In this document: positions 1 to 64,000 of the stretch, piece by piece
Layout of the letters: each line of letters starts with the position of its first letter
How positions within the stretch are numbered: the stretch's first letter is position 1
Assembly (NCBI GenBank): GCA_963794325.1
Contig: CAWCDG010000003.1
Location: 96,001-160,000 of the forward strand
Length of the DNA stretch: 64,000 nt
Reading direction: 5' to 3'
DNA from: an uncultured delta proteobacterium
GTDB lineage: Bacteria > Desulfobacterota > Binatia > Binatales > Binataceae
The notes under the pieces: model-generated
Databases searched by the model: none
Told to the model about the DNA's origin: nothing
The model's input: only the letters and a program-made list of their open reading frames with translations
Position numbers and translations under genes: made by a program

Positions 1-2
1 CG

Positions 3-545
3 TTCAAGACGTGGAAGATAAAAAAGTTGCCGCCGGATTTGAAGGAACAACTCGATCGGATGCTTACCGAAGGCACGTTGCATAGCTGCCGGCAGCTCGC
101 CAAGTGGCTGGGAGACAATGGGTTCGAGATCTCGCACGCGGCGATTCACAAGTACGGGCAGAAGTTCGAGCGGCGGCTCGAGGCGGTCCGGATAGCGACG
201 GAACAGGCGCGAATCGTTTGCGAAGAATTCAAGGACGATGACGAGCGGATGCAGAGTGCGCTGATGAGGCTGGTGCAGACGCGGTTGTTTGAAGTGCTGT
301 CGGCTACCAGCGAATCGGAGCCGAAGAGTGAGAATGATGAAGGGACGAGGGTCGCGCCGGTGAATGTCACGGCGCTGGCACGCAGCGTGTCGGGACTGGC
401 AAGGGCCGAAACCGAGCATCGCAAATGGGCGGAGCGGGCGCGGGCGAATGTGGCGGAGGCGGAGAAGAAGGTGGATGAGGCGCGCAGTAAAGGATTGAGC
501 AAGGATGCGGCGGAGCAGATTAAGGCAGTGTTGTTGGAGATTTAG
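3..545 (+). CDS. Mu gp27-like protein (DUF3486 family, putative small terminase); 5' end lies outside the window
   Basis: Frame is open from the window edge (FKTWKIKKLPPDLKEQLD). ISHAAIHKYG motif and position directly upstream of a Mu gp28-type terminase match DUF3486. Confidence 0.8.
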   Translation, partial: FKTWKIKKLPPDLKEQLDRMLTEGTLHSCRQLAKWLGDNGFEISHAAIHKYGQKFERRLEAVRIATEQARIVCEEFKDDDERMQSALMRLVQTRLFEVLSATSESEPKSENDEGTRVAPVNVTALARSVSGLARAETEHRKWAERARANVAEAEKKVDEARSKGLSKDAAEQIKAVLLEI

Positions 546-583
546 GGGGATGCCATCAGAGTCGCGAGCGATGGCCGCATTAA

Positions 584-820
584 TAACCTCCCCTTGTCCG
601 AGGGGAGGTCGGCGAAAGCCGCTTGAAAAGCGGTGTCGCCGGGAGGGGTGCAACGTGCGACACCCCACCAACGCCGACTCGTCTAATCTCAATGCAGAGA
701 AACTCGTTCGCTGTTCGACAGCAGCACAACGCGCATTGTTGCGACTGTCCAGCGTTGCACCACTCCCGTCGCTCACCTTCGGCTCGCGCCGACCTCTCCT
801 CGGACAAGGAGAGGTTAGGA
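584..820. mobile_element. MITE/REPIN-like element family B, copy 1 (~235 bp, 31-bp terminal inverted repeats)
   Basis: TAACCTCCCCTTGTCCGAGGGGAGGTCGGCG (584-614) is inverted at 787-817 with two compensatory changes. Near-identical copy at 2416-2651. Confidence 0.8.
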
Positions 821-851
821 ACGGACGGAGCAGCAACCAAAAACTAACTAA

Positions 852-2375
852 ATGAACGAACCACTCTCAATACTACTTCCCTATCAACGGCGATGGCTCG
901 CCGATCAATCGCAAGTCAAAGTCAGCGAGAAATCGCGGCGGATCGGGATCACCTGGACCGAGGCTGCTGACCGCGCCCTGGGCGCCGCTACCAGCGGACG
1001 CGCCGGACTCGACGGATGGTATATCGGGTACAACAAGGACATGGCGCTCGAGTTTATCGAGGCCGCCGCGCGATGGGCGCGACGCTTCAACCGGGCCGCC
1101 GAAACTATCGAGGAGCTTGTCCTCGACGACGAGCGCAGCGCTATCCTCGCGTACCGAATCCGGTTCGCATCAGGGCACAAAATCGTTGCGCTGTCGTCGC
1201 GGCCTTCAAATCTCCGCGGCAAGGACGGATGCGCGGTGATCGACGAAGCCGCGTTCCATGAAGACCTGCCCGGACTGCTGAAAGCGGCGCTCGCATTCAC
1301 GATGTGGGGCGGATTGGTGCGGATAATCAGTACTCACAACGGCGCGCATAATGCCTTCAATGAACTAGTCAGTGAGATTCGGGCGGGCCGGAGGCCATAC
1401 TCACTCCATCGTACGACATTCGACGAGGCGCTGGCCGACGGCCTATACAAAAAAATCTGCGAGCAGACCGAAACCGAGTGGAGCGAAGAGAAGCAGCGCG
1501 AATGGCGTCAGCAGATTGTCGATTACTACGGCGACAACGTCGGCGAAGAACTTTTCTGTATCCCGCGCGCGTCGTCGGGCGCGTACCTGAGCTCGGTTCT
1601 GATCGAAGCGCGAATGAAAGCCGGAATTCCTATCCTGCGATGGGAGATGCCGGCGGAATTTTCAGGGCGTCCGGAGGCGGATCGATACGCGGAGACCCAG
1701 GCGTGGTGCGAGGACAATATCGCACCGGCTCTCATCGCACTCGATCCGGCGCGCGCGAGTTTCTTCGGCGAAGACTTCGGCCGTTCCGGAGACCTGACGG
1801 TAATCTGGCCGCTCCAAATCGATAAGGACCTGACCCGGCGGACCCCATTCGTAGTCGAGCTGCGCAATATCCCGTTTCGAAATCAGGAGCAGGTGCTCTT
1901 TTATATTATCGACCGCCTGCCGCGCTTCACGACCGGAGCGATGGACGCGCGCGGCAACGGACAATATCTCGCCGAGACCGCGGCGCAGCGTTACGGCGCG
2001 CGAATCGCGCAGGTGATGCTGTCGGAGGCGTGGTACCGCGAAAATATGCCGCGCTACAAGGCGGCGTTCGAGGATGGCACGATCGAGATTCCAAAGGACG
2101 CCGATGTTTTGTCGGACCATCGCGCGATCACGCTCGAGAACGGCGTCGCAAAAATTTCAGATCGCCGCGCCGTCATCGACGGCAAGGGCCGCCACGGCGA
2201 CTCGGCGATGGCCGCGGCGCTGGCTTTCTACGCCTCGCGCGCAGAGGTGGGAGCTATCGCGTACACCGCAGTGAGGAAAGCAGAGACGAGAAACATATAC
2301 GACGGCGCCGGGAATCCGTTTGGGGCGGCGCCGGTCGATGATGAGATGGCAGGTGGGAGGGTGAGGGGATTTTGA
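852..2375 (+). CDS. Mu gp28-like terminase large subunit
   Basis: LLPYQ motif, Walker A KSRRIGITW, Walker B IDEAAF, nuclease motifs GEDFGRSGD and HGD. Confidence 0.93.
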   Translation: MNEPLSILLPYQRRWLADQSQVKVSEKSRRIGITWTEAADRALGAATSGRAGLDGWYIGYNKDMALEFIEAAARWARRFNRAAETIEELVLDDERSAILAYRIRFASGHKIVALSSRPSNLRGKDGCAVIDEAAFHEDLPGLLKAALAFTMWGGLVRIISTHNGAHNAFNELVSEIRAGRRPYSLHRTTFDEALADGLYKKICEQTETEWSEEKQREWRQQIVDYYGDNVGEELFCIPRASSGAYLSSVLIEARMKAGIPILRWEMPAEFSGRPEADRYAETQAWCEDNIAPALIALDPARASFFGEDFGRSGDLTVIWPLQIDKDLTRRTPFVVELRNIPFRNQEQVLFYIIDRLPRFTTGAMDARGNGQYLAETAAQRYGARIAQVMLSEAWYRENMPRYKAAFEDGTIEIPKDADVLSDHRAITLENGVAKISDRRAVIDGKGRHGDSAMAAALAFYASRAEVGAIAYTAVRKAETRNIYDGAGNPFGAAPVDDEMAGGRVRGF

Positions 2376-2415
2376 GGGACTTTATTGAATGTGAAACACA
2401 ATTGGGACTTCCGAT

Positions 2416-2651
2416 TCCTAACCTCCCCTTGTCCGAGGGGAGGTCGGCGAAAGCCGCGCAGCGGTGTCGCCGGGAGAGGTGCAAAGTGCGACACCCCACC
2501 AACGCCGACTCGTCTAATCTGAATGCAGAGAAACTGGTTCGCTGCTCGACGGCAGCACAACGGGCATTGTTGCGACAGTCCCACCTTGCACCCCACCCGT
2601 CGCACTCCTTCGGCGTGCGCCGACCTCCCCTCGGACAAGGGGAGGTTAGGA
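2416..2651. mobile_element. MITE/REPIN-like element family B, copy 2
   Basis: Inverted repeats TCCTAACCTCCCCTTGTCCGAGGGGAGGTCGGCG at 2416-2449 and 2618-2651; core closely matches copy 1. Confidence 0.8.
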
Positions 2652-2841
2652 TCGGTCCGGATGAAATGCGTAGATGAATAGCTACTGGAGATGGAAGTGC
2701 GAAGAGTGCGGGTACGAGTTCTTGCTCGCGCTCATCCGATTGCCACGACCGTGCCATCGATGCGGCGGCGAATGGTTTCTAAAGATTGGCGAGGCGGCGA
2801 CAAAAGAGTATCGAACTGACTAGTCCGCTTGGAGTAATTCA

Positions 2842-4227
2842 ATGACACTCTATGATGCTTATGGACGCGAAGTAGATACCGGCATGTTGCGCCAGGAGCA
2901 GGCGGCTCCGACGATGGCGGGCGTCCGAAATATATATTCCGTGATGCATCCGTCAATCGGACTGACGCCGGAGAACTTGTCGCGAATCTTGCGGGAGGCC
3001 GAGTTCGGGGATCCCTATCTGTATCTCGAACTCGCCGAGGAGATGGAGGAGAAGGACCTTCATTACCTCGCCGTACTCGGAACTCGCAAGAATGCGGTCG
3101 CGCAACTCGACGTGATCGTGCGGGCGGCGTCGAGTGGAGCAGAAGATCAACGCGCGGCGGCGATGGTGCGCGAGATGATCTGCGACGGCCCGATACAGCT
3201 CGACAGCGTCCTGTTCGACGTGCTCGACGCGGTGGGAAAGGGATTTTCGGCGACCGAGATAATGTGGAATACCACTGGGCGCCAATGGTTTCCCGCGCAA
3301 TTGAAATGGCGCGACCCGCGCTGGTTCGCGTTTGACTGGATATCCGGTGAGGAAATCCTGGTGCGCACCTTGAAAGGCGAAATGGTCCCGGTCGCCAACG
3401 GCAAATCGCCCGCCCGCCCGACCCATTTCGGCGGCGACGGAATACACTCGTCGATGAATCCCGGAATCGGGATGCAGCCGATGACCGCGCCTCTGACCCC
3501 ATACAAGTTCATCACGCATTTCGCCAAGGCCAAAGCGGGCCTGCCGATACGCGGAGGCCTCGCGCGCGCGGCCGGGTGGGCGTACCTGTTCAAGAACTAC
3601 GTACTAAAGGACTGGGTAACGTTCACTGAGGTATTCGGACAACCACTGAGGGTGGGCAAATACCATCCCGGCGCGTCGGAACAGGATAAACAGGCATTAC
3701 TCAATGCAGTATCGCGAATAGGCACTGATGCGGCGGCGATAATGCCGGAGTCGATGGTAATAGAGTTCACCGAGGCGCATCAGGATGGTAGTTCGGAATT
3801 GTATCAGAGATTTTGCGAATACTTAGATGCGCAGGTGAGTAAGGCAGTGCTCGGGCAGACACTTACTACTGAAATGCCTAATGGAGGAGGGTCGCGAGCC
3901 GCCGCGCAAGTACATGACGCGGTCCGTCGCGACATCCTGAATGCCGACGCGCGGCGATTGGCGGCGACGCTGGCGCGAGACCTGGTGCGTCCGATCGTCG
4001 AGCTGAATATGGGGCCGCAAAAACAATATCCGAGGATCGAGTTGGGGCTGCCGGATGACAGCGACGTGAAAGTGTTTGCGGAGGTTGTCGCGATGCTGGC
4101 GGATCGAGGGTTGAGAGTGGGGCAGAAGGCAGTGCTCGACAAGTTGGGGATCGCGCAGGCGGAGAAGGGGGAAGCGGTGCTCAGGGCGATTGGGGGGGAT
4201 GGGGGAAGGGGAGATCACTTGATTTGA
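2842..4227 (+). CDS. Mu gp29-like portal protein (DUF935 family)
   Basis: LAEEMEEKDLH, KDWVTFTEVFGQPLRVGKY and SKAVLGQTLTT are typical gp29 motifs. GGAG RBS. Confidence 0.92.
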   Translation: MTLYDAYGREVDTGMLRQEQAAPTMAGVRNIYSVMHPSIGLTPENLSRILREAEFGDPYLYLELAEEMEEKDLHYLAVLGTRKNAVAQLDVIVRAASSGAEDQRAAAMVREMICDGPIQLDSVLFDVLDAVGKGFSATEIMWNTTGRQWFPAQLKWRDPRWFAFDWISGEEILVRTLKGEMVPVANGKSPARPTHFGGDGIHSSMNPGIGMQPMTAPLTPYKFITHFAKAKAGLPIRGGLARAAGWAYLFKNYVLKDWVTFTEVFGQPLRVGKYHPGASEQDKQALLNAVSRIGTDAAAIMPESMVIEFTEAHQDGSSELYQRFCEYLDAQVSKAVLGQTLTTEMPNGGGSRAAAQVHDAVRRDILNADARRLAATLARDLVRPIVELNMGPQKQYPRIELGLPDDSDVKVFAEVVAMLADRGLRVGQKAVLDKLGIAQAEKGEAVLRAIGGDGGRGDHLI

Positions 4228-4316
4228 TGTGAAACCCTGCGCGGGTTTCACGCTTCCGCGGCAGGGGTGACCCCTGCACCCAGTGTTAAGAGAAGATGCG
4301 GGGCTTCGCCCCTGTT
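4224..4316 (+). repeat. Multi-hairpin repeat family A, copy 1
   Basis: TGTGAAACCC-N5-GGGTTTCAC, GCAGGGG-TGA-CCCCTGC-ACCC and GGGGC-TTC-GCCCC. Confidence 0.85.
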
Positions 4317-4385
4317 CGAAGTTGGGTGGGGGGAGTGTCTCGCGGCTGGCGACATTTGTCGCCAGTCGCTGGCGTGCGGGTGGGG

Positions 4386-5188
4386 TCAGGGTTTTGTGCC
4401 GGTTCGTTTTCTTTGGCGGCGGGCTCTGCGGCGGTGTTTCATCTCTAAGAAGATGTCGTCGTAGATGAGTTTTCGGATTGCGAAGCCGGAAGTGGGGAAG
4501 TGGACTGCAGAGTCGGTGGGGGAGCGGCGGTAGCGATAGAGCTGGATGCCGTTCCACCAGGTGGGCGAGTGGTTGCGCGGGGTGCGTAGATCAAGAATCA
4601 GTTTGAAGTTGGCGAGAGCGCGCGCGATGAGATTGTTGGCGGAGCGGGCGGCGCGCTTGTTGGTGTCGTCGATGATGACTACTGCGTCGTCGGCCAAGTG
4701 CTGGATGGCGAGGGCGAGACCGTCGTACTGATCGCGAAAGGAGTGGCCGCCGTCGTAGAAGTAGGCGCCGATGCGGGCGGGACGCCATGGCGCGGCGTCG
4801 AGGAAGTCGCGGAAATCCATGTCGTGGAAGGTGACTTGGCCCACTGCGGTGTGCTCGTCGAGGGTGCGGCGGAGCGCGTCGGCGGCGCCGTCGAACTGCG
4901 AAAAATTGTCGCATGCAACGATGCGCGCGTGCGGGTTGGAGGTCGCGGCGCCGACCAGGCTCGCCCCTTTATAGCATCCGACTTCAACGTAAACTTCGCC
5001 CTCGTCGAGCGATGCGACGGCGGAATTGAGCAGGCGCAGCTTGTTCTCGGTGGCCATCCCGGGAATTTCGTCGAGGATGTGGGAGAGCGAGCGATCGAAG
5101 CGGGATGGGTCGAGCGGGCGAGGCGTCGCGAGTCGGCAAATTCGGGCCATTGCGCGCGGCATCGCTCGAGGAAATCGTCAAACTTCAT
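4386..5188 (-). CDS. Class I SAM-dependent methyltransferase (Methyltransf_24-like); frameshift near 5100, probably an error
   Basis: YVEVGCYKGAS, YFYDGGHS and IIDD motifs. The ATG at 5188 (MKFDDFLERC) is in a different frame from the body. Confidence 0.75.
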
Positions 5189-5224
5189 ATTTTCAGGAAA
5201 GTGTTGCGAGCAGCCAGGTTAACC

Positions 5225-5725
5225 TTACCAATACATCCCGGGGCCCATCGGGCCGACGAGGCCCATGCCGTACGGATTGAACATCTCTTCCTGCTCCTCC
5301 ATATCCTGCATCTGGATGGCTTCGAGGTTCTCGCGGGAGAGCTCGCCCTCCTTGGCCTGGAACTGCTGGTTGAGTTTCAATTTTTCGTACTGCTGATAAT
5401 TTTCCTCGGTGCCGATGTACATGCATTTACAGAAATTCGGATCGGCCATGTAGTAGTGCAGGGTGCCGGTCTTGCCGACGTAGTAGTTGACGTCGAATGG
5501 AACCAGCGACGCGAGTTGCTGCTGGCGCTGGGGAGTGTCCGCGGGGAGCATCCGGAAGCCGGCCGCCGCGAGCATCGGCTCGACCTGCTCGGCCTGCTGC
5601 TCGGGGGTCGGCGGCTCCGGCGGTTTTATCGAACCGCATCCGGCGAGCGCGACGGAGAATGCGGTAAGCATTAGGATGAGGATGGTCGAGGCGGTCGGGC
5701 GTCGCGGTATCAGTTCGTTATTCAC
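5225..5725 (-). CDS. Hypothetical lipoprotein
   Basis: Lipobox LAGC; host-like codon usage. Confidence 0.7.
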   Translation of the reverse strand: MNNELIPRRPTASTILILMLTAFSVALAGCGSIKPPEPPTPEQQAEQVEPMLAAAGFRMLPADTPQRQQQLASLVPFDVNYYVGKTGTLHYYMADPNFCKCMYIGTEENYQQYEKLKLNQQFQAKEGELSRENLEAIQMQDMEEQEEMFNPYGMGLVGPMGPGMYW

Positions 5726-5760
5726 TTTTCGCTTTTCACTTTTTCAATCGAGCGATGCGG

Positions 5761-5792
5761 AGAAAAGAAAGGGCGGCCGTCGCGGGCCGCCC
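5761..5792 (-). terminator. Rho-independent terminator
   Basis: GGGCGGCC-N6-GGCCGCCC followed by TTTCTTTTCT on the minus strand, just after the 5806 stop. Confidence 0.7.
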
Positions 5793-5805
5793 CATCGGGC
5801 GTAAA

Positions 5806-6468
5806 TCAGGGGACGGAGTTGACTGGATTGCCAGTGGCGTCGAACAAGGTCAGCGCGCCGGCGCCGTCAGAGTTCAGCGTGAGCGAGGCGCGGGTCTTGC
5901 CGTCGGTGCCGATCAGGGCGAGGCCGGGGCGTCCGTCGGGCGTGAGATCCATGCCGATGCGGCCGCGGTGGTCGTCGCCCAGGCGCAAGGTCGGAGTGCC
6001 GTCGGTGGCGACGATGATCGAGGCGCGCGGATTGCCGGCTTTGTCCATCAGACCGATACCGGACTGGCCGTCGGGGGCGACGCCGAGGGTGGCCTGCGGG
6101 CTCGCATTCTCGTCGAACAGAACGACGCGGGCGACGCCGTGGGTGAGGCCGACTTCGATGCGCGGCTTGCCGTCGTGGCCATAGATGCCGAGCGCCGGGG
6201 CGCCGTCGGAGCCGACGCCGAGTCCGGCGCGGAGCGCGCCGGTCCCATCGAAGACCGCGAGTTGCGCGACGCCTTTGTTGGACACGTCGAACGCGCCTCG
6301 GGTCTTGCCGCGGGCGTCGACCAGCATGAATTTCTGCGCGGTGATCATTCGGGGCGCGTTGGCCGCGTCGACGGTGCGCGTGGCGAAGAAATGGCCGGAC
6401 ACGGCGCCTCCGATGAATGCGGCAGCAAGAGTCAGGGTGACAAACCCGATTCGCTCTTTGATGGTCAT
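5806..6468 (-). CDS. Exported or membrane-anchored beta-repeat protein (~8 x 22-23 aa LxLxDxxGxxRAxL units)
   Basis: N-terminal hydrophobic segment, visible tandem repeats, AAGGAG RBS. Confidence 0.8.
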   Translation of the reverse strand: MTIKERIGFVTLTLAAAFIGGAVSGHFFATRTVDAANAPRMITAQKFMLVDARGKTRGAFDVSNKGVAQLAVFDGTGALRAGLGVGSDGAPALGIYGHDGKPRIEVGLTHGVARVVLFDENASPQATLGVAPDGQSGIGLMDKAGNPRASIIVATDGTPTLRLGDDHRGRIGMDLTPDGRPGLALIGTDGKTRASLTLNSDGAGALTLFDATGNPVNSVP

Positions 6469-6587
6469 GGTCGCGGTCTCCTTTCCAGTGCCGAGGTTAG
6501 GGCAATTTTCGGGGTGAAGATTAGCAGTTGGAGGCGGAAAGGAAAAATCGGGAAAGTGGCGCGGCAGAGGTGGGCGAATTCACGTGA

Positions 6588-6705
6588 TTGAATGTGAAAT
6601 CAGCGGTGGGTTTCACGCTTCCTTCGGCAGGGGTGACCCCTGCACCCGGTGAATCGCGAAATGTCGAGGACGACCTTTCGCTCTCAGGTTCTTTTTTTCT
6701 GTGTC
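6588..6705 (+). repeat. Repeat family A, copy 2
   Basis: Hairpins H1 and H2 plus GCGAAATGTCG-AGGA-CGACCTTTCGC and CTCAGGTTC. Confidence 0.85.
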
Positions 6706-6785
6706 GTCTTGCGTATGGAAGTTTGGCCGCTCACTATCAGGCTTGAGAAAATCGCCTGCGTGATGCCTTGAAAGTGGGGCTGGAA

Positions 6786-7625
6786 ATGATTTCGAAAGTT
6801 CTCGGTGCGGTGTTGTTGGTTTTGTTCCTGGGCGTTCGAACGCTGAGCTTCGGGGCCGAGACGCGTCCATCGGTTGCGGATGTTTTGGGTCAGGTACAAG
6901 CCACCTATGACAATATGCAGAGCTACTCGTCAGTGGGTGATATAACGTCGAAGATCTCAATGCCTAGTTTGGGACCCGTCGAGGCGCATTACACTTTCTC
7001 GATCAAGCTCGCGCGGCCGAATCTCTATCGGGTCGAATGGGAGTCACGCGCGCCTAACATGGTCAGCAGCGGGGCGGCCTGGTCGGCCGGCGATGGAAAT
7101 TTCGTAACCGTGCCAGGGCAGGCGAGTCCGATGCGGCCGAAAGACATGTCGGCTGCGTTGCCAATGGCGACAGGAATTTCAGGTGGAGCTGCGGGAACCA
7201 TTCCTGAAATCTTCTTTGGCTTGGACAACAACCGCCTCAAGCCCGGCAAGGACGCCGCATTCAAACCGGACGCCGAGATTGAAAACGACCCATGCTACGC
7301 GATCGCAGAAAAAACCGGAGCGATGGGAGTGACCGTTTGGATCTCGAAGAAATCAAAGTTGCTCCGGCAGATAAGAGACGACTTCAGCGGTCCGATGAAA
7401 ATGCCGGAAATGACCGATGAGGAGACCAGGAAGGTCATTCAGTCGATGGGCCAGACGCCAACCGCTGAGGCGATCAAGAACATGAAAGAGCAGATGGTCA
7501 GTATGCGGGCAATGATGAGCTCGGGAATGTCGGGTTTCAGCATCCAGGTTCAGCGGCAAATCGTGGTGAACCCGACCTTGCATAAGGCCGATTTCACCCC
7601 GCATCCATCTCCCGCGAGCAAGTGA
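6786..7625 (+). CDS. Exported LolA-like / DUF2092-like protein
   Basis: Signal peptide; FSIKLARPNLYRVEW and VWISKKSKLLRQI resemble LolA-fold proteins. Confidence 0.65.
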   Translation: MISKVLGAVLLVLFLGVRTLSFGAETRPSVADVLGQVQATYDNMQSYSSVGDITSKISMPSLGPVEAHYTFSIKLARPNLYRVEWESRAPNMVSSGAAWSAGDGNFVTVPGQASPMRPKDMSAALPMATGISGGAAGTIPEIFFGLDNNRLKPGKDAAFKPDAEIENDPCYAIAEKTGAMGVTVWISKKSKLLRQIRDDFSGPMKMPEMTDEETRKVIQSMGQTPTAEAIKNMKEQMVSMRAMMSSGMSGFSIQVQRQIVVNPTLHKADFTPHPSPASK

Positions 7626-7682
7626 CGCTGGGTGCGGAGTTATGTTGCCCGAATTGAGATGTTGGGGGTGCGCGCGACTGAA

Positions 7683-7888
7683 TTGAATGTGAAACCCTTC
7701 GCGGGTTTCACGCTTCCGCGGCAGGGGTGACCCCTGCACCCAGTACTAATCGCGAAATGTCGAGGACGACCTTTCGCTCTCAGGTTCTAGGGAGGAGGCG
7801 GGTGGCCGAGGATTTACCTCGCCCGTTACTTTACGGGAGAGGCGCCCGGGCGCATCGCGACCGGTAGGTGAGGGTGCTGCGGTTCAAG
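7683..7888 (+). repeat. Repeat family A copy 3 plus an adjoining REP-like module; left arm of a long inverted repeat
   Basis: Reverse complement matches 9242-9318 and 9398-9510. Confidence 0.85.
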
Positions 7889-8009
7889 GCAACGGAGTAG
7901 GACGCTGATCTAGTTCTTTCCCGCGCTTTATCACGACCACTTGGCAGGTTGAGTCATATCCACGCGCCTCGCCTTCCTCGTCGCCGGAATCGGAAACACC
8001 GTGCAACAC

Positions 8010-8351
8010 TCATTCGGGCTCATTTGTGTCGATCTGAATGTCCAAAAACTGAATTATAAAGGGCGTTTGATATGCGGTCGGATGACGTGTCTGATCCAAG
8101 ACGCGGTCCACCAAATCACCCGTGTTTCTGACATAGCCGTAAGTTGAAACTTGCTTCGTTTCGTAGTCCTGCCAGCGGACAATTTGACCGGTGTAGCCAT
8201 CCGCCTTTCGGACGTGGTCTTCATAACAAGTACCTTTTACGTCAATGACTTCCAGCAACGTCGAATGGTGCTCCTTTTGGGACTTGTTGTCGCAGGCGCA
8301 GAGAGGAAGACAAACCAAGAACGCGAGCGTGGCCGCGAACCTACAGTTCAT
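8010..8351 (-). CDS. Orphan lipoprotein (lower GC)
   Basis: MNCRFAATLAFLVCLPLCAC lipobox-like start inside ORF 8010..8405. Confidence 0.55.
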   Translation of the reverse strand: MNCRFAATLAFLVCLPLCACDNKSQKEHHSTLLEVIDVKGTCYEDHVRKADGYTGQIVRWQDYETKQVSTYGYVRNTGDLVDRVLDQTRHPTAYQTPFIIQFLDIQIDTNEPE

Positions 8352-8382
8352 ATTCTTTTGCGGACAGGGCCAAGGTGGCAGA

Positions 8383-8703
8383 CTAGAAGTCCGCCTCCGT
8401 TTCACCGACTTGCCCTATTGTCTTTCCCGTCAGGTTGGAAAGGAACGCGAACAGTGGTTTTTGTAGGGCGATGTCTTTGACCCCGAAACTCAGCATTGTC
8501 TTGGCGCGGAAGGCACTTCCCGGATCGCTGCATCTTACCAAAACGCATTCCTCGTCGGGCATGGGTTCAAGCACTTCTCGTACGACAAGACTGACGTAGA
8601 CATTTGGATCGCCCGGTGTGCGGCGGTCGCACTCTATCGCAACCGCACTCCCTAATCTCGGAGGCCAGCAGATCTTCTCATGGTCTTTCAATAACTTCTT
8701 CAT
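8383..8703 (-). CDS. Hypothetical protein (lower GC)
   Basis: 106-aa ORF with a GGGGGA RBS before the ATG. Confidence 0.55.
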   Translation of the reverse strand: MKKLLKDHEKICWPPRLGSAVAIECDRRTPGDPNVYVSLVVREVLEPMPDEECVLVRCSDPGSAFRAKTMLSFGVKDIALQKPLFAFLSNLTGKTIGQVGETEADF

Positions 8704-9155
8704 TCGTCCCCCTAAAACGGAAAACTTCCCTCTAGATAACTACGCGGCGTCGCCTTACGGCGCAATCTGGCTTTCGATAACCGTCCACAGTCTGCTCGTT
8801 AATCTGCCAACCGGAAACGTGGCAGTCTCTGAAAGAAATGTGTCTTTTGTGTCTAAGCCTAATAAACCCGGCCGGATTCGAGGGCCCGCCGATCTGGGAA
8901 CCCCCTCGCTATTTCCTATCCGATACGGATGCGAGCCGATGCCGTTAGATGCGCCCCTGACTACCTTAGCAATCTGGTTCCTTCTATCGTTCGGCTACTG
9001 CTGCGCACCGAATTATTCGGCGTCGTATTGCACGCTGACGCGGCGGCACTGGCTCGGAACGTGGCCATTCTGAGACACGAATAATGTTGTCCCTCACCCG
9101 ACGCGCGCGGACGCGCGTCGGCGGGGCATCGCCATCGTGGGACGAGGCGAAGATA

Positions 9156-9194
9156 AGAGCCGGGATTCTTCGCTGCGCTCCGAAGGACACAAAG
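9156..9194. repeat. REP-like family D (CCGGGATTCTTCGCTGCGCTC..AATGACACAA)
   Basis: Further copies at 9357-9397 and inverted at 15014-15048. Confidence 0.7.
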
Positions 9195-9241
9195 AGGAGA
9201 GCCAACACGAAACCCTTACGGTCGACGTGCCATATATACAT

Positions 9242-9510
9242 CTTGATCCGCAGAACCCTCACCTACCGGCGGCTGCGCCCGCCGGCCGCCTCTCCCGTAA
9301 AGTAACGGGCGAGGTATTTGGAGGCGGCGAGCGGCCGGGCAAGACTACTCAAAGAAGGAGCCGGGATTCTTCGCTTCGCTCTAGAATGACACAAGGAAAG
9401 AACCTGGGAGCGGAAGGGCGTCCTCGACATTTCGCGATTTCCTGTCACTAAGGTGCAGGGCTTAGCCCTGCCGAAGGAAGTTTGAAACCCATCGCGGGTT
9501 TCATTTTAAT
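9242..9510 (-). repeat. Right arm of the long inverted repeat: REP module, family D copy and family A copy 4
   Basis: Reverse complement of 7683-7888 with an extra internal family D unit. Confidence 0.85.
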
Positions 9511-9514
9511 CTCG

Positions 9515-9868
9515 CTAGGCGTCGTCTTCGCCTGAGTCGTCGGCCGAATCGGCGCCGCTCTCGATTTGCTCGACTGCTTCGTCGAAGTCTGGGCCGCTGA
9601 ATTCGTCGCCCATTTCTTTACCCATCCGCTTCATCATCCGGGCGACGCTCTTTGGATCGTTCTCGTCGATGTCACCCATCTTCGATGGGTCCGCGAGCGA
9701 ATCCATCCGCGATTCCTCGCTGCGCGGCATCGCGAAGCGGGACATGAGGCGGCTCATTTTTTTTCCGCCGCAATGGGTGCAGACCGCTTCGACTTTTTCG
9801 CTGATGCGCGTGGTCAAGACGCTGGTAATACGGCGGCACTTCTCGCAACGATATTCGTAGATCGGCAT
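9515..9868 (-). CDS. FmdB-family zinc-ribbon regulatory protein
   Basis: MPIYEYRCEKC...CTHCGG signature. Confidence 0.9.
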   Translation of the reverse strand: MPIYEYRCEKCRRITSVLTTRISEKVEAVCTHCGGKKMSRLMSRFAMPRSEESRMDSLADPSKMGDIDENDPKSVARMMKRMGKEMGDEFSGPDFDEAVEQIESGADSADDSGEDDA

Positions 9869-9924
9869 GTCATCCGATTGTATCCGCTGTTAGAGCTTGT
9901 GAGCGAATTGAACAGCGGGCGAAA

Positions 9925-10048
9925 TGGAGCGCGCGCAGCGCGCGAACTCGGAGACCGGAACCGGCTTCGCGTGTGGCGCGAAGGTGTCCGGAAGCCAGAA
10001 GCCATGTCCTCCCGTCGCTAACGCTCCCGTCGTCAGGGTGACACAAGA
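9925..10048. repeat. Dispersed repeat family F
   Basis: 9925-9990 matches 43407-43472 with two mismatches; both are followed by a CAGG(G/A)TGACACAAG module. Confidence 0.8.
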
Positions 10049-10120
10049 GGCTTGATTGCGGTGGAAGGGTCGGGATACTTGGAGCCGAAGAACCCTTCGG
10101 CGTTGCTCAGGGCAGGCTCT

Positions 10121-10250
10121 AGCCCTAACCCCTTTTTTCGGTCCTCGCGGGAAGGGGAACCGGATACCTAACCCCTAACCCCTTCCCATAGTGGGAAGGG
10201 GAACCGGACGAGTGGGATGGGGAACCGGACGAGCGGGAAGGGGAAGCGGA
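10121..10250. repeat. REP-like family C (CCTAACCCC..CCCCTTCCC-loop-GGGAAGGGGAAC) with ~21-bp tandem half-sites
   Basis: Same unit at 16437, 16499, 19274, 21812 and 38515. Confidence 0.8.
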
Positions 10251-10308
10251 TTTTTGGGGAATCAGCGTCGAGATGAAGGTGGCGATCGATCTTTTGATTC
10301 GGATGTTG

Positions 10309-10384
10309 GTGGCACAGGCTTTAGCCTGTGATTTTCTGGTTCATGCAAGTCCAGGAAAGAATCACAGGCTGAAGCCTGTGCCAC
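10309..10384. repeat. REP doublet (REPIN-like), family E
   Basis: GTGG-CACAGGC-TTTA-GCCTGTG and an inverted copy 32 nt later; 37-bp exact inverted match at 25927-25963. Confidence 0.85.
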
Positions 10385-10388
10385 GTCT

Positions 10389-11174
10389 ATGAGTGACCTT
10401 CGGCTGATGTGGCGCAACACGCGGATGGTCGTGTTGTGCGCTATTTCGGCTGCGCTGTATGCGGCCGTGCTGGTGCCGTTCAAGGTGGTGCCGTTGATTC
10501 CGGGCGTCACCGAACTGCGTCCGGCCAACGCGATTCCGGTAGTCTGCTCGTTCCTGTTCGGGCCGGCCGCGGCGTGGGGTTCCGCGATCGGAAATATGAT
10601 TGGCGACTTTTTCGGCGGCGTATCGCCGGGCGACATCGCGGGATTCCTGGCGAACCTGGCTTATGGATGGATCCCGTACAAAGTGTGGGAATTGATCGCG
10701 CGTGGCGAGAGTCCGGTTCTTAATTCCCCTCGGATAGTTTTCAAGTACGTTGTCGCATGCCTGGCTGCGAGCGTTTTGTGCGCCGACCTGGTCGGATGGG
10801 CCGATAACGTATTGGTCATCCGGCCGTTCGCGATGCTGGGTAACGTGATCATTTTCAACAACATGATTTCTGCGCTCGCGCTCTCGCCGTTCATCCTGGC
10901 GGCGGTCTATCCGCGGGTGAAAAAAGGCCGGATGCTTTACACGGACGTGATGCCGGAGGTGAAGCTCAAGCCGGTGCCGATACGCGCTACGGGTTTCGCG
11001 ATACTGATAACGGGCGAGGCTGGCGCGTGGATTTTTGGAAATCTGCTTTCGACCGGGTACTGGGCGCCGAAGTTCCTGCCGGCGTGGATGATCGTCGCGC
11101 CGTACGATAAACCGATCCTGATTATAGTCAGCCCGTTCCTGGTGTTGGCGTTCGCGGGACTCTTAATGATGTGA
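10389..11174 (+). CDS. ECF transporter S component (QueT-like)
   Basis: AALYAAVL, ELRPANAIP and FGPAAAWGSAIGNMIGD; followed by ECF ATPase and T genes. Confidence 0.8.
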   Translation: MSDLRLMWRNTRMVVLCAISAALYAAVLVPFKVVPLIPGVTELRPANAIPVVCSFLFGPAAAWGSAIGNMIGDFFGGVSPGDIAGFLANLAYGWIPYKVWELIARGESPVLNSPRIVFKYVVACLAASVLCADLVGWADNVLVIRPFAMLGNVIIFNNMISALALSPFILAAVYPRVKKGRMLYTDVMPEVKLKPVPIRATGFAILITGEAGAWIFGNLLSTGYWAPKFLPAWMIVAPYDKPILIIVSPFLVLAFAGLLMM

Positions 11175-12907
11175 AAACCGTTTTTTCAGTGAATCGTGGC
11201 CAGCACGCAGTGTCGGTTCAGGGAGTGACCTTCACGTATCACGGCGCGGATCGGTCGGCGCTTCGGGCGGTGAGTCTCGTGCAGAATGCGGGCGAGATGA
11301 TCGGGGTGATGGGTGCGTCGGGCGCTGGCAAGTCGACTTTTGCGAAGTGCCTCAATCGGATCATCCCGGAGTTCGAGGACGGCGATTTTCACGGCGCGAT
11401 CCGTATCGCCGGCGAATCGATCGAACATCTGCGGGTATGCGACCTCGCGCCGAAGGTCGGCATGGTGTTTCAGGATTTCGAGTCGCAGTTGTTTTCGACC
11501 AACGTCGCACACGAAGTTGCGTTCGCGATGGAGCAAGTCGGAATGGACCGCGCCGAAATGGATCGCCGAATCATGCCCGCACTGGAAGCCGTCGGGCTGC
11601 GTGGCTTCGAGCATCGCGATCCGATGTCGTTGTCGGGCGGCGAAAAGCAGCGGCTGGCGATCGCGTCGGTGCTGGCGCTGCGCCCGTCGGTTATCGTGCT
11701 CGACGAGCCGACCACCGATCTCGATCCGGAGGGCAGGGCGGAAGTCTTCGAGCTGATCAGAAAATTGCGCGGGCAAGGCTTGAGCCTGATCGTGATCGAG
11801 CATGAGTCGGAGGAGCTGCGCGCCGCGGACCGTATCGTGGTGCTGCGCGAGGGCGAAGTCGCAGCGGACGGACCGCCGGCGGAAGTGTTCGCGCGGACGG
11901 AGCTGCTCACCGCGTGCGGCGTGCGTCCGCCGGGCCTGGGCCGCGCACTCGAGCTGCTTGGAATCGACGCGCAGGCGAAGAGCGTCGAGCAGGCTTACGA
12001 GGTGATCGTGCGCGCGTATCCGAGCGTGGTGGGAACGACGTATGACAGTATCGCGCGGTCTCGCGTGCCCGCAGCGCCGAAGGCGGAGGATAATGCGATC
12101 GCCGGTCCGGCGTTTATCGAGATCGAAAACCTGAGCTACAGCTACGCGGGCGGGCCGCGAGTGCTCGACTCGATCGATCTCAAAGTTGAAGCCGGCGAGT
12201 TCCTCGCGATCGTCGGGCAGAATGGTTCCGGGAAAACGACTCTCGCGAAGCATATTGTGGGACTGCTGCAGCCGGCGACGGGACGAATCACGATCGACGG
12301 CAAGGACCGTGCGCAGATGCGTCCGGCGGAGACGGCGCGCGAGGTCGCGTACGTTTTCCAGAATCCGGACCATCAGATTTTTGCCGCGACGGTTGATGAT
12401 GAAGTTGCATTCGGGCCGCGCAACTTCGGGCTGGACGACGGCGAGATTCGACGGCGATGCGACGAGGCGCTCGAAGCGGTAGGACTTCAGAACGAGCGCC
12501 AGAGCGATCCGTTTATGCTCAGCAAGGGAGAGCGGCAGCGGCTGGCAGTCGCGAGCGTGCTGGTGCTGCGGCCGCGGATGTTGATACTCGACGAGCCGAC
12601 CACCGGGCTGGACCATCGCGAACAACTTCGCATGATGGGGCTGGTGCGCGACCTCAACCGCAGTGGGATCGCGATCGTGATAATCACGCATACGCCGTGG
12701 CTGGTCGCGGAGTACGCGCGGCGGGTGGTGCTGATGCGCAAGGGCGCGAAGATTTTCGACGGCGGGGTGCGCGAGTTTTTTATGCAGGAGCAGCTGCTGC
12801 AATCGTCGTCATTCCGCGCTCCTGAAATAACCGAGCTGAGCCGCCGTTTCGGGACGCTGGCGCTGACCACCGACGAATTCGTCGGGTGGGTGAAGGGGCG
12901 ATCCTGA
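11171..12907 (+). CDS. ECF transporter fused double ATPase (A-A')
   Basis: Two Walker A motifs (GASGAGKS, GQNGSGKT), LSGGEKQR/LSKGERQR and two LDEPTT. Confidence 0.93.
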   Translation: MKTVFSVNRGQHAVSVQGVTFTYHGADRSALRAVSLVQNAGEMIGVMGASGAGKSTFAKCLNRIIPEFEDGDFHGAIRIAGESIEHLRVCDLAPKVGMVFQDFESQLFSTNVAHEVAFAMEQVGMDRAEMDRRIMPALEAVGLRGFEHRDPMSLSGGEKQRLAIASVLALRPSVIVLDEPTTDLDPEGRAEVFELIRKLRGQGLSLIVIEHESEELRAADRIVVLREGEVAADGPPAEVFARTELLTACGVRPPGLGRALELLGIDAQAKSVEQAYEVIVRAYPSVVGTTYDSIARSRVPAAPKAEDNAIAGPAFIEIENLSYSYAGGPRVLDSIDLKVEAGEFLAIVGQNGSGKTTLAKHIVGLLQPATGRITIDGKDRAQMRPAETAREVAYVFQNPDHQIFAATVDDEVAFGPRNFGLDDGEIRRRCDEALEAVGLQNERQSDPFMLSKGERQRLAVASVLVLRPRMLILDEPTTGLDHREQLRMMGLVRDLNRSGIAIVIITHTPWLVAEYARRVVLMRKGAKIFDGGVREFFMQEQLLQSSSFRAPEITELSRRFGTLALTTDEFVGWVKGRS

Positions 12908-13695
12908 TGCCGATTTATCTCTACATCGATCGCGGCACCTTCGTTCATCGGCTGCATCCGACGGTCAAGGTGTTCTCGCTGTTCGTCATGTTCTGGTCGG
13001 TGTACTGGGTGGACAATCCGGTTGCGCTGATCCCGATTGGGCTGGTGATGCTGTGGATTGCGCAGCTCACCGATTCGTGGCCGAACTTCTACCGGCTGCG
13101 CTGGCTGTTTGCGATTTTGGTCTTTACGACAACGATCGCATGGATGGTTTTTTATCGGCGGGGCGCGGTGCTGGTGAATATCCCGGTATTTCACGTCAGC
13201 CGATTGTCGCTGGTGTTTGGCCTGGGGCGAGGAATCAAGCTGGCGGAATTGCTGGCGGCGTCGGTGCTGTTTCTGTCGACCACCAAGATCGAGGAGTTCA
13301 CCTACGGACTGCAGCGGATGCGGGTGCCGTATCGGGTCAGCTTCGCGATCTCGCTCTCGTTCCGGCTGGTGCCGCTGTTTATCGACTCGGCCGTGACGAT
13401 CGTCGATGCCCAGCGGTTGCGCGGTTACGATTTCAACCAGGGCGGTCCGCTCGAGCGCGTGCGGCGCTACGTGCCGGTGGTGATTCCGGTTTTCATGGGC
13501 GCGTTGCGCAAGGCGAATAACATGGCGATGGCTCTGGAAGCGCGCGGCTTCGGCTTTATCCACGAGCCGACGACGTTTATCGAATACCCGGTGACATTGG
13601 CGGATATCGCGGCGTTCGCGTTTCTGATCGGCCTCGGAACAGTATATTTCATGCTGTACTACACGGGGCTGGGCGGAATCGGGCCCGTGAAATAG
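12907..13695 (+). CDS. ecfT: ECF transporter transmembrane T component
   Basis: LHPTVK, AQRLRG and ALEARGF motifs; TGATG overlap. Confidence 0.9.
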   Translation: MPIYLYIDRGTFVHRLHPTVKVFSLFVMFWSVYWVDNPVALIPIGLVMLWIAQLTDSWPNFYRLRWLFAILVFTTTIAWMVFYRRGAVLVNIPVFHVSRLSLVFGLGRGIKLAELLAASVLFLSTTKIEEFTYGLQRMRVPYRVSFAISLSFRLVPLFIDSAVTIVDAQRLRGYDFNQGGPLERVRRYVPVVIPVFMGALRKANNMAMALEARGFGFIHEPTTFIEYPVTLADIAAFAFLIGLGTVYFMLYYTGLGGIGPVK

Positions 13696-13781
13696 CAAAT
13701 TAGTGAAATAACTCAAGTAGCGAACAACTTCGCCGATGCTTACTATCGGCTGGCAAATCGAAGACATCGCGGGGAACGGTA

Positions 13782-14831
13782 ATGAGTGTCAAATCAGAGT
13801 TTCTGAAAAAACCGATCGAGCATGTCGATATCACGCGCGAAAGCGTGGTGCCGATTGTCGAAGCGATGGGGCAGATGGCGTACAGCGCGCGCGACTTGCA
13901 TCGCGCGGCCACGATTTACGATCGGATGCTGCGCGATCGCGACTGCGGCGTGATCCTGTGCCTGGCGGGGTCGCTGATCAGCGCGGGGCTGAAGCGGGTG
14001 TTTGCCGACATGATTCGCAATCACATGGTCGATGCGATCGTCAGCACCGGCGCGAATATCGTGGATCAGGATTTTTTCGAGGCGCTCGGCTTCAAGCATT
14101 GGATGGCCGAGGATCGCTTCAAGTACGGACTCGATGACGACAAGCTGCGCGAGCTGCATATCGATCGAATCTACGACACGCTGATCGACGAAGACGAACT
14201 GCGCGTGTGCGACGAGACGATTCATAAAATCACCGACAGCCTCGAGCCGCGGCCGTATTCGTCGCGCGAATTCGTCGGCGAGATGGGCAAGTACCTGGCC
14301 GAGACGGGCGCGAAGAGCGGCGCGAGTATCGTGCTCGAGGCGTATCGCGAAGAGGTCCCGATTTTCTGTCCGGCGTTCAGCGACTGCTCGGCGGGTTTCG
14401 GACTGGTAGCGCATCAGGCGGCGCGGCATGGGAAGCCCAAGGTCTCGATCGACAGCGCGAAGGATTTTTACGAATTGACACGGCTCAAGGTGAAGAACGA
14501 AAGCACGGGACTGTTCATGATCGGCGGCGGCGTCCCGAAAAACTTCGCGCAGGATATCGTCGTCGCGGCTGAGGTGCTCGGGCATGACGTGCCGATGCAC
14601 AAGTACGCGATTCAGATCACCGTCGCTGACGTGCGCGACGGCGCACTCTCAGGCAGCACCCTCAAAGAAGCCAGCAGCTGGGGCAAAGTCGATACGACCT
14701 ACGAGCAAATGGTGTATTGCGAGGCGACAATCGCAGTCCCGCTAATCGTCGGCTACGCATACCACAAGCGCGGCTGGGAAGGGCGCTCGTCGCGCAAGTG
14801 GAGCTCGGCGCTGGATAAGGATCAGGTGTAG
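13782..14831 (+). CDS. Deoxyhypusine synthase-like protein (probable homospermidine synthesis, SpeY-like)
   Basis: IVSTGAN, GGGVPKNF and GALSGSTLKEASSWGKV with the catalytic Lys. Confidence 0.92.
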   Translation: MSVKSEFLKKPIEHVDITRESVVPIVEAMGQMAYSARDLHRAATIYDRMLRDRDCGVILCLAGSLISAGLKRVFADMIRNHMVDAIVSTGANIVDQDFFEALGFKHWMAEDRFKYGLDDDKLRELHIDRIYDTLIDEDELRVCDETIHKITDSLEPRPYSSREFVGEMGKYLAETGAKSGASIVLEAYREEVPIFCPAFSDCSAGFGLVAHQAARHGKPKVSIDSAKDFYELTRLKVKNESTGLFMIGGGVPKNFAQDIVVAAEVLGHDVPMHKYAIQITVADVRDGALSGSTLKEASSWGKVDTTYEQMVYCEATIAVPLIVGYAYHKRGWEGRSSRKWSSALDKDQV

Positions 14832-14857
14832 GTGGGGAAGGGGGAAGCCATTACATC

Positions 14858-15096
14858 TTATGTGAAACCCTTCGCGGGTTTCACGCTTCCGCGGCAGGGG
14901 TGACCCCTGCACCCAGTATTAAGAAAAGAAGCGGGACTTCGTCCCTGTTACGAAGTCAAATGGGTAGGAGCCGTCCTTCCACCGCTGTTTTCGTGTTGTT
15001 TCGGCCATTCCATCTTTGTGTCATTCAGAGCGCAGCGAAGAATCCCGGATCCTTCTTCCCTTCTCCCTGTAACGGAGAGGATTAAGGTGAGGGTCC
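14858..15096. repeat. Repeat cluster: family A copy 5 (14858-14949), family D (15014-15048), family C-like (15058-15096)
   Basis: Direct sequence match to other copies; lies between convergent genes. Confidence 0.8.
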
Positions 15097-15154
15097 TTAT
15101 ACAGCGCGCGATTTTTCGCGCGCGACTTAGATTCTGATTTCAATCACCCGGCGC

Positions 15155-16198
15155 TTAGGCGCCGCGGTCGACTGGGAGGTGGGCGTCTTTCCATTCGAGC
15201 ATGCCGCCTTTCAGGTTCCAGACGTGCTCGAAGCCCAGGCCGGTCAGGATTGCGGCGGCGGTGGCGCTGCGGACTCCTACTCTGCATATCGCGACGATGT
15301 CGAGGCCCTTCATGTTTGCCAGCTCGTCGGTTCGTTCGGGAAGTTCCTTCAGTGGGATCAGGCGTGCGCCTGCGATGTGGCCTAGCTCTCCGCGGTACTC
15401 GTCTGGTTCGCGGACGTCGATGAGTATCGGGGGATTGGAGCTTGCCAGGCGGTCGCGCAACTCCGCGGCGGTCAATTGACGCACCTGGTTTAGTTGGGAG
15501 AGGGTTGGGAACTTCAGCGCGCCGGCATCGAGGTCGGATTCGTTGGGTTGCAGTGATTCCTGGATTCCGTCGGGCAGCGGCAAGCCGAGATTGTTCATCA
15601 GGTTGATGTAGTCGTCGCGCGATTTGCCGGCCAGCCGCGGGTTCGAGCGCTTTTCATCTTGAATGGTGGACTGGGTATGTCCGCGATAGTCATGCGCCGG
15701 AAAAACCAGCGTCTCATCCGGCAGCGTGAACAGCTTGCGGGTTATCGAATCGTACTGCACGCCCGCGTCGCCGCCCGCGAAATCAGCGCGGCCGGTACCG
15801 TGGATGAACAATACGTCGCCGGTAAAGACTCGATCTTTCGCGAGCAAGCTAATTGAATCCGGAGTGTGGCCCGGAGTATGGAGGGCTCGTAGCTGCTCGT
15901 CGCCCACCTTCAGCGTTTGAGCGTCTTCGACGTGGATACTGACGTGCGGCGCCGGTGCAAGGCGATGCATCGCGACGGGCGCGTCGGCCAGCGCGCCCAA
16001 CTCCATCGCGCCGCTGCGATGATCGGCGTGAGTGTGGGTGTCGATGATCAAGTCGAGATGCAGTCCGTGATAGGCGAGGACCGCGAGGTAACGTTCGACC
16101 TTGTCGCGCAGCGGGTCGATGATGGCGGCCTTGCGGGTTGCTTCCGCGATCGCGAGGTAAGTTTTGCACTTGCCGTGATTAAGTTCGCGAAAGATCAT
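15155..16198 (-). CDS. Persulfide dioxygenase (ETHE1-like MBL) - rhodanese fusion
   Basis: THTHADH, HTPGHT, GTGRADF and PAHDY; C-terminal rhodanese with CRVGVRS. Confidence 0.9.
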   Translation of the reverse strand: MIFRELNHGKCKTYLAIAEATRKAAIIDPLRDKVERYLAVLAYHGLHLDLIIDTHTHADHRSGAMELGALADAPVAMHRLAPAPHVSIHVEDAQTLKVGDEQLRALHTPGHTPDSISLLAKDRVFTGDVLFIHGTGRADFAGGDAGVQYDSITRKLFTLPDETLVFPAHDYRGHTQSTIQDEKRSNPRLAGKSRDDYINLMNNLGLPLPDGIQESLQPNESDLDAGALKFPTLSQLNQVRQLTAAELRDRLASSNPPILIDVREPDEYRGELGHIAGARLIPLKELPERTDELANMKGLDIVAICRVGVRSATAAAILTGLGFEHVWNLKGGMLEWKDAHLPVDRGA

Positions 16199-16276
16199 TT
16201 CGGTCGTAGCCTCGTCGTTCAGCTTAGCAAGTGATGGCCGCGGCGAAGAAGACAGGGAAGAGGAAAACTTGATCTA

Positions 16277-16403
16277 ATTCGAAACCCACGGTGGGTTTCA
16301 AACTTCCTCGGCAGGGGTGATCCCTGCACCCGGTGAAAAGTACTAATCGCGAAATGTCGAGGACGACATTTCGCTCTCAGGTTCTTTTCCTGTGTCATTC
16401 TAG
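16277..16403 (+). repeat. Repeat family A, copy 6
   Basis: Includes the perfect 11-bp stem GCGAAATGTCG-AGGA-CGACATTTCGC. Confidence 0.85.
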
Positions 16404-16429
16404 TGTGATGTCCCGCAAGTATCTTTCAG

Positions 16430-16564
16430 GAACAGAGCCCTAACCCCTGGCCCCTTCCCCAAAGGGGAAGGGGATTTTAAGAAACATTCCGCGATGTCCT
16501 ATCCCCTCGCCCCCTTTCCCGCGGGAAAGGGGGAACAGAGCAGAAAATTCAAGAGAGTGTGATC
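16430..16564. repeat. Family C REP pair; empty-site paralog of the IS1595 target
   Basis: Colinear with 19266-19362 joined to 21758-21800. Confidence 0.85.
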
Positions 16565-16867
16565 TATCCCCCTCACTGTGCTTTGGCTTCGTTTGGGATG
16601 ACATAAAGATACGACACACAAACAAAAAGACATCGCAATAAGCGACTTCGTCTGATTTTCACCCACGTCATCAAAATCCGCTGAACCATTCGTTCACCGC
16701 GGCGTAACGCCTTTCATAATGAGGGCGGCCGCTACAGAAGGAAGGTTCTGGAGTACTTTGCGACGATATTGAGTCGCAACAGTGTTCGTAATGAACACTG
16801 CGACGCAAGCAGCGACGGTGCCAAGAGGTCTAATAACAGCACTCGATAGAAATCAGAGGTGAAAACA

Positions 16868-17626
16868 ATGCCGCAGAATAAGCGCTACGGATGGGTCCCG
16901 GATCTTCCCGACCATCGCGATCAACTTTACGCTGCACCGGTCGTAAATTTGGCGACGTTTCCGTCGCAGAAGGATCTTCGTCCCCAATGCCCAGCGGTTT
17001 ACGACCAGGGCGATCTTGGCAGTTGCACGGCCAACGCGATTGCCGGCGCGGTCCAGTTCGATCTGATGAAGGAGTCGAAGCCGGTGTTCACTCCGTCGCG
17101 ACTCTTCATCTACTACAACGAGCGCGTGATCGAGGGCACTGTCAACTCGGACAGCGGCGCGATGATACGCGACGGTATCAAAAGCATCGCGCACCAGGGT
17201 GACGCGCCGGAGACCGACTGGCCGTACGACATCGCGAAGTTCGCTATGAAGCCGTCGCCCAAGACGTATACCGACGCGAAGAAGCACAAGGCCGTGCTCT
17301 ACCAGCGGCTTATGCAGGACCTCGCGCAGATGAAGGGATGTCTCGCGTCCGGATTTCCGTTCGTGTTCGGATTCACCGTCTACCAGAGCTTCGAAACTCC
17401 GCAAGTCGCCAGCACGGGTGTGGTGCCGATGCCCGCGCCGAGTTAAAAGTCAGTTGGCGGCCACGCCGTGATGGCGGTTGGATACGACGACAGCCAGCAA
17501 AGGTTCATCGTCCGCAACTCGTGGGGCACAACCTGGGGAATGGCGGGCTACTTCACCATGCCCTACACCTACCTGACCCAGTCGAATCTGTCGGACGATT
17601 TCTGGAAGGTCAGTGTGGTTAACTAA
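16868..17626 (+). pseudogene. Papain-family (C1) cysteine peptidase with an in-frame TAA at 17444-17446
   Basis: YDQGDLGSCTANA before the stop; GGHAVMAVGYDD and RNSWG continue in the same frame after it. Confidence 0.85.
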
Positions 17627-17649
17627 GTTCTACGTGATCCGCTGAGTGG

Positions 17650-17961
17650 CTAAGCGCCGGCCCGAATTCTCAATGTGTAGGTTCGCGCCGGCGCTGCCTT
17701 CTGCCACTGACGTCCATAGTGTAGCTCGATGGTCGAGTTTCCGGGCGAATCAACCTTGAACTGCCACTGATGCGTGCCGCTTTTCCCCGGGGCGGCACTT
17801 GGATTTGCCAACGAGTCCGCGACGACCGAACACACCGGCTCTCCTCCGGATTTGATATTCCAACTGAATCCCGCGGTTCGAATCTCCGTCAGCGAGACTT
17901 CGAAGGTCTCTCCCACCCGCACTTCGATCTCATGTCCGTCGTCGGCGTCGGTAAGCTGCAC
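17650..17961 (-). CDS. Chagasin-like (I42) cysteine protease inhibitor
   Basis: VGETFEVSL..TAGFSW, PGKSG..WQF and YGRQW; convergent with the C1 peptidase. Confidence 0.8.
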   Translation of the reverse strand: MQLTDADDGHEIEVRVGETFEVSLTEIRTAGFSWNIKSGGEPVCSVVADSLANPSAAPGKSGTHQWQFKVDSPGNSTIELHYGRQWQKAAPARTYTLRIRAGA

Positions 17962-17972
17962 TGGTAGATTTC

Positions 17973-19220
17973 CTACTTCGCGCGGTCGCGGAGTTGGCGG
18001 GCGGCGCCGGCGAAGAAGTTGCGCGCGATGAAGGATCGCTCGACGGACGCCATCGCTTCCAGGATTTCTGCGTTCAGTTTGATTGCTTCATAGTCGGATG
18101 GATTCGCGTTCAGCGCAATCTCGGCCAAGGCCAGCGCGCGCTTGAGGTCGGTCGCATCCTTGAGGGCGCGCGCTTTTGCGAGGATCGCGTCGCGGCCGAT
18201 TAGCGCCAGGATGTCGGCTCCGCGTTCTTTGCGCGTCGCCGGGAACATTTGCGACGGCTCGCCCGACCACCATCCCGCATAGCGCCGGATAACGTCGCGC
18301 ACCACGAACGGGACGCATCCATAGATCGGTTGCAGATACGGTTTCGCCGCGAGGTCGGCCGGAATCGAAATGTCCGCCTCGACGATATCCACTGGCCACT
18401 CGCCGGCATTGAGCCGCCGCACGACTTCATCGTGGATGAGGCGCAGCGCGCGCGCCGTCTCGCTCAACACTTCGTTGCAAAGTTCCTCGCCGCGATACGC
18501 GGGTCCGTGGCCCGGCAGAAGGTATCGCGGGGCGCATTTCGCGATCGCCTCGAGGGTCTCCGCCCATTCGAGCGTGTAACGCTGCACCTTGTTGGGATTG
18601 CCGGTGTTCGGCATCGACGACACGATCAAATCGCCGACCATCGCGAGCCGCCGCGTCGGCATCCAGACCCAGGTCGCGTCGTCCGTCTCGCCCATCGCGT
18701 GATGCATCTCGACCGGTTCGCCGACCAGATCGAGAAATTGTTGATCGCGATAAACCAGGTCGGGGTAGCTGAACGACTTGGGCTCGAAGAGGGCGTCGGT
18801 CGCGAACGCGCCACCGAACTGGAGGCGATTGATATGCGACTGCCATCCGCGGGTGAGTGCGTAGCGTTTGAAGCGGCCGGCGACGTCCTCGTGCGCCCAG
18901 ATTTTCGGCCGCGCATGCCCGCGGGTGAGCGCGTCGGTGATGAAGGCCTCGGTGCCGAAGGCGTGATCGCCGTGGCCGTGAGTATAGATGAGGAACGCGA
19001 ACGGCTCCTCAGTGACCTCGCGAATCGCGCGCACCGCCATCGCGCCCATCTGGCGTGAGCTGGTATCGACGACGATCATCTCGCCGCGTCCGTAGGCGAA
19101 TGCGACGTTGGCAAAGCCGTGAAACATCGCGATTCCCGGCTCGAGCACTTCGAGCTGTCCCATCATCGGGTCGAAGCCGGGGAGGGTGTTCGATTGTTTT
19201 GGATTGGGCGTGGAACTCAT
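17973..19220 (-). CDS. Alkyl-sulfatase-like metallo-beta-lactamase with dimerisation domain
   Basis: YTHGHGDH, GETDD, PNTGNP, PGHG and RYAGWW. Confidence 0.85.
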   Translation of the reverse strand: MSSTPNPKQSNTLPGFDPMMGQLEVLEPGIAMFHGFANVAFAYGRGEMIVVDTSSRQMGAMAVRAIREVTEEPFAFLIYTHGHGDHAFGTEAFITDALTRGHARPKIWAHEDVAGRFKRYALTRGWQSHINRLQFGGAFATDALFEPKSFSYPDLVYRDQQFLDLVGEPVEMHHAMGETDDATWVWMPTRRLAMVGDLIVSSMPNTGNPNKVQRYTLEWAETLEAIAKCAPRYLLPGHGPAYRGEELCNEVLSETARALRLIHDEVVRRLNAGEWPVDIVEADISIPADLAAKPYLQPIYGCVPFVVRDVIRRYAGWWSGEPSQMFPATRKERGADILALIGRDAILAKARALKDATDLKRALALAEIALNANPSDYEAIKLNAEILEAMASVERSFIARNFFAGAARQLRDRAK

Positions 19221-19379
19221 CGTCTGTCTTTATCCGGGTGGTGTCCTGGTTTCAAATCGCTTGAAGAACAGAGCCCTAACCCCTGGCCCCTTCACCAGGA
19301 TGGGGAAGGGGATTTGGAAGCCCCGATTCCGCCATGTCCTATCCCCCTTGCCCCCTTTCCAGGGGGGATTATGTTGGGC

Positions 19380-19408
19380 TTGACACTCGCACCTGAAATG
19401 CGTATATT
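19380..19408 (+). promoter_or_regulatory. Sigma70-type promoter in the left TIR; probably leaderless transposase mRNA
   Basis: TTGACA-17 nt-TATATT, ATG 6 nt downstream, no SD. Confidence 0.65.
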
Positions 19409-19414
19409 AGGCGC

Positions 19415-20343
19415 ATGAACAAGAAAGTTGAAGCTGGCAAGCCGCTTTGCACTCAGCCCAATATTACACTCGCTCAATTGATGAAGCAGTTCAGCGATGA
19501 GACCGCGTGCAAAACCCTGTTGCGCGATATGCGCTGGCCGGATGGCGTCGAATGCCCGCGCTGTAAGAGCAAGAAGGTGTACGCTCTCGCATCCAAGCCG
19601 TGGCATTGGGTCTGCAAGAACAAAGATTGCGGCGGACGCAACGGCTATCGCTTCAGCGTCATCACCAAAACCATCTTCGAGAATACGAACTATCCGCTCT
19701 CGACTTGGTTTCAGGTGATCTACCTGATGACTCAGAGCAAGAAAGGAATCAGCGCACTGCAAATCCATCGACAGATTGGATCGGGCGATTACCGCACAGC
19801 GTGGTATATGGTCATGCGCATTCGTGCTGCGATGAAAGATGACGGACTGGCAAAGTTGCTCGGCACCGTTGAGGTTGACGAAACTTACATCGGCGGCAAA
19901 GAGAAGAATCGCCACTTCGGACAAGAAGCAGGGCGGACGCGGCACGACTGGAAAGATTCCCGTCATCGGCGCGATCTCGCGTAAGGGTAACGTCGTCTGC
20001 AAGATGATCGAAAACACCGATACGGAAACGCTCACTCGATTCGTGCGCGATACCGTCAGTGATAAGGTGAAGCTGGTCGCGACCGATGAGCACGCGGGCT
20101 ATCGCTACCTGAAATGGGCGATGCCGCATGAAGTCGATCAAGCACAGCGAGAATGAATACGTGCGCGGCGAGGTCCATACCAACAGCGTCGAATCGTTCT
20201 GGTCGCTGCTCAAGCGCGGAGTGCTCGGCACGTACCATAACGTGAGCAAAAAGTATTTGCCGCTCTATCTCGCGGAGTTTCAGTATCGCTTCAACAATCG
20301 CGACAACAAGAATATTTTCTTCGACGTGATAGCAGGATGCTGA
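19415..20343 (+). pseudogene. IS1595 (ISXO2-like) DDE transposase with frameshifts near 19917 and 20132
   Basis: Zinc ribbon CPRC..C..C, GTVEVDETYIGG, TDE, HTNSVESFW and YLAEFQYRFN across three frames. Confidence 0.9.
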
Positions 20344-20455
20344 GGTCAGCCCACTGGCGGAAGCCTCAGCCAGACAAGGCCAGTCACCTGATTGTGGACA
20401 GGGGCGGACAATTCCGATTGCCCTTTGGTAGGGTATTACGTAAAAAACATCAGCC

Positions 20456-20713
20456 ATGAAAAAACCCACCGAATCAGTAGTCAGACTCATCCCTTCGGGG
20501 AAAAAGTTGAATGACGTTATTGAAAACTTGGAACTAGTGGCGTCGCTTTCCATGGCTACTCTTGGTGCGATGATCCATGACCGGCCTGAGTTCAAGGACA
20601 CCGTATTGGAGTATCTCACTCAGCTTTCGAGACTCCCCAGACTCACCAAGCATCAACAACAAATAGTGCGGGACTCGATCATGCTTGTTAGAAGATTTCC
20701 GACGAATGTCTGA
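20456..20713 (+). CDS. IS passenger hypothetical protein
   Basis: 85-aa ORF within the TIRs. Confidence 0.5.
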   Translation: MKKPTESVVRLIPSGKKLNDVIENLELVASLSMATLGAMIHDRPEFKDTVLEYLTQLSRLPRLTKHQQQIVRDSIMLVRRFPTNV

Positions 20714-20767
20714 AGGCAAAATGAACTTCGACATCCAAGCAATTCGTTCATTAGGTGATTTCATAAA

Positions 20768-20914
20768 ATGCCAAAAGCAAAACCTATTTCACTCCATCCG
20801 TTAACTTTCCATGAAGCACTCAAGCACCTGGTTCGCGTTGATCCTGATAGCGTCGGCATTACTTCCAAACGCAGAAAGCGGAAAATAAAGAAATTCAGGT
20901 CGAAGGCTCAGTAA
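20768..20914 (+). CDS. Small basic IS passenger protein (48 aa; not in the ORF track)
   Basis: MPKAKPISLHPLTFHEALKHLVRVDPDSVGITSKRRKRKIKKFRSKAQ; AGGTGA RBS-like sequence upstream. Confidence 0.5.
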   Translation: MPKAKPISLHPLTFHEALKHLVRVDPDSVGITSKRRKRKIKKFRSKAQ

Positions 20915-21644
20915 TCCAATTGCAGTGTTTTAGTCTAATAAACTGAGTATTTACTTCCATGATTTGTCCGATAGCTTGAATCTTCGTTCCTCGGTCCAGT
21001 AGTTCAATTCGTTCGGTCCACGTTAAATCGCAGTCCAATGCGATCTGGATGAGTTCGTCAACGAAGAATCGTATGGTCCAGAACTCAGGATATTGATTAA
21101 TTTCGTAAACAGAACCGCTAACGCGGTACCATTTTCCTATGTAGCGCTGAACTGACTTCTGAGCCTGCATTGAGACTTGATTTCTGAATGGCTCGACTAG
21201 TTGACGTGGTGTGAGGTCAATGAAAATGCGTTCCTCGGATTCTGGCAACTGTTGAGCATTCGCAATTACAGCAGGTAATTCCGGCACTGGATTAACAACT
21301 TGTAGCGGTCGCGTCTCTTGAACTCTGGTAGCCGACGTGGCGCGCGTTTTATGACGACGATTGTCGATCCACAAATAACCGCCAGCAAGAAATACCGTGA
21401 CGGAACTCCCCAATGGAGAAAACAAAAACCCGACAATCGTTTCGAGGCCGGATGCGAAGAAATGACTAATGCTCGCGGAATGCTTCGCGATGGCCTTCGC
21501 AGTTTCTGCGTCGCCTATTATCTCGAACACGACGCGCACCACCCAAAAGACGGTTCCCAATAATCCGAGGGTAAGGAAACCCTCAGCGGTTGTTTTACGA
21601 GAGATCGGCATATTTCTCCCCTCTTCAGGCATGGATTTGCCCAC
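20895..21644 (-). CDS. IS passenger: membrane-anchored protein with a C-terminal OB-fold-like (tRNA_anti-like) domain
   Basis: Two hydrophobic segments; RYIGKWYRVSGSVYEI...GTKIQAIGQI...LKHC pattern. Confidence 0.55.
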   Translation of the reverse strand: MGKSMPEEGRNMPISRKTTAEGFLTLGLLGTVFWVVRVVFEIIGDAETAKAIAKHSASISHFFASGLETIVGFLFSPLGSSVTVFLAGGYLWIDNRRHKTRATSATRVQETRPLQVVNPVPELPAVIANAQQLPESEERIFIDLTPRQLVEPFRNQVSMQAQKSVQRYIGKWYRVSGSVYEINQYPEFWTIRFFVDELIQIALDCDLTWTERIELLDRGTKIQAIGQIMEVNTQFIRLKHCNWITEPST

Positions 21645-21811
21645 GCATTGAAGCGGAGATCAAACTGCGGTATCTGCCGCTCAGGACTGGACATCGCCTT
21701 GCCCATTTTGTAAGCAAGGGGATGCGGGTGTCAAGTTAGACATAATCCCCTTTCCAGCGGGGAAAGGGGGAACAGAGCAGAAATTCGCGGGAGTGTGATC
21801 ACGGCCTGTCG

Positions 21812-21884
21812 CCCTCACCCCCTTTCCGGCGGGAAAGGGGGAACAGAAGGGGAGAGGGCGGGCACGGCGGCCCGCCCACTGACA
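21812..21884. repeat. Family C REP plus a GGGCGGGCACGGCGGCCCGCCCAC REP-like hairpin
   Basis: Palindromes visible in the sequence. Confidence 0.6.
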
Positions 21885-21918
21885 CCAACGGATCTATCGT
21901 TTAGACTTGCCAGTTGAA

Positions 21919-24117
<2,199 letters not shown>

Positions 24118-24183
24118 CGCGCGGTGTCAACGGAAAAGAAAGTCAGACGCCTGCGCGGCGGGCGGCATCGACACCGTCGCGGG

Positions 24184-24257
24184 GGGGTGACCCCTGCACC
24201 CAGTGTTAAGAAAAGAAAATCGCAAAATCGCGAGGACGCGCTTTTGCTCTCGGGTTC
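24184..24257 (+). repeat. Repeat family A, copy 7 (5'-truncated, covariant H3)
   Basis: GGGGTGACCCCTGCACCCAGTGTTAAG then GCAAAATCGCG-AGGA-CGCGCTTTTGC. Confidence 0.75.
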
Positions 24258-24498
24258 AAGGGGAAGGAGACCGCGAGGCGAGGCAGGTGGACGACAGCGC
24301 GCAATGTCAGCCCCGAATACAAAGTCGGGCTATGCGGTTCCGCGATGCCCGACGACGAACACGTGCCTTCTGACCCCCCTTTGAGGTTGCCCGCCCTTGG
24401 TGTAAAGAATTCGTCAGCGCGTGATCACCTACCGCGCGGGTAGCGTGGGATCGAAACAGGCGGACGGCCGCCTCAACCCGGTTGAGAGGGAGAACACG

Positions 24499-24810
24499 AT
24501 GCGGACGCGAAAAGTCTCGAAAATTGGTGAACGTGGGCTGCGAATCATTTCCGCAGCGGCTATGGCGGTATCGCTTGGGATGCTGACGCTCGGCGGATGT
24601 TCGTCGCAGAGTGCTGATCAGCCAACCGAAAAGCCGATCGCCGCAAATTTCGCGCTCGAAAAATGCGAGCAGATCCAACCGAACCTTTACAAGTGCCCGG
24701 CCATCGATCAGCCGCTCTGCACGCCTCAATTCAATCGCACCGACATCAATTGCGTGCGCATCGGACCCAAGGGCGGCGTGTTCGTCCAGCGCGGCGGCAT
24801 AACGCCGTAA
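24499..24810 (+). CDS. Cys-rich hypothetical lipoprotein
   Basis: GGGAG RBS, lipobox LGGC, four further Cys. Confidence 0.7.
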   Translation: MRTRKVSKIGERGLRIISAAAMAVSLGMLTLGGCSSQSADQPTEKPIAANFALEKCEQIQPNLYKCPAIDQPLCTPQFNRTDINCVRIGPKGGVFVQRGGITP

Positions 24811-24917
24811 GCGGATTCCTGCATTTTGCACTCCCGCCTGAGCTTCGACGCTTGGGCGGGAGTTCCAGTTCCCCGGCGTTTGCGCGTCGTGCGCTCATCT
24901 GACAATTTTTAGACAAG

Positions 24918-25106
24918 ATGCAGTGTCCCATCTGCAAAAAGCCGGCTGATCTGTCGCAACGAAATCGCTTCCGTCCGTTTTGTTCCGAGCGATGCCAGAT
25001 GATCGATCTCGGCACCTGGGTGTCCGGCGATTACGAGGCGAATGAATCGAAGCCCGCCGATCACGAGCATCCCGACGATCTGAAAAAACGCAGGCTCCTC
25101 AATTGA
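24918..25106 (+). CDS. yacG: DNA gyrase inhibitor YacG
   Basis: CPIC...RPFCSERCQMIDLGTW. Confidence 0.93.
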   Translation: MQCPICKKPADLSQRNRFRPFCSERCQMIDLGTWVSGDYEANESKPADHEHPDDLKKRRLLN

Positions 25107-25924
25107 GCGAGGCGACGCCGCGGATCCATCCGACGTCGGTGGTTGGTCCCGGCGTAGAGTTGGCGGCCGGCGTCGAAGTCGGCCCGCTATGTCTGATCGA
25201 CGGGAAAATCCGCATCGGTGCGCGCACCCGGCTGATAGGCCACGTCACGATTCTCGGAATCACGGAACTCGGCGCCGACAACGTGCTGCATCCGGGCGCG
25301 GTGATCGGCGACGAGCCGCAAGATCTGACGTACACGGGCGTCGCGCGATCGGTGAAAATCGGCGATCGCAACGTCTTCCGCGAATACACCACCGTTCATC
25401 GCGGATGCGAGCATGGCGACGTCACCCTGATGGGCGACGACAACTTCATGATGCAGAATGCACACGTCGCGCACGATTGTCGCATCGGCAACTCGACGAT
25501 TATCGCGGGCGGCGCGTTGCTCGCAGGATGGGTCGAGCTGGGCGACCGCGCGCTGGTCTCGGGCAACTGCGTCGTGCATCAGTACACGCGCATCGGACGG
25601 CTCGCGATGATGCGCGGGCTGTCGCGCACCAGCCGCGACGTCCCGCCATTCTGCATCATGGACGGCACCCACACGCTGCGCGGAATAAATGTGGTAGGCC
25701 TCAAACGCGCCGGCATCCCGTCGAAATCGATTCACGCCCTGCGGCATGCGTTCACGGACCTGTTCGGCGCCCGTCAAAATCTAAAACTGGCAATCGAGCG
25801 CCTGGAGAAATCCGGCGACGCGACTGCTGAAGTGTCAGAGATGATAAATTTCATCAAAGCCTCGAAACGTGGCGTCGCCTTCGGCCCGCACGACCGGCAA
25901 TCTTCCGACGATTCCGAATCCTGA
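25103..25924 (+). CDS. lpxA: UDP-N-acetylglucosamine O-acyltransferase
   Basis: IHPTSVV, PQDL, HVAHDC, VHQY and DVPPF hexapeptide fold. Confidence 0.93.
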   Translation: MSEATPRIHPTSVVGPGVELAAGVEVGPLCLIDGKIRIGARTRLIGHVTILGITELGADNVLHPGAVIGDEPQDLTYTGVARSVKIGDRNVFREYTTVHRGCEHGDVTLMGDDNFMMQNAHVAHDCRIGNSTIIAGGALLAGWVELGDRALVSGNCVVHQYTRIGRLAMMRGLSRTSRDVPPFCIMDGTHTLRGINVVGLKRAGIPSKSIHALRHAFTDLFGARQNLKLAIERLEKSGDATAEVSEMINFIKASKRGVAFGPHDRQSSDDSES

Positions 25925-25926
25925 AT

Positions 25927-25963
25927 CATGAACCAGAAAATCACAGGCTAAAGCCTGTGCCAC
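25927..25963. repeat. REP family E, single copy
   Basis: Exact reverse complement of 10309-10345. Confidence 0.85.
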
Positions 25964-26030
25964 TAAAATCATACAATCGCGTTCTTCACCGATTGCCCTG
26001 ACGGCCAACCCCTGAAACAATTACAACGCG

Positions 26031-26477
26031 ATGCGCATTCGTCCTCGATTCTTCATTGGCGTAGGTTTGATCGCTGTCGCGATCGGCTACCTTATATTCA
26101 GCTCGATTCGCACCACGTCCGAATACTACCTTACCGTTCCCGAAGTGGCCGCGCGGCAAAGCGAGCTGGGCGGACAGGCGATTCGCGTCGCCGGCCGCGT
26201 CAAGCCGGGCAACATCGGATGGGACCCGAACACGCTCACCCTCAGATTCGCAATCGGACCGCTTCCCGAGGTTGGTGCGGACGGCGAGCCGGTCAAACCG
26301 GTTTCTTCTGTTGTAGCTTCCGATCCCGTCTCGTTTCGCGTCGTAGCTGCCGGTGAGCCCAAGCCCGACATGTTCGCGCCCGGCCGCGACGTTATCGTCG
26401 AGGGAAAGATCGGGCCGGACGGCACGATTGCGGCGACCCAGGTCATGACGAGTTGCCCTTCCAAGTACAAGCCCTAA
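26031..26477 (+). CDS. ccmE: Heme chaperone CcmE (CxxxY type)
   Basis: YYLTV, IRVAGRV, PDMF..G..VIVEG and SCPSKY. Confidence 0.92.
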   Translation: MRIRPRFFIGVGLIAVAIGYLIFSSIRTTSEYYLTVPEVAARQSELGGQAIRVAGRVKPGNIGWDPNTLTLRFAIGPLPEVGADGEPVKPVSSVVASDPVSFRVVAAGEPKPDMFAPGRDVIVEGKIGPDGTIAATQVMTSCPSKYKP

Positions 26478-26505
26478 GCAAGCACAATAGCAGCGGGTTT
26501 TTCTG

Positions 26506-28530
26506 ATGCCCCAACTTGGCAACCTCGCGCTTGCGATCGCACTGATTCTCGCCGTTTATTCGATCGTCGCGAATATTTACGGCGCGCGCCGAAATGCGTC
26601 CGATTTCATCGTCAGCGCGCGCCATGCGTTGTGGGCGATGTGCGCGATGGTCACGATTGCGGTCGTGGTGTTGTGGATCTCGCTGCTGCGCAGCGATTTC
26701 TCGCTCGAATACGTCGCCGCATACTCGAGCACCACGCTGCCGACCGTTTACAAATTCACCTCGCTATGGGGCGGGCAGCAGGGATCGCTTTTGTTCTGGA
26801 CGTGGCTGCTGTCTATTTTCACGTCGATCGCCGCGTTCCAGAATCGCCGCCGCAATCCCGAGATCGCGCCGTACGCGCTCGCCGTGCTGGCCGGCGTCGC
26901 AATCTTTTTTCTGTTGATGCTGAATTTCGTCACTCGTCCATTCGACTTGCTTGCGGCGGTCCCCGCCGAAGGGTCCGACCTGAATCCGCTGCTGCAAAAT
27001 TATTGGATGGCGATACATCCGCCGAGTCTCTACACCGGCTACGTCAGCGCGACGGTGCCGTTCGCGTTCGGCGCCGCCGCTCTGATCACAGGCAAGCTCG
27101 ACGACGGATGGATTCGATCGACGCGGCGCTGGGCGATTTTCTCGTGGTTCTTTCTCACGCTCGGCAATATGTTCGGCGCGCGATGGGCCTACGAAGTTCT
27201 CGGCTGGGGCGGATACTGGGCTTGGGATCCGGTGGAGAACGCGGCCTTCATGCCGTGGCTGGTGATGACGGCGTACCTGCATTCGGTGATGATCCAGGAA
27301 CGCAAGGACATGCTGAAAGTCTGGAACCTGTCGCTGATCGGGCTCGCATTCGGACTGACGCTGTTCGGCACCTTCATCACGCGCAGCGGCGTCATCTCGT
27401 CGGTGCATTCGTTCACGCAGTCCGGCCTCGGACCATACTTTTTGAGCTTCCTGATAACGGTGACGCTTGGCTACACGGCCCTTCTGATCTTCCGATCGAA
27501 GCAACTGCGCAGTCCCGCCGAATTCGAATCGTATCTGTCGCGCGAGGCGGCGTTCCTGTTCAACAACCTGATGCTGGTGGGGATCGCGTTCGCGGTTTTC
27601 TGGGGCACGATCTTTCCAGTGCTGTCGGAAGCGGTGCGCGGCGTGAAGATTACCGTCGGCCCGCCGTTCTTCAATCGCGTCAACGGGCCGCTCGCGCTCG
27701 GCCTCGTGTTCCTGATGGGAATCGGGCCGCTGATCGCGTGGCGGCGGACGACGGCTGACAATCTGGTCCGCAGTTTCGCCGCGCCGGTCATCATCGGCGT
27801 CGCAACCGGAATCGTCGCCGCCGCTGCGGGCATCCGCCAATGGTACGTGCTGACCGCGTTCTCGTTAGCGGCGTTCGTACTCGGCACCGTGCTGGTCGAA
27901 TTTCGCCGCGGGATGAACGCGCGGCGCCACATGGTTTCCGAACCGCGCGCAAAGGCTCTGGTCAATCTCGTCGCCAAGAACAACCGCCGCTACGGCGGCT
28001 ATATCATCCACATCGGCACGATCGTCGCGTTCGTCGGAATCGTCGGGTCTTCGTTCTTCCGTACCGAAGTGAAAAAGAGCGTGCACGTAGGCGACAGCTT
28101 CACGATCGGTTCGTACACGCTGCGCTTCCAGGGTCTGGATGAAAGCGATACGCCTCATCTCGAGGCGGCGACCGCGCGGGTCCAGGTGCTTAGCTCCGAC
28201 GGCCGCGAGATCACCGTGATGTCGCCGGCGAAGCTGTTCTTCAAACGCGCGCAGCAGCCGGCAACGAAGGTCGCAATCCGCTCGACTCCCGCGAGCGACC
28301 TCTACGTCGTGCTCGCCGGAATCGACGACAGCGGCAATACCGCAACCTTCGAAGTGTTCCTGACGCCGCTGGTCTTCTGGCTATGGGGGGGCGGCCTCAT
28401 GATGGTCTTTGGGACTGTGATCGTGATGTGGCCGAACGTGCGCGAACGTGCCGCGATCGCCACCGCGCTCAGCCGCTCGACTACCGAAGAGCGCGAACTT
28501 GCCGACATCGGCGCTCCCGGAGGCGACTGA
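26506..28530 (+). CDS. ccmF: Cytochrome c heme lyase CcmF
   Basis: IHPP, WGGYWAWDPVEN and SVHSF. Confidence 0.97.
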   Translation: MPQLGNLALAIALILAVYSIVANIYGARRNASDFIVSARHALWAMCAMVTIAVVVLWISLLRSDFSLEYVAAYSSTTLPTVYKFTSLWGGQQGSLLFWTWLLSIFTSIAAFQNRRRNPEIAPYALAVLAGVAIFFLLMLNFVTRPFDLLAAVPAEGSDLNPLLQNYWMAIHPPSLYTGYVSATVPFAFGAAALITGKLDDGWIRSTRRWAIFSWFFLTLGNMFGARWAYEVLGWGGYWAWDPVENAAFMPWLVMTAYLHSVMIQERKDMLKVWNLSLIGLAFGLTLFGTFITRSGVISSVHSFTQSGLGPYFLSFLITVTLGYTALLIFRSKQLRSPAEFESYLSREAAFLFNNLMLVGIAFAVFWGTIFPVLSEAVRGVKITVGPPFFNRVNGPLALGLVFLMGIGPLIAWRRTTADNLVRSFAAPVIIGVATGIVAAAAGIRQWYVLTAFSLAAFVLGTVLVEFRRGMNARRHMVSEPRAKALVNLVAKNNRRYGGYIIHIGTIVAFVGIVGSSFFRTEVKKSVHVGDSFTIGSYTLRFQGLDESDTPHLEAATARVQVLSSDGREITVMSPAKLFFKRAQQPATKVAIRSTPASDLYVVLAGIDDSGNTATFEVFLTPLVFWLWGGGLMMVFGTVIVMWPNVRERAAIATALSRSTTEERELADIGAPGGD

Positions 28531-28535
28531 ATCCG

Positions 28536-29028
28536 GTGCGCGCGAAACTCACGCTCGCATCGTCGTTCGTGTTCCTCGTCGTGGCGATATTGGTTTTTCG
28601 CTCGCCTCAACTAAAGGCCGATTCACCTCCGACGAATTCGCAGGTTTCCGAAGGTCTGACCTGCCAATGTGGATGCGGTCTGACGGTCGCCAACTGCAAC
28701 ATGCCGACCTGCGGCTTTTCAGTGCCGATGCGCCGCGAAATCGATCGCATGATTGGCGAAGGCAAGACTCGCGCGCAGATAATCGCCTTCTATCGTCATC
28801 AGTACGGCGAGAAAGTTCTGTCGGCACCGACCACCGAAGGGCTTCAACATCCTCGCGTGGACGATGCCCTTCATCGCGATCGCAGTCGGCGGCGGCGCTG
28901 ATGGTGCTGGCCGTTGGCCGATGGCATTCGTCGGCGCCTTCGAACTCGAAGGAGAGCGAAAAGCGCCGACGTCATTCGATCCGGAACTCAGACGCAAACT
29001 CGAAAAGGAACTCGAGGAGCGCAGGTAA
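28536..29028 (+). CDS. ccmH: CcmH; about three frameshifts (near 28840, 28897 and 28965), probably errors
   Basis: LTCQCGC and YGEKVLSAP, then GFNILAWTMPF and ELEERR in shifted frames. Confidence 0.8.
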
Positions 29029-29031
29029 CCG

Positions 29032-29589
29032 GTGTTCATCCTGGCCGCCGCGCTGATCGTCGCCGGAGTCGCGCTGTTCGTCGCGGCCCCGCTCGGCATC
29101 GGTCTGGTCGGCGCGCGCGCCAAGTCGGCGGGCGAGGAGCAAGTCGAGCGCCACGAGCACGAGCGCGCGCTGGCGGTGCAAGGTCTTCGCGAACTCGAAT
29201 TCGATCGCGAGATGGGCAAGCTGTCGGACGCCGACTACGAATCGATGCACAAGGCGCTCGAGGATCGAGCGCTCACCGCGATGACCGCGGTCGAGACAAT
29301 TCGCGACGCCGCCGACAAGGCCGCCAACGCGAAGAAACCAGCCGTCACTCCGCTGACCACTGCGATCCGCCGACCCGCACCAGCGCCGCGCCGCATCGAT
29401 CCAATACCGACTCTCGTCGTGCACAACGAACCGCCGCGCCCGCCGCAAGCATCGCTGTCAACGACCGGCTCGCGCAAGATCAGCTTCTGTCCGGAATGCG
29501 GAACGCGCGCCGCGGTCGATTCGAAGTTCTGCGCGCAATGCGGTATCGCGATCAAGCCGATGGGCGCCGCGATCGCCCGGTCCGAGTAA
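29032..29589 (+). CDS. Membrane-anchored ccm-associated protein with a C-terminal double-CxxC zinc ribbon
   Basis: LRELEFDREMGKLSDADY (CcmI N-terminus-like); FCPECG..FCAQCG. Confidence 0.8.
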   Translation: MFILAAALIVAGVALFVAAPLGIGLVGARAKSAGEEQVERHEHERALAVQGLRELEFDREMGKLSDADYESMHKALEDRALTAMTAVETIRDAADKAANAKKPAVTPLTTAIRRPAPAPRRIDPIPTLVVHNEPPRPPQASLSTTGSRKISFCPECGTRAAVDSKFCAQCGIAIKPMGAAIARSE

Positions 29590-30292
29590 TGGCGGCGCCG
29601 GTCGTCGAGATTCACAATCTCGCCAAGACTTACGGTCTGGCGCCGGTGCTGCGCGAAGTGCAATTCAGGCTGATGCCGGCCGCGGGTGCTTTCGTGGTTG
29701 GCGGCAACGGCGCGGGCAAATCCACGCTGCTGCGAATCCTCGCGGGACTCGAAGCGCCGAGCAGCGGCAATGCGATCTGGTCTTCGGGCAGGACACGCGC
29801 AAGCTCGCGGCGCGTTATCGGCGTCGGATCGGAATGATGGCGCATCAGAGTTTTCTCTACCCAAATCTGACCGCGTGCGAGAATCTGGAATTCTACGCCG
29901 AGCTGTATTCGATCGCGGATCCGCGTGCGTCTGCCGAGTCGTGGCTTGAGCGGGTTGGCCTGGCCGGCGTTGCCAACGCCCGCATGCGTACATTCTCGCG
30001 TGGGATGGAGCAGCGGCTGTCGCTGGCGCGCGCGATGATCGCCGAGCCGCTGTTGTTGCTGCTCGACGAGCCGTTTGCGTCGCTCGACCATGACGGCTCC
30101 GAGATCGTGGCGTCGCTGATTCGCGGGGCGATTGAACGGGGAGCCGCGGTTATCGCAACCGCGCATGCGGTCCCCGAAATCGAAGGCGTCGAGTTTGCGG
30201 TTTACGAAATCTCGCGCGGCCGGTTTGCATCGCACGTCCATAAAGAGGAGGTCCGGCGCGGCGGGCGAATCCGCTCGCTGCTCGGCAGATAG
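29589..30292 (+). CDS. ccmA: Heme export ABC ATPase CcmA; frameshift near 29775
   Basis: GGNGAGKST, then FSRGMEQR and LLDEPF in the next frame. Confidence 0.85.
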
Positions 30293-30294
30293 AG

Positions 30295-30974
30295 GTGTCT
30301 GGATTTTCCGCGGTACTGCGCAAGGACCTGCGCCTCGAGCTTCGCAGCGGCGAAAGCACGCTGGCGCTGCTCGCGCTGTCGATGCTGGTGCTCGTGGTGC
30401 TGGTGTTTGCGCTCGATGCGGCGCGGGTGCGCAGCGTTGACGTCGCGGCGGGCGCGCTGTGGGTCGCGATGGTATTCGCGGGGATGCTGGGCGCGAATCG
30501 CGCGCTGCTCGCCGAGCGTGACAACAGCGCGATGCGCGGCCTCCTGCTGAGCCCGCTCGATCCCGGCACGCTCTACGCCGCCAAACTCGCGGCCGCGCTG
30601 ATCTTCATGGCAGTAGCGGAAGTTGGCGCGGTCATCCTGATGGTGCTGTTTTTCAATCTCGAGTTCGACGCGTCGATCTGCACGGATCGCGCCAATCCTG
30701 GCGCTCGGCGCGATTGGATTCTCGGCGCTGGCGACGTTGCTCTCCGCTATCACAGGACGCACTCGTGGCGGCGATATGTTATTGCCGATTCTCGCGGTGC
30801 CGATTTTCGTGCCGGCGCTGATTGCCGGCGTCAAGGCGAGCGCAGCGGCGCTGGCGGGCGCGCCGCTCGACTCGATGACTGAGTGGCTTGAAGATCATGG
30901 TTGCGTTCGACGTGCTGTTCGTCACCGCCGGTTACCTGTTGTTCGAGCACGTGGTTTCTTTCAGTGAAACCTGA
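30295..30974 (+). CDS. ccmB: Heme exporter CcmB; frameshifts near 30679 and 30889
   Basis: KDLRLELRS, ERDN..GLLLSP and LLPILAVP; ends with FEHVVSFSET. Confidence 0.85.
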
Positions 30975-31004
30975 CTCCATGGAAGCGAGGTCGATCCGCA
31001 CAAC

Positions 31005-31730
31005 ATGAACTCCGCGATTCGAAACGGGCTTGGATACACGACGCTGGCGCTGATGATCGTCGCGCTGTTCATGGTCTTCGACTACGTACCGCCGGAAGCC
31101 GAGCAGGGAATCGCGCAGTTGATATTTTATTTTCACGTGCCGCTCGCGTGGGTCGCATTCGCGTCGTTCGGGATTGTCGCGATCGCGGGAATATTTTATC
31201 TGTGGCTCGGCGATCAGCTGTGGGACGACCTCGGCTACGCCGCTGCTGAAACCGGGATGGTGTTCTGCACGCTGATGATTGTCGCGGGATCGATTTGGGC
31301 CAAGCCGATTTGGGGAACGTGGTGGACGTGGGACTCGCGGCTGACGACCACCTTCATCCTGTGGCTCATGTACGGCGGCTACCTGATGCTGCGCGCGAGT
31401 GCTGACGACACGCCGCAGGTGGCGCGCTTCGGCGCCGTGATCGGAATCGTCGCGGCACTGGACGTGCCGATCGTGATCGCTTCGGTGCGGCTGTGGCGCA
31501 CGATACATCCGGCGGTGCTGGTGACGAAGCAGGGTGGGCATGGCCTCGAGGATCCGCGGATGGTCACGACGCTGCTGGTATGCCTGGCCGCATTCACAGT
31601 GTTTTGGGCATGGCTGTTGATGCTTCGTTTCATGCAGTTGCGGACGCGCAGCAGAATGGGCGCGCTGGCGGTCAGAATCGCGTTCGCAACAGCGGCCGCA
31701 TCCGATAAGCAAGTGATGGAACCGGGCTGA
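31005..31730 (+). CDS. ccmC: Heme exporter CcmC
   Basis: FYFHVP, WAKPIWGTWWTWDSRL and TIHP. Confidence 0.96.
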   Translation: MNSAIRNGLGYTTLALMIVALFMVFDYVPPEAEQGIAQLIFYFHVPLAWVAFASFGIVAIAGIFYLWLGDQLWDDLGYAAAETGMVFCTLMIVAGSIWAKPIWGTWWTWDSRLTTTFILWLMYGGYLMLRASADDTPQVARFGAVIGIVAALDVPIVIASVRLWRTIHPAVLVTKQGGHGLEDPRMVTTLLVCLAAFTVFWAWLLMLRFMQLRTRSRMGALAVRIAFATAAASDKQVMEPG

Positions 31731-31924
31731 TGGAACACTTTGGATACCTGTTCGCCGCCTACAGCATCATCTTCGCGGTGATTTTTCTGTACGTGATGTT
31801 CATCTGGCGCCGCCAGGCCGCGCTCGACGCGGAACTTCGCACGTTGGAGGCGCGGATGGCTGCGCTCACACAGGAGTCGGACGCGTCAACATCAACGTCG
31901 TCGCAATCACAGCCTGACGCGTGA
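31730..31924 (+). CDS. ccmD: CcmD-like small membrane protein
   Basis: YLFAAYSIIF..YV; directly follows ccmC. Confidence 0.8.
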   Translation: MEHFGYLFAAYSIIFAVIFLYVMFIWRRQAALDAELRTLEARMAALTQESDASTSTSSQSQPDA

Positions 31925-31995
31925 TTTTGCTAATCAAGCGCGGCAAGTTAGCATAGTCAGTTAGTTAGCCAGATTTTCCGAACTGAGTATCCCGG

Positions 31996-33118
31996 ATGGA
32001 ATTTCAAGATTACTACAAAACTCTCGGCGTTGACCGAAAGGCGAGCGACGCCGAGATCAAGAGCGCGTACCGCAAGCTCGCGCGCAAATTCCATCCCGAC
32101 GTCAATCCGAACAACAAGGAAGCCGAGGCCAAATTCAAGCAGATAAACGAGGCCTACCAGGTCGTCAGCGATCGCCGAGAAGCGCAAGAAATACGACGAG
32201 CTCGGCGCCGACTGGGAGCATGGCGTGTCGCAGGAAGAGATGATGCGCCGATACGCTCAGCAGCGATCGGCGGCTGGCGGCGGCGGTGGCGCGGAATTCG
32301 GCGCGGACCTCGGCGGCGGCGACTTCAGCGATTTCTTCTCGCAATTCTTCGGCGGCAGCGCGCGGCGCGCGGGCGGACGCAGCCGCGGCGGCGCATCACG
32401 GGGATTTTCGAATTTCGATTTCGGCACCGAGCCGGCGCGCGCGCCCGATCTTCGGGCGGAAGTCGGAATTGTACTGCTCGATGCGGTCAAAGGCGCAAAG
32501 CGGCGGCTCGATCTCGTCGCGGAGGACGAATGCGCCACCTGCGGCGGGAGCGGGATGATCGCGCGCGAGGAAAAACAGGGCAAAGCGCGCGTCATTCGAT
32601 CCGCCGAGCAGTGTCCGACCTGCGGCGGCAGAGGCGTGATCGCCGCGCGGCGCACACTCGAAGTGACTATTCCGCCGGGCGTGACGGACGGCACGCAGTT
32701 GCGACTCAAGGGGCAGGGCGGACGCGCGCCGCGTCCCGATCAGAACGGCGATCTGTTCCTCACAATCAAAATCGAGCCGAATGCGGTGTTTGCGATCTCG
32801 GGCCGCGACCTGCGCGTGAGTCTGCCGGTGTGGGATTACGAAGCGGCGCTCGGCGCCGAAATCACAGCGCCGACGGTTGACGGACGCGTGTCGCTCAAAA
32901 TTCCGGCCGGCAGCCAGACGGGACGCGTGCTGCGACTGCGCGGGCGCGGGCTGCCGGCGCGCGGCAAGGAGCCGGCCGGTGATCTTCTGTACGAGCTTAA
33001 GGTGCTGGCGCCGACCGACTTGAATCCCAAAGAGCGCGCGCTGATGCAGGATTTGGCCAACAGTCTGAAGGATCGCGGCGTCCCCGATCCGCGTGCGGAA
33101 TTGATGGCGTCGAAGTGA
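31996..33118 (+). CDS. DnaJ-family (CbpA-like) co-chaperone; frameshift near 32174
   Basis: J domain with HPD, G/F region, two CxxCxGxG repeats and C-terminal substrate domain. Confidence 0.88.
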
Positions 33119-33134
33119 TCAAGAGTTGAATTCG

Positions 33135-33425
33135 ATGGCGCGGCGGAATTCAAACAAGAACTCGACTCGCGGAAAAGTCGTGTTGATGAGCCGCGGCGTG
33201 TTCTGCACGATCGGCGGAATCAGCGAGCGCGAGCTGGCCTCGTGGGAGCGCGAGGATCTGATCGCGCCGGTGCGTATCGAGCGGGTTCACGGACGACTCG
33301 AGGCGCTCTACGATCGCGAAGCTCTGCACAGAGTTCGCGTGATTCGTACGCTGGCTGAGGAACTCGAAGTGAATATCCCGGGAATTGGGGTGATACTGCA
33401 CCTGCTCGATCAGATGGCACGGTGA
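33135..33425 (+). CDS. cbpM: Chaperone modulator CbpM-like (MerR_2)
   Basis: LAEELEVNIPGIGVILHLLDQM; downstream of the cbpA-like gene. Confidence 0.8.
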   Translation: MARRNSNKNSTRGKVVLMSRGVFCTIGGISERELASWEREDLIAPVRIERVHGRLEALYDREALHRVRVIRTLAEELEVNIPGIGVILHLLDQMAR

Positions 33426-33495
33426 TTTTGCGGGACTGGGTGGGCCGTGCTAAGTAACACGGGCTCATTCCGGCTCTCTTCAGAAGGACGATGCG

Positions 33496-33768
33496 ATGCT
33501 GTTCGTGATTATCGGCCATGATGGACCCGACGGCGCTGCGCTGCGGCCCAAAGTCAGGCCGGCCCATCTCGAAAATCTGCGGCCGCTGGTGAAGGCGGGC
33601 AAAGTGAAGATCGCGGGACCATTCACCGACGGCAGCGGCAGTCTTATCATTGTGGATATGGAGAGCGAGGCGGAGGCGGTCGCGTTTGCGAACAGCGATC
33701 CGTATGTGACGAGCGGCGTGTTCGCGCGCGTCGAGGTGAAGCCGTTCCGGCAGGTGTTTCCGGAGTAG
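33496..33768 (+). CDS. YciI-family protein
   Basis: RPAHL, AGP, GSLIIVD and DPY. Confidence 0.92.
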   Translation: MLFVIIGHDGPDGAALRPKVRPAHLENLRPLVKAGKVKIAGPFTDGSGSLIIVDMESEAEAVAFANSDPYVTSGVFARVEVKPFRQVFPE

Positions 33769-33779
33769 CAGGAGTCTAG

Positions 33780-34985
33780 ATGGCGGGAGCGTTATCCAGT
33801 TTAAAGATTGTCGAAGTTGGCGAGATGGTGTCGGCGCCGTATTGCAGCAAGTTGCTGGCGGACATGGGCGCCGAGGTCGTCAAGGTCGAGCGGCCGGGAG
33901 TTGGCGATCGGGCGCGCACCCGCGGTCCGTTTCCGGGTGACAAGCCGAATCCCGAGACGAGCGGGCTGTTTCTCTATCTCAACACCAACAAACGCGGCGT
34001 CACGCTCGATATCACCAAGCCCGAAGGTTTCGAGATCCTCGAGAAGCTGGTCGCGGGCGCCGACATATTAATTCACAACGTCACGCCGCCCGAGATGGAT
34101 CGCGTCGGCCTCACGTACGATCGGATGAAGCGCGCGAATCCGAAATTGATCATGACGTCGATACTGCCGTTCGGGCTGACCGGTCCGTATCGCGACTACC
34201 GCGCCGAGGATCTGACGATTTGGTGCGCGGGCGGCGTCTGCGTGCTGAACGGAGGAGGGCCGGAGCATCCGGAGTTGCCGCCGCTCAAAACTGCGGGGCA
34301 TCAGGCCGGCTACCAGGGCGGAGTGCACGGCGCGACCGCGACTATCGCAGCGGCGTTCGCGCAACTTAGCGATGGTGCGGGGCAGCATATCGAAGTGTCG
34401 GTGCAGGAATCGATCGCCTCGATCCTCGAGATGACCTTCGAGTACTGGCCGTACATGAAGATGATCGCGACGCGACTCGGGCAGAAGCCGCTGCAGCCGA
34501 TCGATACGATGCAATGCAAGGACGGATACATTTATCTTTGCTGCATCGAGGAGCATCAGTGGCGCAACTTCGTCGAGATCATGGGCAATCCCGAGTGGGC
34601 CGAGATGGAGATTTTCAAGGACCGGCTGGTGCGCGCGCTGAATTGGGACGCGCTGAGACCGATGCTCGAGGAATGGGTCAGCCAGCAGACTGTGCTGGAT
34701 TTGTACCGCAAGGCGCAGGCCAAGCGAGTGCCGTTTGCGCCGGTATCGACGATGGGCGACCTGCTCAACTCGGAGCATCTGAAGGCGCGCGGATTTTTCG
34801 TCGAGATCGCGCAGCCGATTGCAGGCACGCATAAGTATCCGGGCGCGCCGCTCAAGTTCGGGCGCACGCCGTGGGAAATTCGGTCGCCGGCGCCGACGCT
34901 CGGGCAGCATAACGCGGAAGTATTCGACAAGCTCGGGATGTCGCAGGCGCGGATCGACGAACTCAAGCGCAAGGGTGTGATCTAG
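33780..34985 (+). CDS. Class III CoA-transferase (apparently lacking the catalytic Asp)
   Basis: LADMGAEVVKVE, NTNKRG and APTLGQHN. Confidence 0.92.
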   Translation: MAGALSSLKIVEVGEMVSAPYCSKLLADMGAEVVKVERPGVGDRARTRGPFPGDKPNPETSGLFLYLNTNKRGVTLDITKPEGFEILEKLVAGADILIHNVTPPEMDRVGLTYDRMKRANPKLIMTSILPFGLTGPYRDYRAEDLTIWCAGGVCVLNGGGPEHPELPPLKTAGHQAGYQGGVHGATATIAAAFAQLSDGAGQHIEVSVQESIASILEMTFEYWPYMKMIATRLGQKPLQPIDTMQCKDGYIYLCCIEEHQWRNFVEIMGNPEWAEMEIFKDRLVRALNWDALRPMLEEWVSQQTVLDLYRKAQAKRVPFAPVSTMGDLLNSEHLKARGFFVEIAQPIAGTHKYPGAPLKFGRTPWEIRSPAPTLGQHNAEVFDKLGMSQARIDELKRKGVI

Positions 34986-34987
34986 AA

Positions 34988-36232
34988 ATGGCGAAGCCAC
35001 CTCTGTCCGGAATCAGAATTTGCGATTTCACGTGGGTGTGGGCGGGACCGTACTGCACCCTGCAACTGGCGCATCTTGGGGCCGAAGTGATCAGGATCGA
35101 GACCAAGACGCGGCCGTGCGTGACGCGGATGCTGCCGCCGTGGCCCGACGGCGTGTTCAACAGCCTCAACAAGTCCGGCTACTTCAATCAGTACAACCAG
35201 GGCAAGAAATCCTTGTCGCTGAATTTCAAGCATCCCGAGGCCAAGGAAGCGGCATGGCGGCTGATCAAGAATAGCGACGTCGTGATTAATAACTTCGCGG
35301 CGGGCGTCCTCGAGAAAATGGGATTCGGTTACGAAGCCGTAAAGAAGGTAAATCCAAATGTAGTCATGATTACTCTGTCGGGCTACGGCGATACGGGGCC
35401 GTACAAGGATTATGTCGCGTACGGACCGGCGCAGGTTCCTCTGTCGGGACTGTCGGCGCTGACTGGCTATAAGGGATTTCCGCCGATGCACGCAGGATTC
35501 AGCTACGCCGATCCCAACGCGGGAGTGCATGGCGCGTTCGCGATCATCAGCGCGCTGTTCCATCGTAAGAAGACGGGCGAGGGTCAATATATCGACATGA
35601 GCCAGTGGGAATGCGCGATGGACTTGCTGGCAGAAGGGATTCTCGAATACACGATGAACGGGCGCGAGCCCGAGCGCACCGGGAATCGCGATCCGCTGAT
35701 GGCGCCGCACGGGCTGTTCAAGTGCATCGATCTGCCGGAGAAAATCCTCGACGTTACGATCGATCAGTGGGTCGCGATAGTATGTGCGGATGACGCGGAG
35801 TGGGCGCGACTGGCTAATGCAATAGGTAAACCCGAACTGGCTAATGATCCACGGTTCAAGACGCTCGCGGCGCGCAAACAGAACGAAGACGCACTCGAAG
35901 CAATAGTCAGTGAGTATACCGCGAAGCGAAAAGTGGCAGATGTCGTCAAGGACCTGCAAGCGGCGCATGTCGCAGCCGGAGCGTGCGCCGATAGCAAGTA
36001 CCTATCGGAGGATCCACATCTCAACGAGCGCGAATACTTCGTCTATCGAGAGCATCTCGAAGTCGGCAAGCGGCAGCATTGCGGGATTCCCTGGAGGATG
36101 AGCGGGACGGCGTGCGAAGTGAAGGCGGCGGCGCCCGTGCTCGGCCAGCATACTGACGAAGTGATGACCGGACTGCTCGGATACAGCGCGGCCGAGGTCG
36201 ATGCGCTGCGCGCGAAGGGCGCGCTCGATTAG
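34988..36232 (+). CDS. Class III CoA-transferase
   Basis: WAGP, LGAEVIRIE, SYADPNAG and APVLGQHT. Confidence 0.93.
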   Translation: MAKPPLSGIRICDFTWVWAGPYCTLQLAHLGAEVIRIETKTRPCVTRMLPPWPDGVFNSLNKSGYFNQYNQGKKSLSLNFKHPEAKEAAWRLIKNSDVVINNFAAGVLEKMGFGYEAVKKVNPNVVMITLSGYGDTGPYKDYVAYGPAQVPLSGLSALTGYKGFPPMHAGFSYADPNAGVHGAFAIISALFHRKKTGEGQYIDMSQWECAMDLLAEGILEYTMNGREPERTGNRDPLMAPHGLFKCIDLPEKILDVTIDQWVAIVCADDAEWARLANAIGKPELANDPRFKTLAARKQNEDALEAIVSEYTAKRKVADVVKDLQAAHVAAGACADSKYLSEDPHLNEREYFVYREHLEVGKRQHCGIPWRMSGTACEVKAAAPVLGQHTDEVMTGLLGYSAAEVDALRAKGALD

Positions 36233-36244
36233 AGGATCAGAACC

Positions 36245-37087
36245 ATGCGTAGGCTGAAAGTGTTGATCGACGGACTAGCGTTTCCTGAGGGGCCGCGATG
36301 GCATGACGGACTGTTTTATTTCTCCGACATGCATGCGCATCAGGTGATTGCGGTCGATATGGCGGGGAAGCGCGAAGTCATTTGCGAAGTGCCGAATCGG
36401 CCGTCGGGGCTGGGATGGATGCCGGATGGACGGATGCTCGTGGTGTCGATGACGGATCGGAAGCTGATGCGGCTCGACGTCGACGGGCTGAAGACGGTCG
36501 CGGACATGAGCGAGTTCGCACCCTTTGATTGCAACGACATGGTGGTCGATGCGCGCGGCCGCGCATACGTCGGCAACTTCGGATTCGATTTGCACAAGAA
36601 CGAAACGCCGCGTGGGACGACGCTGGTGATGGTTGGTGCGGACGGCGTCGCGCGGGTCGTCGCCGAGGACATGATGTTCCCGAACGGGATGGTCATCACG
36701 CCGGATGGGAAGACGCTGATTGTCGGCGAGACGTTTGGGCGGCGTCTTACGGCGTTGGATATCGGCGCTGATGGTCGTCTAACGAATCGGCGGATGTGGG
36801 CTGATTTGGGAAACAGTCTGCCTGATGGAATTTGCCTGGATGGCGAGAATGCAATCTGGGTGGCGTGTCCGACGGCGTCGGAAGTGATTCGGGTGAAGCA
36901 GGGCGGCGAGGTGGTCGAGCGGATCAAGGTCGAGACGGACGCGTTCGCGTGCATGCTCGGTGGTCCCGACGGACGGACGCTGTTTGTCGCAACGTCGCCG
37001 AATTCCGATCCCGAGAAATGTCGCGCGACGCGAGGTGGGAGAATCGAGACTACTCAAGTCGAAGTCCCTCGCGCGGGATTGCCTTGA
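36245..37087 (+). CDS. SMP-30/gluconolactonase-family protein
   Basis: FPEGPRW, NDMVVD, FPNG and PDGICLD. Confidence 0.92.
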   Translation: MRRLKVLIDGLAFPEGPRWHDGLFYFSDMHAHQVIAVDMAGKREVICEVPNRPSGLGWMPDGRMLVVSMTDRKLMRLDVDGLKTVADMSEFAPFDCNDMVVDARGRAYVGNFGFDLHKNETPRGTTLVMVGADGVARVVAEDMMFPNGMVITPDGKTLIVGETFGRRLTALDIGADGRLTNRRMWADLGNSLPDGICLDGENAIWVACPTASEVIRVKQGGEVVERIKVETDAFACMLGGPDGRTLFVATSPNSDPEKCRATRGGRIETTQVEVPRAGLP

Positions 37088-37124
37088 GCGAAGCCTATGG
37101 CGTGTGGCGGGACGGCGTGGCGTA

Positions 37125-38456
37125 ATGAATTCTATGGGCGTTGACGGGCACGGCGATAATTTTCGCGCGCGGCGCAAGCGCATGATGCAGGCGATCGCGC
37201 CTGGTGCAACTGCGATCCTGCCGAGCGCGCCGGTGAGTGTGCGATCGGGCGATGTCGAGTTCGTTTATCGGCAGGACAGCGACTTCTACTACCTGACCGG
37301 ATTCGCGGAGCCGGAATCGGTCGCGGTGCTTTCGCCGGGGCATCCGGACGGCGAGTTCGTGATGTTCGTGCGGCCGCGCGACAAGGAGCGCGAGACCTGG
37401 ACGGGGCGGCGCGCGGGTATCGAGGGCGCGATCATCGAATACGGCGCGGACAAGGCCTACGTGATCGACGAGCTCGAGAAGATTTTGCCGCGCTATCTGG
37501 AAAAGAGCGAGCGCGTCCATTACCCGCTGGGGCTCAACGAGAAGATGGATGAGCGGGTGATGAAACTGATTCGATGGGCGCATTCGATGCGTCCGCGAAT
37601 CGGGGTAGGGCCGTCGTCGCTGATCGATCCACGCGACATCATTCACGAAGCGCGGCTGAAGAAGGAGCCGGCGGAACTCGAAGCGATGCGGCGCGCGATG
37701 ACGATTTCGGCAGACGCGCACCGCCGCGCGATGTCGAAGGCGCGCGGCGGGATGCGCGAATGGCAAATCGAAGCGGAGGTCGACTACGCGTTTCGATCGC
37801 AGGGCGCGGCTGGACCGAGCTACCCGTCGATCATCGCGTCGGGACCCAACGCGGCGACGTTGCACTACATCAACAACGATCGCGAGATGCGCACGGGCGA
37901 GCTGCTGCTGATCGACGCCGGCGCCGAATATGATTTTTACGCGGCGGATATCACGCGCACCTCGCCGATTGGCGCGCGCTTCACCGGTTTGCAGCGTAGC
38001 TTGTACGAAGTAGTGCTCGAAGCGCAGCTCAAGGCGATCGACACGATCAAGCCCGGCGCGCATTTCGACGATGCGCACGAAGTTGCTCTGCGCGTATTGG
38101 TTGACGGCATGCGGCAGCTCGGCATCCTGAAAGGATCAGCCGAAGAAATAATCGAGAAGGGCTCATATCGGCGCTATTACATGCATCGCACGAGTCATTG
38201 GCTCGGCATGGACGTGCACGACGTCGGACTATACCGGGTGAACGGGACGTCGCGAGTGCTGGAACCCGGGATGGTGCTCACGGTCGAGCCGGGTTTGTAT
38301 ATCGCGCCTGACGACGACGATGTCCCCGACAGTTTTCGCGGACTGGGGATTCGGATCGAAGACGATGTGCTCGTCACCGAAAACGGTCACGAAGTGATGA
38401 CCGGGGCGACACCGAAGTCAGTCGCGGAGGTCGAAGCACTGACTACTGCGCAATAG
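37125..38456 (+). CDS. pepP: Xaa-Pro aminopeptidase
   Basis: RQDSDFYYLTGF, DAG..Y.ADITRT, HWLGMDVHD, EPGLY and GIRIEDD. Confidence 0.95.
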   Translation: MNSMGVDGHGDNFRARRKRMMQAIAPGATAILPSAPVSVRSGDVEFVYRQDSDFYYLTGFAEPESVAVLSPGHPDGEFVMFVRPRDKERETWTGRRAGIEGAIIEYGADKAYVIDELEKILPRYLEKSERVHYPLGLNEKMDERVMKLIRWAHSMRPRIGVGPSSLIDPRDIIHEARLKKEPAELEAMRRAMTISADAHRRAMSKARGGMREWQIEAEVDYAFRSQGAAGPSYPSIIASGPNAATLHYINNDREMRTGELLLIDAGAEYDFYAADITRTSPIGARFTGLQRSLYEVVLEAQLKAIDTIKPGAHFDDAHEVALRVLVDGMRQLGILKGSAEEIIEKGSYRRYYMHRTSHWLGMDVHDVGLYRVNGTSRVLEPGMVLTVEPGLYIAPDDDDVPDSFRGLGIRIEDDVLVTENGHEVMTGATPKSVAEVEALTTAQ

Positions 38457-38784
38457 TCACTTCAATAGTCATTTTGCTGCTACGAGTCATCAGCGGATCG
38501 GTTGTAGCGGATAACCTAACCCCTAACCCCTTCCCGAGGGGGAAGGGGAACCAGACGCGGGAGAGGGCCCACGAATGGCAGCCGCTGTGAGCGACGTCGC
38601 ACCCTTGCCAGCAATTATCTATTTCGTTTCGGCAATAGAATTCGTCATTACCATGTAGTTCGCAGACCTGGTAGTTGCGATTGCATTGGTACTGGCATTT
38701 GGTCCGTGCATAGTCGCATCGATTGGCGCATCCGGCGGTCAGCACAGATACGACTGCGATGACGAGTATTGCTTTCGCGCGCAC
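38443..38784 (-). CDS. Cys-rich lipoprotein whose 3' end reads through a family C REP
   Basis: Lipobox TAGC plus eight Cys; tail FPFPLGKGLGVR is encoded by the REP. Confidence 0.6.
   Translation of the reverse strand: MRAKAILVIAVVSVLTAGCANRCDYARTKCQYQCNRNYQVCELHGNDEFYCRNEIDNCWQGCDVAHSGCHSWALSRVWFPFPLGKGLGVRLSATTDPLMTRSSKMTIEVTIAQ
38515..38552. repeat. Family C REP
   Basis: CCTAACCCCTAACCCCTTCCC-GAG-GGGGAAGGGGAACC; matches 10167-10205. Confidence 0.8.
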
Positions 38785-38787
38785 ACT

Positions 38788-39675
38788 TTACAGTTCGAGA
38801 GCGCTGGCGCTGCCGACGATGGTTTTGGCGCCGTCGGCCTTGTCGCACCATACCTCGACCTCGGCGCGGATGCGCTTACCCTCGGGGTGACGCTCGACGA
38901 TCAATCCTTTCGGTCCGGTGCGATCGTTGCCCCACACGACGTTGACCAGCCGCAGATCCATCTTGCCGCCGTACAGGAAGCCGAGGCCGAAGCGCTTCGT
39001 CATCATTTCGGCGACGAGGCAGACCGAGAGCATCCCCTGCACAACGATTTCCGGGAACCCGAGCTCGACCGCCTTTTGCTTGTCGTTGTGGTAATTGCGC
39101 GCAGGCCCGGAAAACGCCATGCACATTTCTTCGGTGATTTTGCGCATCGGCGCGTCGATCGGATCGCCGCCGCGCTCGCCGATTTTGAACGAGCGCGATG
39201 AATCCTTCTCGCGCGACTTGTCCACCACGAATCCCGCTTTGGTCTGTTCAGGGAGCAGGAAGCTCTGATGAGTGCGGCTGCGCGAGACGATTTGTCCCGA
39301 GGCGTTGCTGACCAGCACTTCGTTCACGACGTACTCGCGGTCGCGCTTGAGGTAACGATCGACGATGACGGCGCGGGTCGTGAGCCGCTCGCCAAGCATC
39401 ACGGGTGCGAACAGACTCCATTCCTGGCGCGCGTGCAGGTTGCCGTAGATGTTCGGCAGGTACCAGCCGAGCGTTTGATAAACGGCGCTGTGAAGAATCA
39501 GCGCGGGCGCGAGCGGACCGCCGAGCGGAGAATCGCCGCGGTACCACGGATTGTCGTCGCCGGTGCCGGCAACGTAGGTCGCTACGAGGTCGGGTGTGAT
39601 GTCGCAGGAGATGCCGCCGAAGTCGCGGCCGACGTACACCTCTTTGCGATCGAAAATGTTCTTTTCGTCAGCCAT
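38788..39675 (-). CDS. Double hotdog (MaoC-like) dehydratase
   Basis: GDDNPWY and NYHND...GFPEIVVQG. Confidence 0.8.
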   Translation of the reverse strand: MADEKNIFDRKEVYVGRDFGGISCDITPDLVATYVAGTGDDNPWYRGDSPLGGPLAPALILHSAVYQTLGWYLPNIYGNLHARQEWSLFAPVMLGERLTTRAVIVDRYLKRDREYVVNEVLVSNASGQIVSRSRTHQSFLLPEQTKAGFVVDKSREKDSSRSFKIGERGGDPIDAPMRKITEEMCMAFSGPARNYHNDKQKAVELGFPEIVVQGMLSVCLVAEMMTKRFGLGFLYGGKMDLRLVNVVWGNDRTGPKGLIVERHPEGKRIRAEVEVWCDKADGAKTIVGSASALEL

Positions 39676-39693
39676 CGTGATTTCCTGTCGGGG

Positions 39694-40089
39694 TTAATTC
39701 TTCTGCTTGGTTTTGAGGCGATCGTTGAACTTGGCGGCGTCGATCACGGCGCGGCGATGGGTCCCGGAGCCAATCTGCTCGAGGTCGTCGAAAGCGCGAA
39801 CTGAAAACTCGAGGCGCCGGCCTTCGACCTTGGTCACTTCGGCTTCGGCGCGCGCGCGATGACCCGGCGGAGTCGCGGCGGTGTGACTGACTTCGATCGT
39901 CATGCCGACCGAGCTTTCGCCGTCGTCGAGAAACGGTTTGATTGCTTCGATCGCCGCTTGTTCCATCATCGCGACCATCGTCGGCGTGGACAAAACCGCG
40001 GCCAGCGACGGGTCGAGATGGCTGGCGAGGTCGGCGGTGGAGACGGTCTTCGCGTGAATGCCTTTCGTGCCGATGGGAATTAATTTCAT
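39694..40089 (-). CDS. FlK-like hotdog thioesterase
   Basis: VLSTP..ME.AA, SHTAATPPG and GTHRR. Confidence 0.9.
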   Translation of the reverse strand: MKLIPIGTKGIHAKTVSTADLASHLDPSLAAVLSTPTMVAMMEQAAIEAIKPFLDDGESSVGMTIEVSHTAATPPGHRARAEAEVTKVEGRRLEFSVRAFDDLEQIGSGTHRRAVIDAAKFNDRLKTKQKN

Positions 40090-40095
40090 CGCGGG

Positions 40096-40518
40096 TTAAA
40101 GCACCGTTGTCAGAATCTGGATTGAGAGCGCAACACACATAGCCATTCCGAATGTGAAGAAAATTGTTCGCCACGGCTGCAGTCCGTTCAGGAACGCGAT
40201 CGTGTGCAGAATCCGGGCAATGATGAAGATAGTGAAATACACGAACGCGCCTTCGGGCCAGCATCCGAGCGTGACGTAAATCAATCCCAGAAACAGGAAG
40301 ATGGGAATATTTTCCAGGTCGTTGCGCCAGCACATTGCGGCGCGCTTGACGAGGGGCGCTTCTTCCGGCGCGGGTGGCGCGTGTGCGAAGAAGCGCGCAT
40401 CCTCAGCGGTCACGAATGCTTTTGCGTTGAATCGCCCGACGCCTTGAACGATCGAGTTCGCGAACATCTTGAAAAACAGGATCACGGTGGTCAGTGCGTA
40501 GAATTGGTACTCGGTCAT
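40096..40518 (-). CDS. MAPEG-family membrane protein
   Basis: NDLENIPIF and ARILHT. Confidence 0.9.
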   Translation of the reverse strand: MTEYQFYALTTVILFFKMFANSIVQGVGRFNAKAFVTAEDARFFAHAPPAPEEAPLVKRAAMCWRNDLENIPIFLFLGLIYVTLGCWPEGAFVYFTIFIIARILHTIAFLNGLQPWRTIFFTFGMAMCVALSIQILTTVL

Positions 40519-40524
40519 CGGCAG

Positions 40525-41136
40525 CTATCTCCTCAGGCCCATTGCGTCGAGCTTCTTGACGACCCATTCGACTCGATCGTTACCCCAAAACGGCTCTCCA
40601 TCGACGATGAAAGTCGGCACGCCGAAGACCCCGTCGCGATCGCCGGCCGCGAATGCTTCTGACAATTCGCGCGGGCCATCGTTCGCGACGTAGCGATTGA
40701 AGGCCTCGGGGTCGAGACCGGTTTCTTTCATCACAGCGGCGAGTGCCGCGCGGTTTTCGATGTCGAGCTCGCGCTTGAAGAAGCGCTCGAAGACGCGATC
40801 GGAATAAGGCCGGAAGAGTCCGTGCTTGTCCGCAAACAGACCGGACATCAAGCTGAGCGTGGAGTCGAAGATTTTCTGCGGCCCGCGAATGATCATGCCG
40901 CGCGCGTTCGCGTACCGGCGAGCGTCGAGATACAGGTAGCGAACCTTGCGCCAATCGCGCTCGGGTCGCTGGTCAAGCTCGCCACCGAAAATGCCGCGAA
41001 CGCTAAACTCGTGGGGAATGTAATGCAGGCGGACGCGATGCGACTCCATCAAGGCGTACGCAGGATGCATCGCAAGATAAGTGAAGGGGCTCTTGTAGTC
41101 GTAGTAGAGCCTGACCGTCAGGAGATCTTCAGCCAT
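40525..41136 (-). CDS. DsbA-like / HCCA isomerase (GST-kappa) family protein
   Basis: YYDYKSPFTY, GVFGVPTF and FWGNDR. Confidence 0.9.
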   Translation of the reverse strand: MAEDLLTVRLYYDYKSPFTYLAMHPAYALMESHRVRLHYIPHEFSVRGIFGGELDQRPERDWRKVRYLYLDARRYANARGMIIRGPQKIFDSTLSLMSGLFADKHGLFRPYSDRVFERFFKRELDIENRAALAAVMKETGLDPEAFNRYVANDGPRELSEAFAAGDRDGVFGVPTFIVDGEPFWGNDRVEWVVKKLDAMGLRR

Positions 41137-41219
41137 GCGTGAGGGTTTAGCATCACTGGCGAAAGACAGAAAGGCACGCCGCGTCGAGGCGGCGGAGTCG
41201 GCACCTGAGGGGTCAGAGT

Positions 41220-41480
41220 CTGTTTACGCATGTTGTAAAGCGTATTTAGGCATCTCAACAGGAGTAGAACGATTTATTAGTAGTAACTACAAGGTTATTG
41301 CTATCTACGATAGTAACAAGAGCGTCTAGTGCGCTTGACTCCAGCATGGCCCATTTAGTAAATCACAGTACGTACTAATATACTTCGAATAGCCACTAGA
41401 GTTGTCCATTGGACATATTTTTATACTACTAAGTAGGTATTCATAACATAGTAATTAGTTTCTTCTACAATCAGTAAAGG
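41220..41480. promoter_or_regulatory. AT-rich divergent control region with repeated AGTA/TACT boxes
   Basis: About a dozen AGTA/TACT 4-mers; palindromes AGTACGTACT (41367) and TGTCCATTGGACA (41403). Confidence 0.5.
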
Positions 41481-41527
41481 CGCCCCGGGACGGGCGCTGG
41501 TACGCGTTCATGGAGGGAGGACACTCG

Positions 41528-41698
41528 ATGGATTTGCTCAGAAAATTATATGTGAAGGCCGACGGCTTCGCGCGCGGTCAAACGATGGCGGAGTACGTGC
41601 TGATTGTCTCGGCAGTAGCGGTGGTCGTGTATGCCGGCTACCAATCGACAGGCACGACGGTCAACGCGCTGGTGAGCACCGTGAACGGACAGCTCTAG
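41528..41698 (+). CDS. Flp-family type IVb pilin
   Basis: G/QTMAEY cleavage motif then a hydrophobic helix; GGAGG RBS. Confidence 0.88.
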   Translation: MDLLRKLYVKADGFARGQTMAEYVLIVSAVAVVVYAGYQSTGTTVNALVSTVNGQL

Positions 41699-41743
41699 AA
41701 ACCGGGCAACCCATCGCTCGGAGGAATTCCCGCGGCTTAAGCA

Positions 41744-43273
41744 TCAATCCGAATTACGCATCCAATCGGCGACGCGTTCGCCGATCATAATACAAGTGAG
41801 ATTTGTGTTGGCGCGCACGATGTTCGGCATTATCGACGCATCGACGACGCGCAGTCCCTCGACCCCGCGCACGCGGCAATACTGATCGACCACCGCCATC
41901 GGATCCTTATCCGGGCCCATCTTCGCGGTTCCGACCGGATGAAAGATCGTCGTGCAGTTTTCGCGGATAAAATTTTCCAGCGCGGAATTGGAGTTCACGA
42001 CTTCCGCGGTCAGATTCACGAACTCTTTAAGCATAGGCGCCAATGGCCCTTCCTGCATCAGGCGCCACGCCATGCGCACGCCGTCGGCCATCCGGCGCAT
42101 GTCTTCGGGGTCGTCGAGATAGTTTAGATCGATAATCGGCGGGACGTCGGGATTACTGCTGCGCAGACGGAGCCGTCCGCGCGAGCGTGGACGCTGGAGT
42201 CCGGGCACCAGAGATACGCTAGGGACAGGAAGGTCGAGCGCGAGCCCCGGCGAGAGATTTGTGTCGAACAGCTCGAATATGTACATCTGCATATCGTTGA
42301 ATTCGTCGGAGCCCGGCGCGGTATAGCGGATACCGATTGGATTGGTGACTTGGGGATTGTGCGGGATTCCAGACACCGGCGTCGCGACGACGAAGACCAT
42401 CGGATGGTCGATCAGGTTGCGGCCGACTCCCGGCAAGTTCACCTGGCACTTGATGCCCAGCGCCGCGAGTTCATCACCGGCCCCGATCCCCGAACGCATC
42501 AATAGCGCAGGAGAGTGGATGGCGCCGGCCGAGAGCGTGACGCGACGGCCGCGCACTTGCTGGAGCGTTCCGGCGGATTCGAGCTCGACACCGGCGGCGC
42601 GGCCGTTCTCGAGGATCACCCGGTGCGTGTGGACAGCGGAGCGAATCGTCAGATTCAGGCGATGACGGGCGGGCGCAAGATAGCCGATGGCGGTCGAGAT
42701 GCGGACGCCGTCGCGCCGGTTGCGCGGCCAGGGTCCGACGCCGGTGGACTGAGGATCATTGTGGTCCGCGACTTCCGCGAATCCTGCGGCACGCGCAGCG
42801 TCGAAAAATGCGCGATTGAGTGGCTGCCAGTTCTCCGGGCGCGGGCGCTCGATCCATATTGGTCCGGCGACTCCATGGAAATCGCCGCGCGCATCGCGAT
42901 CGTTTTCGAGCTTGCGATGGAACGGCAGGACCTTCTCGAAGCTCCATTCGTGATTGCCCCATCGCGCCCATTCGTCGAAGTCACCCGGCGTGCCGCGCAG
43001 CGCGATATGGCCGTTGACGGCCGAGCCGCCGCCGGTGACCTTGCCGCGCGGGTAGGGGATTTCCCGGGTCGGTGTGGCCTGCGCCGTCAAACCCCAGTCA
43101 TGAGGTCCGGCGGAAACCCAGGTGGTCAGCAAATCGGCGGGAGTCTGCTCGACGACTGAGTAGTCGGGACCGGCCTCGAGCAGCAAGACATTGCGATTCG
43201 GATCCTCGCTGAGCCGGCCAGCCAGCGCAGCGCCCGCAGAGCCCGCTCCGACAACGATATCGTCATAGTCCAT
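41744..43273 (-). CDS. GMC-family FAD oxidoreductase
   Basis: GAGSAG, RGKVTGGGSAVNG, FHPVGTAKMG and NTN. Confidence 0.95.
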   Translation of the reverse strand: MDYDDIVVGAGSAGAALAGRLSEDPNRNVLLLEAGPDYSVVEQTPADLLTTWVSAGPHDWGLTAQATPTREIPYPRGKVTGGGSAVNGHIALRGTPGDFDEWARWGNHEWSFEKVLPFHRKLENDRDARGDFHGVAGPIWIERPRPENWQPLNRAFFDAARAAGFAEVADHNDPQSTGVGPWPRNRRDGVRISTAIGYLAPARHRLNLTIRSAVHTHRVILENGRAAGVELESAGTLQQVRGRRVTLSAGAIHSPALLMRSGIGAGDELAALGIKCQVNLPGVGRNLIDHPMVFVVATPVSGIPHNPQVTNPIGIRYTAPGSDEFNDMQMYIFELFDTNLSPGLALDLPVPSVSLVPGLQRPRSRGRLRLRSSNPDVPPIIDLNYLDDPEDMRRMADGVRMAWRLMQEGPLAPMLKEFVNLTAEVVNSNSALENFIRENCTTIFHPVGTAKMGPDKDPMAVVDQYCRVRGVEGLRVVDASIMPNIVRANTNLTCIMIGERVADWMRNSD

Positions 43274-43390
43274 CGATGACTCCCCACTTCAGGATTTCGG
43301 TTTTGTCCAAGCGCGCCTATCCGCAACCCGTTCAATGACACAGTTTGCGTCCAAGAGCGAAGCTAGCAACGCGAGTGTAGCTAGCTCCGT

Positions 43391-43588
43391 CCAGGATGAC
43401 AGAGGGTGGAGCGCGCGCAGCGCGCGAACTCAGAGACCGGAACCGGCTTCGCGTGTGGCGCGAAGCTGTCCGAGATCCTTCCTGCCGCTCGCGTTGCTCG
43501 CTCTGTCAGGATGACACAAGAAGCTCGCGTTGCTCGCTCTGTCAGGATGACACAAGAAGCTCGCGTTGCTCGCTTTGCTAGGATGACA
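43391..43588. repeat. Family F copy followed by about three 36-bp tandem units
   Basis: GCTCGCGTTGCTCGCTCTGTCAGGATGACACAAGAA at 43487 and 43523, degenerate third unit at 43559. Confidence 0.9.
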
Positions 43589-43617
43589 GCAAGGGCCTGC
43601 GCGGTTTGCAAATTTCT

Positions 43618-44616
43618 CTAGATCAGCGGTTCGTGGATTGCTTCGGCGGCTTCTGAGGGCGGTTGCTTGCGATGCGCGTCGGCGCCGAGGACCAGAGCGA
43701 GGACGCCGCTGACTGAAATCAGAATGCCGACGACCTCACGGGTCGTTGCGCGCTCGCCCAGGAACATCACGGCGAACAGAATCGAAAGTATCGGGATACC
43801 CGGTACGACCAGGGCTGTCGTCCATGCCAGCGAGAGCCGGTTGATCGCGCCATACCAGGTCAGCCCGCTGAGAAAATAGACGAAGAATCCGGTCACGACG
43901 ATTACCCCGAGCGTAGTCGGGTCGGCGAGTTGCACGATCGACTCGCGGCGGAAGATCAGCAGCATCGTGGTCAAGACGATCGACGCATAGAAGAAGCGGC
44001 CGCCGGTCATCGAGGTCGGCGTCAGCGGCGGCATCAGCTTCAGTCCCATCACGTGCGATGCCTGCCAGAACAACGGAGTCGTGAAGATGATTGCGCTCGC
44101 CCACAACGGTGAAAATGAGCCGCCGCCGGCGAACACCGATCCGATGCCGACCAGGACGGTTGCCGTCGCGAGCATCTGCCGCATCGACGGACGCTCGCCC
44201 ACGAAGATCGTCGAGAGGATCAGCGAATAGACCGGCTCGGTTTGCAGCAGCAGCACACCCGCGACGGCGCCTATTCGGGTGAGTCCGTAAGTCAGGGTGA
44301 GGCTGGTCATCACGGTCCCGGCGATCGCGACCATGAACAACCGTCCGCGGTAACGCGCGTCGAAGATCAGCCGCAACTCGCCGGTATATTGGAGAAGCGG
44401 AATCGTGCAGAGCGTCGCGAACACCGTTGCGCCGGTGCAGAAGAGCAGGGGATCGAGATGAACCGCGCCCCATCGCGTAATGACCGGCTGGCCCGCGCCG
44501 ATGATCGTATTGATGATGCATAGCGTCACGCCGACCTGAAACGCGCGGGCGCGGGCGGCGATTGCGGTAGCGTCGGCGACCGGCGGCATCGGACTCGCCG
44601 AGGTGTCGGTGGGCAT
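43618..44616 (-). CDS. DMT/EamA-family transporter
   Basis: About ten TM segments; duplicated FVGERP/FLGERA. Confidence 0.9.
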   Translation of the reverse strand: MPTDTSASPMPPVADATAIAARARAFQVGVTLCIINTIIGAGQPVITRWGAVHLDPLLFCTGATVFATLCTIPLLQYTGELRLIFDARYRGRLFMVAIAGTVMTSLTLTYGLTRIGAVAGVLLLQTEPVYSLILSTIFVGERPSMRQMLATATVLVGIGSVFAGGGSFSPLWASAIIFTTPLFWQASHVMGLKLMPPLTPTSMTGGRFFYASIVLTTMLLIFRRESIVQLADPTTLGVIVVTGFFVYFLSGLTWYGAINRLSLAWTTALVVPGIPILSILFAVMFLGERATTREVVGILISVSGVLALVLGADAHRKQPPSEAAEAIHEPLI

Positions 44617-44619
44617 CGA

Positions 44620-45408
44620 CTAGCTTCGCGCGAACGCGACCACGACGACGAGCACTGCCAGCGCAATTCGATAGATCGCGAAACTCCGGTAGCTGTGGGT
44701 TCGCACGTAGTTCAGCAGCCAGACGATCGCGATCAGGCTGAAGACTGCGGAGGCCGCAAACCCCCATCCGAGCTGAGGCGTCAGGCCCGCCTGGAATGCG
44801 TGATGTGCTTCATGCAGGCCGGCGCCGGCGATGATCGGCGTCGCCATGAGAAAGGAGAAATTCGCGGCGTCGGCGCGCTCGATTCCGAGGAAGCGGGCGG
44901 TCGTGATGGTGGCGCCGGAGCGGGAGACGCCGGGGATGATCGCGAGCGCCTGGCTAAGGCCGATAAGGATGGCGTCGACCAAGGTGAGGTCGCCTATTTT
45001 GCGCTTTTTGGAGCCAATCGCATCAGCAGCCCACAAAAGAAGACCAAGGATAGCCAAGGTGCCGGCGATTAGTACCGGCGATCGAAAAATCGTCTCGGCC
45101 TCCTTCTCGAGCAGAACTCCGATGATCGCGCCGGGTACCGACGCGACTATCAACAGGAGCAGCAGCCGGCGCTGGTCGCGATTACCGTTGACCAGCGACA
45201 TCGCCATCTCGAGCCATTCCCGCCAGTAGAAGACCAGCAGCGCCAGCAGCGATCCCAGATGCAGCACGACATCGAAGGCGAGCCCGGGATCCTCTTGCCA
45301 CTTGAGCAGCCAGGGGATGAGGATCAGATGTCCCGAACTGGACACGGGTAGAAATTCCGTCAGACCCTGTACGATCCCTAGAACGATAGCCTGATATACA
45401 GAAAACAT
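44620..45408 (-). CDS. uppP: Undecaprenyl-diphosphatase
   Basis: QGLTEFLPVSSSGH and PGVSRSGAT. Confidence 0.97.
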   Translation of the reverse strand: MFSVYQAIVLGIVQGLTEFLPVSSSGHLILIPWLLKWQEDPGLAFDVVLHLGSLLALLVFYWREWLEMAMSLVNGNRDQRRLLLLLIVASVPGAIIGVLLEKEAETIFRSPVLIAGTLAILGLLLWAADAIGSKKRKIGDLTLVDAILIGLSQALAIIPGVSRSGATITTARFLGIERADAANFSFLMATPIIAGAGLHEAHHAFQAGLTPQLGWGFAASAVFSLIAIVWLLNYVRTHSYRSFAIYRIALAVLVVVVAFARS

Positions 45409-45518
45409 AATGATTTCAGCTATTTAGGAGCAAAGCGCGAGTTTTATCCACAATTGTCCCGGTTGAGACCTATGCCTACGAAACTCGCCATTAGGTGAAA
45501 ACATGTCTAAGTTGCTCC

Positions 45519-45546
45519 TTGACCGGCCCGTTACTTGGTCTAGAAT
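45519..45546 (+). promoter_or_regulatory. Candidate sigma70 promoter
   Basis: TTGACC-16 nt-TAGAAT upstream of the 45599 gene. Confidence 0.45.
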
Positions 45547-45598
45547 TGGTGGCTGTTAGCGGAAAGCAGATTCCGGGTAGTGGGAGGCATTATTGCCT

Positions 45599-45922
45599 AT
45601 GAATCGAGTTGCCAGAGGCAAAGTTATTCCCTTAAGGGAAGTGAATGCGGTCGAGTCCGACGGAACGCCCGACCAGTCTGCGGTTTGGGATAACATCAAT
45701 CCCGGCGAGCCGCATCCGTTTCCGGTTGTTTCAACCCTGCCACGTTTGCCGGTGATGATTCCCGATGAGATTCTGGACTACTACGGCTGGGTATTTTGCC
45801 AAGGTGGATTCCTCAATCTTCAGATGACGTTTGAACAGTTCCTGGCCGTGGTGGCGGCGGTAAGTCCGGCCGGCCTCAGCCCCGAATACGACGCAAGCGA
45901 GGCATCGTACCCTAACGACTGA
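45599..45922 (+). CDS. Hypothetical protein
   Basis: GGGAGG RBS and an upstream promoter candidate; fills the intergenic gap. Confidence 0.65.
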   Translation: MNRVARGKVIPLREVNAVESDGTPDQSAVWDNINPGEPHPFPVVSTLPRLPVMIPDEILDYYGWVFCQGGFLNLQMTFEQFLAVVAAVSPAGLSPEYDASEASYPND

Positions 45923-46009
45923 TCCTCCGCGATAGCGCTCCGGATCATTTCGACGCCCGCCCGGGTTCTCTCGGGCGGGCATCGATTTTCTGGGCGGTAG
46001 ATTTTCGTC

Positions 46010-46708
46010 TTAATTCTCTCCAGCCGAGCCCTTTTTCGTGCTGCTCAGTAAGGTGTTCCTGACCCAGATGCTCGGCAGCCCGGTGCCGTCGGTGACAGAT
46101 TTGAGCCCGTTGTCCTGCGCTATTTGCCGCCAATTATCCGCGTTGCCGGTCGCGCGCTGCGCCAGACCCTTCAGGTCTTCATTGGGCAGGAGCGCGTAGT
46201 TGACGCCACCTTCTTTGGGCGTTCCGCCTGACGGTGGAAATTGCGCGGCCAGCTGATCCATCTTGGCGAAGAGATTCAGGCGGGTGGTCGCGTTATATTT
46301 GGAGATGTCCTCGTCGGCGACGTCCTCGACGCGGACATTGACGACCACTCTCGAGGTCCGAGGGCTGAGCGGCACGACTTCAATCTCGTAGCGATATTGC
46401 GGATGCTTCCCGACCAGATCGCCGAGCACACCGACCGGAACGTCGGCATCCTTCCACAGCGTGACGAGCTTGTCCTCGGGCTTAACCTCGAACAGGATAC
46501 CTTCGCCACGAAGCACGTCCTGGGTCAGAACGAAGGTGTCATTCGCGGTGTATGGAAAATCGCGCTGCTCGCCTACGGCCGCGTCGGTGCCGCCGCCCTC
46601 AGCGCGGTTGGCGTAGTACGGAGCGTAGTAGCATCCACTGAGAAGCAGGATCGAGAAAACGATCGCGACTTTTGGAAATTGCCGAAACACATGCCGCGCC
46701 GCGCTCAT
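46010..46708 (-). CDS. Lipoprotein with a C-terminal LysM-like domain
   Basis: Lipobox LSGC; YALLPNEDLKGLA..TG...WRQIAQDN resembles LysM. Confidence 0.7.
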   Translation of the reverse strand: MSAARHVFRQFPKVAIVFSILLLSGCYYAPYYANRAEGGGTDAAVGEQRDFPYTANDTFVLTQDVLRGEGILFEVKPEDKLVTLWKDADVPVGVLGDLVGKHPQYRYEIEVVPLSPRTSRVVVNVRVEDVADEDISKYNATTRLNLFAKMDQLAAQFPPSGGTPKEGGVNYALLPNEDLKGLAQRATGNADNWRQIAQDNGLKSVTDGTGLPSIWVRNTLLSSTKKGSAGEN

Positions 46709-46716
46709 CACCAATG

Positions 46717-46841
46717 CTAGCAGGCCGTTGATAAATCACGGCCTGCTCCCCCTCTCTTATCTCCCCCGCAACAGAGCGGGAGAGAAGATAAAGGAAAGCG
46801 GCCAGCTTTTATGCAGGGTGTCTTTTTCAACACCCTGCTAG
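46717..46841. mobile_element. ~120-bp MITE bounded by CTAG and inverted repeats
   Basis: CTAG-CAGGCCGTTGATAAA ... TTTTTCAACACCCTG-CTAG. Confidence 0.65.
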
Positions 46842-46946
46842 GAAACCATGAGAGGTCGATGCACGCAAGTTGAACCTGCCGCGATTGCCGTTGCATTCGA
46901 TTGAGATTGCACGGCAGAGCGGCAGACGCTAATCAAATATACCCTT

Positions 46947-48308
46947 ATGGCCGATTCAGAAAATAAATCCTCGCGCCACGTAATGGCGGTGGTCGGCGCT
47001 GCGACTGCCGGTTCGGAAATCGCGCGAATCCTCGCCGATCGCGGCGCGCTCGTGATCGTGTTCGAGCAGAATCCGCGTCCGTACGGAAAAATCGAGGACG
47101 GGCTACCGCGATGGCACGTCAAGCAGCGCAGAGACGAGTACGAAGAAATCAACCAGCGCCTTGACCATCCGAATATCGAATATGTGCCGATGACCCGGAT
47201 GGGGCGCGAGCTCGACTTCGAAGACCTGCGCACCGGATGGGGCCTTAGCGGAATCGTGCTGACCCACGGCGCGTGGCGCGATCGCGCGTTTCCGGTCGAG
47301 GGCGCCGACGAATTCATCGATCGCGGCCTCGTTTATCAGAACAAGCTCATTTACTGGTTCAATCACTACCCGGAAAAGGCCTACAACGGCCCGCGCTACG
47401 ACCTGACTCCCGGGGCTATCGTCGTGGGCGGCGGACTCGCGTCGATCGACGTGGTCAAAGTGCTGCAAATCGAGATGACCCTGGCGGCGCTCAAGGCGCG
47501 CGGCATCGCCGCAGAGATGGTCGCGCTCGAACGCGAAGGCATCGAGCCGGTGCTGGCTGCGAGCGGCCTCAAGTACGCCGACCTGGGCGTCGCACCGTGC
47601 AAGCTGTACTACCGCCGGCGCGTGCTCGATATGCCGCTCTCGGACATTCCGCCCGACGCGCCGGCCAAGCGCGCAGACGCGCTCAAAGCAGCGCGCGCGA
47701 AGATTCTCGAAAAAGCTCAGCGCAAATTTTTGTTCGAGTTCCAGGAACTGCGCGCGCCGAGCGGCATCGTCGTCGAGAACGGCGCGATGGCGGGCGTAAT
47801 CTTCAGCCGCACCGAAGTCGCCGACGGACAAGTGCGGATTGTGCAGGAGGCTGCCGAATCCGCGCGCGCGCCGCTGATCATCAGCTCGATCGGCAGCATC
47901 CCCGAACCGATTCCCGGAATTCCGCAGAAGGGCGAAACCTATACTTACGTCGATCAGAAGATCGGGCTGCTGATGGACGGCCCGACCGCTGTGTTCGCCG
48001 CCGGCAACGTGCTGACCGGCAAGGGCAATATCAAGGACTCGCTCGACAACGGAACCGAGATTGGCACACTCGTCGCCGAGGCATACCTGGGGTTGTCGGA
48101 CGAGAAACTCAAGATTGCGGAAGGCGCGCGCAAAGAAGCGGCGGCGTCGGCCGAAAAGATCGCGGGCGCATTAAGCTCGCGCCAGCAGATCGCACCCGAA
48201 CAAGTCGCGCGACTACTCGGTCACGTCCGAAAGCGTCAACTGGCGGTCGGCTACGACGGCAACTACCGTGCCTGGATCGCCAAAGTCACGCCTCCCGACC
48301 TACACTAA
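46947..48308 (+). CDS. FAD/NAD(P)-dependent oxidoreductase (ferredoxin-NADP reductase/GltD-like)
   Basis: VVGAATAG, PYGKIEDGLP, VGGGLASIDV and YYRRR. Confidence 0.8.
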   Translation: MADSENKSSRHVMAVVGAATAGSEIARILADRGALVIVFEQNPRPYGKIEDGLPRWHVKQRRDEYEEINQRLDHPNIEYVPMTRMGRELDFEDLRTGWGLSGIVLTHGAWRDRAFPVEGADEFIDRGLVYQNKLIYWFNHYPEKAYNGPRYDLTPGAIVVGGGLASIDVVKVLQIEMTLAALKARGIAAEMVALEREGIEPVLAASGLKYADLGVAPCKLYYRRRVLDMPLSDIPPDAPAKRADALKAARAKILEKAQRKFLFEFQELRAPSGIVVENGAMAGVIFSRTEVADGQVRIVQEAAESARAPLIISSIGSIPEPIPGIPQKGETYTYVDQKIGLLMDGPTAVFAAGNVLTGKGNIKDSLDNGTEIGTLVAEAYLGLSDEKLKIAEGARKEAAASAEKIAGALSSRQQIAPEQVARLLGHVRKRQLAVGYDGNYRAWIAKVTPPDLH

Positions 48309-48326
48309 AAGTCGCGCCGGGCTGAT

Positions 48327-48358
48327 TTTTTCTTAATACTGGGTGCAGGCGTCCCCCC
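48327..48358 (-). repeat. Repeat family A remnant, copy 8
   Basis: Reverse complement reads CCTGCACCCAGTATTAAGAAAA, as in copy 5. Confidence 0.6.
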
Positions 48359-48421
48359 TTCTTTTGCCTCGTTGCGGACGCGACTGTAGGCTCATTTCGA
48401 TGACGACAACGGAGGTGCGGT

Positions 48422-49672
48422 GTGGACGAACTCAAGCGAACTGACCCGGAAATATTCGACCTCATAAAACAGGAAGAGCGGTACGAGATCGATTCGGTGC
48501 GGCTGATCGCGTCGGAGAATTACGTTTCGAAAGCGGTGCTCGAAGCGACCGGCTCGATTCTCACCAACAAATATTCCGAGGGCTACCCCGGCCGCCGCTA
48601 CTATGAGGGTCAGCGCAACATCGATCAGATCGAAGAACTGGCCGTCAACCGCGCCAAGGCGCTGTTCAAAGTCGATCACGCCAACGTGCAGCCGTACTCA
48701 GGCTCGCCGGCCAACGTCGCGATCTACTTCGCGTTGCTCGAGCCGGGCGATACGATCATGGGCCTCTCGCTGCCGCACGGTGGGCATCTGTCGCATGGAT
48801 GGCCGGTGAGCATCACCGGAAAGTTCTGGAAGTCGGCGCAGTACGTGGTCGATCGCGAAAGTCAGGTCATCGACTTCGACCAGGTCCGCGCGATGGCGCG
48901 CAAGGAGCGGCCGAAGATAATCGTGACCGGCGGCACGGCGTATCCGCGCCTGTGGGACTTCAAGAGCTTCAGCGAGATCGCGAAGGAAGTAGGCGCACTC
49001 CTGCTCGCCGACATTTCACACGTCGCGGGACTGATCGTCGGCGGCGTGCATCCGGATCCCGCGCCGTACGCCGACGTGATCATGACGACCACGCACAAAA
49101 CTCTGCGCGGTCCGCGCGGCGCGATGATCATGTGCCGCAACGAATACGCCGAAGCGATCGACAAGGCGGTGTTCCCGGGCTTGCAGGGCGGTCCGCACAA
49201 TCATACGACGGCGGCGATAGCGGTTGCGTTGAAGGAAGCCTCGACGCCGGAGTTCAAAACATACGCCAGGAAAGTGGTGAGCAACGCCAAAACTCTCGCC
49301 GACGAATTGCTCGCGCGCGGCTTCAGTCTCGTCTCGGGCGGCACCGACAATCATTTGATCCTGGTCGATCTGACGAACAAGAAGGTGATCGGCAAGAAAG
49401 GCGCGAAGGCGCTCGACGCGGCCGGAATCGTCTGCAACTACAACACCGTGCCGTACGATCCGCGCAAACCCTTCAGCCCCAGCGGCCTGCGCCTCGGCAC
49501 GCCTGCGGTTACGTCGCGAGGGATGGGCGACGCTGAGATGCGCCAAATCGCAAAATTCATGGACGAGGCGATCGCGCAGGCCGGCGACGAGACTGCCCTG
49601 AAACGAATTGCCGCCGCGGTCACCGAGATGTGCCGAAAATTCCCCGCCCCGGGAATCGCACTCACGCAATAG
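48422..49672 (+). CDS. glyA: Serine hydroxymethyltransferase
   Basis: LIASEN, NKYSEGYPG, TTTHKTLRGPRG and GLQGGP. Confidence 0.98.
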   Translation: MDELKRTDPEIFDLIKQEERYEIDSVRLIASENYVSKAVLEATGSILTNKYSEGYPGRRYYEGQRNIDQIEELAVNRAKALFKVDHANVQPYSGSPANVAIYFALLEPGDTIMGLSLPHGGHLSHGWPVSITGKFWKSAQYVVDRESQVIDFDQVRAMARKERPKIIVTGGTAYPRLWDFKSFSEIAKEVGALLLADISHVAGLIVGGVHPDPAPYADVIMTTTHKTLRGPRGAMIMCRNEYAEAIDKAVFPGLQGGPHNHTTAAIAVALKEASTPEFKTYARKVVSNAKTLADELLARGFSLVSGGTDNHLILVDLTNKKVIGKKGAKALDAAGIVCNYNTVPYDPRKPFSPSGLRLGTPAVTSRGMGDAEMRQIAKFMDEAIAQAGDETALKRIAAAVTEMCRKFPAPGIALTQ

Positions 49673-49734
49673 GGCTTTGTTACCCGCCCCATGGTATGGT
49701 TCGAGGTTCCTGATTTCAGGGGAGGTTCGGCACA

Positions 49735-50220
49735 ATGGATTATTTCAAGAGAACTTTATCTGTCCTTGCGTGGAGTTCGTTAGCGGCAATTTTGATTCTG
49801 GCGCCCTGTGGAACGGCGCGCGCTCAGGACTCGAGTAGCGCCGGTGTATCGCAGCAGCCTGACAAGAATGGTCCGAATATCGCCGGATGCTGGCAGGGCA
49901 ACGCGTTCAACGATAGCCAGGGCAACACCAGTATTCAGTTTTTCTTCCAACAGACGGGAAAGAAACTCAGCAAGAAACACAGCACCCTCGACATTGAGCC
50001 CGCCGTGTCCGTTCACGGACCGATCATCGGCAAGGTCTCGTCCGCCAAGTTCACGTTTCACGGCCACATGGCCAATGGGTGCAATATCAAGGGGCATGGG
50101 ACTTTCCAGACCCCTACCAGCCTCGAGGGAGGCTACAGCTACGTCGGCAAATGTTATGAAATGGGGTTCACCAGCGGCGAGTTCTCAAGCGTAACCAGGT
50201 TAGGCGCGACCTGTCCGTGA
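49735..50220 (+). CDS. Secreted hypothetical protein
   Basis: Signal peptide (ARA-Q), GGAGG RBS. Confidence 0.7.
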   Translation: MDYFKRTLSVLAWSSLAAILILAPCGTARAQDSSSAGVSQQPDKNGPNIAGCWQGNAFNDSQGNTSIQFFFQQTGKKLSKKHSTLDIEPAVSVHGPIIGKVSSAKFTFHGHMANGCNIKGHGTFQTPTSLEGGYSYVGKCYEMGFTSGEFSSVTRLGATCP

Positions 50221-50233
50221 TGATGAAAGCTGA

Positions 50234-51313
50234 ATGGCAAAAATAAAAGTTGAACGCGGCCTTCATCTCGGGATGCCGTATACGCCCGACATGCAGGATG
50301 GCGGAAAGCGGCCCGAACCTACCTGGAGCACGATTCGCGACCAGGTGCGCGAGGCCGATGCGCTCGGCTACGACACGATCCTCGCAGTCGAAACGCAGCA
50401 CGATCCGTATCTCGAGCTCGCAATTGCCGCGCAGGAGCCGTCGAAGATCGAGCTCGCGACCGGTATCGCGCTCGCCTACACGAAGAGTCCCGTCGCGACG
50501 GCGTACACTGCGTGGGACTTGCAGCGGATGAGCGGTGGGCGTCTGAATCTCGGACTCGGCTCGCAGGTGAAGGGTCATGTGACGCGGCGCTTCGGGATGC
50601 CGTGGTCGAAGCCGGCGCAGCGGATGAAAGACTACGTCGGTGCGATGCGCGCGTGCTGGCGCACCTGGCAGACTCGCGAGCCGTTCAACTTTCAGAGCGA
50701 GCACTACAATCTCTCGCTGATGACGCCGAACTTCGCGCCGCCGCCCCTGTCGAATCCGCACATCCCCGTGCTGATTGCGGCGGTGCAGGAACGGATGCTG
50801 CAAGTTGCGGGCGAAGTCTGCGACGGTGTGCGCCTACATGGAATCGTCACGCGTAAATATCTCGATCAGATCGCATTCCCGAATCTGAAAAAGGGCTTCG
50901 ACAAATCGGGCAAGCCGGCCGCGGAGTGGAGCAACTTTCAAATCGGCGGCGGCGGCTTTCTATGCGCCGCGAAAGATAAGGACTCGCTCGCTCGCGCCGT
51001 CAACGGAATGAAATCGACCATCGCGTTTTACGGATCGACCCGATCGTATCGTTCGAGTTTTGAAATCGACGGATGGGGCGACACTGCCGACCAGTTGCAC
51101 AAACTATCCGTGCAGCAGAAATGGCCCGAGATGGCGAAGCTGGTGACTGACGAGATGGTGCATGCGTTCGCGGCAGTCGGCACCTACGACGAGATCGCGG
51201 GAGTGATCAAGAAACGCTTCGCCGGAGTGAATCGCCTCTCATTCGACATGCCCGTGAAGACCGATCACGACCGCGGCGTGCTGAAGGAGATCATCCAGGA
51301 CTTGCGACGCTAG
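50234..51313 (+). CDS. LLM-class F420-dependent oxidoreductase
   Basis: ETQHDPY, AWDLQRMSGGRLNLGLGSQVKGH and DGVRLH. Confidence 0.9.
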   Translation: MAKIKVERGLHLGMPYTPDMQDGGKRPEPTWSTIRDQVREADALGYDTILAVETQHDPYLELAIAAQEPSKIELATGIALAYTKSPVATAYTAWDLQRMSGGRLNLGLGSQVKGHVTRRFGMPWSKPAQRMKDYVGAMRACWRTWQTREPFNFQSEHYNLSLMTPNFAPPPLSNPHIPVLIAAVQERMLQVAGEVCDGVRLHGIVTRKYLDQIAFPNLKKGFDKSGKPAAEWSNFQIGGGGFLCAAKDKDSLARAVNGMKSTIAFYGSTRSYRSSFEIDGWGDTADQLHKLSVQQKWPEMAKLVTDEMVHAFAAVGTYDEIAGVIKKRFAGVNRLSFDMPVKTDHDRGVLKEIIQDLRR

Positions 51314-51319
51314 TAGGCT

Positions 51320-52018
51320 CTAGGCAAGCGGGTTGATGTCCGACCACAGCCGGCGCATCAACTCGATATGTGTCTCGACCGCCCACAGCGTTTCGGCCGC
51401 GGCGCTCTCGGGTATGGCACGGAAGATCGAACCGGCGCTCGAGTCGCCGTGATCCTTGTCAACCTTGACGTGGACGCTGAAGAACAGCAGCGCGTCGTCG
51501 GAGAGTTTGTAATGGCGGCTGAGTCCGTCGATCACGCGGACGTAAGCATCGGGGTTGAACAGCTCGGAGCCGAGGCTGATGCCGGCGAGGGTCACGTACC
51601 ACGGCTTCGATTCGGCCAGCCAGTACATCCAATGCATCATCGCAGTCGCGTCGGCGGTCATGCTCGCGTTGAGCAAGTCGGCGCGCGGGATACCGATGGC
51701 CTCGCCGAATTCGAGATAGAGTTCCGGGTGCGATCGATTGGCGCCGGAGACGCGGCCGAGCTCCTCTTCGATCAGGTTTTCGACGATCGCCTTGCGCGCC
51801 GGAAAGTCGTCGCACTTGGCGTAGATGAGGCCGAGAATATTGGCGTTGTGCGCCTTGTTGCCGATGAAGAGCTGGGTCGCCCAATGGCGGAGCTGCGGCA
51901 ATGACAACTCGCCACGTTCAATCTTCTCGATCGTCGGATGTGACCGAAGCGTGCGATTGTTCCGCTCGAGTTTCTCGATCAAGGCTTTGAGCTGGCGTGT
52001 TCCTTTTTCGACATCCAT
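51320..52018 (-). CDS. Heme-oxygenase-like diiron protein (PqqC/TenA/CADD family)
   Basis: ENLIEEELG..SHPELY, E and FFSVHVKVDKDH ligand pattern. Confidence 0.8.
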   Translation of the reverse strand: MDVEKGTRQLKALIEKLERNNRTLRSHPTIEKIERGELSLPQLRHWATQLFIGNKAHNANILGLIYAKCDDFPARKAIVENLIEEELGRVSGANRSHPELYLEFGEAIGIPRADLLNASMTADATAMMHWMYWLAESKPWYVTLAGISLGSELFNPDAYVRVIDGLSRHYKLSDDALLFFSVHVKVDKDHGDSSAGSIFRAIPESAAAETLWAVETHIELMRRLWSDINPLA

Positions 52019-52020
52019 GA

Positions 52021-53673
52021 TCAAGTTCCTTGCGGAGCAACGGCTCCGGAAGCCAACGCGGCGCGTTCGGCGGCGAGTTTATCGGCGATATCGCGGCGCA
52101 GTTCAGACTTTCTGATCTTGCCAACGTTGGTCAGCGGCAATTCGGTTACGATCTCGATCCGTTCGGGCCATTTGAATTGCGCTACGCCACGAGCCGCAAG
52201 AAACTCGCGTATGGCGGAGAGCGCCAGCGTGTCTCCATCGCGCAGCGACAAATAGGCGCACGCCTTTTCACCCAAGATAGCGTCGGGCATCGCCACGATG
52301 GCGACGGCGCTGACGGCAGGATGCGCGAGCAAATGTGCTTCGATTTCTTCGGCGTTGATTTTTTCACCGCCGCGATTGATCAGGTCCTTGATTCTTCCCT
52401 CGACCACGAGGCTCCCGGACGTATCGAGGCGCACCAGGTCCCCGCTTCGGTAGAATCCGTCGGCGCTAAAGGCGTCGCGATTCCGCTCGGGGGCACAGTA
52501 GTAACCGCGAATCGTATATGGTCCGCGACACCATAGTTCGCCAATCGCGCCGGTCGCTACGTCGGCTCCGTTGGGGGTTACGATCCGTATCTCGTCGGCC
52601 TGCGAGAGTGGCCGGCCCTGTGTCGTGAAGGCGACTTCGTCGCGATCGTCGAGGCGCGTGTAGCACAGTAATCCTTCGGCCATGCCGAGAACCTGCTGCA
52701 CGATGAGGTGAGAAAAACTGCCTTTGAGAGCCCGCGCGGTTGGCTCCTGGAGCCGTTGACCGCCGATCGTGATTACGCGCAGCGACGCAAGTTGGGTGCG
52801 TGACGACGACGGAAGGTCAAGCAGAGCGATGGCAATCGCAGGGACGCATGGCAGGTGGGTGATTTGTTCGCGTTCGATCGTGTTCGCGAGATCAGCCGCC
52901 GCGAGTGACTGGGTGAAGACGGTGCGCGCTCCCACCAGCATCGCGCCGAGCAACCCGGGGCATGCCAACGGAAAGTTGTGCTCACAGGGAAGCGCGATCA
53001 GGATTCGCGATTCGGAGGTGAGGCCGGTTGCGGCGGCGGATTCACGCGCGTTGTACAGATAATCGGCGTGAGTGCGAGGAATGAGTTTCGGCAGGCCGGT
53101 AGTGCCGCCGGAAAGAAGGAATAGCGCGACCTCGAAAGGGTCGCCGCTGTTTGAAGATCCGAATGCACGTGGCGAGGCAGAGCTCTCGCGCATCGAGACG
53201 CATCCCGCGGCCGAGGTCGTTGAAAGAATGAGATGAGGCTTTAGCTCTCGCGCCAGCGTAGCGTGATCGAATCCGCGATGTTCGGGTGCGATAGCGATTG
53301 CCTTTGCGTCGGAGAACGACAGGAGATATTCGAGCTCGGCTCTGCGGAAGGCGGGAAGCGCCATGACCGGAATCGCGCCGATTTCGAGACATGCGAGGGT
53401 TAAGGTTGCGAATTCGACGCAGTTAGGAAGTTGAATGATGATGCGATCGTTGCGCTCGATCCCATTGCGAGAGAGGAGGGCGGCGACGCATCCTGCTTCA
53501 TCCAACAGCTGCGAACAGGTCAGGCTTCGGGTCGCATCGGTGACGGCAATGGAGTCGGGGCGATTTGCCGCGGCCTTTGCAATTGCATCGGGGATAATTT
53601 CGCGGCGCCAGATTCCTTCGCGAACGTAGCGCTCGGCGAATTCGGCGGGGAATGGCGTGCATCCTTCGAGCAT
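52021..53673 (-). CDS. Aryl-acid AMP/CoA ligase (DhbE/EntE-like)
   Basis: LSGGTTGLPKLIPRTHADY, HNFPLACPG, GMAEGL and RGPYTIRGYY. Confidence 0.92.
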   Translation of the reverse strand: MLEGCTPFPAEFAERYVREGIWRREIIPDAIAKAAANRPDSIAVTDATRSLTCSQLLDEAGCVAALLSRNGIERNDRIIIQLPNCVEFATLTLACLEIGAIPVMALPAFRRAELEYLLSFSDAKAIAIAPEHRGFDHATLARELKPHLILSTTSAAGCVSMRESSASPRAFGSSNSGDPFEVALFLLSGGTTGLPKLIPRTHADYLYNARESAAATGLTSESRILIALPCEHNFPLACPGLLGAMLVGARTVFTQSLAAADLANTIEREQITHLPCVPAIAIALLDLPSSSRTQLASLRVITIGGQRLQEPTARALKGSFSHLIVQQVLGMAEGLLCYTRLDDRDEVAFTTQGRPLSQADEIRIVTPNGADVATGAIGELWCRGPYTIRGYYCAPERNRDAFSADGFYRSGDLVRLDTSGSLVVEGRIKDLINRGGEKINAEEIEAHLLAHPAVSAVAIVAMPDAILGEKACAYLSLRDGDTLALSAIREFLAARGVAQFKWPERIEIVTELPLTNVGKIRKSELRRDIADKLAAERAALASGAVAPQGT

Positions 53674-53679
53674 CGTTGG

Positions 53680-54342
53680 TCAGCGCGCGGAAAGCGTTCC
53701 CGCGATCATGCGGAAGCATTCGTCCATGATGCGGCTGCGCTGTTCGTAATCGCGCGCCGGTTCGTACCACGTATAGAACCAGTTCATCGCGCCGAACAGC
53801 AGCGAGGTGAGGATTCGCGTCTGCTCGCGGTCGAGAGTTTTGTTGCGATGCGCGGCGTAGGCCTCGAGCAGGCGGCGGCAGATGCGCGAATACTCGCGCT
53901 TGAGGCGCGTGATGTCGGCGGCATAGCGGCCGGTCAACGAATCAGCTTCGCGCACGAGCACTTTCATCTCGGCGAGATTGCTCATGTGATATTCGAGATG
54001 GCTGCGGATGAAGAGGCGCAAGCGTTCTTCGGGGTCGTCGGTCTCGGACATTCGCGCTTCGGCGAGCGAGACCAGTTGCTCGAACGCGCGGCGCGAGATG
54101 AGGTAGAGGAGCTCCTCCTTGTTGCGGAGGTAATAGTAGATGCGGGGAAAGGAGATTCGCGCGCGTGCGGCGATGTCGCGAATCGAGGCGAGGCCGAAAC
54201 TTTTCTCGGCAAAAACCGCGGCGGCCGAGCTCAAGATGTGATCGACGTTCGCGTCGTAGCGCTCGTCTGGCGCAATCGCGCGCGGCGCCGGCTTGATTCG
54301 CGCGACACGCTTCGGCGCCTCATCGAGATTTGATTTCTTCAA
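53680..54342 (-). CDS. TetR-family regulator (KstR2/PaaR-like)
   Basis: SIRDIA..IYYYLRNKEELL and GAMNWFYTWY. Confidence 0.9.
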   Translation of the reverse strand: MKKSNLDEAPKRVARIKPAPRAIAPDERYDANVDHILSSAAAVFAEKSFGLASIRDIAARARISFPRIYYYLRNKEELLYLISRRAFEQLVSLAEARMSETDDPEERLRLFIRSHLEYHMSNLAEMKVLVREADSLTGRYAADITRLKREYSRICRRLLEAYAAHRNKTLDREQTRILTSLLFGAMNWFYTWYEPARDYEQRSRIMDECFRMIAGTLSAR

Positions 54343-54351
54343 TTCATCACC

Positions 54352-55092
54352 TCAACTGAATCGGCGTCCGGAAGCCGGGTCAGGAATTGGAATCTCGAGC
54401 TTGGTCAGCAGATTGTTGACCTCTTCGGTGAACTCGTCGCGCATTTGCTCGTTGCTGCGGCGCCGGAGGCCCCATCGTACGTAATCGAACTGCCGCTTGG
54501 ATCCAGATTTTCCGAACATATCGAGTCCCGCGGGATACCACTTTGCCAGATGTTTTTTCAGGAGTTCTCGTCCGGGATCGCCTTCGCGTTGAAGATACCT
54601 GCGAATCAGGCGATAGCCGAAGGCGGCATGGCCGAGTTCCTCTTTGTGCACGCGCTCGGCGATTCGCGCGAGCGGTTCGTAGCTGCATCCGACCCATTCG
54701 TATCCCATGTAGGCGCCCTGCCGGTCGGCGAAGAAACTGAAGAGGCCGTACTCGAGCCAATCCTCGGCCTGGTCGCGCATTTCGAAAATGTAGATAGGCA
54801 TCGGAGACGCCATGAACCTGCTGTCGACGGTGACGCCGAGGTCCTCAAGCAGCTTCATCCAGTAGCTCGCGTGACGAACTTCGTCGGACCAGAATGCAGC
54901 GTACTCGGCCTTGTCTTCGGCTGTGGGAGCCATCGCGAGCGGCTTCATGAGTGTGCGTTCGGGGGCGAGCATATATTCGGACTCGATTCGCGACTGGATC
55001 GAGAGCATCCGGATGAGGAGATCCTTGTAGTCGGCGGGGAGACCGTCGGGGCTCGCGAAGCGGATATCGGTCGCAGGTGGTGGATTGCTCAT
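54352..55092 (-). CDS. PaaA/PaaC/BoxB-family ferritin-like diiron protein
   Basis: MAPT, DEVRH and EELGH diiron motifs; WYPAGLDMFG. Confidence 0.85.
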   Translation of the reverse strand: MSNPPPATDIRFASPDGLPADYKDLLIRMLSIQSRIESEYMLAPERTLMKPLAMAPTAEDKAEYAAFWSDEVRHASYWMKLLEDLGVTVDSRFMASPMPIYIFEMRDQAEDWLEYGLFSFFADRQGAYMGYEWVGCSYEPLARIAERVHKEELGHAAFGYRLIRRYLQREGDPGRELLKKHLAKWYPAGLDMFGKSGSKRQFDYVRWGLRRRSNEQMRDEFTEEVNNLLTKLEIPIPDPASGRRFS

Positions 55093-55185
55093 GCTGTGTT
55101 GCCGTCCTGTGCTGATGTTCTGAACGATAGTTCAGTTATCACTGGAGGCAGACCGGGTCAATCGTGCGGTCGCGGCGCGATGTTA

Positions 55186-56133
55186 TCAGGATCCGGCGAA
55201 TTGCGGGATGACTTCTTCCGCGAATGCCTGCAGCTCGTCCTCGGCGGTCAACGGCCCCTGCATGAATATGAAATGGGTGACTCCCGCCTTCGCGAAGCGT
55301 TCGATCGTATCGATACACTCCTGCTTGCCGCCGATGATCATTCGATCGCGCGCTTTTTCCGGCGTGGTCTGCGCCATCATCGCAATTAGCCCTGTCACTA
55401 TCTCCTCGCGCTGTTTGGCTGGCTTGTAGCACATCGCCATCATCTCGGTTTTTTCGATCTCGTCAGCGTCGCGTCCGACCGTATCGCAGTGCCGCTCGAT
55501 GACCCCGATCAGGCGCTCCATCTCGGGAAGGTCGGCGTTGGTCATGTTCCACATGTCGGCGTACCTGGCGACAATCTTCAGCAGGACGCGTTCGCCGTGG
55601 CCGCCAATCATGAGCGGCAAGTGCTTCTGCAGAGGCTTCGGACTGCAGACCGCGTCGATTACGTCGTAGTGCTTCCCATGGAGCGTAGTTTTGTCATTCG
55701 TGAACATTCCCTTGATTATCTGGCACGACTCGTCGAGTGCCTGTAGCCGGCCCGCCACGGTTTTGAAATCGATCCCGAAGCTCCTGTGCTCCAATTCGAA
55801 CCATCCGGCGCCGAGTCCAAGATTCAGTCGTCCGCCGCTCGCGATGTCGAGTGTGGCTGCCATCTTGGCGAGCACGCAGGGATTGCGATAGGTGTTGCCG
55901 TTGACTAGCGCTCCGATCCGCGCGCGCTTGGTGTGCTGGCTCAGCGCGCTGAGCAGCGTCCATCCTTCCATGCAAGGTCCGGTCGGATCGGGCACGAAGA
56001 TTGGGTAAAAATGATCGAACGCCCACAATGAGTCATATCCCCATCCGTCCGCTTTCGACCACAAATCGCGTATCTGATCGAAGGTTAAGTTTTGCTGAAC
56101 GATTTGGGCTCCGAAGCGGATCGGGTGTTTCAT
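55186..56133 (-). CDS. LLM-class F420-dependent oxidoreductase
   Basis: WAFDHF, EGWTLL, YRNP..LAKMAATLD and GLGAGW. Confidence 0.92.
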   Translation of the reverse strand: MKHPIRFGAQIVQQNLTFDQIRDLWSKADGWGYDSLWAFDHFYPIFVPDPTGPCMEGWTLLSALSQHTKRARIGALVNGNTYRNPCVLAKMAATLDIASGGRLNLGLGAGWFELEHRSFGIDFKTVAGRLQALDESCQIIKGMFTNDKTTLHGKHYDVIDAVCSPKPLQKHLPLMIGGHGERVLLKIVARYADMWNMTNADLPEMERLIGVIERHCDTVGRDADEIEKTEMMAMCYKPAKQREEIVTGLIAMMAQTTPEKARDRMIIGGKQECIDTIERFAKAGVTHFIFMQGPLTAEDELQAFAEEVIPQFAGS

Positions 56134-56166
56134 TGGGTACCTCCAAAAATACGCGTGCGCAAAAGA

Positions 56167-56925
56167 TTAACCGGCCATCGTCAGGCCGCCGCTTACGCTT
56201 AGGACCTGGCCGGTGACGAAGTCCGAGTCGGCACTGGCGAAGAATGCGACCGCGCCGGCGAGGTCGGAGGGTTGGCCGAGGCGACGAAACGGGATTCCGC
56301 GCGCCATCGATTCGAGAACTTTCTCGCGTCCCGCCATCGCGGTTTTGAGTAGCGCGGTGTCGGTTGGGCCGGGGCAGACGACGTTGACGTTGATGTGATT
56401 CGCGGCGAGCTCGCGCGCCAGCGTTTTCGAGAAGCCGATGATAGCGGCTTTGCATCCGGCGTAAACCGCTTCGCCGGTCGAGCCGACGCGGGCAGCGTCG
56501 GAGGAAATCGAAATGATTTTACCGGAGCCGCGGGATTGCATTCGCGGCGCGACCGCCTTGCAGCAATTGAGCATCCCGCGATAGTTGATCGCGATCACCT
56601 TGTCCCAAAGATCGGGAGTGGTTTCGACGAACGGCATCAGGATGTCCCATCCGGCGTTATTCACCAGGATGTCGATCGGGCCGAGTTCCCGCTCGACGCG
56701 ATCGGCAGCTGCGATAGCCTCGTCGAGTTTGGTGACGTCGAGCGCGACCGCGATTGCGGATGCTCCGTCGCCGCGAATTTCTTCAGCGGCGCGCTGCGCG
56801 GAATCGAACTGAATATCCGCCAACGCGACCTTGGCGCCTTCATCGGCGAGTCGCGACGCGATTGCACGCCCGATTCCCTGCGCGGCGCCGGTTACGATTG
56901 CGACCTTGCCGGTCAGACGGGTCAT
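56167..56925 (-). CDS. SDR dehydrogenase (BadH-like)
   Basis: TGAAQGIG, NNAGWD, SDAARVGS.GEAVY and VCPGPTDT. Confidence 0.92.
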   Translation of the reverse strand: MTRLTGKVAIVTGAAQGIGRAIASRLADEGAKVALADIQFDSAQRAAEEIRGDGASAIAVALDVTKLDEAIAAADRVERELGPIDILVNNAGWDILMPFVETTPDLWDKVIAINYRGMLNCCKAVAPRMQSRGSGKIISISSDAARVGSTGEAVYAGCKAAIIGFSKTLARELAANHINVNVVCPGPTDTALLKTAMAGREKVLESMARGIPFRRLGQPSDLAGAVAFFASADSDFVTGQVLSVSGGLTMAG

Positions 56926-56934
56926 AAAGCTACT

Positions 56935-57690
56935 TCAACTTGCGATCCAACCGCCGTCGATGATGAACGGAGCGCCCGTTGCGAACGGGGCTTCGTCACT
57001 GGCGAGGAAGAGCGCGGTGTGCGCGATTTCGTCGGCGCTGCCGACGCGGCCCAGCACCGAGCTGCGCTGAATGAATCGCGGTTGCAGTCCGTCGGGCCCG
57101 GTGATCCGATCGACCATCGGCGTGTGAATCACTCCCGGGCAAATGCAGTTGACGCGAACGTTGTAGCGCCCGTACTCGAGCGCCGCGACGCGGGTCAGCG
57201 AAATCACTCCGGCCTTGGCCGCGCAGTATGCGGCCGCGCCCTTGAGCCCGACGATCCCCGCCACCGATGCGGTGTTGATCACCGCGCCGCCGCCGCGCTC
57301 GACGAGTTTCGGCAGTCCGTACTTCATTCCGAGCCATACGCCGCGCAGGTTGATCGCGATCACTCGGTCGAAGGCCTCCTCGCTGAGCTCGGCCATGAAA
57401 CCGGACTCGCCTTCAATTCCCGCGTTGTTGTAAAGCACGTCGAGTCCGCCGAACGCGCGGACCGTTTCTTCGACCATCGCGCGCGCGTCCTCGGAGTCGG
57501 AGACGTCGGCGCGCAACGAGATAGCGTCACCGCCGGCCGATTTGATCATTCGCGCAGTCTCGGCTGCCGAGGACTCCACTACGTCGATGGCCGCGACTTT
57601 CGCGCCTTCGCGCGCGAACAAGACTGACGCCGCGCGACCCATTCCAGAGCCAGCGCCAGTGATCAGCGCTACTTTTCCTTTGAGTCTCAT
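56935..57690 (-). CDS. SDR dehydrogenase
   Basis: TGAGSGMG, NNAG and YCAAK. Confidence 0.93.
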   Translation of the reverse strand: MRLKGKVALITGAGSGMGRAASVLFAREGAKVAAIDVVESSAAETARMIKSAGGDAISLRADVSDSEDARAMVEETVRAFGGLDVLYNNAGIEGESGFMAELSEEAFDRVIAINLRGVWLGMKYGLPKLVERGGGAVINTASVAGIVGLKGAAAYCAAKAGVISLTRVAALEYGRYNVRVNCICPGVIHTPMVDRITGPDGLQPRFIQRSSVLGRVGSADEIAHTALFLASDEAPFATGAPFIIDGGWIAS

Positions 57691-57762
57691 TGATACCGCT
57701 CCATTGGCCGCGAGATTAGCGCATTTCAGTGCGATGCGGTTAGCGGGATGCAATTCACTTTA

Positions 57763-57851
57763 TTTAATGTGAAACCCGCGGTGGGTTTCACACTTCCTTC
57801 GGCAGGGGTGACCCCTGCACCCACCGAAAGATGCGGGACTTCGTCCCTGTT
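57763..57851 (+). repeat. Repeat family A, copy 9
   Basis: H1, H2 and GGGAC-TTC-GTCCC. Confidence 0.85.
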
Positions 57852-57931
57852 TGGAGGTCTTATGTGGAATGACGGAGCCGCGGCCTAGATGGCCGCGACC
57901 CCGCCTGGGTGATGGAGGTACGGAATTGTTG

Positions 57932-58480
57932 CTATTCGGTCGGGGTGGAAGTTGAGCTGCCAGTCGAGCTGGCGCTTTGCCACAGGGCCTTCATCTCGGC
58001 GTGAATCGAGTCGAGCTTGGCCTTGGTCGCGGAAATCTGCGCTAGCTGAGTCGGAGTCAGCACGTTGCGGATCGCGATCGCGTCCTGAATTTGCTCATTC
58101 ATCATCTGATCGTGAACCTGAGTAATCGTCGAAACCGGGACCGACAAGTCGCTCGCTGCTACCGCGCCGCTCGAGGTGAACTTGGCCGCGAGAGCTTCCT
58201 TGGCGGCTTTGAGCTGATCGATCTCTGCTTTGCGGGAAGCGCGCCGGTTCTCGAAAATTGTGTGAATTTGTTGTTTTTGGGCGTCAGTAAGATTCGCGGT
58301 CTTCAACAAGAGCGGAAGCGGCATTCCGAGCACGTCCATTTCGCCGCCGTGATGAAAACCACGATGACCCATATGACCACCCATCCCGCCCGAACTCGAC
58401 GAAGCGACATGCGCGACGGCGGCAACCAGAACGATCGCCAAAACTGCCGGAACAATACCGCGAGAGAACTTCGAAACCAT
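57932..58480 (-). CDS. Spy/CpxP-family periplasmic chaperone
   Basis: Signal peptide, His/Met-rich segment, LTDAQ and LTPTQ (LTxxQ). Confidence 0.85.
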   Translation of the reverse strand: MVSKFSRGIVPAVLAIVLVAAVAHVASSSSGGMGGHMGHRGFHHGGEMDVLGMPLPLLLKTANLTDAQKQQIHTIFENRRASRKAEIDQLKAAKEALAAKFTSSGAVAASDLSVPVSTITQVHDQMMNEQIQDAIAIRNVLTPTQLAQISATKAKLDSIHAEMKALWQSASSTGSSTSTPTE

Positions 58481-58594
58481 AAAAACAAACTCCTTGAGTG
58501 ATGGATCGTCACCTTGATTGGCGGCGATCGCTCTCACCTGAATGTACGTTAATCCGGAAAAATCCGGTTACGCGCGCCGCGTGCGTGGCGGTGA

Positions 58595-59443
58595 TTAATT
58601 GCGGCGATTGGCCATCAGACGGTTCGCGTCGGCGTAAGTGGTCGTCGCTTCGAGCGTCGATTGGTACGTGCCTGCGCTCAACAATTCAGCCACGGTCTTC
58701 TTCAATGACGACATCGCGTTGAGAGTCAGGCGCGTGCCGACGCTCAGTCGCGCCACGCCGAGACGCTCGAGATCGGCAAGAGCAGGGATGCCGGGGAACG
58801 CGAGAAGATTCAGCGGACCATTGAGCGCTGGCACGATTCGCTCGATGTCAGCGCGACGGGAGACCGCCGGGAGGAAGAGACAATCAGCCCCGGCCTTGTG
58901 GTATGCGTTGGCGCGGCGGATTGCGTGCTCGAAACGCGTGTCGGGCTCGCCGATTCCGAGAAGATACACGTCGGTGCGCGCGTTGATGACGATCGGGACG
59001 CCAGCGGAGTTGGCAGCCTCGCGCGCGGCGCTCACGCGATCCACTGCGACGTCCAAATCGTAGAGAGAATGTGAGCCGTCGTGAACCTGGTCTTCGAGAT
59101 TGATTCCGACAGCGCCGGCGTCGATGACGCGGCGAACAGTGTCGGCGATTTCGCGAGTGTCATGCGCAAACCCGGACTCGATATCGGCCGAGACGGGAAC
59201 CGTCACCACGCGCGCGATGCGGGCAATCGCGGCAATCATCTCATCGCGCGGAACCGCCTCGCCGTCAGGATAGCCGATCGAAAACGCGACTCCGGCGCTG
59301 GTCGTCGCGATCGCGCGTGCGCCCGCGTCTTCGATAACGCGCGCGCTCATCGCGTCCCATGCGTTGGGCAGCACTAAAAGTCGTGAGCGATCGTGCATCG
59401 CTCGGAATGCTTCAGCTTTGGCGCGTTGCGTGTCGCGGTTCAT
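58595..59443 (-). CDS. Isocitrate lyase/PEP mutase-family protein
   Basis: PNAWD, TTSAG, DIESG, INLED and NARTD. Confidence 0.92.
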   Translation of the reverse strand: MNRDTQRAKAEAFRAMHDRSRLLVLPNAWDAMSARVIEDAGARAIATTSAGVAFSIGYPDGEAVPRDEMIAAIARIARVVTVPVSADIESGFAHDTREIADTVRRVIDAGAVGINLEDQVHDGSHSLYDLDVAVDRVSAAREAANSAGVPIVINARTDVYLLGIGEPDTRFEHAIRRANAYHKAGADCLFLPAVSRRADIERIVPALNGPLNLLAFPGIPALADLERLGVARLSVGTRLTLNAMSSLKKTVAELLSAGTYQSTLEATTTYADANRLMANRRN

Positions 59444-59505
59444 GGTTGCCTCCGTGGGTTTATTGACTCATACAACACCGCATCGAGCCATGTGTGAAAT
59501 CGCGA

Positions 59506-62500
59506 TCAATGAAAATCGTGCGACGGCGGGATGGTGCCGGGAATCTTGATTTCCTCGAACCGGCGCGCGCGAATCGCGGTCACGCCGTCAACCTGTTGCA
59601 GAACCCCTTCCGCCATCAGGATACTGGCGCTGCGCAGCAGCAAACGGTTTTGCTGGAATAAGTCGGGCGTGACGATCAGGTTGGCGATCCCGGTTTCGTC
59701 CTCGAGCGTGATGAACAAAAAACCCTTGGCGGTGCCGGGACGTTGACGCACGATCACGACGCCCGCGGTCTTCACCCACGTCTGATGCTTGGCGCGGGTT
59801 AGATCGTCGGCGCTGAGAACTCCGCGCGCAGTCAAATCGGTGCGCAGATACGTCATCAGATGAGGGCCGGTGGTGAGGCCGGTCGCGGCGTAGTCGGCCA
59901 GCGTTTCATCGATCGGCGTCATCGATGCGAGGGGAACCTCGCTATCGCGCGGTTTCACGCCAGCCAGCAGGCTCGCGGGATCGCGTTCGACCGCGGCCGC
60001 GTTCCACATCGCGTCGCGCCGCGCCAGGCCGAACTCGGCGAACGCGCCCGCGTAGGCCAGCGCGTCGATCTCGCGGCGGTTCGGTCCGATGCGCGCAGTA
60101 AGATCAGCGATCGAATCGAACTGTCGCCGGGCGCGCTCGCTCTCAATACGAAGTCCAACTTCTTCGCGCAGGCCGGTGACGTATCGCAGTCCCATCCGCA
60201 TCGCGGGGCGCCCATCGACAATTTCGATTGTGCATTTCCAGTTCGAGCGGGTCACGTCGATCGGCAGCACGACGACACCGTGCCGCGCGGCGTCTTTGAC
60301 CAGCGTCGAGGGATGGTAGAAGCCGAGCGGATAGCAATTCAGCATCGCGGCAGTGAACGCTGCAGGGTGGTGGTACTTCAGATACGCGGACGCGTATGCG
60401 ATCAGCGCGAAGCTCGCCGCGTGTGACTCGGGAAATCCGTACAGCGCGAACGACGTGATCGAGCGCACGATGTCGTCGGCGACGCTGCCCTGCAGGCCGT
60501 TTCGCAGCATCCCGGCGCGCAAGCGTGCCTCGATTTTTTCCATCCGCTCCGCCGAGCGCTTGAATCCCATCGCGCGGCGCAGCTCCTCGGCCTCGCCGCC
60601 ACTGAACCCTGCCACCGTCATCGCCATTCGCAGCAACTGCTCCTGGAAAAGCGGGACGCCCAGCGTGCGTTTCAGTATCGGCTCGAGCGACGGATGCGGA
60701 TACTCGACGGGCGCGCGTTTGTTGCGGCGATCGAGATAGGGATGCACCATTTTGCCGACGATGGGGCCGGGGCGAATTATCGCGACCTCGACCACCAGAT
60801 CGTAAAATCGCTCGGGCTTCATCCGCGGCAAGGTCGCCATCTGTGCGCGGCTTTCGATCTGGAAAACGCCAACGGTGTCCGCGCGCCGAAGCATCGCGTA
60901 CACGTCGGGATCGTCGGCCGGTAGATGCGCGAGATCGATCTCGACTTCCTCATGCGCGCGGATCATCGGGATCGCTTCTTTCAGCGCGGCCAGCATCCCG
61001 AGTCCGAGCAGATCGATCTTGATGATGCCGAGGTCGGCGCAGTCGTCCTTGTCCCACTGAATCACGACGCGGCCGGGCATCGAGGCCGGCTCGAGCGGCA
61101 CGATCTCATCGAGCGGCTGCGCGGCGATCACCATGCCGCCGCTATGCTGCCCGAGATGACGCGGCAGGCTTTGAATTTTGCGCACGAGCTCGACCAGCAT
61201 TCTGATTCGCGGCGCTTCCGCATCGACGCCGCCGCGCTTGAGCAGCGCGACGAGATCGTCGTGATGGTCGCGGAACTCGTACACCTGGTTGAGCTTGGCG
61301 AGCCGGTCAACCTGTTCGGGCGAGAAGCCGAGCGTCTTGCCGACTTCGCGCACCGCGCTGCGAGTGCGATAAGTGATCACGTTCGCGGTCATCGCGGCGC
61401 CGCGTTCGCCGTAGCGGCGATAGACGTATTGAATCGCCATCTCGCGATCGTCGCCGCTAGGCAAGTCGAGATCGATGTCGGGCCATTCGCCACGCTCCTC
61501 CGACAGAAAGCGCTCGAACAGGAGTTCCATCTTGACGGCGTCCACCGCCGTGATTCCGAGCGCGTAACACACCGCGCTGTTGGCCGCGGAGCCGCGCCCC
61601 TGCACCATGATTCGGTTCTCGCGGCAGAACTGGACGATGTCCCAAACGATCAAGAAGTATCCGGCGAGCTTGAGCCGCTCGATGATCCCGAGCTCGTGTT
61701 CGAGTTGACGGCGAGTGCGATCGTCGATCGCGCCGCGCCATCGTTCGCGCGCACCCGCGTATGTGAGTATTCGCAAATAGCTGTCGGGCGTTTCGTTGGG
61801 TGGGAGCGGATAGTCGGGGAAGCGATAACCCATGTCGCAGAGCTGGAAAGTGCATCGCTCGGCAATCGCGCGCGTGGTGGCGACGGCAGCAGGGATATCG
61901 CGAAACAGCGCATTCATCTCGGCCGGAGATTTCAGATGGCGCTGGCTGTTGATCCACAGCGCGCGGCCAGCCTCCTCGAGCGTGGTCTTGAGACGGATGC
62001 AGGTCAGCACGTCGAGTAGCCTGCGATCCGAGCCGCCGTGGCATACGTCGTTGGTCGCGACAATCGGGATTCGCGCCGCATCGGCCAGCGCGGCGAGCTT
62101 GCGATTGAGGCGCTCCTCGCCGGCATCGAGATGCCGCTGCAAATCGATGTAGAAATTGTTCGCACCGAAAATCCCGCTCAGCCGGTTGCACAGATCGCGA
62201 GGATCGTCGCCGCGAATAAGCATCCGCGACAACGGGCTCATCACGCCGCCGGCCAGGCAGATAAGTCCGCTGCCATAGCGTTCGAGCTCGTCGAGCGTAA
62301 TTCGGCTCTCAGTCTTGGCGGGATAGACGGGTGCCGCGATGGAGCCGTCGCGAGAGAGCGCGCCGGGATTGAGCACGCGCATCTTGGAGTCGGTGATCAT
62401 GCGGCAGAGATTTTGGTAGCGCTTGCGATCGGGTGCGAGGAGGTAGAGGCGCGAATCGTCGTCGAGGGTCAGCTCGGCGCCGACGATTTGCCGGATGTTC

Positions 62501-62676
62501 GCGGCCTTCGCGGCCAGGTAAAAGCGCGGCGCACCGTAAAGTCCGTCGCGATCGCCAAGCGCCATCGCGCGGTAGCCGAGTTGCGCCGCGCGCGCCGCGA
62601 GATCCTCGGGCGTAGTCGCGCCTTCAAGAAAGCTGAAAGCACTGCGCGCGCGAAGCTCGATGTAATCGGAGTTCAT
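59506..62676 (-). CDS. dnaE2: Error-prone DNA polymerase DnaE2 (ImuC)
   Basis: SAFSFLEG PHP domain, GRGSAANS, PDIDLD, KIDLLGLGML and terminal SHDFH. Confidence 0.97.
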   Translation of the reverse strand: MNSDYIELRARSAFSFLEGATTPEDLAARAAQLGYRAMALGDRDGLYGAPRFYLAAKAANIRQIVGAELTLDDDSRLYLLAPDRKRYQNLCRMITDSKMRVLNPGALSRDGSIAAPVYPAKTESRITLDELERYGSGLICLAGGVMSPLSRMLIRGDDPRDLCNRLSGIFGANNFYIDLQRHLDAGEERLNRKLAALADAARIPIVATNDVCHGGSDRRLLDVLTCIRLKTTLEEAGRALWINSQRHLKSPAEMNALFRDIPAAVATTRAIAERCTFQLCDMGYRFPDYPLPPNETPDSYLRILTYAGARERWRGAIDDRTRRQLEHELGIIERLKLAGYFLIVWDIVQFCRENRIMVQGRGSAANSAVCYALGITAVDAVKMELLFERFLSEERGEWPDIDLDLPSGDDREMAIQYVYRRYGERGAAMTANVITYRTRSAVREVGKTLGFSPEQVDRLAKLNQVYEFRDHHDDLVALLKRGGVDAEAPRIRMLVELVRKIQSLPRHLGQHSGGMVIAAQPLDEIVPLEPASMPGRVVIQWDKDDCADLGIIKIDLLGLGMLAALKEAIPMIRAHEEVEIDLAHLPADDPDVYAMLRRADTVGVFQIESRAQMATLPRMKPERFYDLVVEVAIIRPGPIVGKMVHPYLDRRNKRAPVEYPHPSLEPILKRTLGVPLFQEQLLRMAMTVAGFSGGEAEELRRAMGFKRSAERMEKIEARLRAGMLRNGLQGSVADDIVRSITSFALYGFPESHAASFALIAYASAYLKYHHPAAFTAAMLNCYPLGFYHPSTLVKDAARHGVVVLPIDVTRSNWKCTIEIVDGRPAMRMGLRYVTGLREEVGLRIESERARRQFDSIADLTARIGPNRREIDALAYAGAFAEFGLARRDAMWNAAAVERDPASLLAGVKPRDSEVPLASMTPIDETLADYAATGLTTGPHLMTYLRTDLTARGVLSADDLTRAKHQTWVKTAGVVIVRQRPGTAKGFLFITLEDETGIANLIVTPDLFQQNRLLLRSASILMAEGVLQQVDGVTAIRARRFEEIKIPGTIPPSHDFH

Positions 62677-62695
62677 GGCGATGCGACACGATTGG

Positions 62696-64000
62696 TCAGT
62701 CGTAGGTGCCGTCGAGGAACCACTTGTGCGAATTCAGGTCGCGGAAGACGCGGTAGACGCCGCCGTCTTCGAGTGCGAGTTCGTAGTAATCGCGGATGAA
62801 GCCGCATTTATTGGCGCCATTCATTTCCGATCGCGCACCGTTTCCGTTAGCGCCATTGAGATGCGAAGTGGGCGAGGGCGTTGGCGTTAGCGAGGACAAT
62901 GCTTTGAGATTTTCCGCCGACACCTGGCGCGGATGCGCTCCGAACATGCGGCCGTCATGGAGTTCGAGGCCGTGCTTCGGTGCGGAATTTGTCTTGTCGG
63001 ATGAATCTGCGTGCGCATCAGTGTCCCCGGTGAATCCGAGCCACCATTCGCCGTCGCGCCGCCATGGGCCGGCGATCGAGATGACGCGCGCGCCGAGATT
63101 CTCGCCGCGGACGAATTCCGGAATCTCCCGCGAGCACATCACCTCGATTTCACGGGCCGGACGAATCGCGCGTATCACGAGTTGCGTCACATTTTTCGCG
63201 GGCGCATTTTCGGGGATCGGCAGCGCGGGCGGCGGCGCGAATGAATCAAGACGCGTCGCTTCGGGGCGATGCGAATTTTCTGCACTCAGCATGCCGACGT
63301 TGCCGGGGCCGCATAGCGCCGCCAAGCGCGCAATCGTGGTCTGCAACTTGTCGGGCGCGGGTGCGGGCGGCAGGAACATATCGGTCTGCGCGGGACGCGG
63401 GACGCGCGGCGCAATCTCGATTCGAATCGATTCGATGGCGGCCTCAGGCGGCGCCGATTCAAGACTCAGATTGATGAGCGTGAGAATCGCGCGGACGTCG
63501 TTCGACGGCGCCGCCACCTCGACCCGGCGATTGAAACTGCGATGACCGCTCATTCCGAATGCGAGCGTGATGTCGCCGGCCACCATGCCGCGAAGCGAAA
63601 GCCGATCGGCCAGCCGCTCGAGCATCGCGCGCATGACGAATCCCAGCGGCTCCAGGAGCTCGATTCCGTATTCGAGATCGACCATCTCGACGAAAAACTC
63701 GGCGCGGCGGCGCGGCACAATCGGCGCGTGACTGCCGCCGCGCGCGAGGCGCACCAGCTCGACGCCGCGACGTCCGAGCCGCGTGCCGACCGCGTCGGGA
63801 TTGAGGCGCGCCAGCTCGCCAAGGCGGCGCATCCCCCATCGCGCGAGCGTGGTTTCGAGGTCGTCGCCGCGATCCGATTTGCCGAGCCCGAGCATGTCGA
63901 GCGGCAGCCAGTTCAGGAATTCGCGCTCGCGGCCGGCTTCGATCACACGCACGCCGCCGCATCGCGCGGCCAGATGCGCCAATTCCTTGTTGGCCGCGAC
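62696..64000 (-). CDS. imuB: ImuB (inactive Y-family polymerase partner); 5' end outside the window
   Basis: QTDMF clamp motif, GPW..GEWW, RDYY and WFLDG; upstream of dnaE2. Confidence 0.88.
   Translation of the reverse strand, partial: VAANKELAHLAARCGGVRVIEAGREREFLNWLPLDMLGLGKSDRGDDLETTLARWGMRRLGELARLNPDAVGTRLGRRGVELVRLARGGSHAPIVPRRRAEFFVEMVDLEYGIELLEPLGFVMRAMLERLADRLSLRGMVAGDITLAFGMSGHRSFNRRVEVAAPSNDVRAILTLINLSLESAPPEAAIESIRIEIAPRVPRPAQTDMFLPPAPAPDKLQTTIARLAALCGPGNVGMLSAENSHRPEATRLDSFAPPPALPIPENAPAKNVTQLVIRAIRPAREIEVMCSREIPEFVRGENLGARVISIAGPWRRDGEWWLGFTGDTDAHADSSDKTNSAPKHGLELHDGRMFGAHPRQVSAENLKALSSLTPTPSPTSHLNGANGNGARSEMNGANKCGFIRDYYELALEDGGVYRVFRDLNSHKWFLDGTYD

Follow-up and report, generated by a model that had tools for sequence, protein, structure and literature searches.

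A fixed-order multi-hairpin intergenic repeat of Binatia whose helices are held by compensatory base changes

The REP/BIME sequences of Enterobacteria and the REPINs of Pseudomonas, which occur with RAYT transposases, are co-transcribed and act as mRNA stabilisers, and REP in the malEFG operon of E. coli is established to set the stability of mRNA segments. The BOX elements of Streptococcus pneumoniae (boxA-boxB-boxC) are intergenic repeats built from modules in a fixed order; they measure 100-200 nt and have stable predicted folds and a variable module content, and no mobilising enzyme is known for them. The ends of IS200/IS605 elements and of PATEs have no inverted terminal repeats and usually give no target duplication; their subterminal hairpins act in ssDNA, and near these hairpins IS200/IS605 elements carry short 'guide' and cleavage sequences that are complementary.

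A 64-kb stretch of DNA from an uncultured soil bacterium of the Binatia, called the window here, contains seven full copies, two partial copies and one stub of a repeat that we call family A (Table 1). The ten sites listed in a preliminary description of this DNA (nine copies and a stub) are all present as described, and the fixed-order multi-hairpin repeat without terminal inverted repeats that it reported is real. The order is an AT-rich lead, a 9-bp hairpin H1, a linker, a 7-bp hairpin H2 with a 3-nt loop followed by ACCC, a purine-rich spacer, and H3a or H3b. The part from the lead, which holds stop codons, through H1, the pyrimidine linker, H2 and ACCC to the spacer forms a constant core of ~95 nt, and its 3' partner is one of several interchangeable hairpins (H3a, H3b, H3c, H3d) or none. 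A rough regex sort of the 3' modules after 151 H2 cores assigned 50 to H3a (a few of them falsely), 28 to H3b, 11 to H3c, 9 to H3d and 53 to other sequences.

Like REP, BIME and REPIN sequences, family A consists of short GC-rich palindromes that are present in many copies (hundreds for REP), extragenic, often near stop codons and mosaic with linker motifs; H2, a short imperfect palindrome with many extragenic copies, is together with ACCC REP-like by itself. In contrast to those systems, family A has its three different hairpins in a directional array rather than an inverted pair, is unrelated in sequence, shows loop-to-flank complementarity, has no RAYT among the scanned proteins and lacks a GTAG-type head; its constant flank, 3' of H2, is ACCC (GGGT when read on the opposite strand), with no GTAG/CTAC. 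It resembles BOX in being modular, fixed in order, intergenic and variable in module content, but it belongs to a different phylum and differs in sequence, and we know of no report of compensatory and pseudoknot-type covariation this clear in BOX.

One collection scan of public genomes found the H2+ACC core in at least 134 stretches. Among the matches listed, nearly all are MAGs of Candidatus Binatus, Binataceae or 'uncultured delta proteobacterium', and several of the matched MAGs share synteny with the window at 81-88% identity. Rfam gave no match at the gathering score over the whole window, and none of its nine matches at E<=5 on 2300-16600 falls on a family A copy, in agreement with the earlier view that the family is undescribed; no paper, plasmid record or phage record matching it was found.

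Table 1. Coordinates of family A features in the window
Feature (site)	Position	Strand	Content	Covariance model (bits)
Stub	2379-2398	+	lead ACTTTATTGAAT + GTGAAAC only	
Full copy 1 (4224)	4197-4323	+	H3a	86.9
Copy 1, G-rich box + lead	4197-4228	+		
Copy 1, H1	4229-4251	+		
Copy 1, linker	4252-4260	+		
Copy 1, H2	4261-4277	+		
Copy 1, ACCC	4278-4281	+		
Copy 1, spacer	4282-4297	+		
Copy 1, H3a stem-loop	4300-4312	+		
Copy 1, tail	to 4323	+		
Full copy 2 (6588)	6562-6699	+	H3b (6652-6691) + T-run	84.8
Full copy 3 (7683)	7657-7788	+	H3b	83.8
Full copy 4 (9398)	9395-9536	-	H3b	71.2
Full copy 5 (14858)	14830-14956	+	H3a	84.1
Full copy 6 (16277)	16247-16390	+	H3b; divergent intergenic region	82.5
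Partial copy (24184)	24184-24258	+	H2 3' half, ACCC tail, spacer, H3b	17.8
Empty site	36233-36244	+	12-nt spacer AGGATCAGAACC; CoA-transferase stop TAG 36230-36232, SGL-lactonase ATG 36245	
Remnant (48327)	~48310-48362	-	degenerate H2 3' arm GACGCCTGC, ACCC, spacer AGTATTAAGAAAAA	
Full copy 7 (57763)	57737-57860	+	H3a	96.1

With up to three mismatches allowed, the H1 pattern has 7 matches in the window versus 0.01 expected, and none of 100 shuffles reached 7. A covariance model trained on 91 copies, the window's seven full copies among them, was run on the window without filters; it recovered the seven full copies at 71-96 bits together with a weak match at 24110-24208 and gave no further family A match there. 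All seven full copies are intergenic. The Mu-type portal ORF (2842-4227) has its TGA stop inside the lead of copy 1, copy 4 starts 3 nt past the stop of a zinc-ribbon ORF (9515-9868, minus strand), copy 5 starts 6 nt past that of the deoxyhypusine synthase gene (13782-14831), and copy 7 is antisense to both of the minus-strand genes that enclose it (SDR, 56935-57753, and a gene at 57932-58537). Several copies carry variants: the H1 5' arm of copy 2 is degenerate (GTGAAATCA), H2 of copy 4 reads GCAGGGC-TAA-GCCCTGC with the tail ACCTTAG, and the H2 closing pair of copy 6 is G.T (GTGAT). The partial copy at 24184 has the H3b variant GCAAAATCGCG-AGGA-CGCGCTTTTGC, and the different 5' module upstream of it (GACGCCTGCGCGGCGGGCGGCA, ~24150-24171) also precedes H2 in L094 and L110. 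The remnant has neither H1 nor H3. From ~2416 the stub is followed by another, unrelated element that does have terminal inverted repeats.

All helices of family A are held by compensatory changes. In larger alignments the covariation holds, and every compensatory change reported earlier was confirmed, on 91, 29 and 39 copies. In the 91 copies, the closing pair of H2, which the search pattern had left free, is GC in 76, CG in 11, UA in 2 and GU in 2, and is never unpaired, while H1 varies at pairs 38-58 (AU 75/GC 15/GU 1), 36-60 (UA 75/CG 9/other 7) and 35-61 (GC 73/AU 4/UA 4/CG 1/other 9). The pairs of H3b (29 copies) are AU 15/GC 13/GU 1, GC 16/UA 10/GU 1/other 2 and GC 26/CG 3, with an AGGA loop in 19 of the 27 copies typed, and those of H3a (39 copies) are AU 29/GC 4 with 6 gaps and GC 37/CG 2. 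The observed covariation score was reached by none of 500 shuffles of each alignment, a control that overstates significance because the copies of a repeat family share descent. When the partners were slid by 1-3 columns, pairing fell from 95-98% to 32-62%.

Three additional linkages were found. Complementarity links the H1 loop with the three bases immediately before H2: loop column 50 and pre-H2 column 72 are GC in 42 copies, CG in 38, non-complementary in 9 and gapped in 2, and the neighbouring pairs are CG 78/UG 6 and GU 65/AU 8/GC 2. The H2 loop covaries with the tail, and a linker base does so with one pair of H1. The polymorphic sites (38, 50, 58, 64, 72, 82, 94) form three interleaved sets, of which 7 of the 8 combinations were found; the sets are shuffled among copies while the partners within a set remain linked. 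The same subtypes are present in all genomes, with a mean pairwise identity of 0.856 within and 0.851 between genomes. Because G.U (5) is no commoner than A.C (8) in H1 and the H2 closing pair, these helices do not tell which strand folds, and the strand is indicated only by G.U in the loop-linker pairing. The folded shape bears unusually clear signs of retention by selection.

We hold with moderate confidence that family A is an undescribed interspersed extragenic mosaic repeat of Binatia, similar to REP, BIME and BOX, whose single-strand fold is selected, probably in RNA. The selected fold would form in the sense-strand transcript, with transcription running into the element from the upstream gene, at whose 3' end it lies, or through it from one cistron to the next. 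The compact H1-H2 fold and the 3' hairpin may present a barrier or a processing point to ribonucleases, and the element might determine how stable the adjoining mRNA segments are, by analogy with the malEFG REP. The copies could have spread by an enzyme, or by recombination and gene conversion between copies. One consideration against this reading is that the stem sequences GAAACCC, and GCAGGGG where the search had not fixed it, are nearly invariant, which points to a putative sequence-specific recognition by a protein that could equally be a DNA enzyme.

Family A is old, confined to intergenic DNA and kept, for most copies, at orthologous sites between species. Four orthologous sites are filled in another species, and the window is filled at three of them (4224, 6588, 14858) and empty at the fourth (36233-36244), where L004 has a full element of ~165 nt and L056 a 92-nt lead+H1+H2+spacer. 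The core of copy 4224 is nearly identical to that of its orthologue in L047, with flanks that are 81% identical. The family also turns over, both in the occupancy of this one site and in 3' modules that are swapped or missing. The orthologue of copy 6588 (H3b) in L016 has H3a instead, and synteny stops right after H2; that of copy 14858 (H3a) in L053 is without H3, and orthologous copies differ by H3a versus none also in L030 and L055 and in L004 and L056. The absence of target-site duplications reported earlier appears to hold in general, but in the sole full comparison of a filled and an empty site (L004) the 8-nt direct repeat GAAGGAAC stands on both sides, of which GGAAC also belongs to one common lead type.

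Between orthologous copies whole subtype haplotypes may be exchanged (L030 vs L055, 4224 vs L047, 14858 vs L053), as under conversion or replacement. Such differences would fit a selfish or neutral repeat without a role in the cell, kept uniform by gene conversion, with hairpins that serve only its own copying or recombination. The linker/loop variant CC-GCGG, present in three of seven window copies and rare elsewhere, the coincidence of synteny breaks with elements (6650, 14913, 9503) and the occurrence of copies in both orientations and every intergenic context are likewise in its favour. However, conversion alone fails to explain complementary partners in reshuffled, interleaved sets, and the persistence of the same discrete subtypes across species and the tight abutment to the stops of co-oriented genes are left unexplained, and we consider this explanation improbable.

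The positions of the copies relative to genes were counted on gene calls made with a GC3 heuristic. Where the upstream gene is co-oriented (39 copies), its stop codon lies -25 to +30 nt from the lead start in 32, and of the copies between co-directional genes 22 are sense and 7 antisense; both counts favour the selected-RNA reading. The flanking genes in other genomes are ordinary, MutS, AlaRS, RecA, L21/L27, rnpA, yidC, trmE and RF-2 among them. The contexts of 56 copies (13 divergent, 14 convergent, 29 co-directional) are about those of random intergenic placement. Three further observations count against the selected-RNA reading: divergent (promoter) regions show no shortage of copies; the antisense copies make up 7 of the 29 between co-directional genes and include that at 57737-57860; and no sense-strand H1, H2 or H3 scored as a canonical intrinsic terminator, the T-runs beginning 9-12 nt past H3. 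Family A is not a strong terminator; where L004 and L056 carry the element, the window has a junction of 12 nt within an operon.

The copies act as parts of the intergenic regions beside genes and not as free-standing RNA genes. Small-RNA genes with their own promoter in the lead, for example for a CsrA-titrating RNA, would account for the fixed order, the strong structural conservation, the AGGA loop of H3b and the AT-rich lead. We regard them as very improbable: no sigma-70-like promoter scored at any lead within 2000-17000, upstream ORFs enter the lead and stop there, a GGA site occurs once per copy and is confined to the H3b subset, H3 can be exchanged or left out, and a canonical terminator is missing.

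Another explanation, which we judge unlikely, is a non-autonomous ssDNA transposon, either a 'PATE' of the IS200/IS605 type or a RAYT-mobilised REP. H1 and H3 would be subterminal hairpins for a Y1 HUH transposase, conserved because the enzyme needs them, and insertion would occur 3' of a short target (..AC/TT..) without duplication. Terminal inverted repeats are indeed absent, the outer hairpins of the conserved unit stand 10-12 nt in from its two ends, AC is near-constant before TTNATT at the 5' edge and AGAAC/TT recurs at the H3a end; yet conserved sequence extends upstream in about a third of the copies, which share a G-rich box before the lead, and the 5' boundary is therefore diffuse. 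Presence and absence at one orthologous site and a placement blind to intergenic context also suit a transposon, whereas three of four orthologous sites are retained between species in near-consensus form, which is unexpected for decaying relics. A strand bias is also in favour, though it is weak and confounded by gene direction: of 51 loci, 34 have the sense strand as the G-rich one, presumably the template of the lagging strand (p=0.024), and so do 8 of the 10 window copies. A further point for a transposon comes from the alphaproteobacterium Polymorphobacter, where H2+ACCC cores whose 5' flank is similar form inverted, REPIN-like pairs (L115, L092, L122). In Binatia, by contrast, a copy stands alone or in direct tandem with another (L011, L093), and copies face each other only where two convergent genes each bear a full element (L008, L048, L051); a GTAG-type head is also lacking.

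Y1/HUH transposases were sought with Pfam, and none was present in the 64 window ORFs or in the 169 scanned of 262 predicted flanking proteins from other genomes; a single-copy gene may lie elsewhere in the genome. The sole transposase among the scanned flanking proteins is an IS110 gene ~1 kb from a copy in L033. Unlike IS200/IS605 elements, family A has no TnpA or TnpB among the scanned proteins, and its complementarity involves hairpin loops rather than bases at the hairpin foot. Of the preliminary interpretation, the undescribed structured repeat with compensatory changes stands, but nothing was found that supports the link to HUH transposases, and a repeated structured RNA is the better of its two options.

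Two other classes fit poorly. A MITE derived from a DDE transposon does not fit the lack of terminal inverted repeats and the unrelated ends of the conserved unit. For an integron attC site, GTTAGAA does not fit GTTRRRY, the neighbours are housekeeping genes in both orientations, and no integrase is among the scanned proteins.

Two more distant comparisons concern RNAs. The 3'-end module of MALAT1 and MEN-beta, which are eukaryotic nuclear RNAs, combines a triple helix with the tRNA-like mascRNA and is cut by RNase P, and the 3' end of 4.5S RNA is a hairpin followed by ACCC. Family A would similarly place a structure that buries a new 3' end directly upstream of an acceptor-stem-like hairpin and ACC(C); unlike in MALAT1 and MEN-beta, the cleavage is hypothetical and the triple-helix evidence is one covarying position. 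Family A has no sequence or Rfam match to TwoAYGGAY RNA (Rfam RF01731, Pseudomonadota), and it has one AGGA loop, in the H3b subset only. TwoAYGGAY itself is reported to be multi-copy, with GGA-loop hairpins, a pseudoknot and a fixed position by REP arrays (10.64898/2026.09.22.753630), and it sets a precedent for structured RNAs that recur in many copies in association with intergenic repeats.

Family A, the fixed-order multi-hairpin intergenic repeat, had been claimed as an ordered element at ten places, and reading of the sequence shows the same order of parts at each of them. The window contains seven full copies, two partial copies (24184, and 48327 on the minus strand) and one stub (2379). 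The H1 pattern alone gives 7 matches in the window against 0.01 expected. A covariance model built from 91 copies and run without filters finds the same seven full copies and no further full copies in the window; because these seven are in its training set, the model search shows completeness and not independent detection. The 3-nt TTC loop of H3a, closed by C-G, is as the preliminary description had it, and a UUCG tetraloop reading of H3a was dropped for this reason.

Parts of family A and coordinates of the repeats and phage genes in the window
Feature	Location	Character	Motif or content	Remark
Family A, full copies	4197-4323(+), 6562-6699(+), 7657-7788(+), 9395-9536(-), 14830-14956(+), 16247-16390(+), 57737-57860(+)
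Family A lead		AT-rich	ACTTNATTNAATG	reading of the ten places
Family A H1		hairpin	GTGAAACCC-N5-GGGTTTCAC
Family A linker		pyrimidine	[GA]CTTCC + 3-4 nt
Family A H2		hairpin	GCAGGGG-TGA-CCCCTGC, then ACCC
Family A spacer	3' of ACCC	purine-rich	AGTNTTAAGARAAG
Family A H3a		alternative third hairpin	GATGC-GGGRC-TTC-GYCCC-TGTTAGAAC
Family A H3b		alternative third hairpin	AATCGCRAAATGNCG-AGGA-CGNCATTTYGC-TCTCAGGTTC
Second palindromic repeat	10161-10220, 16433-16492, 19261-19297, 21741-21776, 21812-21847, 38508-38567
Third repeat	~9340-9385(-), 15020-15058, 16390-16420			many loci
Mu-like phage genes	3-4227		Gp27-like, 507-aa ORF without Pfam match, Mu portal	family A copies between

The species-representative genome collection was scanned for family A with the H2 core pattern GCAGGGNTRANCCCTGCACC, and the core is present in at least 134 stretches. 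Among the matches listed, almost every one comes from a MAG titled Candidatus Binatus, Candidatus Binataceae or 'uncultured delta proteobacterium', and Verrucomicrobia-, Dehalococcoidia- and Stellaceae-labelled MAGs give single matches each. Several matched MAGs share gene order with the window, at a nucleotide identity of 81-88%, which assigns the window to a member of the Binatia. Full elements also lie on contigs of an Acidiferrales-labelled MAG. Two loci were set aside, L078 as a CRISPR repeat and L040 (Prevotella) as a chance match in a coding region. The mean identity of copies is 0.856 within genomes and 0.851 between genomes, and these equal values led us to reject genome-specific homogenisation, of which the window's three CC-GCGG copies are the sole hint; every genome sampled has the same subtypes. 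At L103, L124, L125, L133 and L019, another 7-bp hairpin (GCGGGGC-N5-GCCCCGC-ACCC) takes the place of H1 directly before H2, and L011 and L093 carry H2+ACC units in direct tandem. In the alphaproteobacterium Polymorphobacter (L006, L044, L092, L108, L114, L115, L122), the matches belong to a REP-like repeat, GCCTCCGGCGG-GCAGGGGTGACCCCTGC-ACCC, that often forms inverted pairs (L115, L092, L122). Across phyla, this repeat and the Binatia element have the H2+ACCC core in common, together with a similar 5' flank. In the two loci with 2-kb flanks, the Polymorphobacter repeat has no HUH gene nearby.

Family A belongs with the REP/BIME and BOX-type mosaic intergenic repeats. It differs from REP/REPIN in having no GTAG head and, in Binatia, no inverted pairs, and from MITEs in having no inverted ends; it also fails as a member of the Rfam families, with no match at the gathering score over the whole window or at E<=5 over 2300-16600. 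A blastn search of PLSDB plasmids and INPHARED phages gives no match for the copy at 57737-57870, and the H2 sequence was not found in open-access PubMed Central papers or bioRxiv. Pfam detects no HUH/Y1, TnpB or DDE transposase in the 64 window ORFs or in 169 of 262 predicted flanking proteins; the sole transposase in these 169 is an IS110-family gene (L033:3111-4019) about 1 kb downstream of a family A copy. Several functional identities were also rejected. No copy in 2000-17000 scores for a sigma-70-like site, and the TTGAAT / TATTAA spacing is unfit, which speaks against a promoter in the lead or spacer, and no sense-strand module is scored as a canonical terminator. Inspection by eye gave no good fit to an integron attC site, to a signal for frameshifting or readthrough, or to a small peptide, whether from ATG-TGA in the lead or from the ATG of GATGC, and these ideas were dropped.

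Helix covariation was assessed on 91 distinct H1-H2 cores, collected with a relaxed expression that was seeded on the H2 core but did not constrain the closing pair of H2 or, in H1, the outer pairs and the A/G-T/C pair. At the closing position of H2, 91/91 cores keep a pair (GC 76, CG 11, UA 2, GU 2), while the inner six H2 pairs are fixed by the search pattern and hence uninformative on covariation. Three H1 pairs show double changes (n=91): AU 75/GC 15/GU 1 at columns 38-58 of the alignment, UA 75/CG 9/other 7 at the second, and GC 73/AU 4/UA 4/CG 1/other 9 at the third. Overall, 98% of the cells are paired, and sliding the partners by 1-3 columns lowers this value to 34-52%. The compensatory changes listed earlier for H3b and H3a are present, together with more, in 29 H3b and 39 H3a copies, and H3b also has a recurrent U.C mismatch (9/29 copies). 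Such symmetric compensatory changes would fit pairing, not base-specific protein reading, and a palindromic operator for a dimeric regulator was rejected on these grounds. Shuffle controls reach the observed level in 0/500 cases in every alignment, a significance that is overstated because the members of a repeat family share common ancestry.

Neither the wobble pairs of H1 and the H2 closing pair nor folding energies tell which strand folds. In H1 and the H2 closing pair, G.U occurs 5 times and A.C 8 times, an uninformative asymmetry, and the folding z-scores of the sense strand (-0.4 to -4.5) are similar to those of the antisense strand and so do not discriminate. An H3a wobble count (GU 42) was discarded, being biased by the scoring of the hairpin finder. 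A long-range helix between a G-rich box (GGAAG) and the linker (CTTCC) is predicted for the copy at 14830-14956 (called 14858 after the start first assigned to it), yet the box is missing from many copies and the CCTCC subtype has no matching change, so that this helix is not supported.

Beyond the helices, three linkages that the preliminary description had not listed are found. The central bases of the H1 loop complement the three bases directly 5' of H2: columns 50/72 form GC in 42 copies and CG in 38, and lack complementarity in 9, with neighbours CG 78/UG 6 and GU 65/AU 8/GC 2. The window's rarer variant (loop ..CGC, linker ..GCG) pairs one position out of register. This linkage would be an H-type pseudoknot stacked on H2. 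The middle base of the H2 loop covaries with the tail (GC 69, AU 18, other 4), so that a TGA loop goes with an ACCCAG/ACCCGG tail and a TAA loop with an ACCTTAG/ACCTTGG tail; this is sterically odd, being hard to fit with a 3-nt loop. The H1 pair 38-58 and linker base 64 change together without exception (A-T-T 75, G-C-C 15, G-T-T 1), matching the expectation for isosteric U.A-U / C+.G-C triples, and one historical event may also have produced this pattern. The three polymorphic sets occur in 7/8 combinations, with their sites interleaved along the sequence. Together with the presence of the same subtypes in every genome sampled, this indicates that partners stay linked while the sets reshuffle, a pattern that speaks for selection on pairing more than for a few founder haplotypes having simply been inherited.

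Four window sites are comparable with a filled site in another species. The copy at 4197-4323 (4224) corresponds to the L047 copy, with flanks 81% identical and a nearly identical core, which departs at the H1 loop and at the linker and by an indel of 11 nt in the lead. The copy at 6562-6699 (6588) corresponds to the L016 copy, with H3b in the window and H3a in L016, and synteny stops directly after H2. Copy 14858 corresponds to the L053 copy and has H3a in the window, while L053 has no third hairpin. In L053, the deoxyhypusine synthase gene and the family A copy are joined straight to the YCII gene (window 33496); window 14913-33424 (~18.5 kb) has no counterpart there, and L053 resumes at 33424. 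L084 likewise joins window 9251-9503 to 26017-26272, and in both loci the synteny breaks coincide with family A elements. The window is empty at 36233-36244, where TAG-AGGATCAGAACC-ATG separates two apparently co-transcribed genes; a full element of ~165 nt occupies this site in L004 and a 92-nt version without H3 in L056. The insert in L004 is flanked on either side by GAAGGAAC; this is one case only, and GGAAC also occurs as a frequent variant of the lead. L030 and L055 have different subtypes at one orthologous site. These comparisons indicate that the core is old and mostly retained, that the 3' hairpin is exchangeable, and that sites can be gained or lost.

The gene neighbourhood was analysed with GC3-based heuristic gene calls, which reproduce the Pfam-supported window genes. 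The 67 distinct full copies with enough flank lie between co-directional (29), convergent (14) or divergent (13) genes or at locus edges (11), a mix roughly as by chance, showing that family A does not avoid promoter regions. Between co-directional genes, 22 copies are sense and 7 antisense. The stop codon of a co-oriented upstream gene falls within -25..+30 nt of the lead start in 32/39 cases, and some ORFs enter the lead and end on its TGA/TAA, as does the Mu-type portal gene (end 4227). The Mu-like block recurs at 81% identity in another MAG (L047/L016), indicating an old, shared prophage-like region. The family A sense strand is the G-rich strand in 34/51 loci, and the GC skew of the window is positive throughout, with 8/10 copies on the plus strand; these numbers weakly suggest a strand bias toward the G-rich strand, which is confounded with gene direction.

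An RNA-level role as a barrier or processing point, in the 3'-UTR or between cistrons, is favoured by the stop-codon starts, the 22:7 sense bias, the retention at orthologous sites, the insertion within what looks like an operon junction, and the loop-linker pairing, which contains G.U and works on the sense strand only. A rival reading, still alive, is a DNA-level element recognised by an enzyme, which would accommodate the antisense quarter of copies, the lack of preference for any intergenic type and the stem sequences, which hardly vary. Both the RNA-level role and the DNA-level reading could be valid for one element.

A very improbable reading, drawn by analogy with the MALAT1 triple-helix/mascRNA module and bold enough to cover the odd linkages, is that the H1-linker-H2 core serves bacteria as a cassette for producing an mRNA 3' end and concealing it. 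H2+ACCC (a 7-bp stem opening with G-C, then A-C-C) would mimic a tRNA acceptor or the 4.5S RNA 3' end, and RNase P would cut H2 at its 5' side. Cleavage would leave the upstream mRNA with a terminal ...UCG, the three bases paired to the H1 loop, and the linker 5'-C-Y-U would lie parallel on the H1 purine strand 5'-G-R-A in C+.G-C / U.A-U triples. Exonucleases would thus have no access to the 3' end, and a hairpin would stand at the start of the downstream RNA. Such a cassette would explain the loop-linker complementarity, the exception-free linkage (as RNA, A-U-U 75 / G-C-C 15 / G-U-U 1), the invariant ACCC and the H2 core common to different phyla. However, base pairing immediately before H2 ought to impede RNase P ahead of cleavage, a single inherited event may account for the G-C-C state, and a quarter of the testable copies are antisense. 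If true, the cassette would be a new way to make stable mRNA ends in bacteria.

Binatia are abundant, uncultured bacteria of soil and peat. Among open-access PubMed Central papers and bioRxiv preprints, nothing was found on their non-coding DNA and, judged from titles and abstract openings, nothing relevant on repeats or repetitive DNA of Binatia/Binatota; a term search of two 2026 preprints on non-coding element discovery finds no mention of Binatia. Family A presents their intergenic space as built of reusable hairpin modules. The evidence for a selected fold, including pseudoknot-type and possibly triple-type linkages, is stronger than in most REP-like repeats, making family A a clean case for the old question of whether repeats are selfish DNA, RNA-level regulators, or both. 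The covariance model can be used to mask or annotate family A in MAGs, where the element marks synteny breaks and probably assembly breaks too.

The window and the matched loci contain other repeats and hairpins. A ~230-nt hairpin-forming element with ~33-nt terminal inverted repeats (CCTAACCTCCCCTTGTCCGAGGGGAGGTCGGCG...) occurs at window 2416-2650 and 596-830, and over a 196-nt stretch the two copies are 90% identical. The copy at 2416-2650 follows the family A stub and is missing at the orthologous place in L047. This element gives sub-threshold Rfam 'miRNA precursor' matches and looks like a true MITE. The second palindromic repeat, CCTAACCCCT(AA/GG)CCCCTTCCC-N4-GGGAAGGGG, also occurs 3' of family A copies in L019, L035 and L038, and the third repeat, TGTGTCATTC(T)AGAGCGAAGCGAAGAATCCCGG, is found immediately 3' of many family A copies that carry H3b or H3a. 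Another module, ...ACCTCGCCCGTTACTTTACGGGAGAGG, recurs downstream of several copies (window 7800-7860; L005, L024, L042, L063, L128, L129). In the A3 alignment, a Shine-Dalgarno-like GGGGAAGGGG box begins about a third of the copies, and in the GGAAC subtype (e.g. L001, L037, L042) the H1 end and linker read CACCTCCTT, identical to the 16S rRNA 3' end (anti-Shine-Dalgarno). A perfect long hairpin at window 10306-10387, just upstream of the QueT/ECF transporter operon (10389-13695), has a terminator-like score on both strands and sub-threshold Rfam 'miRNA' matches. Window 43487-43594 is a tandem array of 36-nt units (GCTCGCGTTGCTCGCTCTGTCAGGATGACACAAGAA), three in number, of which the third is 78% identical to the first two and these are identical to each other, and a 66-nt direct repeat, 97% identical, is found at 9925-9990 and 43407-43472 with 33 kb between.

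What the first reader, a model, noticed from the sequence alone, without database searches (positions are those of the whole stretch)
19266..21800. IS1595 transposon inserted in the loop of a REP hairpin, with an empty-site paralog 3 kb away
Seen: removing 19363-21757 restores ATGTCCTATCCCCCTTGCCCCCTTTCCAG-CGGGGAAAGGGGGAACAGAGCAGAAATTC..GAGTGTGATC. This is colinear over ~135 bp with 16430-16564 (..CCCCCTTTCCCGCGGGAAAGGGGGAACAGAGCAGAAAATTC..GAGTGTGATC). TTTCCAG is duplicated. Established: REP targeting is known for some IS3, IS110 and IS4 members (for example IS1397, IS621); I do not recall it for IS1595. Inference: structure-guided safe-harbour targeting by a gene-carrying IS1595, although one event could be chance.
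Basis: partly seen in the sequence, partly recalled or inferred. Interest (0 to 1): 0.75.

Follow-up and report, generated by a model that had tools for sequence, protein, structure and literature searches.

The report
Cargo-carrying IS1595 element targeting REP-like palindromes
A dead copy of a gene-carrying jumping element sits inside a small repeated DNA palindrome between two genes, and its relatives in other genomes sit at the same spot of similar palindromes far more often than chance allows.

Summary
An IS1595-family element of 2,387 bp (19364-21750) has 30-bp inverted ends (24 of 30 identical). It is flanked by TTTCCAG(G/C) and splits the second hairpin of a ~135-bp two-hairpin repeat. 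An uninterrupted paralog of that repeat lies at 16430-16564 (86% identical). The transposase is broken by two +1 frameshifts, so this copy is dead.

I fetched 66 related loci. Fourteen independent insertions, window included, have the same GGGGATTATG tips. Ten of the 14 lie in a palindrome with a stem of at least 8 bp. Background is 3.4% of all positions, 7.8% of intergenic positions, and 14% within 100 bp of the sites (P <= 1.6e-6). Only 3 of 15 relatives with GGCG-type tips do so.

The 8-bp duplication is usually flush with the palindrome's outer C4 or G4 run. It covers one inner arm plus the loop. The element's own G4/C4 tip rebuilds a full hairpin at one junction in 8 of 14 cases.

So the lineage does prefer REP-like palindromes. 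"Structure-guided" is not shown, because sequence half-sites on duplex DNA explain the data at least as well. I found no earlier report of this for IS1595. I rate it a new variant of a known kind, of moderate interest.

The parts
16430..16564 (+). Uninterrupted paralog of the ~135-bp two-hairpin REP-like unit. Hairpin 1 is at 16451-16473 and hairpin 2 at 16510-16533.
   Evidence: Aligned to the restored site at 121-122 of 141 columns. Both hairpins appear in the DNA fold, total -23.6 kcal/mol, z -2.4. Extragenic by my gene calls.
19266..19355 (+). Left part of the interrupted unit: hairpin 1 (about 19285-19311), spacer, and the outer C-run of hairpin 2 (19351-19355).
   Evidence: Sequence read. 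Repeat family D16 is 92% identical to 16425-16461.
19356..19363 (.). Left copy of the target-site duplication, TTTCCAGG.
19364..21750 (+). IS1595-family element of 2,387 bp. G+C is 50% against 60% for the window.
   Evidence: Ends, composition, domains, relatives with the same ends.
19364..19393 (+). Left terminal inverted repeat.
   Evidence: 24 of 30 identical to the right end.
19415..20343 (+). Transposase pseudogene: zinc ribbon plus DDE domain split over three frames. One extra base lies near 19915-19925 and another near 20125-20135.
   Evidence: ORFs 19415-19984, 19839-20156 and 20128-20343. They carry PF12760 and successive parts of PF12762. tblastn shows the first frame switch, and the printed homologues show the C-terminus. 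Relatives have one ORF of 306-324 aa.
20456..20713 (+). 85-aa ORF. It has no family, is absent from the other copies, and may not be a real gene.
20768..20914 (+). Small ORF of 48 aa: a conserved N-terminal ~35 residues followed by a basic tail.
   Evidence: Homologous ORFs follow the transposase gene in 19 of 30 element copies examined. No Pfam, NCBIfam or PADLOC match. The Atlas gives only an unnamed cluster at 0.91.
20895..21644 (-). Passenger ORF of 249 aa with a hydrophobic N-terminal part and a possible OB-fold C-terminal part. Function unknown.
   Evidence: Weak PF12869 match, E 1.7e-4, below the cut-off. Atlas lead at 0.89 to a cluster where 34% of members carry PF12869. A homologue sits in the L003 element (cluster 9).
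21721..21750 (-). Right terminal inverted repeat.
21751..21758 (.). Right copy of the target-site duplication, TTTCCAGC.
21747..21769 (+). Hairpin rebuilt across the right junction. The element's terminal CCCC plus the duplicated inner arm pairs with the intact 3' arm.
   Evidence: Matches the family pattern. 9-bp stem, -10.4 kcal/mol, z -2.7.
21759..21800 (+). Right part of the interrupted unit: the 3' arm of hairpin 2 and the tail shared with the paralog.
21818..21841 (+). A further intact copy of the same palindrome, 60 bp downstream.
   Evidence: (family D10, 94%).

Best explanation
What it is. This is a decayed copy of an IS1595-family insertion sequence. From memory of ISfinder, it looks like the ISNwi1 type that carries passenger genes. 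It entered by ordinary DDE transposition, with staggered cuts 8 bp apart, into the second palindrome of a REP-like two-hairpin repeat. The repeat lies in the divergent intergenic region between a metallo-beta-lactamase/alkyl-sulfatase-like gene and glgB.

Lineage preference. The lineage with GGGGATTATG tips has a real target preference. It inserts so that the 8-bp duplication abuts the outer C4 or G4 run of palindromes of the form CCCC-TTYCC-loop-GGRAA-GGGG.

Most likely mechanism (inferred). The transposase dimer reads two short inverted half-sites on duplex DNA, roughly CCCC|TT and AA|GGGG, 8 bp apart. One half-site is matched fully and the other partly by the inner stem. REP-like palindromes are almost the only extragenic places that offer this arrangement.

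Consequence. The element's own tips are G4/C4, so the insertion rebuilds one complete hairpin at a junction.

Shown: the element, its ends, the duplication, the paralog, the enrichment across independent loci, the register, and the rebuilt hairpin.

Inferred: duplex half-site recognition, harmlessness of the site, and cut-and-paste chemistry.
For: Family:
- Pfam PF12760 and PF12762 are present across the three frames.
- The intact 88%-identical homologue P0006 scores 219.6 bits against NCBIfam NF033547 (IS1595 family transposase), cut-off 75.
- Exact 8-bp duplications occur in 24 of 31 end pairs.

Enrichment:
- 10 of 14 GGGG-tipped insertions lie in a palindrome with a stem of at least 8 bp.
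- Background is 3.4% of 191,050 positions (P = 2e-12), 7.8% of 25,465 intergenic positions (P = 6e-9), and 14% within +/-100 bp (P = 1.6e-6).
- The result holds for stem thresholds 6 to 10.
- Relatives with GGCG-type tips: 3 of 15 (Fisher p = 0.009 at stem >= 8).
- No two GGGG-tipped loci share flanking DNA, and each comes from a different species' genome.

Register:
- The duplication is flush with CCCC or GGGG in 7 of 14 sites, against 1.0% of intergenic positions.
- Within palindromes it is flush in 6 of 10, against 3.6-13%.
- Both element orientations and both arms are used, as expected of a symmetric complex.
- The non-palindromic sites L002, L003 and L022 and the differently sequenced palindrome L008 still end in GAA next to the flank, which is G-rich in L002, L003 and L008 but not in L022.
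- A junction hairpin is rebuilt with the element's tip in 8 of 14.
Against: - All thresholds and the half-site consensus were chosen after seeing the sites, and the consensus score is circular.
- Eight of the ten palindromic hits belong to one or two related repeat families. Sequence and structure are therefore confounded.
- Among 103 perfect half-sites in the background, 6 of 52 inside palindromes and 1 of 51 outside were used (Fisher p = 0.11). Many of those outside probably lie in genes.
- L015 sits at the centre of a palindrome that does not fit the half-site consensus (score 3 of 12). That favours symmetry or structure over this particular sequence.
- Four of 14 sites are below the stem threshold: L002, L003 and L022, plus L007, which sits in a degenerate REP copy with a 6-bp stem.
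- Among the single-ended GGGG-tipped copies, L009, L024, L060 and L025 are not in palindromes. L058 shows what looks like half of one.
- My intergenic mask is crude and masks some real REP regions, including the window's own site.
- Only about 6 kb of flank per locus and one genome per species were available.
Confidence: 0.6

Rival explanations
1. Structure-guided targeting. The transposase recognises an extruded hairpin or cruciform, or a hairpin on single-stranded DNA at the replication fork, largely regardless of sequence.
For: L015 and L008 are palindromes of other sequence with the 8-bp duplication exactly at their centre. L012 and L023 (GGCA tips) sit at the centre of the same imperfect palindrome in two genomes. 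L030 also lies in a palindrome. The stems are stable as DNA, -10 to -15 kcal/mol.
Against: In the main repeat family the duplication is offset 3.5-4 bases from the hairpin axis and tracks the C4/G4 run instead. A pure structure reader should keep a fixed register to the axis. Non-palindromic sites share the ...GAA half-site, followed by a G-rich flank in L002 and L003. DDE transposases of this kind act on duplex targets (general knowledge, untested here). 10-bp stems with 2-4-nt loops extrude poorly without supercoiling (general knowledge).
Confidence: 0.25
2. The transposase has no preference. Insertions land at random, and only those in neutral extragenic repeats survive.
For: REP-like repeats are extragenic, so insertions there should be tolerated. 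This copy is old and dead.
Against: Enrichment persists against intergenic background (7.8%) and against the immediate +/-100 bp neighbourhood (14%). The exact register is repeated in independent loci: 6 of 10 against 3.6-13%. Relatives with other tips, in the same kind of genomes and under the same selection, are in palindromes in only 3 of 15 cases.
Confidence: 0.07
3. RNA- or DNA-guided recognition, as in IS110/IS621 bridge RNAs. A transcript or the element's tip would pair with the repeat.
For: The tips (G4/C4) are identical to the displaced outer stem of the target. The lineage carries a conserved ~150-bp module after the transposase gene. IS621 finds REPs through a bridge RNA (PMC11208160, passages read).
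Against: Identity between tip and target is only 4-5 bases. The conserved module reads as a small protein with conservative substitutions. Rfam finds nothing in the window. No guide RNA is known to me for DDE elements of this family.
Confidence: 0.05

Closest known systems
ISRm22 (IS4 family) in Sinorhizobium meliloti REPs
   Same: It is a DDE element with inverted ends and a target duplication. All copies lie in REPs at a palindromic consensus. Some copies lack matching duplications, which the authors explain by recombination between copies, as seen here in L032 (PMC1525189, passages read).
   Different: It belongs to another transposase family and makes a 6-bp duplication. Its insertion point is on the axis of the palindrome. 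Here the duplication is 8 bp, usually offset and flush with the outer G4/C4 run, and the element carries passenger ORFs.
IS1397 and ISKpn1 (IS3 family)
   Same: They show experimentally supported specificity for REP/palindromic units, attributed to the transposase itself (as cited in PMC1525189).
   Different: They belong to the IS3 family, with two ORFs. Their short duplication in the loop is recalled, not checked. They carry no passenger genes.
IS621, ISPpu9, ISPpu10, ISPa11 (IS110 family)
   Same: They occupy a fixed position in REPs (PMC1525189). In a genome-wide assay 144 of 173 IS621 insertions were in REPs (PMC11208160).
   Different: They use a DEDD/serine recombinase, have no inverted ends, make 0-2-bp repeats, and are guided by a bridge RNA. 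None of this applies here.
ISNwi1-type members of the IS1595 family with passenger genes
   Same: Zinc-ribbon plus DDE transposase of ~310 aa, ends starting GG with TAT a few bases in, 8-bp duplication, and a length of 2-3.3 kb with extra ORFs.
   Different: I know of no stated target preference for that group. My two searches holding that name found only two unrelated papers.
IS1016 in Neisseria meningitidis (assigned to the IS1595 family from memory)
   Same: It was listed near REP-like repeats in 1 of 3 and 2 of 17 copies (PMC1525189, Table 1).
   Different: The association was low and loose, and the authors did not count it as REP targeting. No fixed position was given.

Membership tests
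IS1595 family | Transposase with an N-terminal zinc ribbon (PF12760) and an IS1595-type DDE domain (PF12762) | tested here: met
   The window fragments carry PF12760 (E 6.6e-10) and profile positions 1-30, 20-99 and 99-153 of PF12762. The intact homologue P0006 scores 219.6 bits against NF033547, cut-off 75.
IS1595 family | Terminal inverted repeats | tested here: met
   24 of 30 identical. The pattern occurs only twice in the window.
IS1595 family | 8-bp target-site duplication | tested here: met
   Exact 8-bp duplications in 24 of 31 end pairs among relatives. The window gives 7 of 8, or 8 of 8 with a one-base shift of both boundaries.
IS1595 family | Single uninterrupted transposase ORF, i.e. 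an active copy | tested here: not met
   The window copy is split over three frames by two single-base insertions. Relatives have one ORF of 306-324 aa. It is therefore a member of the family but a dead copy.
ISNwi1-type subgroup with passenger genes | Characteristic end sequence, length of 1.75-4.75 kb and extra ORFs (criteria recalled from ISfinder) | tested here: inconclusive
   Ends, length (2,387 bp) and extra ORFs fit. ISfinder could not be consulted, and no reference ISNwi1 sequence was compared.
REP (repetitive extragenic palindrome) | Short imperfect palindrome of 20-40 nt | tested here: met
   22-25-nt palindromes with 9-10-bp stems.
REP (repetitive extragenic palindrome) | Extragenic location | tested here: met
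   Five of 6 strict-pattern copies in the window lie outside my gene calls. The sixth lies in a 113-aa ORF without any Pfam match.
REP (repetitive extragenic palindrome) | High copy number, hundreds per genome | not testable with these tools
   Only 64 kb of this genome is held. It has 6 strict copies plus variants. There are 13 strict copies in 719,805 nt of related loci.
REP (repetitive extragenic palindrome) | Clustered composite arrangement (BIME-like) | tested here: inconclusive
   A two-hairpin unit of ~135 bp is present twice in the window. It recurs in part in L013 and L032, and L032 has a tandem array. Alternating orientation was not examined.
REP (repetitive extragenic palindrome) | Cognate REP-associated tyrosine transposase (RAYT) in the genome | not testable with these tools
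   None among 61 window proteins scanned. The rest of the genome was not seen.
REP-targeting insertion sequences (type 1 association of Tobes and Pareja) | [quoted passage not shown] | tested here: not met
   10 of 14 are in palindromes and 7 of 14 are in the flush register. This is a strong preference, not absolute specificity. Counts are across species, not within one genome.

The most novel reading that the evidence does not exclude
The tips of this IS1595 lineage may have co-adapted with host REP-like palindromes. The terminal G4/C4 copies the outer stem of the target. The same protein-DNA contacts that hold the element's ends would then also choose the target, and each insertion would leave one intact hairpin behind, keeping whatever the repeat does for the host. 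Sister lineages with GGCG or GGCA tips have other recurrent targets: the same 8-bp palindrome in L012 and L023, and similar sites in L011 and L019. Target choice in this family may therefore be reset by changing a few terminal bases. That would amount to a naturally retargetable, cargo-carrying DDE element.
Probability: 0.25. Interest if true: 0.7.

Novelty: new variant of a known kind. Interest (0 to 1): 0.55.

Why it matters
Insertion into REPs is documented for five IS families. I found no report for IS1595. This lineage would make it a sixth, in a largely uncultured group; most loci are annotated as Binataceae or 'delta proteobacterium' MAGs.

It differs from the known cases in three ways. 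It makes an 8-bp duplication flush with the stem's outer run. It rebuilds a hairpin at one junction. It carries 1-2 kb of variable cargo.

It gives a simple, testable system for asking how a plain DDE transposase picks a site, by sequence half-sites or by DNA shape. It also bears on how repeats and mobile elements shape each other.

For annotation, split REP halves can be used to find the ends of such elements.

Tried and rejected
- Plasmid collection, blastn 'distant' with the whole element: one weak 176-bp match to an IS1595 transposase gene in a Roseomonas plasmid. It was of no use for insertion sites.
- Masks built from any ORF of at least 100 or 60 aa as a stand-in for coding DNA: unusable in this G+C-rich DNA. 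They covered nearly everything, including the insertion sites. I replaced them with greedy longest-ORF calls, which are still crude, and with a local +/-100-250 bp background.
- Pfam, PADLOC and NCBIfam on the passenger ORFs: nothing, apart from DUF3800 in three distant copies, a short Proteasome-subunit match in an L003 ORF, and a sub-threshold OB-fold match in the window's ORF. The Atlas gave leads only.
- Rfam on the whole window: no family.
- Half-site score: descriptive only, because it was derived from the same sites.
- Test of whether palindromes add to the half-site: not significant, p = 0.11.
- L017: its 'pair' was a false end match and was dropped. L029 ends at both contig ends and was dropped. 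L012 is composite and, with L033 and L029, was left out of the tree.
- One paper search failed on a term that was too long and was repeated in shorter form.
- Not checked: metagenome and viral contig collections (closed), the rest of this genome, and ISfinder.
Full report
THE OBSERVATION

The end pattern GGGGATTATGT-N4-CTTGACAC occurs only at 19364-19386 on the plus strand and 21728-21750 on the minus strand. 0.01 matches are expected by chance. The two ends agree at 24 of their first 30 bases.

TTTCCAG lies directly outside both ends, at 19356 and 21751. Removing the element and one copy of the repeat gives a sequence that aligns colinearly with 16430-16564. 121-122 of 141 columns are identical and 7 are gap columns.

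The palindrome that is split here is CCCCCTTTCC...GGAAAGGGGG. It is intact at 16510-16533 and 21818-21841, where 0.00 matches are expected by chance. As single-stranded DNA the intact copies fold at -11 and -12.1 kcal/mol, with z of -2.2 and -2.5.

WHAT THE ELEMENT IS

Three consecutive ORFs in three frames lie at 19415-19984, 19839-20156 and 20128-20343. They carry the IS1595 zinc ribbon (PF12760) and successive parts of the IS1595 DDE domain (PF12762 positions 1-30, 20-99 and 99-153).

A protein search returned 5,772 relatives among 5,795 candidates. Intact ones have about 310 residues. P0006 is 88% identical to the window's first fragment and scores 219.6 bits against NCBIfam NF033547, cut-off 75.

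Comparison with homologues places one extra base near 19915-19925 and another near 20125-20135. Neither lies in a homopolymer run, from my reading. The gene is therefore a pseudogene, not a programmed frameshift. Relatives have a single ORF of 306-324 residues.

The element has 50% G+C against 60% for the window.

Downstream of the transposase gene lie:
- an 85-aa ORF found in no other copy;
- a 48-aa ORF (20768-20914) whose first ~35 residues are conserved in 19 of 30 copies examined;
- a 249-aa ORF on the other strand (20895-21644) with only a sub-threshold OB-fold match.

PADLOC and NCBIfam gave nothing for these ORFs.

The element sits between a metallo-beta-lactamase/alkyl-sulfatase-like gene (17976-19220, minus strand) and glgB (21907-24114, plus strand). 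This is a divergent intergenic region.

RELATED INSERTIONS

One scan of the species-representative genome collection with P0006 matched 122 stretches. 67 of them encode a relative, giving 66 loci. Most are annotated as Binataceae, Binatus or 'delta proteobacterium' MAGs.

Both ends were found in 30 loci plus the window. With the tips fixed at GG(G/C)GATTATG, an exact 8-bp duplication is present in 24 of the 31 pairs. The exceptions are:
- L002, 7 of 8;
- the window, 7 of 8, or exact with a one-base shift;
- L037, exact with a two-base shift;
- L001 and L032, degenerate;
- L017, a false pair;
- L029, where the contig ends.

All elements are 2.0-3.3 kb long, so all carry extra DNA beyond the transposase gene.

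Fourteen insertions have GGGG-type tips: the window, L001-L008, L010, L013, L015, L022 and L032. Fifteen have GGCG-type or GGCA-type tips. No two GGGG-tipped loci share flanking DNA, and each comes from a different species' genome. They are therefore independent events.

ENRICHMENT IN PALINDROMES

I rebuilt each empty site in a script. I then scored the best inverted repeat, allowing at most 1 mismatch and a loop of at most 10 bases, with its centre within the duplication +/-4 bases.

GGGG-tipped elements score a stem of at least 8 bp in 10 of 14 cases. The stems are: window 13, L013 11, L004, L005, L006 and L008 10 each, L015 9, and L001, L010 and L032 8 each. The misses are L007 (6, a degenerate copy of the repeat), L022 (6), L002 (4) and L003 (3).

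Background for the same score:
- 3.4% of all 191,050 positions in the same sequences;
- 7.8% of 25,465 positions outside greedy gene calls;
- 14.0%, 12.6% and 9.6% within +/-100, 150 and 250 bp of the sites themselves.

The binomial P values are 2e-12, 6e-9 and 1.6e-6 to 5e-8. The result holds for thresholds 6 to 10, with local P at most 3.5e-4.

Elements with the other tips score a stem of at least 8 bp in 3 of 15 cases. Two of those are the same target (Fisher p = 0.009).

The thresholds were chosen after I had seen the sites, and the gene mask is crude.

WHERE IN THE PALINDROME

The duplication is directly preceded by CCCC or followed by GGGG in 7 of 14 sites. That compares with 1.0% of intergenic positions. 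Among palindromic sites it is 6 of 10, against 3.6% (intergenic) to 13% (local) of palindromic background positions.

Turned to one orientation, the sites read ccc-n-[NNNGGGAA]-GGGG. In other words, the duplication takes the loop and the inner part of one arm and stops at the outer run.

- Both element orientations occur.
- Both arms of the same hairpin type are used. The window uses the 5' arm and L013 the 3' arm of the same repeat.
- In L008 and L015, palindromes of different sequence, the duplication is exactly central.
- The non-palindromic sites L002, L003 and L022 still end in GAA. A G-rich flank follows in L002 and L003 but not in L022.
- L032 lies in a tandem array of the repeat, with each end in the usual register of a different unit and no matching duplication. 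The same pattern in ISRm22 was explained by recombination between copies (PMC1525189).
- Of the single-ended GGGG-tipped copies, L058 shows half a palindrome. L009, L024, L060 and L025 do not.

A CONSEQUENCE: THE HAIRPIN IS REBUILT

The tips are G4/C4, like the displaced outer stem. One junction therefore carries a full hairpin again, with a stem of 8-11 bp, in 8 of 14 insertions. In the window this is 21747-21769, a 9-bp stem at -10.4 kcal/mol, z -2.7.

SEQUENCE OR STRUCTURE?

A 12-position half-site score (CCCCTT / AAGGGG) puts 11 of 14 sites in the top 1.4% of background positions. The score was derived from the same sites, so it is descriptive only.

Of 103 perfect half-sites in the background, 52 lie in palindromes, of which 6 were used. 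51 lie outside, of which 1 was used (p = 0.11).

In the window, 12 of 15 copies of the 3'-arm motif are extragenic. The motif and the repeat are therefore nearly the same thing in this genome.

I therefore cannot separate the two readings. I favour duplex half-site recognition by a symmetric complex. The register follows the G4/C4 run rather than the hairpin axis, and non-palindromic sites keep the half-site. L015 argues the other way.

PHYLOGENY

On a tree of the first 1,000 bases of each element, twelve GGGG-tipped elements form one clade. L013 (palindromic site) and L022 branch outside it. L011 and L023, with other tips, form the sister of that clade. Tip type and target type thus travel together only loosely.

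THE REPEAT

The strict pattern CCCYTTYCC-N1-9-GGRAARGGG occurs 6 times in the window. Five copies are extragenic, and one lies in a Pfam-less 113-aa ORF. It occurs 13 times in 719,805 nt of loci, mostly at or near the insertions.

The ~135-bp two-hairpin unit of the window recurs in part next to the L013 and L032 elements.

No RAYT was found among 61 window proteins, and Rfam has no match. 'REP-like' is the safe term.

LITERATURE

Tobes and Pareja 2006 (PMC1525189, passages and tables read) state that REP targeting extends to IS3, IS110, IS4, IS256 and IS5. They list IS1016 near repeats in only 1 of 3 and 2 of 17 copies.

IS621 reaches REPs through a bridge RNA, with 144 of 173 insertions in REPs (PMC11208160, passages read).

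Searches and results:
- IS1595 with 'repetitive extragenic palindromic': 3 papers, two opened by passages;
- ISNwi1: 2 papers;
- 'IS1595 family' with 'target site': 17 papers, listing only;
- IS1595 with palindrom* and 'insertion site': 9 papers, listing only;
- Binatia with 'insertion sequence': 1 paper.

None showed a report of REP or palindrome targeting by this family. Subscription papers and ISfinder were not searchable. The ISNwi1 subgroup criteria and the assignment of IS1016 to the IS1595 family are recalled, not checked.

VERDICT

- The inference of targeted insertion into REP-like palindromes is supported across independent genomes.
- The structural mechanism is open.
- The finding is a new variant of a known kind.

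Noticed in passing
L012 and L023 (element ends): Two elements with GGCA tips come from different genomes and have unrelated flanks. They share the identical palindromic 8-bp duplication AACTAGTT inside the same ~27-bp imperfect palindrome, in opposite orientations. This looks like a second target specificity in a sister lineage.
   Followed up: partly
L011 and L019 (same contig, ~36 kb apart): The two GGCG-tipped copies abut very similar sequences (TAYGCAAAGCTC...). This hints at yet another preferred site. L065's right flank is similar.
   Followed up: no
window 20768-20914, and the same position in 18 other elements: A small ORF of 48-64 aa has a strongly conserved N-terminal ~35 residues and a variable basic tail. 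It overlaps, in another frame, the signal-peptide-like start of a long and highly variable ORF in many copies. Which frame is real is open.
   Followed up: partly
L032, about 120 bp either side of the element: There is a tandem array of ~43-bp units, each holding the palindrome. The element's two ends sit in different units and lack a matching duplication. This suggests recombination between copies or an array rearrangement.
   Followed up: partly
window 4217-4290, 7677-7750, 14850-14923, 16267-16340, 57757-57830 and related (families D1, D2, D5, D6, D7): At least two other extragenic repeat families with their own hairpins (GTGAAACCC...GGGTTTCAC and GGGGTGACCCCTGCACCC, plus AATCGCGAAATGTCGAGGACGAC...) recur through the window, often side by side.
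   Followed up: no
window 27-4224: Phage Mu-like genes are present: Gp27-like (E 2e-34) and a Mu portal (E 3.5e-102). This looks like a prophage or its remnant at the window's start.
   Followed up: no
window 43487-43594 and 10146-10252: There are three tandem 36-nt units, two of them identical, and a run of 21-nt units related to the hairpin's 3' arm (families D14 and D12).
   Followed up: no
window 9925-9990 and 43407-43472: A 66-nt direct repeat at 97% identity occurs twice, 33 kb apart (family D15).
   Followed up: no
L027, L030, L043 elements: The passenger ORFs of three distant copies carry DUF3800 (E 1e-7 to 7e-10). Cargo differs widely between copies of otherwise similar elements.
   Followed up: no
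L024 and L060 left flanks: Two GGGG-tipped copies lie about 10 bases downstream of the same perfect palindrome GTTTCACGTGAAAC, in similar flanks. This is either another repeat family or orthologous loci.
   Followed up: no
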